Shown in pieces: positions 1-64,000 of a stretch of DNA of 64,000 bases; position 1 is the stretch's first letter; the number at the start of each line of letters is the position of its first letter. The DNA lies in NCBI GenBank assembly GCA_024137785.1, contig JAHRHZ010000217.1, positions 4,235,349 to 4,299,348 on the forward strand, written 5' to 3'. This stretch comes from Ginglymostoma cirratum (Eukaryota). The notes under the pieces were generated by a model. The model had not been told where the DNA came from. It saw only the letters and a program-made list of their open reading frames with translations, and ran no database searches. Position numbers and translations under genes: made by a program.

Positions 1-907
1 TGTTGGTGTCGTAGTTCCGCGTCCTTGCATCCTGGTCGGTGAAGAGGGGAAAACGCACCTTTTGCGCACAGAGCCGGATAAGTGGAAGTGCTAGGTTCAG
101 CTGATGCCAAACTAGACGGTCTGCCGCTGCAGAAATCCATTAACCAAGATATTTAGTTGCAATTAGCTCTGTTCTGTGTCCACTGGCTGTGAAGTCGTGC
201 AGCAGGATGGTGCAGGAGAAAAGAGAAAGAGATGGCCTATGGATGACTTAGTCACTGGGAATAGAAATACCTGGCGATCTGGTGGTCCACCTGCAAGTTG
301 CTTTGGTTTTATCGGGCGAAGTAGAATCGGTTTGCTAAATCTTCCAAAGTGGAAATTTACACGTAATTTGGTAATTTAGTGGCTACGTGCAGTCGGTGAC
401 TGCAATCTGCTTGAATTCGCTTTAAAATTATCCGAGTAGCCACAGAACCCCTCCTTCAACTGCTCCCTATCACCTCCGTCTCAATTCACCCACTTTAATA
501 TTCTCAATGTTCTCTGTACCGTAAACACTGGTCTTCTCTAGCGCCCACTCCTAGACATTATAGACGGTCCGTAGTAGGCTCAGTACGCTGCAGGGACTCT
601 AAATAAACAGTGTCCGCCAAATTTATTGATTAAGGTGAGTAAAAGAGTTGCCCCCGATCAGCGCTAATGCTTTTAATTAAGTGCTCTGCTCAACCTGCTT
701 AACAGAGACCTGCCCAGCAGAGAGGACCAGACATTAACAGGCGATGCTGAAAAACAGGACTCCTGCGTTGTTAAGAAGTTAAATACGATTTTAAGCTTTT
801 GTTTTTGTTTCAACGTTTTAACCTTGGGGGTGGGTGGGGTTTTAAAACAAACCTGACCATATTCGATCAGCAACTGTTCGACTTCTCAAGCTACCAAAAT
901 TCAGTTG

Positions 908-925
908 TGACACTAGGTGGCGGTA
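908..925 (+). promoter_or_regulatory. Candidate distal CTCF site
   Basis: TGACACTAGGTGGCGGTA resembles the CCACTAGGTGGCG core with one mismatch; it lies in a CpG-retaining block. Confidence 0.4.
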
Positions 926-2469
926 TTGATCCATTTCTGATGCACCAAGTTTTTGTGATTTTGGCTTTGAGAAAGCAGCTCCATCCATCATAACTGCAAA
1001 GATTCGCACAACCCCTGTGCGTGAAGGTATTTGATGCTTATTTTAATCTTCATACGTGCCAGTTTTCCTTCGATTTACATTTGGCTGAACGCAGTGACTC
1101 ATCCCCCGACCCCATAGGCGGTCTTTGCTATTCCTTACACAAATCTTTTCATTGTAATTGGCATTTCCGATCAAATGTCCCCTCCACACGGTAGGATCGA
1201 ACATCTACATCACTGTACTCTTGCGCTGCGACCTTCGAGGCTCTTGCTCACCATCAAATTTTATTTGCCCTGGAGACTTTCCTCAATAAAAGCTTCTAGC
1301 TCGACTCTGGAGCACTCCTGTAAAATTGCAATGCCATAGGCATTATCTATCGCGCAGGTTAAAGCTAACGGGATCAGAACTAGATCATGCTGGCAAGCAC
1401 CTGTTGGAGTCCCGCAAATGCAAGATACTTGCATCTTGCTCCTAACTCTAAGCCCGATTGCGTTTCAATATTAAGGAATGACTTGTTTGCAGGGTGCAGA
1501 GCTGCAAGTAATAAACATGCAGCAGAAGTATGCATTGTCTGCAAGCAATTTTATCACTGCTAGGCAGTCTCTCGTCTCTTTAACCATAAGATTTGGCTTC
1601 AGGGCGGCTTTTATTCGTGTTTGTATATCATAGATTTAACAGCAGTACTAACAGAAGCGGTGGATCGGATCACTATGACTGGAAGTGACTGCATTTGCCG
1701 ACGTCTGCCGAGAACCAGTATAAAGCTGCATTTGGGCGAGAATTGTGGCGTCGGGACGCTGCAGCTCTCAATGCAGCCGGGATTCAATCAGTTCTCGACG
1801 GGAACAGGGAGAATCGGGGCGTTCTGCAGAAGGGGCCCTAATCTGGGACTTAACATTCAACTTGTCCCGACATCTGTGGCAAACCCAAAATGTAACGCGA
1901 ATGTCCCTTTCGAATCAAACTCTTGTGTCTGCTGAAAGAATCACAACATCCATCCGTGACTGGTAAACAAATTTCCAAAGAAATGTCATCCTTCCACGAT
2001 TAAAACTATGTCTTGATCGGGAATACAGTACTGTTCGCGCGAGTGACTGGAAATCGTACTTGCAGTTATATGTTTAAAGGAGAATTACGTGTTCATCATG
2101 CGTTATGTCCTTATGAGCGACATGTGATGGCTTCCCTCTGTTATTTACATTACACAATGCAAAGGAAACAAAATGCTTCTTTTTAAATTAAAAAATAACA
2201 ATTATTAAATAAAAAGCAAAAGTATCTATTTTGATTTATTTTCCGATATAATCAAAGGTTGCAAATACCATTTATTTTACAATCCTGTCACTAATCTGAG
2301 TGATGAATATCACTGAAACAAATATTGAGCAAAAGATACAACAATAAATTTGATTGTGTTAGGGAACTGACAAAATATAAAATACTGCTGGTTTAGATCT
2401 AAGTCAGTGGATGTAAAATATTTATCACAGTAACGAGGTATAGAGGCACACAAGCAAAAATATAAGGTA

Positions 2470-3370
2470 CTGTTTTTTCTCTGTAAATCTGAAAGCAAAG
2501 CAACAAATGTTGAAAACACAGGGCAGGTCAAGCAGCCTTGCTGGCGACAGAAACTGAGTGCTGTGTTAGATCATTGACTTTCTCATCAGAATTGGGAAAT
2601 TAGAAACATAATCAATTTTCAGCAAGTGTAAGAGGGGAGTGTGAGGAGATGACCAAAAGGAAGATGCGGATGATGGGTGGAATTGATTGACAAAAAGGTT
2701 GATGTCACAGGTCCAAAGGAACCAAAGAAACAAAAAATGAGTCCAGAAGAGGTGTGAATGGCACAATAATGGCAGCTGCCATCTGGGAGAGAAAGGAAAA
2801 GAAGAGGCAGTGAGTGAAAATGAATGAGTATAAAAGAAAACTAATCGAATGGGGGAAGATGCCATGGTTTGAAATGGTTGATCACAATGTTGAGGAACTA
2901 AAAGCCTGTAAGCTGGCTAATTGGAAAATGATGGTGCTCTTTCTCAAGCTTCTGTTGAGCTTCACTAGAAAGCTGCAGTATGTTGAGGAGAGCAAGTTTG
3001 TTTTGAGAGAGAGGTGCTGAATTAAAGTGACAAGTGACTTGGAAGCTCAGAAGCATGCTTGAGGCCCGAATGGAAATGATGTGCAAAGTAATGACCCAAT
3101 CTGCATCTGGCCATTCCAATGTGGAGCTGATCACTTTTCATCATAATGTTGTGGCAGCATCAGATTCAGTGAACTAAACCAAATGACACACATACAAATC
3201 ATTGTTTCACTTTGATGAAGTATTGAGGGCTTGGACATTTACTGTGAAAGAGGATCTCTTCAATTTCGTGGTTAGATACTATGGGAAGTGGTTGAGATGG
3301 TGGAGACTGAGTAACAAACCAAGGTGTGGCTGAGGGAACAATCCCTCTGGAATGCTATAAAGGGAGACAA
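2470..3370 (-). mobile_element. Old, degraded PLE 3' fragment
   Basis: Terminal-repeat-like sequence at 2480-2590 with minus-strand CTGATGA, then a purine-rich (antisense C-rich) UTR. Near 3320-3356 the minus strand reads AFQRDCSLSHTLV, similar to AFWGDHSLQDSLV in the 57049 ORF. Confidence 0.65.
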
Positions 3371-4074
3371 GGCATGTTTGATTGTGATGTAATTCCTTGT
3401 ATGTGGCCTGGAAGTGGATTTGAACTCATAAACTTCTGCATCAGGGCCAAGAGTGCTACCAGCTGAACCACAACTGACATAAACTGACCAGCTGAGTGGT
3501 TAAAAAGAAATCTGTTTGGAGGATACAAGGAGTTACCAAAGACATTTGTGAGTGACAATGCTAGAATGGAAGGAAGTGGTGGTGAGAAGGTTTTACTGTG
3601 AACAGACCAGAGTGGGGTGAGCCAGAGGCACAACAAATTATAAGGAGAGATAATTCTAAATTCCATCCATGTCCTTTTTCCACCAGAACTAAAAACACAA
3701 AAGTGTGAGCAAATGCACTTTCTTCAATGAAAAATACATGGAATTAGCCCTGGATATCAAGATAATCCGTGCATAACTGGATGTTGTGAATAAAATTCAT
3801 GTGTTTAAGCTATGTATCCATTATTTCAACATCCTCCAATAATGAGACCAGCTGAGGTCAATTGAAATATTGTTCAATTCAGTATTTTTCAAGTTGTAAA
3901 GCTTTCTTTAGAAAATAAACCAATGCTAAAACATGATTCAGATCAAGATAGAAATATATCCACTGAGTTGAATATTTTGGTTCCAAAAATGTGCCTGCAA
4001 ACAACAAATCCTACCATGTCCCAACCATTGTGGGGTTACAGGCTGTTGTGTGTAATTTTCCTGTGACACAATTC

Positions 4075-4798
4075 CCAACAAAGGAACTTGGGGTACTTGT
4101 GCATGAAACGCAGAAAGCTAGCAGGTACAGCAGGTTATCAGGAATGCTAATGGAATTTTTGGCCCTTGTTTGTAGGGGTTTGGAATGATAGAGTAGAGCA
4201 GTTTTACTGCAATTGTAAAAGGTGTTGGTGAGATCACATATAGAGTACTGTGAGCGGTTTTGGTTCCCTTATTTAAGGAATGATATTGTTTCATTGCAGG
4301 AAATTCAGAGAAGGTTCACTAGGATGATCCCCAGTGTGAAGGGATTGTCTAATGTGCAAGAGCTAAAACCGGTTGGGACTCATTGGAGTTTAGAAGAATA
4401 AAATGTGATCTCATTGAAACATACAGGATTCTGAAGGGGCTTGACAAGATAAATTCTGAGAGGATGTTTCCCCTCATGGAAGAGGCTAGGACCAAACAGC
4501 ATTGTCTCAGAATAAAGAGGTGCCAATTTAAGACTGAGACAAGGAGGAATTTCTTCTCTCAGAGGGTTGTGAGTCTTTGTAACTCATTGCCACAGAGAGC
4601 TGTGGGGGCAGAGGCCTCGGTATCTTCCAGACTGAGATACATTTCCGATCAGTCGGGGAATCACGGGTTATGGGAAAATGCGGGAAATTGAACGTGAGGA
4701 ATGTAGGAAAGTTCATGATCATATTGAATAGTACAGCAATCTCAATAGGCTGAACAACCTAATCCTGTTCCTATTTCATATGGTTTTATGGTTTATAA
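4075..4798 (+). mobile_element. CR1-clade LINE 3' fragment
   Basis: ORF 4383 reads RRIKCDLIETYRILKGLDK...RRNFFSQRVVSLCNSLP (CR1 ORF2 C-terminus), followed by a short-repeat tail. Confidence 0.85.
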
Positions 4799-5750
4799 GA
4801 TGCCATTGTTCTGATGTGCTCCGTATGCGTCACAGATTCATCAGTTACAGGGTGATGACGACTAGCAGACTACATGTCAGTGGAGAGCTTATTGAGCGAT
4901 GGTAAAAATACACGATATGGTTTCTAATACCTGGTGTATAATTTGCAAAGTGGTTCTTCATTTAAATATTTGTTCAGCGCCAGTGTGCCCTGCCCAGAGT
5001 TAACGTGTTGCAAATAAAGGGAGCTAACATGAGGAGGGAACATTTTCCAGACAATCATTGAATAGAATAACCAAGTCAGCATCTTCTAAGGCTATTTTCT
5101 TATGGCGTAATATCTCTCCTGCGCTTTCAATCTAGATTCGGGGGAAATGCACATAAAATGGACACGTGCCGCTTGCGCAGTTTATATTACTGTCAGAATT
5201 CCCGGCTGGCTGAGAAACTGATTTTTGCACAACACTGGTCATCCTCAAGATCCCAGCAAAAGGGATTCGCGAGAGGCACATGGACGTGACTCATTATTCG
5301 GTCGACCTTTTTCAAGTGGGGCTATGTCCGTCAGTGGGTCATTTGCCGTTTTGCATAGACGGCTTGCTGTGCATTGCAATGCGCATTACAGTTCTGCAAA
5401 GAAAAGTACTCACGCACGAAGCGTTCACGCTTCCAAATCGCAGTTGATGTATGTTAAATGATATACGAAGCTGCAGCTGTCTCACGGCAGCTATTATCAC
5501 ATTCAAATAGGAATAGCAAGCATTACAGATGGAACACCGGGAAACCCTGATACAGGCTTCAGAAAGCGAGGTGCAAGTGCATGAAGGAACAACGAGACCA
5601 CACTGAGCCAAGCTTGCACCTACTCATGTGTAAATATATGCACATAAACATTACGTGTACAAACTCTTGAACACAAACCATTTCACCCCCTACGAACTTG
5701 AGAAACCCGAAGTGGTTGTGCGGTCATTCGTACTTATCGCCGAAGCGGCA

Positions 5751-5965
5751 GGGGATCGGTTAGCTCAGATGTCTGGAAGGCTGGCTTGTAATGTACATAA
5801 AATACCAACAGCGTGGGTTCATTCCACTGACAGCTGAGGTTACCCTGAAGAGCTCTTCTCGACCTCTCTTCTGGCCTGAGTCGTGGTGACCACCAGGTTA
5901 GACCACCACCAGTCCTCTCTTTACACCAAAAGAGTAGCCCTCTGGGACAATGGCTACTTTACCTT
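5751..5965 (+). mobile_element. tRNA-derived SINE (family A)
   Basis: A-box-like TAGCTCAG and B-box-like GGGTTCATTCC; homologous to the minus-strand copy at 37655-37860. Confidence 0.7.
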
Positions 5966-6025
5966 GGCACGGGGACCTTGTAGTTGCACCAGAGTCAATG
6001 CTCGTGTTCCTCCAGCACTGACCGT

Positions 6026-6320
6026 AGAATCCGTACGTTGTGGAATCAGGCCATTCGGCCTATAGAGACCACACCAACCCTCTGAAGAGTCTACCCTATC
6101 CCTGTAACCCTGCATTTCCCATGACTCATCCACATAGCCTGGATACGATGGGCAATTTAGCATGGCCAATCCACCTTAACCTGCACATCTTTGGACTGTG
6201 CAAGGAAATCCACGCAGACACAGGGAGAATGTGCAAACTCCACACAGCTTTCCCAAAGATGGAATGGAACCTAGGTCCCTGGTGCTGTAAGACAGCAGTG
6301 CTAACTACTGAGCCACTGTG
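6026..6320 (-). mobile_element. HE1-type (V-SINE) tRNA-derived SINE
   Basis: The minus strand begins CACAGTGGCTCAGTAGTTAGCAC; core CACAGTCCAAAGATGTGCAGGTTAAGGTGGATTGGCCATGCTAAATTGCCC; CR1-like tail. Confidence 0.85.
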
Positions 6321-6431
6321 TAAATGAAAATTGTCTCTGACCCAAATAATAAAAGTGGTAACACCATATGGAGGGAAGCCAGAACGAAACAATGAAGTGG
6401 ACCATGACCCATGAATTAAATACCTTGCAGA

Positions 6432-6785
6432 CTTTTATAAAATCATAATAAGGTGAATAGCCAAAGTCTTTTCCACAGGACAGGGGAGTCCAAAAATAGA
6501 GGGAATAGGGGAGAGATTTAAAAGGGACCTGCGCGGCAACTTTTTCACACAGAGTGTGGTGCATACATGGAATGAGCTGACAGAGGAAGTGGTAGATATG
6601 AGTACAATTAGAACATTTAAAAGACATTTGGACAGGTACAAGGAGGAAAGGTTTAGAAGGATATAGGCCAAACACAGGCACATGGGACCAGTTCAGTTCA
6701 GTTCAGCATACCTGATCAGCGTGGATGAGTTGGCCACATGGGCTGTTTCTGTGCTGTATGATTCTATGACCTTGTGACTCTATGG
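6432..6785 (+). mobile_element. CR1-clade LINE 3' fragment
   Basis: RFKRDLRGNFFTQSVVHTWNEL-type C-terminus and TTCTATGA-like tail. Confidence 0.8.
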
Positions 6786-6997
6786 TCAATTTAAACGTAA
6801 AGGAGCTAAATTTAAATCAACAAGAGAAGAGCAAGATTGGGTGAGTTTTACTCCTGAACTGGAGCTTGTCCACTCTGTCTGTTCTGTTTCTTCTGTTTCT
6901 ATGTCTCCTTTGGCATCTTTCTTTTTGTTTTCTTTTAACCTCCCATCCTCGGACGGTATTGGCAATGTCCAGGGTGAAAGCCAGCGCAGACTCCCGC

Positions 6998-7507
6998 CCT
7001 CAGCTTGGACTCAATTCCAGCCTCTGTGTGGATTCAAACTTCCAGCCTCAACTTGGACTTGACTCCAGCCTTTGTGTGGACTTGAGCTCCTGGCCTCAAC
7101 TTGGACTCAAGTCCAGCCTCTGTGTGGTCTCCAACTCTTGGCCTCAGCTTGGACTTGACGTTGGGCCTCAGGGTGGGCTTGATTCTGAGCCTCAGAGTGG
7201 ACTCAAACTCCCAGCCACAGCATGGACTCAAACTTTCAGCATCGGCGTGGACTCGACTCGGGGCCTCAGCGTGGACTCAAACTCTCAGCATCAGTGTGGA
7301 CTTGACTTCCAGCCTCAATGTGAACTTAAACTCCCAGCCTTAGCATGAACTCAAATTCTCAGCATCAGTGTGGACTCGAACTCCTGGCCTCAGCATCACA
7401 TCAAACTCTTGGTCTCAGTGTGGACTTGGACACCCGCCTCAGCGTGGCCTTGAACTCCACTCCTAGCCTCAGTGTGTCCTCGAATTTCTGGCCCCAATGT
7501 GAACTGG
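6998..7507. repeat. Minisatellite, ~20 copies of a 23-25 bp unit (CCTCAGYGTGGACTCRAACTCCCAG), starting as a 48-bp dimer
   Basis: Units read directly from the sequence; translation shows a 16-aa period (PQLGLxSSLCVxxxx). Confidence 0.9.
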
Positions 7508-8049
7508 AAAATGAGCTTTGTATCTGAAGGTAGCATATCAGTTAAACAATACCCCACCATCTCAACAACAAGAAGGCAGTCAGAGCAGAGAAGCAAATCA
7601 TAAAGGAATCAAATAGGTTCAAAGCAGAACCTTACAGTAAATGTTCAATGATTGCTTCCTTCAAGTATTCACAAATAATTGCATGGACTGTATGTCTTCC
7701 CCAAAGGTATAATGAACAAAAGCAATGGGGTAATTTTAATTCCCAGCAATTGTATGGTGGTTGGCATTGGTCCAGTAGTTATTGTACCCTGCCTAATTCT
7801 ATTAAAATCAATGGAAAGTAAAATTAAGCTTGTGTTTAATGGGTGACCAATTTTATTTTCCTCATTTTGTGCCATCGCTACAACTTACAATTGTCCACAA
7901 GGACAATGTCAAAAATGATGTGCAAGTCCTCAAAAAGCATAATGAACTCAAAACAAACAAATCTTCATTGATAGATTGTTTCATTCTAGAGATCAGACAG
8001 CCCTGGAAAGAATTTTATAAAGCACTGGAAATCATTGGCAAGGAGTCAA

Positions 8050-9290
8050 TGGACACTGGAGCTGTATCACATAGCATTGGACAGAGGTTATTGAAATGTA
8101 CGTACTTCAAAGGGGTAATAGGTCATCTATAGATTCCATTGCATATGCAATAATGGGATTCATATTAGGAGTAATACTGAGAGTCATCTAGAGTACACTA
8201 AATTCAGTCAACATTGATTCAGGAAAGAAAGATTCTGTCTGATCAATTCTATCAACGTCTTTGTGAAAATGAAAATCCAGTTGTACTATAAAATCCATAT
8301 GATTGAATGTGCTATGACTTTCCAAAGGCATTTAATAAAGTTCCATATGAAAGGCTACTAATTAAACTCAAAACTGTGGACGTTCATGACACAACATGCA
8401 TTTGGATAGGAAATAGACTGAAATGTAGCAATTTCAGACTGCTGTGAACACAGAACAGAATATTTTAAGTTAGATAATGTCAAATTTAATTTTAACTGTT
8501 ATTTTTAATATTCCTAAATGACCTGAATTTAGAAACTGAATTCCACATAGTCAAATTTTGAAACACCACCAAGGTGAAAGGAGAAACTGGAGTGAAGGGC
8601 CAAAATTTTCCAAAATGAATTCAGCAGGACATACATGTAATCAGAATGGTGAAAGATAAAATCTAACACAGAAAGTATTAAAATGCTACACAGACAAAAA
8701 AAAAAGCAACTTCTTTTGTAAGGTTAAAACAGCTAAACATGAAAAAATGACTGAAGAGTTTTTGTGCACACAGAACAGTAATCAACAAAATCAATGGGAT
8801 GCTGAACTACAAAGGCAAAAATGACAAAATACACATCAGAGGTGATAGTTATCAAAATTTATAGAGCTTACATCATATTGCACCTTGAATGCCATTTGAG
8901 TATTGGTTACCATGAAACCATTGAAAGATATTCGAGCTGATCCCTAATGACGGAGTTTAAGTTATGATGAAACATTACTAATCAACATCTGTAATATAAC
9001 TCATCATAAAAGAATCTGGTTGTACAAGTCATCACAGGTGTATTTGTAGTGCTATATAAGATTGTAATAAAATAGTCAGAGTTAACTTGGATTATTACTT
9101 TCAATTAAAGTGTAGCTGTACAGCAATGCCACATAGGTTCAACACAGTAAAAAGTAATTTTAAGATGCATATCAGGGAATTTTTTCACATTAAATGTGTG
9201 AATGTATTGAATAAACCTCAGCATAGGGAATGAAAGTAGAAAAGCTCTGTAGTAATTTAAGAAATAATTGGATGGTGCATTTGGGGTGAG
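8050..9290 (+). mobile_element. Highly degraded CR1-type RT remnant
   Basis: ~8316-8380 reads DFPKAFNKVPYERLLIKLKTV (CR1 motif DFxKAFDKVPHxRL); the sequence is AT-eroded. Confidence 0.6.
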
Positions 9291-10469
9291 GTATTAAGAT
9301 CCCCTACCATATGTCAAAGAGGTCCACTGGAGCGTTTGGAAAGTTAGTTACTTATTTTCAAGTATTTTTAAAGTTAGGAGAAAATGGAAACAACAGCCTT
9401 GTTCTTGTAATGTCAACCAGAAAGAGAAACTTTGAAAGTATGTAGGTATATAGAACATCTTTGCTACTGTGCAAAATGTTGTCAGCGTGCTTTCTTGGAT
9501 AAGCCTTCCACATCTATAACATTGCCATGTCATAAAATAATTTTGTTAAATAAAGGGTGTGTTAAAGACGTGGAATGTTTTAAATGATTAGTTAGTACAT
9601 ACAAACATATTGACCTTATGAAGACTGTAAACTGATTAAATTTGAGAATTGTCATATATCCCAGGCCTGAATTGCAATTATAGTAGTGCACTGAATGTAA
9701 GGCAAAATAGTTTGATATAAGGGCACAAATGATGGATAACATAATGAAGTTTCATGTAATAAACAAAATGTTGCAAAGATGGTCAAAATTATTTTTTTAC
9801 AATATTTTGTGCAGTGTTATGAAAAAGCTATTATGAAGTATTATTAAATGTCTTTATAAAACTCCATACTTTTAGAAAGGACAACAAGGGTTAGGATTCA
9901 GTATATATTCAACTTTTTTTCAAATACTTATTGACTAAAACTCGTTCTGATTCAAATATTTTGATGAAAGTTATTTTAAATTGTACCATGAACATGAAAA
10001 AATGGGGTGTTATGAAAGTCTCATTAACTAGATGTCAGCACATTGGGAAACAACATCCTTAATCTTGTTACTAATGAGCAGACGCTGTCAATGAGCACCG
10101 TGGTTATTCACAGTGTTAATGAGCTCCATGAAAATATCCAGTTTAATGATGCAGTTATACTGCACTGACTGGTTTAAAACTAGTACAATATAGAAGCTGC
10201 TATGAGGCAGAAACATTATGTTTACTTTCGGCTCTACACCATTCTTCAATCGCAAAACGTTGAAACATGCGTCTACTTTTTGCTTGGCCAATACGTGTAG
10301 CTTAGAATGTAAACATTGTTTTCCTGCATCTCAGACTGAACTTAATATCAAAGGAACTCAGCACATGAACACAATTTGCAGTCAAAGCTTGCTGCATGCG
10401 ACCAAAACAGAACAAGGAGATCATTGGGAGAAATTGAGCTTCTCTTATGTAACATTGAAATAACAGGCG

Positions 10470-10722
10470 ATAAAGTTCCCGGAAGGTACAAAAGGACAGA
10501 TGTCAGAGGTAGATTCTTTACTCAGAGAGTAGTAAGGAATGCCTTGACTGCAGCAGTTGTAGACTCGCCAACTTTAAGGGCGTTTAGATGGTCGTTGGAT
10601 AAACGTATGGATGATAATCGAATGGTGTAGGTTAGAGGGACTTCAGATTGGTTTCACAGGTCGGCGCAACATCGAGGGCCGAAGGGCCTGTACTGCGCTG
10701 GAACGTTCTCTGTTCTATGTTT
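10470..10722 (+). mobile_element. CR1-clade LINE 3' end
   Basis: GRYKRTDVRGRFFTQRVV and tail GGGCCGAAGGGCCTGTACTGCGCTG...TTCTATG. Confidence 0.85.
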
Positions 10723-13149
10723 TAACACCTGCACATTTTAATTTAAATATACCTCCATGCATTGCGTTGGCTGGACTTTAATGAAGTGATGTCTAATAGA
10801 GCAGATATGTCAGAACTCATATTAGTACACAAGTTGTGCTATCACATTGATATACACATGAAAAGTTTTCTTACTGACAAGAGACTGGCAATACAACTAT
10901 CTTTAAACACAAATGACCCTGCGCACAATGCAGTTGCCCTTTTCACTTGGTATGCATGTTGTAACTGTTAAATGCAAAGCGTGATTAAAGTGAATAAAGG
11001 TTCTTTTAATGCTAGGAAAAAGTTTCAACGGGACAAGCAACGGAAAATTGATGTCGTTCATTTGGTGAATGAATAACGGGGGCATTTACTCAGGAAAGTA
11101 AGAAAAGAATACTGGTAAGGTAGAAAATAATGCCGAAATATTTATTTTGGCAGCGGCCGCTACAAGTGCAGAAATGATCCATTGTTTGAAAGAGAAAATA
11201 ATGCCAGCAACTTTTGAATTATGTTTGCCGTAGTTGGTTTATTAGGAAAGTGAGCGTGATTAAACAAAGCCGTAAGAGATTACTTCTATTTAAAGCGTAT
11301 TGGTGTCTCCGGCAGGCCGGCGTTCAAGGCCATATTCCCTTGTGTTGGGAGATGATAATTCGCTCATTCTGGAGAGTGATTTACTATGGATTTTATGCCA
11401 CCGCCCGAGGAATTATAGTATTATGTATCTTCATTTATCTGAACTGAATGAGCTCAACTTCTCCCTGCAGTCGGCTTTGTTCGGTGCTTTCCGACACATC
11501 CTCTCGCATTCTCTTTCAAATGCGTTGGCCAAACATGAAGAGCCAAAAACACCACAGGAAACAGTTCATTTTTTTTTCAAATACTTTAAACACTGTGGTT
11601 AAACTCCGATCAATTATACTGCTGCCCTTCCATTAAAGTGTAGGTGACAGACATCACATGCGGGATTTTATTTTAAATTCTTTCCCCGATTTCAAGCTCA
11701 TGAGGCGGCAGGAGAGAAAAAATTAAATCACATTTTCGACTACAATCACTGCCTAGAAGCTCACCTGGTTAATCGCGTTTAAAATAACGATAAAGTTTTA
11801 GCTCAAGAAGATCAATAAAGACATTTCCAAACACTTTACATAGATAGTTCATGTCTTTCCTCTCATACTGATACATGTGGAGCGCGCAGTCAGTACAGCC
11901 GTTCTGATTATCCCAGTGCAGCGTTTGTTGTTCTGCTGGGAGTTCTTGCTTGAGGTCAAATGGGAGACTCGAGAATTAAAACTGATTTGAAACCTGCGCA
12001 CACTTCCCCAGTCTGAGAGGTGGCCGGAAACAATTGGCGTCTGTGTACCCTCGTGTAAGTGTGTGTCAGCACAGATTAGGGCTACAGCAACCATTGGTGG
12101 TGGTGATGGTTGTTGTAGGGAGAGATGACAAAGGGTGGGGGTTGGGAGTTGGGTGAAAGATTTCACAGATCCGCTCTATGGATTAAATGTAACATGATCA
12201 TTCAATAGCCAGTCGCCTTTTCTTTGAATTGCAGTCCGGTGCAGTTTTCATTCGAGCAATCCTTCCCTTGTGAAACATTTGCTTTGTAACCATGACACAG
12301 TCAATATAAATCAAACGCAATTAATAGATTTTTTTTCCGCTCTCTGATGACCGGCTCGTGAGATCTTGAGTAATTGGATACAACCTCGTAAATTCCAAAT
12401 ATGCCAACTGTAGTCCACCTGCTTCAGCGACAGCTGAATTTTTTATCATAATGTTCGATGCATGGTGAGTTTCTAAGTGGTGACAGATCAACCTGGGTTT
12501 CTTACTTTGATACAACCCAGGCTGTCTCTTCCGTCCAATACATTTGCAATGAAGATTGCAGACAGTCAATACAAGGCCACTGAGCCGGATTTAAAGGTTT
12601 CTATTCCAAGCAATGCACTTCTGGAATCACTGCTGTTTGTTTTTCAGGCCCGGAAGCATGTTTAGGCTGAAATCATTTAGATGATTGCAAGAGGGAATGA
12701 AGGCTTTCACGTTGGACCCATACAGTCGCAGCACTTACCCACCTTATTGAAAACACAGTGAAAGAAGTCACTTCCTGTTGGCTTCTTGAACCTGACTGGA
12801 AAACTGACCAAAATTCTCAAAGCGAAACCAATGTAAAGTACGTCCAATTGTTCACTCGATTTGAATATTTACAATTGTACACACATTGTTTTGTTCTAAG
12901 TACCAAGTACTATATATTTTGAACAGCACCCACTTCTGAATCAGTTCGAGTCTGCGCTGGGCTTTGTTTGCTGCTTGCTTGAAGGAGAGTGAACAAAACC
13001 AAAGGCTGCCTCTTGAAAACGTTGCCCATTCATTTTAGTACTAAGGACATGGGCAGTTCATCCGCTAATTACTTGATTTTTTAACACCGTTTAAAACAAG
13101 GTAAAAAAAGACGTTAAAGCAAAATCAGTAAATATTATTTGAATATTGT

Positions 13150-13688
13150 GAGCAACTTTGGGCCCTGTATCTAAGGAAGGATGCGCTGGCCTTGGTAGGG
13201 GCCCGGGGCGGGGTGGGGGTGGGGGGTGCGGGTGAGGTTTGCAAGAATGGTCCCGGAAAGAAAAGCTTGCCATGTGAGGAATGGTTGAGGTCTGGGTCAG
13301 TACTACATGGCACTCGGAAGCATGCAAGAGAATTGCATTGCAACCTACAGGTTACTGAGACCCCTGGATAGAGTGGACGTGGAGAAGAGTATTAGAAGTG
13401 ATGAGGAGCGGATGGCAGAGCCTCAGAGGGAGGGGAGGACCCTTTGGAACTGAGATGAGGAGGAATTTCTTCAGCCAGAGGAACTTATTGTCACAAAAGG
13501 CTATGGGGGCCAAGTTATTGATTGTCTTTAAGACAGAGACAGATAGGACCTCGAACACTAAAGGGATCAGGGGTTATGGGGAGATGACAAGAGGAGGCTG
13601 ACAAACTTATCAGCCATGATCGAATGTCGGAGCATTCTTGATGGACCGAATGCCCTACTTCTGCCCCCATATCTTATAACTTTATGGG
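13150..13688 (+). mobile_element. CR1-clade LINE 3' fragment containing a G-run tract
   Basis: GPFGTEMRRNFFSQR and a CR1 3' UTR/tail. Confidence 0.8.
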
Positions 13689-13943
13689 CCAATGAAATTG
13701 TGCATTTCCACAGATTTGCCTCTTTTTAAAACGCACCAAACAGTGGTCTCTTTGATATGGAACAGCCCAGTTCGACTGAACTTCAGGGTAAAGTCACAGT
13801 GGAGAAAAAAGTTGCTTGTTCAACCACAGACGAAAGCAGGACATACATGGTGAAATCAGTCACATTTTGGATATTTTCACCGATGTGCAAAGAGCAGTCA
13901 GAAGCCGAGCGAGGCGGGGTAAGCAATATGAAACTTTTTAAAT

Positions 13944-14037
13944 AGAGATAACAAGGTGTGGAGCTGGATGAACACAGCAGGCCAAGCAGCATCATAGGAG
14001 CAGGAAAGCTTGACGTTTCGGGCCTAGACCCTTCATC
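13944..14037 (-). mobile_element. 94-bp PLE-derived mini-element with perfect 15-bp target-site duplication
   Basis: Near-identical to the 3' end of the 57040 element. TGAAACTTTTTAAAT occurs at 13929-13943 and 14038-14052. Confidence 0.88.
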
Positions 14038-14496
14038 TGAAACTTTTTAAATGTTGAGTTTATCTACTTCAATTCTTTCTGACAGTGGGAGCGACTAAGG
14101 GCAGTTTGACTCAGTCAAGATACAAGGGAAGCCTGAAGCAGATTCAGTGAACAGAAAGTGTGGTCTGGAAGTATCACAGGTGAGGTCAGCACGAGCTGCG
14201 GATCTACAAGGAACTTTCAATTCATTCCCATTCAGAAAAGCTCCTGATCAAAGCATAAGCTATTCGCCCGCCTAACTTCTCATTTAATTACTCAACGCGC
14301 TATTCTGGCAGCGTGGCGCACGCCAATCATCCGTTTTACTGTTCACTTAGCTGCAACGTGGGAAGTTAATCCCAAAAGCTGAGCTACACTGCCTAGTGGG
14401 TAATCGAGGCATGAACTCTCAAATTCCATCTCTGGTCTGCATTGAATTCGGCAGGAGTGCGTCGAACTGAGCGGAAGTGAATCAGCACAAAGAGTG

Positions 14497-14620
14497 TAAC
14501 AAAAATACTCTGGACATTGGAAATCTGAAGTAAAACGGAACAGATTGGGAATGCTCAGCAAGTTTGTGGACGAAGAAATGAGTTAACCATTCAGGTCAAT
14601 GGTCCTTCATCAAAACGTTG
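14497..14620 (-). mobile_element. Degraded PLE-type terminal repeat
   Basis: GGAAATCTGAAGTAAAACGGAA...TGCTCAGCAAG...TTCAGGTCAATGGTCCTTCATCAAAAC has the same layout as 2480-2590 and 21148-21272. Confidence 0.55.
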
Positions 14621-15219
14621 CACAGGACTGCGCCAGAGATAGCGAAGAGGGAAGAAAGAATAAACCAGAGGTCTGCGGAAGGCATCACTGATTGAAGGAC
14701 AAAGCCATCGTGGTACAAGAAGTCACAATGAAAAAAAGCAACAGATTAGGAGTGAAATCGTCAGCAGTAACAGTTTTCTGATGGGGGGGGATGCAGTATA
14801 CACGATCTGAAATTGTTGAAAACAATGGAGAATTTAGAAGGCTGTGAAGTGCCTCATTAAAAGTTGAAATATTGTTCCTCAAATTTCTGTGCAGAACCAC
14901 AACTTGGGCTTCACTCTTTAGATTGAGAGACATTCTGGTCCCTGATAACACACGAGGCAGTCAAAACACATTTTTGCGTGTGTGTTATGGTGGCATGTTC
15001 TTTCCTGGAACAGATCGCCATCAAGTCTTGAAGTGGGACATTAGAGCAGAGCTTCTAGTTCAGAATCAGTGTCGCTACCCATTGTACACAAGCTCTCCTA
15101 AATGCCAATTTTATTCCATTTTAAAACTTCCCACTGTGTTTCAAGGAAGATATATGAAATAAAATTAGCAATTTCAGTAGATAGATGTCAGGATAATTAA
15201 CCAAACTCTTGGTCCAAAT

Positions 15220-15320
15220 GAGATAATAAGGTGTAGAGCTGGATGAACACAGCAGGCCAAGCAGCATCAGAGGAGCAGGAAAGCCGACGTTTCGGGCCTA
15301 GACCCTTCTTCAGAAAATGG
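15220..15320 (-). mobile_element. PLE-derived mini-element (terminal repeat only)
   Basis: Reverse complement of 57975-58074 with few mismatches; no clear TSD. Confidence 0.85.
15286..15313 (-). ncRNA. Minimal hammerhead-ribozyme-like motif (identical core to 57981)
   Basis: The reverse complement reads CTGAAGAAGGGTCTAGGCCCGAAACGTC. Confidence 0.6.
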
Positions 15321-17179
15321 TCGATTTTAAGGGAGATAGGTAGATGGTTACTCGAGGTCCAAAACCTCGAAACTTCAGAATTCAATAGTTGACCATCTGA
15401 AGGCACAGTTGGCAATGGTGGCATGATGGAAATCGGGGATACAGAATAGGCAAAACTGGAAGAGAATAAGGGTAGCAAAGAGCTGTACCACAGAGGGGAA
15501 AAAGAGAGATAGGAAGACCACAGAGCAATGTGAACGCAGGAATGAAAACATCACCTGACCAACTGCCTTATCAATTGTATTGGTCTCAAGACTAACAGGA
15601 CTAGGCAGATCTAAACTGAAATGTCTTTTCGCGGAATTCATCCACTAACTACCGGCTATGAAAAGCACATTTGTACAGAAGAAAACCCAATGGGAGTTGG
15701 GTTGGTTGTCCCGTAATGCACCAGTCTTTCTACCCTCTTGTCAAGGTACACACAAGAATAATCAGGTACAGAGCAATGCCCATGCTCTCACCAAGAATGG
15801 AATTATAGATGTCCCAAGTTGCTTCATAGCTAATTAAGGGTATTCATAGTCACAATGTTGGAACCACAGCACAAAACCGAATTTTGCACAGTAAGCTTTC
15901 ACAAATGTGAATGAGATCCAGACTTAGACTGTGTGGTCAGCAGCAAAACATTGACATTCAGCCTTTGAAGAATATTGTTCATAAAGATTAATGGATCGCT
16001 CTGAAATGGACCTTCCCTTGTGCGGTAAGTCCTGCAGCAGCCAAGTGGGAACTCCAGGGAAGAAATCCGCCAAGCTTCTCATCACACCTACCATCAAATA
16101 AAATTTCAAGTCGTCACGCCTGCCAAAAAAAAATCAGTCAACTCTTGTTATTCACTGCTCACCCCCTGTCTCACCAAGGTGCGGTAAGAATTTTTAGTGA
16201 AGGTCTGCTTTGCTGAGGAAGTCGCCAATATTTTAAAAAGTAAATAGTGAATCAACAAAGAAAGCATTGTTTAAACACAACTCTACGCCTTTTATGGGAT
16301 AACCTTTCATCAACACCACTTTAATGTTGTCTTATTATGTTCAGATAAACACCTTAGGTCGTTTTGATGCATTAAAGGCGCTACATAAATGCAAGCTATT
16401 GTCGATCGTTAAGTGGCGCAGTAGAAAATGAAGTAAACTGTAAGGCAAAGAACGGGAGCGTTTTTGTGGTAGGGAGACAGGTGAAATAATTCACGGTCTA
16501 GCAAATAAAAACTGGCTTCTCTGTCGTCAATGCGATTAGACGGTCAATGCGATTTGATAATTAGTTCAAACGGCACTTATGAATGATGTCTGGAATACTT
16601 GTTTACTGTTATTCCCGTTGTAATCATTCTGCTGCGCCCCAGATGGAATTTGGCAACGGTTGCAAGTGTGAAATATCATTTCAAGAGAACCGGCATCTGC
16701 ATCCAGAAGACCAACCTGGCGACTCAACTCCCATACTACATTGCTCTCTCAGAGTTGAAACAATGAAGTCAGAGGCCTAACGTGGCAATGAAAATAGTGA
16801 TGAGCAGATCAACGTTTGCATCCACTGGTAGTTGTAGGATCATCTCCTGAGACTCCTCTGATTTGCCAACAGCACAGAAGTCTTTCCATGGCTGAGTAAA
16901 TTGTGCTGACTTATTCAAGATATTTAGAAGATGTCACTGCGATCCCATTCTGCCAGAATCCCCGTGGGATTTTCCGATATTGTCGTTTCAATTGAAACTC
17001 AGTGTTCTGGAGCACATGTCGGAAAAGCGTCAGCAGCAATAGCCGTTTGTTATTCCGAATTTAAAGAAGCTGCAACTGGGGTGGGAATTGGGTTACCGGA
17101 ATCCGCTAACAGTTGAATAAGAACGCTTGATGACATACCTAGTGACATCAGGTCAAACATGAGCAAATAGACGTCCTGG

Positions 17180-20100
17180 CGATTATCTCCTCTTGCACTC
17201 CTGCCTGCCCTCTTCACTATCACCCAGATGAATCAGTACTCTTCCATGCTGAACACCATTTGAAGGAAGCACAGAGGTTGGCAATGGTAGAGCATATATT
17301 CTGGGTGGGGTACTTCAATGTTCATCACCATGACTGGTGCTTCCTGCTAGCTGAGTTGGCTGATTCCTAAATTACATAGTTGTTAAACTGGGACTGCAGC
17401 AGTTGCTGAGAGAGTAAAGGAGAAACCTGTACTTGAATTTATTATCATCAGTCTAACAATTCAATAGATAAATTTATCAATGATAGTATCAGCCAAATAC
17501 ATTCCTTGTAGAGTTATTCCTGCCTTCGCATCAAGGATACCCTCTATCATACTGTGTGGACTACTGATGACTGAAGATTTATTACCAATGAGGTGCCATA
17601 GGTCATTAGCAACAGCAGAATTACATTCATCCAAATCTGTAAACCCATGGCCTTGCATAAACCTCACCCTACCATTTCCATCAAGTCAGGTGATTAACGT
17701 TTGTTCAATGAAAAGTGCTAGAGGATATGTCAAGAGCAGCACCAAGCATATCTAAAATTGAGATGCCAACCTCATGAAGCTACAATGCAGGACTACTTGT
17801 GTGCTAACTATGCACTAACAGCATGTGATAGACCAGTATGAGGGAACTCATGACTAATGGATCAAATGTAAGCTCTGCAGTCTTGCCACTTTCAGTGATG
17901 AATGGTGATGGACAATTAAACAACTCAATGGAAGAGAAGACTCTACAAATATTCCAATAAATAATGTTGGAGGAGCCCAAAACATCAGTGCAAACAGCTG
18001 ATGTATTTGAAAGCATCTTTAGCTAAAAGTTCCACAATGATTTCCAGTAACCGCAACATGTACTATGTATAAGATGCATAGTAGATATTCACACAAGACG
18101 TTGAGGCAACACCATCAAAAGCCATGACCAGTTGCATCTAGAAGGACAGGGGCAGAAAATGCATCAGAGCAACACCATCTGCAAGTTCTCTTCAAACCAC
18201 TCATCATCCTGACTTGTCCCTTCACTGTTACTGGGTCAAAATCCTGGAATTCTCTCCCTAACAGTATTATGCTTCTAGCTACAGCACAAGGACTGCAGCT
18301 GTTCAAGAAAGCAGCTCACTACACCTTCTCAAGGGCAACTAAGGAGGAGCATAAATGCTAGCCAACCAGTCACACCCATGTCCCATGAGAGATTTTTTTA
18401 AAAAAGTAGTGCGTAGACAATGCAGCTTAGTATCCCTTGCAGATTCATTATCACAGATATTAGCCTTTAGCCAATTTAATTTACTCCATGTGACATCAAG
18501 AAATGATTGAAGCTGCAGGATATAGCAAAAGCTATGGGCCCAGAATACTTTCCAGCAATACTGATGAAGTATTGTGCTCCAGAACTAGTTGCATACATAG
18601 TAATAGAGTCATGAAAATGTACACTGCGGAAACAGACTCTTTAATCCAACCTGTCCATACTGACCAGATATTCTAAATTAATCTAGTCTGATTTGCCAGC
18701 ATTTGGCGCATATCCTGCTAAACCCTTCCAATGCATGTACCCATCCAGATGCCTTTTAAATGTTGTAATTGTACCAGCCTTCACCAGCTTCTTGGCAGCT
18801 CATTCCAAACACACACCACGCTTTGCATGAAGATTTGCCCCTTTGGTCCCTTTTAAATCTTTCTCCTCTCACTTTAAACCTATACCCTCCAGGTGGACTC
18901 CCCTACCCTTGGAAAAAGACCTTGGCTATTCATTCTCTCCATACCCCTCAGTCTCCTTCAGTCTCCAAAGCTCCAGGGAAAATAGCCCCAGCCTATTCAG
19001 CCTCTCACTACACCTAACACCTTCCAGCCAAGGCAACATCCTTGTAAATCTTTTCTGAGCCCATTTAAGCTTCACAATATCTTTCCTAGGGGAGACCAGA
19101 GTTGAATGCAATATTCCAAAAGTGGCCTAATCAATGTCCTGTACAGCTGCAACATGACCTCCCAACTCCTATACTCACTGTGCTGGCCAATAAATACAAG
19201 CGTACTAAATGCCTTCTTCACTCGCTGTCTACCTGCAACTCCACTTTCAAGGAACTATGAACTGGCACCCCAAAGTCTCTTTGTTCAGCAACATCCCCAG
19301 GACCTAACCATTAAGTGTATAAATCCTGTCCTGATGTGCCTTTCCAAATGCAACACCTCACATTTATCTAAATTAAACTCTACTTGACACTCATAAGCCC
19401 ATTGGCCCATCTGATCAATGTTCCATTGTATTCTGAGATAGCCTTCTTTGCTGTCCACTACACCACCAATTTTGGTGTCATCTTCAAATGTACAAACTGT
19501 ACCTCCTATATTCACATCCAAATTATTAATATAAATGACAAAAAAAACAGTGGACTCAGCAACAACCCTTGCAGCACACCACTGGTCACAGACCTACAGT
19601 CTGAAAAGCAACCCTCCACCACCACTCTCTGTATCCTACCTTCAAGCCAATTTTGTATCCACATGACAAGTTCTCCATGTATGCCATGTGTGTTAACCTT
19701 GTTAACCAGTCTACTATGCAGGACCTTGTTGAACACCTTGCTGAAGTTCATATAGACAACATCTACCACTCTGCTTTCACCAATCTTCTTTGTCACTCCT
19801 TCAAAAAACTCAATCAAGTTAGTGAGACTCAATTTCCCATGCACAATACCATCTCGACGATCCCTAATAATTCCTTGCCTTTCCAAATGCATGTAAATCC
19901 TATCCCTCATAGTGTACTGTCCCAATGTAGATATAACACTGACATTGACCCACCAATGTGGGAAATTGCCATGTATGCCCTGCCCAGAATGAACAGGACA
20001 TATCCAGCCTGACCATTGCTTTAATGTTGCACTCACTTGACAAAAATGTGCTCATAGAAGTTCACTTTGTATTCTACAAGGTACAATCAGCCTTTGGCCT

Positions 20101-20840
20101 TTATGCAAGCTTGGTCCAAAAATTGCTAAAAGATCTGAACTCAAAATCTTAACTTAGGGTGACTGCCCTGGACATCAGGCAACATACAGCCAAGTGCAGC
20201 ATCAACATTAGGAAGATTACCATTGATCAGAAATTGGAATGGACAAGCCACATAAATACTTTGGCTTTAAAAACAGGTCGGAGCCCAGAATTCTGTGGCA
20301 CTTAACTCACTTCCTAATTTCTTAATCCTGTCCACCAACTACAAGGCACAAGTCAGTGGTGTGATGCAATATTCTCCATCTGCCTGGATCAGTTCAGTTT
20401 CACCATCACTCAAGAAATGCAACACTATCCAGCACAATGCAAACAACTTGTAATGGCACCCCAACAATGACATTCAACATTCGCTTGATGCGTAATGACA
20501 GCAGTGTACCGTCTACAAGATATGTTGCAACAACTCTCCAAGACACCTTCAATAGCACCTTCCAAATCCGCCATCACTACCACCTAAAAGGACAAGGGCG
20601 GCAGACCCGTGTAAGCACCATGACCTCCAAGATCCCTCACGTAGTCGCAGAAAGTTCCGAATTGAATTTATATCGTTGTTTCTTCACTCTTGTTAGGACA
20701 ACATTTTGGAACTTCGTAACAGAATTGTGGATGTTTCCATGCCACTTGGACTCCAGCAGTTCAAGAAGACAGTTCACCACAACTTTCTCAAGAGCAGTTA
20801 CGGGAACAATAAATGTTGGCCACATTCCCTGAATGAAACA
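17180..20840 (+). mobile_element. Degraded CR1-like LINE (APE to 3' tail) hosting nested insertions
   Basis: WVGYFNVHH (APE GDFN motif) near 17302, RT-region remnants, and 3' tails at ~18110-18390 and ~20540-20840. Confidence 0.7.
18602..19907 (-). mobile_element. CR1-clade LINE RT fragment nested in the older LINE
   Basis: LTNLIEFFEGVTKKIGESRVVDVVYMNFSKVFNKV...VTSGVLQGLLLSPLFF and FEDDTKIGG, with frameshifts. CATAGT is duplicated at 18596-18601 and 19908-19913. Confidence 0.9.
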
Positions 20841-21147
20841 GAAAAGACTTGTCTCAGTCCCTGAAGCAAGCATCATTTACCCCGGACTCGTTCAGTGAAG
20901 CGCAATGCGCTATATATTTAATCAACGATGCTTTATAAATGCAGGATGTTGTAATGGTTGGCAGAAGCGCCTGTAACTAAGACTTGCAGCCACTGCCATC
21001 CATCGGTGGCCCGGCATCAAGAAGTTTCAATAACGACCGAGGTTCGATTCCAAATCACTGCCGAATCGTGTCGCAGCTCTCCATCAGCGCCTCTCCACGG
21101 TATACGGTTCAGGTGAAAAATTCAGCAATGTTAAAAACTGAAAGAAT

Positions 21148-21272
21148 TGCGAATTCTGGAAATCAGAAATAAAAATTAAAGCAGAAATTGCCGGAAAAGC
21201 TCTGCAGGTCTGGCAGCACCTTTGGAGAGAAATCGGAGTTAACCTTTCGGGTCCAGGGACCCTCAGAACTGA
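21148..21272 (-). mobile_element. Degraded PLE-type terminal repeat
   Basis: CTGGAAATCAGAAAT...CAGGTCTGGCAGCACC...TTTCGGGTCCAGGGACCCTCAGAACT, with stem GGGTCC/GGACCC retained. Confidence 0.6.
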
Positions 21273-22612
21273 GAACTTCCTCACAACTTTCAACAATGTT
21301 GGTATTCTGAACACAGCCAACATAAGGGTTAGCACTGGCGGGAGAAGGGTGGCCTGTCACTGAGCTAATGCTGGCGTTGCTATTTGGGTTAAGGTAAAAG
21401 CTAAAATAGGTCTGAATTGAGATTCGGATCCTGTATTCAGGCAAAATGTAAAAATACCAACCGCTTTGCGATTAGATTTTGGGTTCGGGTTGGCAAATAT
21501 AGTGTGCGTTTTTTGACGGAAATTAGGAACTAAAATTTTAGGGAAAGAGATAGAAAGAGTTTTGCTGAGGGGGTTACATTCTGTTCTTGAAGTTATCTGG
21601 GAGAAGCGGCGAACCTCCGCGGAAATTCACTGCCACCACGTGTACAGACTTCTACTCTTGTCAAATGTCAACAATATCGTTAAGGTCAAGGGCTTCTTCC
21701 GAAAATTGACTCACACAAGAAAGAAAAAACTCAGCTCCGCCTATTGCAAAGAATGCAGAATGCCTAGCCTATTGGAGTCATTCCTCCACTCTTGTGTCAA
21801 ACTGAAATGATTGCAGACATTTCTCCGCGGGGAGATTCACACTGTGGCGCTTCGGAATCAGATAGGAAGCCGAACGTTTAGCTGTTTTAATTCTGCATCG
21901 GAACAACAATGGCCGTCTATTACAGCCTGTTTCAATGCCCCGCAGGGCAACCCGTGGCATCGGTTAATTTTGGAAAGTGTTGGATTGTTTCACCCCCCCC
22001 CCCCCCAGTTAAACTGTGAGGGCTTAAAAACTGAGACACGTTGTTTGCTCCTTTAAAGCAAAACCAGAATCTGTGCCGCAATAGCGTGTGTCCAATAACT
22101 GTGCACTTCCCACGGACTTAATTAGAGGACGTGTGGCATCCTGTGGGAGATGTTGCTTAACGCAGCTTGATTGATTTCTTGGACGCCACCTTGTAAAAAT
22201 GATAGCAGCCGCTTTCTTATCATGCATAGGACAGCGACGGTAATAAATCATTTCAATTTTGCTGTTTACCACATTTTTAAATACCTAGAGATTTGCAAGA
22301 AATTCCAGTGGAAGGCATTCTGGTGCACGCCACGCTTTACTGACAGTCACACGGTTACTCTATGAAATATTTATCACAATACTTTTTTTTAGGCTTGAGC
22401 TATTTGAAGGGCAGCTCCATTTTGTTCCCTTCAATCGTATTCATAGATCGTTCACAAATCAGATTGTCCATGTACTTAAGATTCGGGGCTTCAAATGTAA
22501 CATGTTTTAAAGAAGTGTGTTTATGTCCGCTATTCACGCATCCACGTCCGATCATTCCATTCCATAGAGGTTCGGCTCAAATAAAGTCCCAATTTTAACG
22601 CACCCATAAATA

Positions 22613-22780
22613 CAAACAGAAAATACTAGATGTACTCAGCATGATTGGGTGACATCTGTGAAGGCAGAAAAGGAACGAATATTTCTTAACGTCGTTGTCT
22701 TCACAGATGCTGCTCAACCTGCTAAATATACCTAACTTTTTTTAAATTTCAGGTTGTTAGCATAAGCAGTATCTTGCCTT
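22613..22780. mobile_element. Old fold-back PLE-type element
   Basis: Residual inverted symmetry (CATCTGTGAAGGCA ... TGTCTTCACAGATG) with a PLE terminal-repeat-like tail. Confidence 0.45.
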
Positions 22781-23099
22781 TAAAATGTCATTCTAGTTTT
22801 TAAACTCAGGTTTTCTGATGGCCTCACTTTCCATATCTGTGAAATTTCCGTCAAGTCTATAATCTTCCGAGATCTCCACGTTCCCCCAGTTCTGCCCTCT
22901 TACACTGCTGGTACTTTCTTACTCCAGGACTTGCTAGGTCCTCCCTGTTCAGCTGCCTGGCACTGGAATTTGCTTTTTTTACTGTTAGTCTCATTTAAAA
23001 GCAAAAGTTTCCTCACTTGACTTATTATCTCCCCGCTTGACTGGATGTCAAGTTTGTTTTATAACCTCCTTTTGAAGGCCTGCGCATTATTTAAAATAC

Positions 23100-23380
23100 T
23101 GTGGGATATGGGCTTGCCAATATTTATTGTCCATCCCTCCCCCTCCTTCCCCCCACCCCACCCCCCTCAATGGGGCCTCCGAGATCATATCAGAAGGCAG
23201 TTAAGAGCCGACAGTGCTACTAGAAAATTCAAGTCACATGTAGGCCAGGCCAGATAAGGGTAACAGATCTCCCTCCCTGAAGGACATTACTGAAGCATTC
23301 ACAATAAGTGATGATAGTTGCACAGTCGTCCTTACTCAGACCAGTTTTATCATAAAGATTAATTTCACTGAATTTAGATT
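23100..23380 (-). mobile_element. tRNA-derived SINE (family B) fragment
   Basis: GTCACATGTAGGCCAGGCCAGATAAGGGTAACAGATCTCCCTCCCTGAAGGACATTA is antisense to 59690-59750. Confidence 0.65.
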
Positions 23381-23819
23381 ATTATGTTCAAAATGCTACA
23401 TGAATGTAAACTAACGTTGTGATAACGGTAATGTTGGCTTTTTAAAAAATAATGTTGCATGTGTTTGCTGAGTTGATTTCAAAACATTGTGTAAATATGA
23501 GCCCTAAAATCTAAAGGACACCCTGGTATTCGTGTGTGTGGTCAGCATTTCTCTTTCTTTTATACAAAGGCTGGTGGAAGTGAGGTTAGTTCCCTTAGAG
23601 TTTCACAGTCCCACTAATTTGTGATTGCTTGCCTGTAAATTCCAGACCATCAGTATGATCTACGGGTCAGAATGTGTTTTAACTTAATTATTCAACAGTA
23701 CAAATCTGTAAACAGTAACAGTTCAGTGACTGGTTATTTGACTAGATATTGTTCTTGTTATGTTGCACTAGGATCTTTATAAAAAGGCTCATTGGAAGCA
23801 GTATTGGGACAAGGCAGTT

Positions 23820-24152
23820 TTCTTTTAATCCTTAATGGATGTGGGCATTTCTTGCCCATCCCTAATACCCTGAAACTGAGAGGCTTGCGAGGTCATTCAA
23901 AAGGGAATGAAACATCAAACACATTTCTGTGGGTTTGGTCGAACGAGCAAGGATGGGAGATTTCTCTTCCTAAAGAGGGCACTAGTGAGCCAGATGCTCC
24001 CCGCTCCCCCATCCAACCCCTGCCACCATTAAAAAAATGTTCTAGGTTTATTTACTGAATTTGAACTCCTTCAGCTGTAGTGGTGGAATTTGAATCCATA
24101 TCTTCAGAAATTGGAAAGTTCAATGCAATTGACACTTTTTCACCATCTCCCT
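23820..24152 (-). mobile_element. tRNA-derived SINE (family B), degraded
   Basis: Antisense homology to 59509-59835. Confidence 0.55.
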
Positions 24153-26020
24153 TAAAAGGGGTTTCAAAGAGAATAGATCTTAGAAATCTTAGTAATAGAA
24201 CTATTATGGGTTTATCTCAAGTATAGAATACCCAAAAGTGTATAGTTACACTCTGGAATTTCTGGCGTAGGCAGGTATTTGCCATGTAAAAATGTTTTGA
24301 CATTGACATTGAAATATGAAACCACTTTTCTTATATTTTAATTTAGTGACATTCTTAACTGGCACAAGAAGTTTGCCTTTAGGACAAGGTTCTTGCAGAC
24401 ATTTTGTGACATGCAGTTTTCTTAAAGCCATAATGACAAATAATATTTATGGCAATTTGAAAGTGCATTGCAGAAAACAACATTTAAATTACATAAAATA
24501 AATCACCTGAGATTCAAGTTTTTTTTGGCTGCAATTGAACTGCATATACCAACAACAGACTAACAGCTGTGAAACGTGATGTGCCGTTGCTCAGATCAGT
24601 TATCTGTCACTAGCCATATACATCCATCGAGGTGCAGCTAGGTTGGTGATAAAGGAGCTCTGCTTCTTCCGGACGCTAGTTTTTCCTAATGTAAAGAAAA
24701 CTTAAGTGTTCCTTCCTCAGTAGTATTAAACACATTGCATTTAAACACTAAAATAAGTGCAATTTCAGTCAAAGCAGAAAATAAAAATATCATTTTTGCA
24801 CCAATGAGCATCTGAAGCCTCTTTGCATTGATCTGAAAACAGTACTGTAATGCTAGACTGTTATGGAATACACTTACAGTAATACCAAATGTCAAAATAG
24901 ATCAACTATGTGCTATATAATTTTGGAATGGAATTGAATAGCATTCCCTAATTTAGGGGACATCATAAATCATACAAGGAGATTTATTTGAATAAATTAT
25001 ATCAATCATAAGAATCCTTGAGTTTATGATTTATCATTTAATTCACTCACTGTAATTTAATATTTGGTGTAAATGAGCAATGTATAGCTCTTAATAACTT
25101 ATTTTCCCCTTTGTTTAGTTTGTTGTAAAATTTCATTACTTTAGACTGTGGAAAGATATAGCATTCTTTTACAACACCTATAAAAGTAAGGTTATTTGTA
25201 AAACAATACACAATGTAAAAAATGCAGCAATGTCTCTACATTTTTAAAGATGTTAAGAGAGAGATGAGTCATATGTATTCATAATAAATACCAGAGAAAG
25301 TAATGGTGAGTTTCAAGACAAACTCAATTGTGTACCATTAAGTATCAAGCTTAAGCATTGGCAAGTAGTTCACCAGACCATCTTGAAGGCTCAACCAGTT
25401 GTTTATTGTTCTGGTAACAAAGTGATAGACCAAAATTCGTGCAGCACAACTGCCAAGATTAAAAAGGAACAGGAAAGAAAGTTAGACAAATCAAGACAGT
25501 AGTTACATGATTCCAAACTTGAGTTTAAAGTATTGTAGGCTGAAAAGATACTGAGAGAGCAACATAGTTCACAAATTTCACAGAGTGTGGAAAAAAACGT
25601 GAAAGAAATGAATCCTGAGATCAATGCAAGGAGGATTGATTTAAGAAAATGACTAATGTCCAGAAAAGTAATGGCCAACTTCTTTGCTGTCAAGAGAATA
25701 TTTGTCAGAACTACTGGAAGAGCTTCATAAATAGCTTGGAAATTGTGGATAAACATGGGAACTTTTTAAAAGTTAAAGGTCATTGAAAGAGAAGACAAAC
25801 TATCTGACACTTGATAATTCCAAACATATGCAAAAAAAATCTTCCTTACTATTAGTATCAGGACTTTTGACTGTTTGGAAGGGAAAGCTGGTAGTACAAG
25901 GGACATGAAAATGTATCGAATGCAAAGTAACAGATATTCATGTGTTAATAAGTTTACTTTTCATCAAAATATGGCAACTATATGAAATACCCATATGAAA
26001 ACAACAACTAATCTGTGCTT

Positions 26021-26553
26021 GATAACAAGCATGGGGCTGGATGAACACAGCAGGTCAAGCAGCATCANNNNNNNNNNNNNNNNNNNNNNNNNNNNNNNNN
26101 NNNNNNNNNNNNNNNNNNNNNNNNNNNNNNNNNNNNNNNNNNNNNNNNNNNNNNNNNNNNNNNNNNNNNNNNNNNNNNNNNNNNNNNNNNNNNNNNNNNN
26201 NNNNNNNNNNNNNNNNNNNNNNNNNNNNNNNNNNNNNNNNNNNNNNNNNNNNNNNNNNNNNNNNNNNNNNNNNNNNNNNNNNNNNNNNNNNNNNNNNNNN
26301 NNNNNNNNNNNNNNNNNNNNNNNNNNNNNNNNNNNNNNNNNNNNNNNNNNNNNNNNNNNNNNNNNNNNNNNNNNNNNNNNNNNNNNNNNNNNNNNNNNNN
26401 NNNNNNNNNNNNNNNNNNNNNNNNNNNNNNNNNNNNNNNNNNNNNNNNNNNNNNNNNNNNNNNNNNNCTGTGATGCTGCTTGACCTGCTGTGTTCATCCA
26501 GCCCCATGCTTGTTATCTCGGATTCTCCAGCATCTGCAGTACCTTTTATCTCT
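26021..26553. mobile_element. Fold-back PLE-derived element spanning an assembly gap, 15-bp TSD
   Basis: The sequence left of the gap (26021-26067) is the exact reverse complement of the sequence right of it. CTAATCTGTGCTTGA occurs at 26008-26022 and 26552-26566. Confidence 0.85.
26068..26467. other. Assembly gap (400 N)
   Basis: Run of N. Confidence 1.
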
Positions 26554-26604
26554 AATCTGTGCTTGAATATTTTCTCAAGCTCTTGATTAAAATATTAGAT
26601 TTAA

Positions 26605-26790
26605 TTTGCTAGCTCAGTTAGCTAGCTAATGAGAGAGTGGTTGAGATTAAAGCCACCAACATGAATTCAGTCCCTGAACTGACAGTGATTGTTCATGGAG
26701 GCCTGCACCATCACCTGACTGTGTGCAATGGTTGCTCTCAGCCAATTATCTTTGTCTAATGGAGAAGTGCTTCTTATTTCTAACTTTATG
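26605..26790 (+). mobile_element. Degraded family-A SINE
   Basis: TAGCTCAGTTAG head and partial homology to 5751-5965. Confidence 0.4.
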
Positions 26791-29700
26791 GAAGATTGCC
26801 CTATAGTATTCCACTGGAATGTTGTGGCTTGTTGCAAAATGAGTACTGCTATTTTTCTTGCTGATGCAAAGAGTTCCTAAGCACACAACAATGTATAAGT
26901 AGCCATAGAATTGACAATGGTAGTTGTAACATTAATTTTTCAGTTTTACTGATGTGGACCTTTTTCTCCTGCATGATGTATGATCTAGGAATTACTGGCA
27001 ACATCAATATGTGAAAGTATTTGTTTGCAGTTTCTCGTAATAGTTCATAGATCTGTCAACCACATTGTAGATTATGTTGAATAATGTATATTTGGGAAAT
27101 GGTTACAATGCAGTCAACTAATTAAACAGCTCACATGAAGCTCAACCAGTCTAGAACCATTGCTTGAACCCTTCATTAGATTATTGCCTTGACATCACTC
27201 CACAATGTCATAAAATTTCATTTTGCTTAGTGGTTTTAATACAGTTTCAGTTCAAATTTCAGGCAGTTGCTATCAGTGCTGACAGCAATTTTATTCCTCT
27301 ATATTTTTGACACAGAATGGAGTTCTTGCTGGAGAATTGATGATTTTTGCATATTGATCATGAGGTGTATTTTAATTGATTGTGCATAAACTCAAAATTG
27401 TGTGTATTTCTATCATGTATTCATTTATCATTGGTTATTTATCCTTGATGGTTTGTAGTTGTGCCTGTTCTGTGGTTGTTTTAAATTTTATAAATCACAG
27501 GACCATTCACGTGGATAACAACATTTTCACAATTAAACTTATTTCCCCTCTTCATTGTGCTATTGTTTTCAAAGACATAGCTTTTTTTTGGTTTATTACC
27601 TATTCCTTTTATTCATTCACTGATGTATTTTTGTGTCTCCCAGGCCCTCTAAATCACAGCATGCTGATTGCTGCCTTCATTCCCTCCTTCTACCTGTCTT
27701 CTATTCACTCCCTCCCTTCAAACTGCTGTTATATCCTGCCCTTCTAAGTATTAAAATAAATCCTAACTAAAAGTAAGATTGATTCATTGCCAGACACCCG
27801 ACTGCATAAGCATTCCCCACACAACCCTTACAATCAGGACCCAAATATCTTATAGACTAAAGATCGACTGTGTTGTAGAATATCCTATATAAAACTACCT
27901 TTTTTTGTTTCCACAGCAGTCCTACTGTATTTTTGAATTTGAATTGCAATTTAACAATAAATCATGTCCTATGATCAAGTCTGTGCTATGGACTGATGTC
28001 CACTTAGAATTGGAAGCAAACTTGCTAACCTTTTAGTTCTTCCATTTGGGATTTGTAAATTTCAGAAACAAAGAGGGAGTGTGCATCTTATCCAACTGTA
28101 CTGAAATAGAGGCCAGTTCTCAAATGTCCAAAATAAATTTATATCTTCTTGATGGTAATACATTGTTTTTCAATTCCTTCACATTGCATTTCAAGAATTC
28201 CTGTTGATTTAAATGGAAAGAATACTAGAATTTATTCTAAGAGAAGCAAATTTACTTTTCCTCTAACAGATGATATTTGAACCATTAGTAGGGATTTGCA
28301 GTTTTGTTTTTGATATCATGATCCAAGAAAATTGTGCCACCTTGGCAATAGCACACTTTCTCACAAAAATCAACTACACTTCTACCTCCTACCTGATGCC
28401 AATCTGTGGGATGAGACTTTTTCTGCACGCTGTGAGCCAAAATTTGAGATTTGGCAATGAACTTGCAAGACTGGGAAATTCTGGCTGCAAGATACCACAG
28501 AATTTGTTCAAACGCACGCCCCTCCATTGACGGACTATGCATGAAATTAATACTACTGAGAACAGTTTACTTATCAGAACTAAAGGACCAATAATAATCC
28601 GCAATCGGCCCTCAATTCTGCTCAACTAACCAAGGGGAATCCTTAGAATTCTTGCCATAATGCTTTTGCAATGTTATAGTGGCAATGCCCACCACTACAC
28701 TTGCCAACCTCAGCTGGAAGATGCTGAAAAGAGACGTCTGAATATGAACACTGGTCTTGACAACACTCTTCCCCTTGTGCATTATTTTGATTCTGAACAC
28801 GCCAGTTGTAGAATGCAGCGAATGCACAAAGGAGGGAAGCTTCAAGCTTGGCACCACCAGGATCTGTAATCAGCAGCAAAATTTCTTCGATTCTAGTCAC
28901 AAAACGGAATCTGAATTGCGAAACGTCAGCGCGAGCATGAAGTTTTGGACAGTGTATTGTATGAATGCTCGCTATTTAAATCATCATGAAAAGTCAATCT
29001 AATTTATGCGCGGATACATCTGTGCGTCTTTCCACTGTCCCGCAGTTCACACATCTACACACACACACAAAAGTACGTGCTATTACTGAACTGGCAGATA
29101 GGAGGCATGAATACGCAGCAGATCGCGCCACAGTCAGAGACTTCACCGTGTGTCTGTCTCTGCCCCAGTGAGGACATGCTGATTCCAGCACTATCGTCTC
29201 CAATGAACGATTTCAACTAATTCTATAAAAGACAGTTGACAAGAACTCATTATGGGAGGGGTTTTGATATAGTCGGAGAATAAAGGTCAATTAGTAAATA
29301 TTCATTCAAAAAGAATGTCAGCTAAAGAGCCGTTGTAGGTACCTTTATGTACATACCCAGACGCAAAAAAGGAAGATTAATTCTCTGATCAAGATATTCA
29401 GACTCTATTTCCGACTGCGCCTATAAAAGGAACCACGAGGCACGTATCGATTAGGCGGGTACATTAATATCCTGATAGACCATAATCTACTTTTTATTGA
29501 TTAAACCATTCTTTTATAAACTGTCCGAGCTCTTTGCATCTCATATGGGAGACTGAAATAAAATGAGGTTTTCTGCGTCCACGTAGCCCTCATCTCTTTC
29601 CCCTCACTACATTAACACCCCCCCCCAAAAAAAGTCCCCACCTTCCCAAACTGTTACTGGACGCCGGATCAAATACGCACAAAAATCCGTCTCTATCCGC

Positions 29701-30949
29701 AGCAGAAATAACGCAAATGGCCATGTCACGAAGAGAGAAATCAGTGCACATCACATAGAAAGCTTCATTATTTGATTTTATTTATGAATTTTCATTTATC
29801 ATGTGAATCGTGGCGTGCAAAAACGCTACCCGGGCGCTCTCTCAGTAAGCAGCGGCTGTGATCCAATAGACCCTTAAAGCAAGGGTCTCCTCTGCTGTCG
29901 CCCGGTGGGCTTAGAGCATTTTACACTGCAACCCCAGCGCCCGGCTCAATTCTGGGTGCTCTGCCTCTGCAGTTGACGGTAGAACTGTTTTAGCGAGATT
30001 TGTTACAAAGCAAACAGAAACAGTCAGACATTCTCCCGGAGCGCAATTCTGGTGTCAAGTGGAGAGCCGACTGCTTTCGGAATATTCTACCTTCGGACTC
30101 TCTCGGAGCAGGATATTTCATTGCGGGGAATGTCGATGTCAACATTAAACCCTCTGCTCCCTCAATCATAACATTCCAGCCCATTAAACAGTCGACGCGC
30201 CGCACAAAACTGTGAAGATGAATGTCACCCACCACCTCCATCACAGTCACAATGACAAAAATCTTACAACTGTAAGCAGCACTCAGAGATTTACCAGTGC
30301 TCGTGTCCGCTGTTAACACCGACCGAAGCCCCCTTTAAAAAAGCTGCATACCTCGTTCATTGGTAGTACGTGTCGCTCGGCCGGAGAACCCCCCCCCCCC
30401 CGATTAAGTCAGAGGTACTCCGCAAAATTTCAGTCGGGGTGCATCGGAGCAATGAAAGGGGGAAAAAATCCCTAGGATGTGTTTGGATAAATGTCTGGTG
30501 TTACGCAAAAAAACGTTGCAATTAAAGTGATGGAGCGCTTTCAGACTGTGCACGGCGATATTTTGACACCGTGTGCGTGTTAAATCGCGATCTGGGGAGG
30601 GATTCTTCATGAGATATGTGTCACACATGCAAACGAAAATCCCGGCGCCACATCCCCAGTAACAAGTGTGGAACGCGCGACTGTTAACAATTTGCTTCGA
30701 TCGTGTATTGATTAGTCCTGTGCTCTTGCAGGATTTTGAGTGAACCGCACAGTAAGAGCTGCAGAAATATCGCCCACCTCCCTCTCATGATCAGTGCAGG
30801 AAGAAGCGCAGTTAGCGCAGAGAGGCAGAGGTTAGAATCGGAGCAGCAATCACTATCCCTGCGCTGGGACATGATCTGACTGACATGGGCACCTGTATGA
30901 GCGCAGCCCACTGCAACTCTGGGCAAACCGACAGTCTGGCACCTCATTT

Positions 30950-31250
30950 ACCCGGCGATGGTTGTTGGTCGGGGAGCGGGGGGGAGACGGAGGCGGAGGA
31001 GGGCATGGGGTGACCCCGCCCACTCCACCATCCATTGGGCGGCAGGCACCTGACGCACCGCCCGTCCCCAGCCAATCGTAGCCAGTGTCTGAGCGTCTCG
31101 GGCTGCCATTGGCTGGTGCCCAGAGGGCGCTATGCAAAAGCAGAGAGCGCTGAGGCCGGAGAGCTGCAATCTGTCAGGAGAGAGAGAGAGGGAGAGCGGG
31201 AATTGAACTACTGCAACCCGGGGCCGGGGGGGGTGGGGTGGACACGGAGG
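30950..31250 (+). promoter_or_regulatory. GC/CpG-rich proximal promoter of PCDH10 (TATA-less; CCAAT boxes, CRE half-site, GC boxes)
   Basis: GC-rich block 500-800 bp upstream of the ATG with ATTGG (~31034, ~31108), CCAAT (~31072), TGACG (31051), GGCGG/CCGCC boxes and GA-rich tracts. The TSS cannot be determined from sequence. Confidence 0.7.
31114..31132 (+). promoter_or_regulatory. Candidate CTCF site in PCDH10 promoter
   Basis: TGGTGCCCAGAGGGCGCTA compared with the CTCF core consensus TGGCCACCAGGGGGCGCTA; the 3' 13 nt match with R at the variable position. Confidence 0.5.
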
Positions 31251-31733
31251 TAGCCACAGAACAGAAACAGGGCTGAGGGAGAGGGAGAGAAACAGGGCAG
31301 AAAGGTTAACAGACAGAAAAAAAAGCTCAGTAAGATCCAGATTAGCGAGGCGAACTCCACTAAGTGTTTGATGAGAAACTCTGGACTCGATCGCCGTGTT
31401 TACGCCGAAGAGATGACTGGCCGCTATGTCAGAGGATTTGATGAGAAGCCAAACCCCCCGCGGGAATCTCTTCATCCAGGCCACTGCTGAATAGAGTGAG
31501 ATCCAGAGGAGCAGCTCAGTCACTAAAGGGAAGAGAAGGCAGAAGTTTGGCTCTCCCGGTGCGATGTGGCAGCTTGGCTTTTTGCGGACGGCGAGAAGAA
31601 AATGAGGGAGAAAAGTCAAAGCTGGACAGCGCGCTAGGTCAATCATTAAGAGGGTTTTTATATTCTCATTGAATCGCTGAGAGAAGAACCAAGAATTCAA
31701 GAAGTTGAAGAAGCGGCGGGACGGGCTGTGGAA

Positions 31734-34205
31734 ATGTTAGTGTGGTGTCTCCTGGTTTGTATCTGGTGGGACTCAGCCGTCTCTCAGATCCGCTACTCGG
31801 TGCCCGAGGAGCAGGAGCATGGCACCTTCGTGGGCAACATCGCCGAGGACTTGGGGCTGGACGTGACCAAGCTGGCGGCGCGCCGTTTCCAGACTGTAGC
31901 CAGCTCTCGGTCCCCTCACCTGGAGGTGAACCTGGAGAACGGGGTCCTGTTCGTTAACGAAAAGATCGACCGGGAGGAACTGTGCAAGCAGAGCCCGAGC
32001 TGCCTGCTACACCTCGAGGTCTTCCTGGAGAACCCGCTGGAGCTCTTCCGAGTCGAGATCGAGATCGTGGACATTAACGACAACCCCCCTGCCTTCCCGG
32101 AGGCCGACCTGACGGTGGAAATCTCCGAGAGCGCGTCGGCCGGTACCCGCTTACCGCTGGAGAGCGCTTTCGACCCGGACGTGGGCAGCAACTCGCTGCG
32201 GACCTACCAAATCACTCCGAACGGCTACTTCGACCTGGATGTGCAGACCCAAGGGGACGGTAACAAGTTCGCCGAGCTGGTGTTGGAGAAGCCGCTGGAC
32301 CGAGAGCAGCAGGCGCTGCACCGGTACGTGCTGACCGCAGTAGACGGCGGCTTGCCCCAGCGTACCGGCACCGCCCTGCTCACCGTCAGGGTGCTCGACT
32401 CCAATGATAACGTGCCGGTGTTTGGCCAGCCGGTGTACACCGTCACCCTGGAGGAGAACTCACCTCCCGGTACCCTGCTGCTGCAACTCAACGCCACCGA
32501 CCGGGACGAGGGTAAGAACGGAGAGGTGGTCTACTCGTTCAGCAGCCACGTCTCGGCCCGGGTCAAGGAGCTATTCAGCTTGGAGCCCCGTACCGGTTGG
32601 CTGGAGGTGAAGGGAGATGTAGATTACGAGGAGAGCAGTTTGCACCAGCTCTACGTGCAGGCCAAAGACCTGGGCCCGAACGCGGTACCGGCTCACTGCA
32701 AGGTGCTGGTGCGGGTCACCGACGTGAACGACAACGCTCCGGAGATCAGCTTCAGCACCGTGTCCGAGGCGGTGAGCGAAGCGGCGGCACCGGGTACCGT
32801 GGTGGCTCTGCTGAGCGTCACCGATCGAGACTCGGGAGACAACGGGCAGCTGCACTGTGAGATCCTGGGCCAGGTCCCCTTCCAGCTCAAGTCCTCCTTC
32901 AAGAACTACTACACAGTGGTGACGGACGGGCCGCTGGACCGGGAACAAGGAGACTCGTACACCATCACGGTGCTGGCCAGGGACCACGGCTCGCCTCCGC
33001 TGGCCTCCAGCAAGTCCATCAGGGTACAAGTAGGGGATGAGAACGACAATGCGCCGCGGTTCTCCGAGGCTTCCTACGACGTGTATGTGAGTGAGAATAA
33101 CGTGCCCGGGGCGTACATCTACGCGGTGACCGCCACCGACCCGGACCTGGGCCAGAACGCCTACATCTCCTACTCCATATTGGAGTGTGACATCCAGGGC
33201 ATGTCGATCTTCACCTACGTCTCCATCAACTCGGAGAACGGCTACCTCTACGCGCTACGCTCCTTTGACTACGAGCAGCTGAAGGAGTTCCGCTTCACCG
33301 TGCAAGCCCAGGACTCGGGAAGCCCAGCCCTGGGCTCTAACGCCACCGTTAACATCCTCATCGTCGACCAGAACGACAACGCGCCTTCTATCGTCTCTCC
33401 GGTAGCCCGGAACGGTACCTCCCGGGAGCTGGTGCCCCGCTCGGCCGAGCCCGGTTACCTGGTGGTCCGCCTGGTGGCCGTAGACGCGGACGACGGCGAG
33501 AACGCCCGCCTCACTTTCTACATCGCCCACGGGAACGAGCTGGGCCTCTTTCGGATGGACTGGAGGAGCGGCGAGCTGAAGACCGCCAGGCCCTTCCCCG
33601 CCGGTAACACCGCCCCTTACGAGCTCCTGATCGAGGTGAGAGACCACGGGCAGCCGCCACTCTCCGCCACCGCCACCGTCTTGGTGCTGGCGGTCGACAG
33701 CGCGGTGGAGCGGCCCGGGGAGAGGGGTAACCGAGCTGGGAGTCCCAAGGAGAACGCGCTGGACCTGACCCTCATTCTGATCATCGCCTTGGGCTCGGTC
33801 TCCTTCGTCTTCCTCCTGGCCATGATCATGTTGGCAGTCCGCTGCCAGAAGGAGAAAAAGCTGAGCCTGTTCAGTTGTTTGGCAGGGGAGGGTTGTGCTT
33901 GCTGCCGACAGGCCAGGAACCGTAAGAAGAAGCTCAGCAAGTCAGACATCATGCTGGTGCAGACCAGCAACGCCAACGCCGCGCAGGTCTCGGTGGAGGA
34001 AGGTGGCTTCGGACACCACAGCCAGAACTACTGCTACCAGGTCTGCCTGACCCCAGAGTCGGCCAAGACCGACCTCATGTTCCTGAAGCCCTGCAGCCCG
34101 TCCAGGAGCACGGACGCTGAGCACAACCCCTGTGGTGCCATCATCACTGGTTACACGGACCAACAGCCCGACATCATTTCCAATGGGAGCATATTATCCA
34201 ACGAG
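31734..34205 (+). CDS. PCDH10: Protocadherin-10, coding exon 1 (824 codons): signal peptide, EC1-EC6, transmembrane helix, proximal cytoplasmic tail
   Basis: The ORF track starts at GTG 31728; the first ATG is at 31734 (MLVWCLLVCIWWDSAVSQIRYSVPEEQEHGTFVGNIAEDLGL). Cadherin Ca-binding motifs DRE, DINDNPP, DSNDNVP, DVNDNAP, DENDNAP, DQNDNAP; EC1 C-X5-C; TM LTLILIIALGSVSFVFLLAMIMLAV. The tail QNYCYQVCLTPESAKTDLMFLKPCSPSRSTD...DQQPDIISNGSILSNE matches PCDH10. Donor GAG|GTAAGT at 34205/34206, phase 0. Confidence 0.97.
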
Positions 34206-34452
34206 GTAAGTGGTTACAACCTGACTCATATCTCCAACTTTCTCCAACTGCGCACCTTTATTTAGATTCCAAACATAACCCCCCCCCCACCTTTTGCTTC
34301 CTCTACTTTACAAGTTCATCTCTGATAAACTCACTATCTTCCCGTTGAAAATCCTCCGTTTGCCCCTCCTCGTAGAGCTGTCTTCACCTGAAGTGCGGTC
34401 AAACCACACCAGTTGATTCCTGTGGTTTGGATCCAACATTCTGCGACTTGTA

Positions 34453-34646
34453 TCAGAGATAGCAGGAACTGCAGATGCTGAAGAATGTGAGATGACAAGG
34501 TGTAGAGCTGGATGAACACAGCAGGCCAAGCAGCATCAGAGGAGCAGGAAGACTGACCTAGGCCGGAAACGTCAGCCTTCCTGCTCCTCTGATGCTGCTT
34601 GGCCTGCTGTGTTCATCCAGCTCTACAACTTGTCATCTCACATTCT
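34453..34646. mobile_element. Fold-back PLE-derived element in PCDH10 intron 1 (76-bp arms, 13-nt loop)
   Basis: 34482-34557 and 34571-34646 are inverted repeats (74/76 complementary). The direct repeat ACATTCTGCGACTTGTA lies at 34436-34452 and 34640-34656. Confidence 0.9.
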
Positions 34647-35222
34647 GCGACTTGTAGCCCTGTTTGAAGAGGGTAAAGAAAGTCCTCGGGTCTCCTGGCA
34701 TGAAGGGAAAGCGGTCAGACACTTCGTCCTGTGACCAGAAGGGGTTTGACAGGCACGGACTCCCGTAGTTATTCTTCATTTGGCCGCTTCAGGCCTGACA
34801 GTAGCTCACACACCCTGCGCCAAGGTCACATTGTTCAGACTTGCAGCGACGGTTGGAGTTTGTGAGACTTCTGCATCACACTGTGTCAACCGAAGAGGGT
34901 AATTCTCAGAACCAGGACATCCACTATCAACATTCCCCGCTAAAACCAGTCGTAAAGAGTGTCCCAACATGTGCCCTCCAATTAAAATCCTACCTTGTAC
35001 GTTTTAAAATGTCGTCCAGCCTTGAGCCCATACCAGATGCAACTCCGAAGTATTCTGTAATTGTACAGTCATTAAGAGGTCCGGGTGTCATATTAGTAAC
35101 AGTAATTAAATTTCCTCATCACGATGATAGCTTCGACTGAAACTACATGCGTCGGCCGGATTCTTGTGTTAATGCCTGCTTAATAAGTAACGATTATTGA
35201 CTTAGTGGTTCCTGCTTTACAG

Positions 35223-35281
35223 ACAAAACATCAGCGGACCGAACTCAGCTTTCTAGTGGACAGACCCCGTCGAGTTAACAG
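35223..35281 (+). CDS. PCDH10: PCDH10 coding exon 2 (59 bp)
   Basis: Acceptor ctttacAG| followed by ACA AAA CAT CAG..., translating TKHQRTELSFLVDRPRRVN(S), close to human TKHQRAELSYLVDRPRRVNS. Donor AG|GTGGGT. Confidence 0.95.
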
Positions 35282-35376
35282 GTGGGTAGCTACTTGATCA
35301 GGATCATCATGCAGTTTTCACGGTTGCTCCGTTTTGCATTCTGGCGCTAACACCAGCGCTTCTGTTCACCTTCCAG

Positions 35377-35483
35377 TTCGGCTTTCCAGGAGGCGGATAT
35401 AGTGAGTTCGAAGGATAGTGGCCACGGGGACAGCGAACAGGGGGACAGTGATCACGATGCCACGAACCGAGCTCAGAACTCTG
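35377..35483 (+). CDS. PCDH10: PCDH10 coding exon 3 (107 bp), CM1 motif
   Basis: Acceptor ccttccAG|; translates (S)SAFQEADIVSSKDSGHGDSEQGDSDHDATNRAQNS(G); donor G|GTGAGT. Phases (2 in, 1 out) fit exons 2 and 4. Confidence 0.95.
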
Positions 35484-37654
35484 GTGAGTGTGCTTAGGGG
35501 CGTCTCGAAAGTGTTCCCCGGTCTCTGCAGTGGGGTTGATGGGGGAAGAGACACATATATTTTGCGCAGTGTAACAGAGAAGAGAACAAGCATCCCCTTC
35601 CCCCCTCCAGGCTCGGAGTAGGGGGCTGCATTATTGAATTCGCTCTTCCTTGACTGTGTTGGCGTTCGCAGTAAACCACCCAACTGCTCGTATGTATGAA
35701 TGAATGGACATGTCAGCACAGCATGCTGATGTGTGAATATTGAATTAAGAATAACGTGTAGTTAACTCAGCAGCTCAAATTTCACCCCTGGTGTGTACTT
35801 CATGCGTATTACGGTTGAGTCACGGACTTTGAAAGAATTGTGTGATGTTCTGTTGAGCGAAATGGAGGAAGTGTGTTATTTACTGCTCATCACTTTGCGC
35901 CGAATCCTGTTCCTTTGTAATATACATGTACTGAGTACAAGCTGTCCTTGAAGAAACTATTCTCAGACTAATTACCCCTTTCCCTTTTGGTTTCCTGGGG
36001 TTGCTTTTATCAAACCCGACTACTACTGCTCATTATGGAAAACACGTTTGGTGCTAACGGCTCAATGGCCTCTTTATTTTTTTCTGCCTTTAATGAATGT
36101 GCAATCTGAAACGAGTCCTCCAAGACTGGCATTCGTCTCCATCATTCCTGGTTTGTTGGTGAACGTGATGGAATTTGGAAAGAAGCGATAGTGGCAGGGT
36201 CAGGGAGTTGAGAAGGACACAAAGCAGTGAGTGGGCTTTTGCCAGATGTCCCCAGTCAGCTCTCACAGGGGGAGGAGATGGCGGGGAGGATTAACTAATT
36301 CGCTGGAGCTTCATAAAATTCTCAAACCCCTGATTTGCACATTGCCCAAACCCGGCGACTGAATCTGAAAGGGTCGTTTTATTCGTGGTTAGCATGAATG
36401 ATCCTTGCCGCTCTCTTTCAAAATGTCGGGTTATTAAATTCACCCATAACACAGAAGATGGCAGTAATGCAAAACTTATCAAGCTCCGCAGAGCCTTTTT
36501 ACATTACATTTCCGAAACGGAAAATTATTGGTCCGGATAACAAAAACTCCCAAATACACAGAATGACTTTTTTTGAGCCTGTCTGAAATAGCGGCCAAAC
36601 CAATAACGGATAAGGAAAAGTACAAAACCGGTTCACTTGTACAGTGAACCACAAGTCTGTGTTTACCATTGACTGAGCAATCTTGAAACATTGCCAGTGA
36701 AACCGTTGAATATCAAATAATTCTGGAAATCAGATCAACATTGGTTTTAACCGGATTAAGGGACTAGAGCACTGTTTTATCTTAGCGTGAGCAGTTTAGG
36801 ATCGTGCATATAAAGCTGATAATTGTTCTAATTCTGCTTTTTGAAATGGTTTATCTGTGTGAATGTATGAACACGTTATATGCTGTGCAATGTTAAACAA
36901 GTTGAGCAGATTTACAACATTAGGCAGGCAACCAGTATAAATGGCTCTGGAAATTTTATTGTACCAGTGTAAGCGGTACTAGATAGCTAGTTTGACTGCA
37001 ACAGCTTGGTATCCTTTTTTTCTGCCAGCCATTGCCCACTGTGTTTTCCTGAACATTATGATAATCTGTTACTTTGGCACAAAAGCTCCACCTAATTTAA
37101 CGCAATGTGTGCAAAATAATGCAATCCCTCCTGTTGGTGCTAGTGTGTTTGTCTGGATTAAAATAAATACTTCAACAAAGATCTCTAACAACCCATATCC
37201 CTTAATTACGCTAATTCCTAGTATTGTAATCTGAGATCACCTCACAGAAACACAGAAGATGACAACAGCTACCTAAGTCACTTAGGTGTGTTTGTTTCTG
37301 TTGGAGTTGGTGCCAGCCCTTAACTGAAGGACAACAGCTGTTAGAATTTGAATTATGGTGTGGAAAATGCCTAACAGAAGGAATGCCTAAACAAAGATGC
37401 TGGATTTAGGATGGATTAGAATTATACCAAAGCTTTAAGATGAAAGATGCAATAGAGGAGAATGGTGATGTGGCTTGTGTCCTTATGGAAGCATATGGGG
37501 TAAAGAGGTGAGAATGGTTTAAAGAGAGAATTAAAGGGAATTGGGACCTTCCTAGCTGAAGGCTCTGGCACCAATGCTGGACAGAGGAAGGGGTGGAAGG
37601 GGCAGATTAATGAAAAAAAGGTGCCATATAGGTCCTGGTTGCATATAGGCAAAG

Positions 37655-37860
37655 ACATCATTGTCTTAGCAGACCATAGAGTTGCTTGCTCATTAGAGAG
37701 AGATAACAGGTGGTAGTTTAACCTGAGGGTCACCATGCCTCAGGCAAGGGGAGGGAGTGGGAAGGAGAGACCTTCATTGTAATCTCAGCCAGTGTGGGAA
37801 TTGAACCCACATTGTTTGCATTACAGCACATTGCAAACCAGTATCAAGCCAACTGACTAT
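37655..37860 (-). mobile_element. tRNA-derived SINE (family A)
   Basis: TTTAACCTGAGGGTCACCATGCCTCAGGC...GGGAATTGAACCCAC is antisense to 5751-5965. Confidence 0.7.
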
Positions 37861-38589
37861 TGCAAGTCTATCTTCACAAAGCAGGGATAAATACCAAACC
37901 AGAAAATAGTTTGGGGGAATATTGGAAACCAATCAAGTCTGCTTAGTAAAATATAATGGGAGAGTAAGTCAAATGAATTTGGATGTTCTTCCCTTAGCTC
38001 TCAATAAATATGGATCTCCATTTAAATCTGCACTACTTAGATGCCCTACAATAAAACATCATGAATAGCTCATGTAAGAAAGAAACATGCACAAAGTTGT
38101 ATCCTCTGGTGCTGGGCTGTCTTATATTGCATGGAACAATTGCCATATAAGGAAACAGTACTAATAACATGTGACAAAATGGAAAATCCCGAACATCTAA
38201 AATATTAACCTGCTCTTTATGGAAAGAAAGAGCACCTAGATGATCTAAAGCAAGCCCGTGACCAGTCAATTGTCTAATGTGTCTTCACATCTTTGGGTTG
38301 ATAGACTATATCCTTGTTAAGAAAGAAGGTACTTGAATTACTCAAGCTGCTCAGTTTCAAGAATTCAGGAAATTCACACTTGGTTCTCTTACACTGTTGA
38401 TCCATAGACTTCAACAATATTGGTGGGGAGAGTGGTAAAATATTGGAGAAAGCGCCTACCTCTTTTGTATGAATGGAAAGTTACATTTTGGAAATCCTGA
38501 ATGCATATCTTCTACCAACCCAAGAGCTCAGATTGTGCTTGATCTTATAGGAAAATTAGCATCAAAGTTCAATGGCTATTGGGGAAGGC

Positions 38590-39300
38590 AAATTGAATGC
38601 TAGCCTTTATTTCAAATGAGTATAAAAGTAGGGAAGTGTTACTTAAACTATAAAAGGGAATATTCAGACCACAGCTGGAATACTGTGAACAGTCTGGGGA
38701 TCCTTATCTAAGGAAAGATTTACCAGCATTGGAGGAAGTTCAGTGAAAGTTCACGAGGCTGATATCACATGTATCCCGGAGTGTCTCCAGAAACATCACA
38801 TGCAGTATGAGACATCGCAGTACAGAGGATATGACCTTGTACATGATATGAAGAGACTGTTGTGTGAGGAGAAGTTGAGTGGTTGGGCCTGTGTCATTGG
38901 AATATCAAAGAATGAGAGGCAACATTATTAAAATATACAAGATTCTGCAGGAATGTAGCAGAGTAGATGCAGAGAATTTGTTTCCCTTTGTGGGATAGTC
39001 TAGCATCAGAGAGGAATAACTCAGAATAAATGGGGTTTATATTTAAAACAGAGATGAAGAGAAATTTATTTTCTGAGAGCGTAGTGTATCTGTGGAATTC
39101 TTTACCCCAGAGGACTATTGAAGTTGCGTCATCAAGTATGTTCAAGGCTGAGATAGATAACTTTCTAATCAGCAAAGGAATCAACAATCATGAGGAAAAA
39201 CTGGAAAGTGGAATTGAAGATGATCAGATCAGCCATGATCTCATTAATGGAGCAGAGTGATGGGCTGAATGGTCTACTTCTGCTTCTACATCTTATGGAC
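38590..39300 (+). mobile_element. CR1-clade LINE 3' fragment
   Basis: FKTEMKRNLFSESVVYLWNSLPQR and a CR1 3' UTR. Confidence 0.85.
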
Positions 39301-42300
39301 TGAAAGGGTTGTTGGCTGGCAGTAGAATTAAGCTCAAAGGTAATTTTGTGAAACATAGGAGATCCAATTCATATTCCAGTTCAAACCTGAGAAAATATAT
39401 TGCTAGCATTTTGTTGGTCATATGTATGAAAATGCTGGTGTTGGACATCCCCCATACTTTACCTGTTTTGAAATGCAGGAATGTGCAGTGTTAAAGGCAG
39501 CATTGTTTCAATGTAGTTGGAATATAATACCAGTATACTATTGTAGACATCAAATAGCTCATGATTATGTTTTCTGTGTATCTCATGCATTGATGAGCCA
39601 TTGAATGACTTTTAAGGGTGTTAAAGTAGAAGGTATATTTGATACTTGTATTTCGAATGCCACTTACAATGTTTTGCTTTCCTCAGTGTTGTCTTAGTTA
39701 TGATATTAACTACATGAAATACAGGACATCATATGTAGTAGGAAACATGATGGAAGAGAAAAACAGAAGAGGCTCTGTCATTTGTGAGGTGGGAAGGATG
39801 GAAAATAGGGAAAACGTTGAGAAAACTTTACCCCTCCAGACGTGTCCCATCTTTGCTCTTTTTTCTTGGTTGTCTCGAACGTGTTTGGTTTTAAACAGAT
39901 TCAAAAGTTCAATATGGAAGACATTGGCTGTATTTTCCAAAGCATTTCAATCGAATGAGGATTAACTCAAGAAGAAAATGTGCGTAGATTTGAAACGAAA
40001 GGCGAAAGGATTGCAAACTTAAATATTACAAAACAACAGGATGTTAGTCTCGAGGGATAAACAGGTTAATTATATCAGCTGCGATCTGAAAAATAAAGAA
40101 GGAAAGATTTGTCAGTTTACAAGTTTCGCTTCATTAGATACGAAGAGCAAGACTTGTTTTGATATAAAGAAACGTGTCCATTAAACTCCGAAGGTGAAAT
40201 TTGCAGATAATTTAGGGAAATAGTCGGGGATGTCTATTAAATGCGTGTATTTATCGCAATTTGAAAATACACAAAGCCCGCTTTACAACCGGGAACAAGA
40301 ATGGGATCGTGTAAATAAGCCACGGAACCGACAGCCGAACGTGCTCTCCATTCAAAGCTGTATATAGGCATCCTCACAAGTTATATCAACTTCTGTCTTG
40401 GATGAACAGGGCAGTACTCAAAGACCTTCGCCCCGCTGCGATTGGATTTCAGAACAAAAGAAGTGTTTGTTGATTTTAGCAAACAGTGGGCGTTTGTCAG
40501 CCATGCAAACGGTAGAGAAAAGGAGCGGGATCGGGGGAAACAAAGCTACACCGCGGCGAGCCAATAGCAGTAGGCTTCTGCAACGTAAATATTAGGCAAC
40601 TTGGAAGAATTTTAGGACATGTCCTCCTGCTAGGGTGGTTGCACTGTACGTATCAGGCCGCCGTTGAAATGCGGTGTACTGTTTGACTAACTCAGTTACA
40701 AGGTCAGAATCAAACGGCATGTGATCCCCCAATCGCAGCCGCGAAGACCCTACACGTGCTGGTTGTAGTTGGCATTTTTTTAAAACGACACGGTGCTGGC
40801 GATCCTGTTCCCAGCTCACGTCCGCAGTATGCAACAGCTCAGTGATCAGTAATTTGCTTTCAGATTTCTGCATAGTAATTACTGATGTGGGACTAGGATG
40901 GGAACCTCGTATTTGCATTGCAGTAGCTTCTTTAATTTAACCTGTATAGACATAAAAGCAATTTTGAAGAGAGATGAGTGCATGATAAACGTGGATCGCC
41001 TCCCTCTCCTCGCTGCCGTGCTGAACTGTCTACTCCCATTTGTAGCTCTTCAAGTTCTCTGACTGACGCGGCGCCCCTCGGATGAATAGAGTCGTGACGT
41101 TGCGAGCTACTTGAGGATTAGAGTTGCATTGCTAACGCCAGCTTTCATACTGAATACTGCACTGTGCGGCCACGGAAGCAGCTCCTCCCTCAGTGTGCAG
41201 CTCCAGTGGTGCCAGGCCATGTTGACTAAATAAACTGTTTGTTTCCTAAACGGGTTACAGTGGTACAATGTCTCAAATTCGATTTAAGTGCTTTGCTGTC
41301 GATATGTTTTGTTTGTGTATCTCATGGTGGCACCTGTTTCCTTGTTCCCTGTCTAACTGTTGAGCCACTTGTCCGACCAGCCCGCAAGTCAGATTGAAGG
41401 GGAAAGGTGACATGTAAAAGCTGAGAGTTGCTGCTTCGTTAATTATACCTGACGCGACTTCATTCCACGGTTTTATTGGGTTTTTTTGTAACATGGGTTA
41501 CAGCTCCATTTTCCTGGCAAGAGTTTGGTTACCAATAAAGCTCATGTCAATCGAGCCTCTCCTTGTCAGTGCAAAACCCACTGGACTGCCAACTGTGTGT
41601 AAGAAAGCATTTTCGTGTTTACTTAGACAAGCGTTGCCAATAGAACATGCAGTAACAAGCGCACGTCAATAGCATCTGCCTCCGTGTCAAACCGAAGCGT
41701 GGAGTGTTTCTCCATACAAATTAAATCAATTAACCACACCGCTCCTCAGATTGAAAAATACTTAAAATGGCCGTGTTCTGATTGCATTTGTAATAGCCGG
41801 AATTGGTAATAATAGTGATCAGCTTTTGTCCTGCCACTCAAGTTTGATATTTTGATCAGTTGACTGAAGGAAAGGACTTTGAGTGGATGGAATGCCTAAA
41901 GTGAAAAGTAAATCATACAGTGATGTCAAGTATTTGCCTCAATAGCCCAAAGAAGGAGTAAACTCTAATCACTTGTGATTTATTTTTTCCATAAACCACC
42001 TAATCCCATTGTGTGCCCCATGTGCACTACATGTTGACTGATTTTATGAGTTTATTTAAGGTTTTTTTCAGAACCATATGATGACTTTCTTTATTCTGTG
42101 GGGATCACCTGTCACAGAGAGCTGTTGCCTGTCCGATGATACAGAATTAAACTCTAATGCATTCGGGCAAGATAGAGTTATTTTGATGTAATTGCAGGAG
42201 TTGAAAGCCAGACCAGCAAACAGCTGTGAGCAAGATGTTTTCTAATAGTTTTCAAGCAGTGGATCGTATGTAAGATATTCAATAAGAAATCAGTGCATGG

Positions 42301-45300
42301 AGGTTGGTACATAAAATTCTACTCTCAGCATTATTTGCCACATTATAAACTTCTAGTTTCATAATTTGTTTGATCCCTATTATTATCAATAGTCATTATG
42401 AATGTCTGATATGAAGATAATTGGAAAGTGTTGGTTAACTTCCTTAAGTATATGGTATTTCATACATTGAAATGTTTTCTTAATTTTAATATATGAAACC
42501 ACTGTGATTTCAATTGATTTTAAAAGATCCATGTTTTGTTGCTGGAGAATAGATTTATATGTCTATTTATTTCTCATTAATGCACTCTAGCTACTTGTTT
42601 GCTTGAATACGCATCCCTTAAATAAAAACAGGCCTCTAATAGTTTTAATAGCCAGGGGAGTTCAGTAATAATTAAATAAGGTTTTGTAGAATTATTCCCA
42701 TGCCAACACTGCAACTGCCATTTAACCTCTTATGTCCTCTTTGTTTTGTTTCTGTTTTTACTCTCTTTGATCATTGTTTCCTTGTTCGACTGCCTTAATT
42801 TTTCTTTTTTTTGAAGTGGAGGCACTTGGTTACATATGGTAGGCTTAGTGAACAAATATGCTTTGAATACAAGCAAGCTGTTCTCGTGGCACTGTACAGT
42901 GAGCCCTGTCTGCTTGCTGAGACAAATTGTGCCACAATCTCATTCATTATTTCTAAATTGATAATATCATACTAGTCCATTCCATGTAGCTAAATAAATG
43001 TTCTAATCGCCCAATCCATCTTGTTGAGCTAATGATGCCAGACTGGATCTCACTTTGAATTTGATTGGTATACTGATTGCATTACAAAAAAAGCTTTTCT
43101 TATTAAAGATATGAATGCCCAATACAGGATAAGAAAATGGGAGTACTTTTGACAATCATAATTTTGATTGCTTTTTAAGTTGAATTTTGTCAAACTGTAA
43201 TTTATAAATCATGTTGATTTGCAGGTGAATAAATTATACGTATGCGTATGAGGTAGTAGAAGATATCAGTCTTAGTTATAGAAAGAATGATGCAATGGAT
43301 AAATCAGTTGTAATAGCAATAGTGACGATATACATTTTCCTTCAAGCCCTGGATTTATTCGAGTTTTGATTGTGCATTGCTCAAATGTTACTGTTTCACT
43401 AATCATGAATCCACTATATGCTGTGATTTTAAGCTTTATTCTTGGATCAGGCGGGATTGTCTGTACCTTACACTGCCAGAAATCAAAAAGAAATATTATT
43501 TATGGGATAAGTCCTGCTACTTTCTTATTGACTTACTAGGTATCAGACATGGAATTCATAAGGATTCATACATTTAGCAATAGATTGCCACATGTAAAGT
43601 ATTCTACATTTTTTTTACCATTAAAAAGACATTTACGTACTGCCCACTTCTATTGAGCTAAAAACACAGGAGGATGTGAAGAGTGGCTGAATACAGGATT
43701 AGAGGGAATGCTTTTCCTCTGCAGATGTGTGTGATTTTTAAGAGGACAACTGCCCCTCAAAGCAAATACAAATTAGCCAACATTATGGCATTGCTAACAT
43801 GACCTGCAAATTACTTCTGAATAGGTTATCTCAGGTAACTATTTCTCCAAAAGCAGAATTATTCTCAAAAAGCTTTCTAGAGTTGAATCATTATTAATGA
43901 GTCAGTGATTTTTTAAACACATAGAGGTACCATCATAACTGGATTGTTGTGGGTTTGGCATTACTGGTCGCTGATTAACACAAAAAGATCTGTTTAATGT
44001 ACTCTGGGTGATGAATATTGTGTAAAACACTTGCCACCCCATGATTATATTTTATGAAATATGGTACCTCACCAAGCTATATTGTTAATCTTTCAACCCC
44101 TTCCTTGAAGCATATACAACAGCTATTTACCAAACCAGTTTCCCTTCTGTCACACAGATTTTTTACGCATACCTCTCTCCTTGATAAACAACTTATAAGT
44201 CACATCAAAAGTGTTAAATTTATTTTGAGAGGACACAGACCAACAACAAAAGCTCTTAGATTTGTGCAGAAATGCCTGCTGTCATCTCTTGTCTTTTTTG
44301 CCTTGTACTCATCAGCCATATGGTGGTGAGGCTCAGTTTTCATGTCTTAATTTCAATGTCAATGCTTTTTCTCAGTATCATCACAGTTTTTTTGGTGACA
44401 TGACCATGATATCTGAAACAATCTTGTAAGAGGAGTAAGCATTTTACCTGTTTCTGTTGGCATAGACTTTTTTTTATTATGCTTGATAAATCTCTTCAGT
44501 GGAAGTCCCAGAGGAGAGAAGAGGCAGGTTGTAAATAGAGAGCTAGGTTTAATTACATGGCTCTAGGCACTTCAGTAGCATGAGCACTGGTAGGATGGCG
44601 ACAGGGCTATTTGAGCTGGTATGAAATTATATTACATATATCTGTTCATTTCCTATGCTTGTACTAACTCGCAATTTGACAGATAAAGTGGATCGATTTT
44701 ATGAACACCCGAGATGTGAGCACTTTTGTTTTAGGGCAGACCATTTTTAGGTAATTAAATCTTCTTAGGAAATTTCATTTCAGAAAATGGAGACTCCCTG
44801 TCAATTTAATTTATTTGTAGGAGGTGGGGTTTGAATACTTCTGAATATTGAGTGCTGGTAAGCAATGGGAAGATTGCTTTCGAGGAGATACTTACTGCCT
44901 TCACATTTTTAAACCTCAAATATCTTCATTGTTATACTCATTTCACCTTCTGCTAGTGGTTAAAGTGCTTCAGGGCATTTGGCAAGCTGCATTTCCTTCA
45001 GACTTTAACTTTTGCCACTAATGTAAAAGGTAGAGCAGTGTATTCAAAATGGCAGAAAATAAATGAAAATGGATTTTTGTTTTGCTTCTGTACTTGTTTT
45101 TTATTGTTTTATAAATGGATAGTTCACATTTAATAACATGAACCCAGCAAGAATGGTATCTCAATGCAGGAAAAAATTCTTAATTGGTCTCTCGATTCTA
45201 CACCTCTCTTTGTGTAAAATTATTTTCCTACAGTTGAATAGCATCAGCGTATCACTACATATTTACATTAGAACTGCTCCTCTTTCCAAAAGAAACTGTA

Positions 45301-46660
45301 ATTCCTCTTGTAAGTTTGAACTAACAATGCCATCAGCAGGGGCCTTTTAAATCTAAATATAAAAACAGTTAGAAATGTGAAAAAAGTTATTGGATCAAAT
45401 AATAAAGCTCATTTATAATCTTTTCAACTGTCGTTTTGAAAGTGCTTTGACAGTGAACTTCAGGACTGACATTTTCTTTTGCATGTCAGTGTTCCATTGT
45501 CATGCACGTTAAAGTTTGACCTTAATGGACATTGATTAGTGAATTCCACTGTGATTTTGACTTGTAAAGTGCTCCCAGTAATAAGGTGCCCCCGGTTATT
45601 TAAAATGTTCTTTCCATTTTTTTCCTGTCTTCTCCCCTTGCAGGCCGTTCACCGAGGTGCATCCTCCTCCAGCTGGGGGAGAGCAGGACGGTCCAGGATT
45701 CAGACTTCTCTACGACTGCCGTCAATGCAGCTCTGTGAGCGGCTGGCAGGAGGTGCGATTTGAGCAGGGTGCGTTGGACAATGACACTTCTCTCTCTTTC
45801 CCCTCCCTCCATAATCCCTCCCCGGGAATGGAACTTCTTGCTTTCACATAACACTTCTTCTAGGGGTCTTGTCGAGAACTGAGGAAATTCAACCAACTGA
45901 AACATCTGATTTTGTCTGGTAGGGAGCCCTGGGACTCAGAATGTATGTATTTCTGGCTGGGAATGAAGGATCAAACTTCTTGAGCTGCTCACTTGTCCTT
46001 GGTCTTTTTAAAGGGCAACTCACCCTAATTAAAATGAAAGATTGCTTACCCTTTAGAGTGAAGCCCTCCTAAGACCAACATTTATAGGGGAAGAAACTTT
46101 CAAAAGGATTAACTAACCTCAGATTGCAAAATAACTTCTGACGTGGCAATCCTATTGTCAGCACCTAAAATGAAGCTTTAAAAGAACATTGTCACCTTAT
46201 ACTTTGCTTTGTAACATAGTAACATCAAACAATATTCTCAGTCAGGTGGTGAATTAACTTGCCAAATAATTGCATTTTTCTTCTTTTTTTAATCTTTATG
46301 GTGATTACTTGTTAAATATCTTATCACTGTCCATTGATTGACCTATGCTATTGTGTTGTATAGACCTCTGTTGTCGTCTGATACCTAATCATATTGGAGA
46401 GTGCTTGTGTGAGTTTCTGTTGTAAGCACTGGGAAGCTATCAAAGCATGGGGGATCACTGCAGTTGAGCTTGATCATATCCTCACCTAAGGTCCAAGCAA
46501 ACCTTACAATAATATTAGAGTAGTAAGAAAATAGAGGCAAACTGGCAATTTATTTTAGTGCAGCTTCCTGAGGCCAGCTGCGACACTTTGAAACTGTGGC
46601 TCAGTTTTGCATCAGACAGCAAATTTCGCAACTTTGCAAATAGGGAATCTTTATTTTTGT

Positions 46661-46828
46661 CAACAAACAGGAGGCTGGAAGAACACAGCAAGCCAGGCAG
46701 CATCTGGAGGAAAGTAGAAATTCGGGTATTACCCTTCTTCAGAACAGTTGCTGCCTGACTTGCTGTGTTCTTCCAGCCTCCTGTTTTCTACCTTGGATTC
46801 CAAAATCTGCAGTGTTTTTGTCTCTAAC
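46661..46828. mobile_element. Fold-back element of a second PLE-derived subfamily, 12-bp TSD
   Basis: Arms 46665-46702 and 46749-46786 (37/38). The loop has minus-strand CTGAAGAAGGGTAATACCCGAA. CTTTATTTTTGT occurs at 46649-46660 and 46829-46840. Confidence 0.85.
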
Positions 46829-48039
46829 CTTTATTTTTGTAATTTTGTCTTCATCCAATAAGCTACGTTTGCACTTGGGAATTGAATACAAAGTTGGGTA
46901 CTCTGAAATTAAGGTCAGTATAGTTAGATGCAAACTAAAAGTTCCTCTGTTGTGTACTAGCAGTAGCTTAAGTGCTGACACTGTTCAGATTGTACATCTC
47001 GTAAGATATGCCATTTTGCTAGAAGTTTCCGAGCAAGCGTTCCAGTGTTTAGCAAGATTTGTTGTTTGAAATCTTCAACGGCAACAAAAACAAATCTTGA
47101 TTTATTAACATGAAAAAAACTTTGATAAAATAAAATAGAAATTGCTATTAGTTCCAACATGGATAATGAACAGTGTTAACTGCATTGAAAACACATCATA
47201 GGAATGAAATAACTCCTATTTTGGTATCGTTCAAAATGTGGGGCAATTTTTTTGAGTATTAAAATAAAATATCAGGGCCATGCAATCTCTGTAACTAGAT
47301 GCTGTTAACCATATTATTATATAATGTTTTCAAAGGGTGTTGCAGACATCCAATAGCAGGTAAAATGTGATCATCAAACAAAGAATACATTGAAATCCAT
47401 CTTCAAAACACTTCCTAGAATCCATAGCCTTATGCTCAAATCTGCAATACTTAAAAAGAAGTGAAAATGAAAATGAAAGTCAATGAATATATTGCCATTC
47501 ATATTTAACTAATAAAATCATCATTAACTAAGTGAAAATGTTATATTCTAGTGTTGCTCCTTCATGGAATGTAGGGGTCATATATTCTATCATGTGTATT
47601 CAATTGCTTTTTGATGGTGGGTTTATGCAATTTCTGCAATAATTTATCAAATGGTAAAAACTATCTATTTTTAAGTATAGACTCAAGTTACAACTTGAGA
47701 GCAAAGTCCACTTATTTGGAAGGTTACTGTATGCTCAAATTTCTTCCCTTTACACGTCTGTTGGATTGGATTTGTGATAAACGAAAACGCTTGATTAAAG
47801 ACATCTAAAGTAAAGATTTTGAAAGAGATGGTAAAAATTCACTTGAATTTATAACATATCAATGATCCTATTCTGTGCACAGTTCCTTTCCTATTTAAAA
47901 TTTTTATGTTTGTGTTTATAATAGAAGCTGACTCTATAATCTTTTTTATGATGTATTACAAAGTAGTTGCAGCCCAGAAGATCTGTCAGTGATTATGCTC
48001 CACACAAACATCTTCCCACCCTTCTTAATTTAACCCCAT

Positions 48040-49400
48040 GGACAAATTATTTTCTTTCCTCCCTTAGAGCACACAGGAGAGTAATCAGCCTATCAAGACT
48101 GAGCTGGACTTCTGAAGGAACAATTCACTTATTGTCACACCCCAGCCTTTGTCTCATTATCTGACACATTTTCCTTTTCAAATAATGATCCAGTTCCTTT
48201 TTAAAATTCCCATTTGACCCTGCCTCCACTATACTTGGAGGCAGTGCATTTCAGTCTCTTAGCCATGTGTTGCATAGAAAAGATTTTTCTTGTGTCCGCA
48301 TTGCTTCTTTTTGCCCAATAATATGAACCTGTGGCCCCTGGTTGTTGATCTTTCTCCCAATGGGAACGGTTGCTTCCTTTCTACTCTGCCCAGACCCCTC
48401 AAGATTTCATATACCTCCATTAAGTCTCTGCTCATCCATCTTTTCTCTAAGGAGAGCTATCTCAACCTCTCCAATCATTCTATGTAACTGGAGTTTCTAA
48501 TCCCTGCAGCCGTTCCCTTGACCTTTTCTGCACCCTCATTATGCCTTTGTGTTGGTCCTGAGGGGTGGTGGCCAAAAGTGGATGAAATACTCCCAGTTAG
48601 TGTTCTTTACAGGTCTGACATAATGTCCTCGCTTTTGTCCTCTACGTCCCTGTTGGGAAAACCTAGAATGTTGCAGACTTTATTAACCACTTCTAAACCT
48701 GTACTGTCAACGTTCTAGGTATAAATACACCCAGCTTCCACTGTTTGTGTGCTTCTTAAGAATTTACCATTTTGTTTTATTTTGTCTTTGCTACTTGTCC
48801 GCCATTCCACCATCCCGTCTGTTTCTTTTCGATGTTTTACACCAGTATTGTCATGATTCACAATACTTCAAAGTTTTGAATCATCTCCACATTTTGAAAT
48901 TGTGCCCTGGACATCAACATCTCGGTCAATAATATTTATCAAGAAAAGCAGGTGCCTAATACAAATCTGTGGGAAACACTTATAAACCCTCCTGCAATTT
49001 GAATAACAAGCAATCATCGCTACACTTCATTTCCTGTTACTCAACCAAGTTTTGTATCCATGTTGCAACCACCCCTTTTATTCCTTGAGCTCTAACTTTG
49101 CTTACAAGTCTGTTGTGTGGCACTTTATCAAATGCCTTTTGGTAGTCCATCCACAACACATTAATAGGATTAATCTCATCAGTCCTCTCTGATAGCTCAA
49201 CAAAACCTCAAGCAAATTAGTTAAAAATTATTTGCTCTTAACAAATCCATGCTGTGTTTCCGCAATTGCATTAGCCCAACTGACTATTCAAATTTTCCTG
49301 AATGATCCTTTCTGAAAGCTTTCCCACCACCAATGTTAATATGATTGATCTGCAGTTGCTGGGTTTATTTGCACACCCAGTTTTGAATAAATGACATTTG
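48040..49400 (-). mobile_element. Degraded CR1-clade LINE
   Basis: Antisense DYQKAFDKVPHNRL at ~49105-49147 and a CR1-like 3' region at 48160-48500. Confidence 0.75.
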
Positions 49401-49489
49401 CACATCCTTCATGCAATCCCTCTGTGATGCTGTATGCCCTATACACAAGAGAGGATTGTGATGAATAATCTACTCTGGGAGGACAAGGA

Positions 49490-49730
49490 GGATTATATAT
49501 GCAAGACACATTGGGAGAGGTGGGCTCGATATATCAGATACACCAGCAATGGAAGGAGACATAGGTGCATCAGAGAAGGGGAGAGATATTCCAGTTATAC
49601 CAGGGAGAAGGCATTGATGTAACAGGCACACAAGGGAGGGGCCATTACAGTGGGGAATGGAAATTTATATATCAGGTACAACAGAAGGATATGTGATATG
49701 CCAGCTGCACTGGAATGGGGTGATATACAA
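49490..49730. repeat. Decayed ~27-32 bp tandem repeat (GATATRYCAGNTACACNRGGGARRGG-like)
   Basis: Recurring GATATATCAGATACACC, GATATTCCAGTTATACC, TATATCAGGTACAAC and GATATGCCAGCTGCAC, each followed by purine runs. Confidence 0.5.
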
Positions 49731-52700
49731 AGTAACTTTGGGTTAAATGTTTCTGTGCTATTTATCTGAACTATTACTTACTTTCAGATTTGAATCACCC
49801 TCTGGGTAAAGCAGTTTCTCTCCAATTCCTTGTTGGATTGACTTGTGAATATATTACACTTTTGACCCCTTTACAATCAATGTCAAAAACCTCTATCAGG
49901 CCAGTCTTCACTTTTTTACAGAGAAGATCCTGAACCTGTTTAGTTTTTCTTGATGGGAATAACCTCTTGCTTCGAAAATCATTCTTGTCATTCCATTTCT
50001 TACCTAGTGAAGACACTGCGCAACAGTGAAAGCCAATGATTAAAATTTGACTAATTTTCACAGTCAGTTTTCATTAATAATAGATTATATATGTATGGGA
50101 ATATGCAGTAAGAGAATAACTGAATTGGTTATTGAATGATGCCCAATATCACCGACATCTAATCATGCTGCATTTGGGAAACTACACTTAATATTTCTTT
50201 ACTGTGTACAAGGGAGATTAATCAGTATTTTAATTTTAGATTAAAGAGAAATTAATTAGGCTTAGATGTTTATGGTGTGCAGTATATAAAGGGTATGGTA
50301 AGTGTTGAGTTAGTACAAAATACCCTATAGATGCTAGGCCTCCAAAGAAGGAAGTAACAGTTGGATTACATGTTTAAAGATTAAGGATAAAGGTAATTGT
50401 TGGCATGCATACATTTAAGTAAAGAACATGACATTTGATCTTGACGGCGTGGCATTAAAGCATTCCAAACATTTATTCTTGAATTGCTTTCTATTCTCCT
50501 GCTGAAATCTTTTGTTGAAGACTTTCCTTTGGACCTTGGAAGGAAGACATTTCAGTGAAAAGGATGAAAGCAGTAATCTCAGTGTAGAGCATGTCCACTA
50601 GCTACCAATTATTTGAATATCGTTGGTATGTTTGTAAACTAATCACCTCATTTTTTTTTATTCTTCACACAGTCCTCAGCAAAAGAACATTTCAAACAAA
50701 CTTAATTAGAAATGTTCAACTAATATTCAGCAATTATGTTCACATCTGTATTGACGTGGATATACTCTGTAAAGACCCCTTCTGTCTGCCTGATGTTATA
50801 AGAGCATTTCTGCTGCACTTTTGAACACATATGTAATTTGAAGTATTAATTTAAACCGATGACTTTTGTGTAAAGAAAATAGCAGTAATGAAATTAAGAA
50901 TTTGTCAAATCAAAACAAATTTGTTAAATAAAAACTAGGTGTTCCACCATGTCTGAGAAGGTGCTGTTATCAGATTATGAGTCATTACTAATTGCCATTG
51001 TATATCTTCTACCCAAGTAGGCATTGGGAGAATCTTTTATTCCGTTATGCCTGGGATATGTCACATGGCCCAGATTAACCTAATGCTGAAAAAGGAAGGG
51101 GAAAATACATATTTAAAGTAAGCAAGGAAAATTAACTGTGTTCAATACAGCAGGGTAAGAATGTATCTTTTTAAACTATCCATAAATGTATTCCTTCCTT
51201 GCAACAAAATTGTCCCAATTGTCTCATGGATGTTTCACAAAAGTCCACCCCGAAGTTTGAGGGTAATCTTGCACTTTATTGTCTTTCCTGTTTGTCAAGT
51301 CTAAACCTGTTAAATTAATAAAGTTTGGTGTTACTTTTAATGCTTACTGTGCTGTGTTCTGAAAGATATATTTAAAGAAAATGAGTACTGAAAAATTTGA
51401 GGAAAGTTGATATCGACATTGAAGGCTAGAGTCTCTAATAGGAGTACTTCTTGTTCAAAGTCAAAACTCTTGCAGTTGGAACTCTTTTAGTAGTTTATGT
51501 GTAAGAGCGTAATTTGATGTGGCATTCATTCAGATAGATCCAGATTGACCCAGGTTTAATAGATTATTTCTCCTGCATTAGTTGCTCTCACCGATAGTCA
51601 GAGCTGGGATGTTCCAAAGTACTTAATTGTCTAGGATTGTGGTCGTTGATGGCTGCATACCTACATCCAATATGGTAATAAGCTGTACATTGGTTTACCA
51701 GTTGAGCATTAGACCTTAGTGCACAATGTGCTAATCATCATAATTTAACTTATATAGCATTTAATAGCATGGGTCACCTGATTTGAGCTGAAGTGGTTGT
51801 GAAGGTGGTCCAATTTAGGTCAGTACCCCTGATGTTGAAGAGTTGAAAAATCAGCCAAGTAGTTCCATTTTTCCAAGACCCAATGACCCCTGTCTGCTAC
51901 ATACATATCTGAACATTGGGAGGGGACTAGATGGATGTCTGATTGTTAAATGAAATATGAATTTCTCATGGAGATTGAACACTTGTGTGAGGTAAAGAGG
52001 AGCTGCTGGCACCCGTTGAGCCATATTTTATCAAGAACAAGAATCTCAGCAAAGGTGAGAAGGAATTGGTATAGGGGATTATCCAAGTGGGTTAGTTCCA
52101 AGAGAATTACCAGTACTTGGGAGAAAATACTCCAGTGAGAATTAACATCTTCATGCGAAATGCAAACTGATGAAGGGAGACCATACAATGGTGATACGTC
52201 CCATTAGGTTTTGAAAAATTCTCCAGTTTAATTTGTACTATCTTCTGGTATCTCACACAAGTCATTGTTTTTCATTTGTGAATTGAATATTGTTTGTAGG
52301 CTGTTTGACAATAGGTTAAGTTCAGTCCTGATCACACCTACTGTATTCAAACACACACACATAACATAGACACACATACAATGGAAATTGTAGTTGTTCA
52401 TTCAGCTTTGCAGAGCATGGTGCTGAGATCAGCTGTATACTGTTATACTAGTTCAAGTGAACTCATCTGGCAGTTGGAGCAGGCATAGTTTTAGTTTTCA
52501 AGCATAGCTTCTTGTTTTTTTTTACCAACTGAGCCATTATAGAACTCAGAAACTGTAAGTAATTTTGATATTTATCTTTTCTTCTTCACATTTCTGTGAG
52601 ACAGCAGGTGATATTTTCCTGATTTTATGATGCTATATAAATGAAGGTGATTTATGATCATCAAACTTTGATGTGAAGTCATATAATCAGTTATTATGTG

Positions 52701-52802
52701 GTTGAGAATTGTGGCGTTTCAATTTTAAAATGATCGTTACCCAAATTTCCATTCTAATCTGATAGGTTATGACTACTTGGATTGGATATTCACTATGCAA
52801 CT

Positions 52803-64000: not shown

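Follow-up and report, generated by a model that had tools for sequence, protein, structure and literature searches.

Palindromic inserts in a Ginglymostoma cirratum contig as very short Penelope-like element copies in a known insertion layout

Short, non-coding, hairpin-forming inserts flanked by target-site duplications (TSDs) resemble MITEs, and several of them occur in a 64,000-nucleotide stretch of the shark Ginglymostoma cirratum (contig JAHRHZ010000217.1, positions 4,235,349 to 4,299,348; the window). Do they constitute an element class of their own, or are they made by a retroelement? A preliminary description of this DNA had read insertions near 22.6k, 26k, 34.5k and 46.7k as inverted pairs of a Penelope-like element (PLE) 3' end between direct repeats of 12-17 bp, and had suggested that ORF-less palindromes of ~170-200 bp would form a distinct class. 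We find that the description is partly confirmed. The palindromes are indeed PLE products, very short copies in a known PLE layout and not a new element class.

The insert at 34.5k spans 187 bp and is a complete head-to-head pair of the PLE end:
34436-34452, no strand: left TSD copy, 17 bp
34453-34557, minus strand: antisense arm, including a 36-nt tail (34453-34488)
34558-34639, plus strand: tail-less sense arm, starting within stem II of a putative hammerhead, its 5' end 13 nt longer
34640-34656, no strand: right TSD copy, an exact 17-bp repeat

Its arms overlap by 69 nt and, compared as 34482-34557 against 34571-34646, are 97% complementary over 76 nt, with a score matched by 0/2000 shuffles. 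The TSD is exact over 17 bp (34436-52 / 34640-56), and the first 7 nt of its right copy match the start of the tail (6/7 against the family letters). Run contigs were compared with the window across 34300-47000. In one contig from a related shark (run X14, record 17) the stretch 34436-34639 is missing, no letters stand in its place, and a single TSD copy is kept; this was the empty-site check that had been proposed, and it identifies the direct repeats as true TSDs. Exact repeats of at least 12 nt were found in 5/19797 random flank pairs, and of at least 15 nt in 0/19797. Sequencing runs with small word shares were left out as evidence of habitat or range.

The insert at 46.7k (~163 bp) is also a complete head-to-head pair:
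46646-46662, no strand: left TSD copy, 12 nt exact at 46649-60, or 15/17
46663-46744, minus strand: antisense arm, no tail, extending to the 5' side of the putative hammerhead motif
46745-46825, plus strand: shorter sense arm with tail
46826-46842, no strand: right TSD copy

The TSD is thus 12 bp exact, or 15/17, and the arms overlap by 42 nt (42 nt at 95% complementarity; score matched by 0/2000 shuffles), the antisense arm being of a more divergent subfamily. The left junction is present in contigs of runs X14, X10 and X15; the insertion is common to the X14 relative, so no empty site is found there.

At 26k, the TSD and arm stubs are as described, and the junction and interior fall within an assembly gap:
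26008-26022, no strand: left TSD copy, 15 bp, an exact repeat of 26552-26566, its last 2 nt overlapping the element end
26021-26067, minus strand: tail-less antisense PLE end, interrupted by the gap
26068-26467, no strand: assembly gap of 400 N, covering interior and junction
26468-26553, plus strand: sense PLE end with a 34-nt tail (26520-26553), placed by alignments
26552-26566, no strand: right TSD copy

The visible stubs are identical at 47/47 positions on either side of the gap. The whole spans ~530 bp with the gap included, and an ORF-less palindrome of 170-200 bp was not demonstrated here.

The fourth candidate is weak:
22613-22781, no strand: old, decayed candidate of the same inverted layout (antisense ~22613-22685; sense plus tail ~22690-22781)

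Its arm-to-arm similarity is weak (reached by 18/2000 and 1/500 shuffles under two scorings), it has no TSD (best exact repeat in the flanks, 6 nt), and profiles built without its arms matched them only at E 0.015-0.31. The first profile matches to these arms were discarded as circular, and the leave-out profiles were used instead.

A longer, ORF-bearing copy points to the parent:
57030-58085, plus strand: 1-kb 5'-truncated PLE copy with the same layout, TSD 57030-40 / 58075-85 (10/11); antisense tail-end stub of 8 nt at 57043-50; endonuclease remnant at 57091-57672

Its 3' end, at 58074, is tail-less. The stub lies 2 nt from the TSD and represents a start at the tail end without a mirror copy of the long arm, although the same 8-mer turns up by chance at two other places in the window, 30283 and a site on the minus strand. 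Over 194 aa, the endonuclease remnant (57091-57672) shares 87% identity with P0001. P0001 scores 23.2 bits against GIY-YIG (cut-off 22.6) and 22.7 bits against RVT_1, below the cut-off of 29.6; the window copy has no Pfam match at E 0.001, has an altered GIY motif and is without RT. A linker C-X4-C-X2-C was found in P0001 and P0003; the window copy and P0002 carry another residue in place of its last C. A CX2-5CxxC linker preceding the endonuclease marks the Neptune and Nematis clades (PMC8557442). The parent is an EN+ PLE, putatively of Neptune type, with a linker common to Neptune and Nematis.

The putative hammerhead (~57980-58008) consists of core boxes and a 4-bp stem recognised by eye, with no Rfam match and a fold no better than shuffles. 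Rfam returned 0 window matches at the gathering score, and on 57900-59100 only two chance snoRNA matches (E ~6); folds of monomer RNAs (three hammerhead regions and one arm) were likewise no better than shuffles. Hammerhead cleavage was rejected as the origin of the arm ends: the left arm at 34.5k extends 3 nt past the expected cleavage site on its upstream side, and in the remaining copies the motif is present in full. Pattern scans of viral_contigs and metagenome_contigs gave 0 loci in each.

The same end also occurs as solo units:
13929-14052, minus strand: ~100 nt, uninverted and tail-less, with an exact TSD of 15 bp (13929-43 / 14038-52)
15219-15317, minus strand: no tail, no clear TSD
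58867-58996, plus strand: with tail, no TSD found
21136-21274, minus strand: older, with tail, aligned, E 4.4e-8 by a profile not containing it
14496-14617, minus strand: older, with tail, its likeness to the 21k copy reached by 0/500 shuffles

TSD searches at 15.2k, 22.6k, 58.9k, 14.5k and 21.1k gave nothing convincing. A tandem-repeat search gave 11 rows, all of them outside the short units, and every unit found is solo or inverted.

Several rules of layout emerge when the inverted insertions are compared. A tail of 34-36 nt sits on exactly one arm (34 nt at 26k, 36 nt at 34.5k, one-sided also at 46.7k), so that the elements are asymmetric, a feature absent from the preliminary description. 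One tail end only was counted in 5/5 inverted insertions (26k, 34.5k, 46.7k, 57k and 22.6k, with 22.6k weak and 57k represented by an 8-nt stub), an outcome expected 1 time in 32 if ends chose independently at even odds. The tail-less arm extends further 5' in all four readable cases, and TSD lengths vary from 11 to 17 bp. At readable junctions, the target 3' end runs into element-antisense sequence, from the tail end on one side and from the pLTR end on the other.

The arms of one insertion were claimed to resemble each other more than those of other insertions, and this held at 26k (0/43 differences, measured across the gap, against at least 7/43) and at 46.7k (4/43 against at least 8/43). 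At 34.5k the excess is modest (2/69 against 4-6/69-70), and on the 43-nt core alone the arms, 1/43 apart, resemble the 14k and 15k copies (1-2/43) about as much as they resemble each other. The 26k, 34.5k and 46.7k inserts are of different subfamilies (7-15 differences in 43 nt), and within-insertion likeness is partly subfamily likeness. Variants described as private to 26k are not confined to that locus, since the motif recurs in a run X11 contig (a 30-letter loose end, matched by eye). At 34.5k both variant letters are rare in the family, and the right-hand partner of one is target DNA outside the element.

We consider it fairly probable that a single insertion of an EN+ (Neptune-type) PLE accounts for each palindrome, which would be built anew on landing by dual priming and head-to-head joining. 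The GIY-YIG endonuclease would make a staggered cut of 11-17 nt. Reverse transcription would be primed from both target 3' ends, probably on one RNA, with one end starting at an internal site (the pLTR end) and the other at a site ~35 nt downstream (the tail end). Both cDNAs would then halt early and be joined head to head, and fill-in would give the TSD. From the observed layout, the TSDs, the one empty site, the one-sided tail and the differing junctions, we infer dual priming, a single RNA and end joining; five insertions were compared, two of them weak. In vitro, an anole PLE protein cuts both strands and extends them, and a dimer is predicted (PMC11167929). The outer ends of the shark inserts match that element's pair of RT start sites, which supports dual priming; twin priming is one of the routes proposed in the preliminary description. 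The element of that work is of the Poseidon clade, inverted products go unreported in the text available, and there the steps after priming are given as unvalidated (PMC11167929).

Counter-evidence comes from G34487 in the tail-bearing arm at 34.5k, which equals the target base where the family letter is C (91-98% of summed depth in three runs). Pure RNA-templated synthesis does not yield this base; a rare variant of the template, copying from DNA or a subsequent repair templated by the hairpin would be required. A tentative refinement, which we hold to be possible, is a two-primer reaction of fixed order on one RNA, in which the tail-less cDNA leads, the tail-primed one trails, target microhomology guides priming and the inverted arm is copied from DNA at least in part, which would let it include bases of the target. 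On this view the solo units of ~100 nt would arise by run-off at a fixed 5' end of the RNA, immediately upstream of the putative hammerhead.

Rather unlikely, in our estimate, is fold-back copying, by which the first (tail-less) cDNA would, through folding back or a template switch, serve as its own template and take in a few primer (target) bases; the second target end would copy the tail only, and the two cDNAs would anneal by microhomology. It accounts for the target-like G34487 without a later event and for the unpaired spacer in the tail-less arm, and self-priming has been argued from junction palindromes (PMC3846280). However, no pairing capable of priming is visible at the exact 34.5k junction, a possible 7-nt pairing at 46.7k sits 5 nt off the junction (by eye), the layout is found at 57k in a copy that lacks a mirror arm, and G34487 is a single case.

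We regard as very unlikely a distinct non-autonomous palindromic element, MITE-like or based on a hairpin RNA, that moves as a unit. Sizes are alike (163-187 bp), and many listed junction contigs have depths above 100 against 6-16 in single-copy flank, which could mean shared junctions; yet the termini are asymmetric, with the tail outside the palindrome on one side, TSDs range from 11 to 17 bp, the subfamilies differ (7-15 in 43 nt) and the parent is a retroelement. Moreover, the two readable junctions and the 12 head-to-head joints from other loci among those listed (15 of 844, picked for high depth) all differ from one another, unlike an amplified MITE family with fixed TSD and junction. 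Contig depth was rejected as a measure of copy number, to which it is not equivalent. Self-priming on an antisense transcript, devised for rotifer PLEs to explain head-to-head orientation (PMC3846280), is very improbable too, for by itself it leaves unexplained why both outer ends coincide with the pair of sites at which RT starts on the sense RNA. An assembly artefact, which the identical 26k arms flanking a 400-N gap might suggest, is scarcely credible given arms that differ at 34.5k and 46.7k with a one-sided tail and TSD, the exact empty site at 34.5k and the 46.7k left junction in three runs.

Dual priming with end joining has a parallel in L1 twin priming, where a single RNA is primed by both strands of the target and an inversion arises between TSDs. 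There the inverted segment adjoins the direct one with no overlap and the segments are adjacent parts of the RNA, whereas the shark inserts hold the same 45-70 nt twice.

The layout itself is already published for PLE insertions, which, together with the 57k copy, argues against the distinct class that had been suggested. In Adineta vaga Pen2/Pen2a (PMC3846280) and in PMC8557442 (Fig. 2), a 5'-truncated inverted copy lies head to head, with a 30-40-nt tail at one end, a TSD and assembly gaps at such loci. The shark inserts share the truncated inverted copy, one-sided tail, TSD and gaps with the rotifer ones, but neither shark arm need exceed 110 nt or contain an ORF, and the shark TSDs measure 11-17 bp where those described for the rotifer are 8-10 bp long. 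With Anolis carolinensis PAc Poseidon (PMC11167929) they share two RT start sites bounding the tail; PAc also has an upstream hammerhead motif, for which the shark has a putative counterpart, and the cutting and extension of both strands seen in vitro for PAc is proposed for the shark. PAc is of another clade, and its start site is reported to have no homology to the DNA that is cleaved; the shark has a 6/7 match at one 34.5k junction and 2 nt at the 26k junctions. For Schistosoma, PMC4209133 mentions in a single sentence minimal hammerheads paired on opposite strands at distances of 100-700 bp; these too are short inverted PLE ends, interpreted as truncated PLEs, and the passage gives no TSD, tail or junction analysis. 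Non-LTR retrozymes derive from PLE pLTRs and are short, non-coding and hammerhead-bearing; they include monomers and are reported from one chondrichthyan (bioRxiv 10.64898/2026.07.22.740005). They are head-to-tail tandems by definition, whereas the shark inserts are head-to-head or solo. A literature search covering mainly open-access papers returned no palindromic non-autonomous PLE class and no shark report.

The origin of tandem and inverted PLE insertions has been called undefined (PMC8557442). In the short, abundant shark inserts, less than 200 bp holds the centre together with the junction on either side, and they offer two rules that can be counted genome-wide, one tail per insertion and a tail-less arm that extends further, plus the target-base test. 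MITE finders could misclassify such inserts, and longer versions may disrupt assemblies, as the 26k gap suggests. If the fixed-order two-primer reading is true, the shark genome would be a natural dataset big enough to decide how PLE inversions and tails form.

The short insertions of Penelope-like element (PLE) ends, built of two inverted copies (arms) between direct repeats, are real, generate target-site duplications (TSDs) and conform to a known PLE layout. A search of the window for inverted pairs of at least 25 nt, no more than 2 kb apart, returned three pairs, all at the three loci named in a preliminary description of the sequence.

Inverted insertions and their flanking repeats
34453-34639: 187-bp insert (34.5k), exact 17-bp flanking repeats
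About 46663-46825: insert (46.7k), flanking repeats 12 bp exact or 15/17 bp
26k: insert with exact 15-bp flanking repeats

Random flank pairs shared 12 nt in 5 of 19797 cases and 15 nt in 0 of 19797, so such TSD-like repeats are rare by chance. At 26k, 400 N separate the arms, and the 248-nt arms returned by the inverted-pair search are mostly N. An older insertion had also been proposed near 22613 (22.6k); its arm-to-arm similarity is faint, being equalled by 18/2000 and 1/500 shuffles, and no TSD was found in the candidate flanks. Inverted pLTRs with a tail on one inverted repeat and a TSD are described in the available portions of PMC3846280 and PMC8557442, and the accessible part of a curation guide (PMC8969392) records the same pattern. 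Excerpts of other work report minimal hammerhead pairs on opposite strands, 100-700 bp apart (PMC4209133), and retrozymes as PLE derivatives (bioRxiv 10.64898/2026.07.22.740005). The available text of PMC6155905 and PMC6431247 adds nothing specific, and a literature search for shark mini-palindromes found no paper.

Contigs from four sequencing runs (of 22 listed) were aligned to window positions 34300-47000. Run X14, from a related shark (organism A), differs by ~4% from the window. One of its contigs, of 7146 nt, covers 34300-34435 and resumes at 34640 with zero letters between, and thus lacks the 34.5k insert and exactly one TSD copy; an empty orthologous site with a single TSD copy, proposed earlier as a check, was thereby found. 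Run X10 (organism A, separate study) agrees, in that a contig begins at 34640 with 140 letters left over; rows at 34337-34381 match the depth of that contig, and the left-hand piece is not among the contigs listed. At the left junction of 46.7k, contigs of X14, X10 and X15 continue into the left arm, so this insert is common to them, and no empty site was seen. Elsewhere, an X14 contig (record 21) links 39606 directly to 40280, the intervening ~670 bp (39607-40279) being missing in the relative.

The inserts are asymmetric. A 34-36-nt extension beyond the pLTR end (the tail) occurs on a single arm, at the right in 26k and 46.7k and at the left in 34.5k, and the opposite arm stops at the pLTR end. 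In inserts with two readable 5' ends, the arm lacking the tail is longer at its 5' side by 13 nt (34.5k) and ~40 nt (46.7k), and weakly so at 22.6k. Overall, a single tail is present in 5/5 inverted insertions and a longer tail-less arm in 4/4; these counts are small, and two of the cases are weak.

The arms had been described as more alike within an insertion than between insertions. Over a 43-nt core they differ at 0 (26k), 1 (34.5k), 4 (46.7k) and, at 22.6k, 18/44 positions; differences from the most similar other copy number 7, 1, 8 and 20, respectively. The claim therefore holds for 26k and 46.7k and fails for the 34.5k core; across a 69-nt stretch, two sites separate the 34.5k arms, versus 4-6 against three young copies, a modest difference. 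The 26k variant, said to be private, is also carried by an X11 contig and is therefore not so. X11 yielded only 17 aligned records, several of them 151 nt long with a depth of 2, yet one PLE contig at depth 76 with the 26k-type variant; this signal may be low-level shark DNA carry-over or a distant relative. As for the 34.5k variants, G34494 is indeed common to both arms and rare, with A instead in 95-97% of family depth (X14, X10, X15). G34487, in the tail-bearing arm, is replaced by C in 91-98% of family depth in the same runs, and is not shared in that sense: its partner, 34641, lies inside the TSD, and identical letters occur beyond the element in the left-hand TSD. The arm with the tail thus has a base that resembles the target. 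At the outer end of the hairpin, 7 nt separate the two rare letters; as a single case, they fit a single short tract of conversion, copying from a DNA template during insertion, or an uncommon template.

Both target 3' ends run on into antisense element sequence, at opposite ends of the tail. The anole PLE protein cuts and extends both strands, with reverse transcription starting at two sites that flank the tail, and is predicted to form a dimer (PMC11167929, in the part available). By analogy, both target 3' ends would prime reverse transcription at the tail's two bounding sites, and the two cDNAs would then be united by end joining. We infer that such dual priming and end joining probably explains the TSD, the presence of a tail on one side only and the variation at the centre. 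A single RNA template, with the second cDNA trailing, is favoured by the tail and arm-length counts. Fold-back copying, in which the first cDNA copies itself together with a few target bases, explains G34487 better than dual priming does, and is overall a doubtful route to the palindrome. The remaining readings rank below these two. Of 15 joints listed among 844, 12 connect the 34.5k left arm to its right arm and 3 concern other places; the 12 comprise 12 distinct position pairs, 0 matching the window's own, with short sides of only 20-26 letters. Since the 34.5k insert is missing from organism A, joints in that shark derive from other loci. Many listed joints exceed depth 100, the sole remaining datum for amplified units, although depth is not readable as copy number, and a palindrome class moving as a unit is improbable. 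Antisense self-priming is slightly more improbable, and an assembly artefact the most improbable of all.

A 1-kb copy (57030-58085) has a TSD matching at 10/11 positions, with an 8-nt antisense tail-end match 2 nt inside the left TSD, followed by ~10 unassigned bases and a tail-less sense copy with an endonuclease remnant. The 8-mer occurs at five sites window-wide, three of them tail ends (34.5k, 57k, 58.9k) and two by chance. Five solo units of 100-140 nt lie at 13.9k, 14.5k, 15.2k, 21.1k and 58.9k, with a clear TSD only at 13.9k. Among seven copies with a whole hammerhead-like motif, six begin no more than a few bases from its 5' side, the seventh being the 1-kb copy.

Copies of several ages with a 5' start just before the hammerhead-like motif
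13929-14052
14496-14617
15219-15317
21136-21274
46663-46744
58867-58996

Upstream sequence at 14k and 58.9k showed no likeness to the 3' UTR of the 1-kb copy (reached by 292/500 and 161/500 shuffles), and that at 15k showed a marginal one (8/500). Loose ends upstream of 34558 agree for ~15 letters before consensus is lost (three runs; 338, 290 and 120 contigs). This fixed 5' boundary suggests run-off at an RNA 5' end, stalling of the reverse transcriptase in the C-rich tract that lies upstream, or short non-autonomous RNAs.

Over 194 aa, the remnant at 57091-57672 shares 87% identity with P0001, a reverse transcriptase and GIY-YIG protein with a C-X4-C-X2-C linker. In the available text of PMC8557442, CX2-5CxxC-type linkers distinguish the Neptune and Nematis clades, and the parent, judged from P0001, would bear this mark. 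By source label, the proteins closest to the element's ORF remnant are from whale shark and zebra shark (5 matches among 1144 candidates, longer proteins only), which identifies the window as shark DNA.

Other features of the window
31650-34265, plus strand: large first exon of a protocadherin gene, with cadherin domains
About 54957-55391: later exon-like open frame of the protocadherin gene
19512-20051, minus strand: open frame, by eye resembling a CR1/L2-type LINE reverse transcriptase remnant
3040-3234, minus strand: very old endonuclease remnant (tblastn E 0.001)
2480-2558, minus strand: faint pLTR-like match (E 0.018), ~500 bp downstream of that remnant
6989-7426: degenerate minisatellite (periods 24-25, 48-49, 98)
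37700-37810, 38600-38700 and 39200-39300: further high-copy repeats, by summed contig depth

The endonuclease remnant and pLTR-like match are possibly a single ancient PLE copy. The 34.5k and 46.7k inserts would be intronic in the protocadherin gene. To the known PLE layout, the shark inserts make modest additions: an empty site, the pattern of one tail with a longer opposite arm, and a target-like base.
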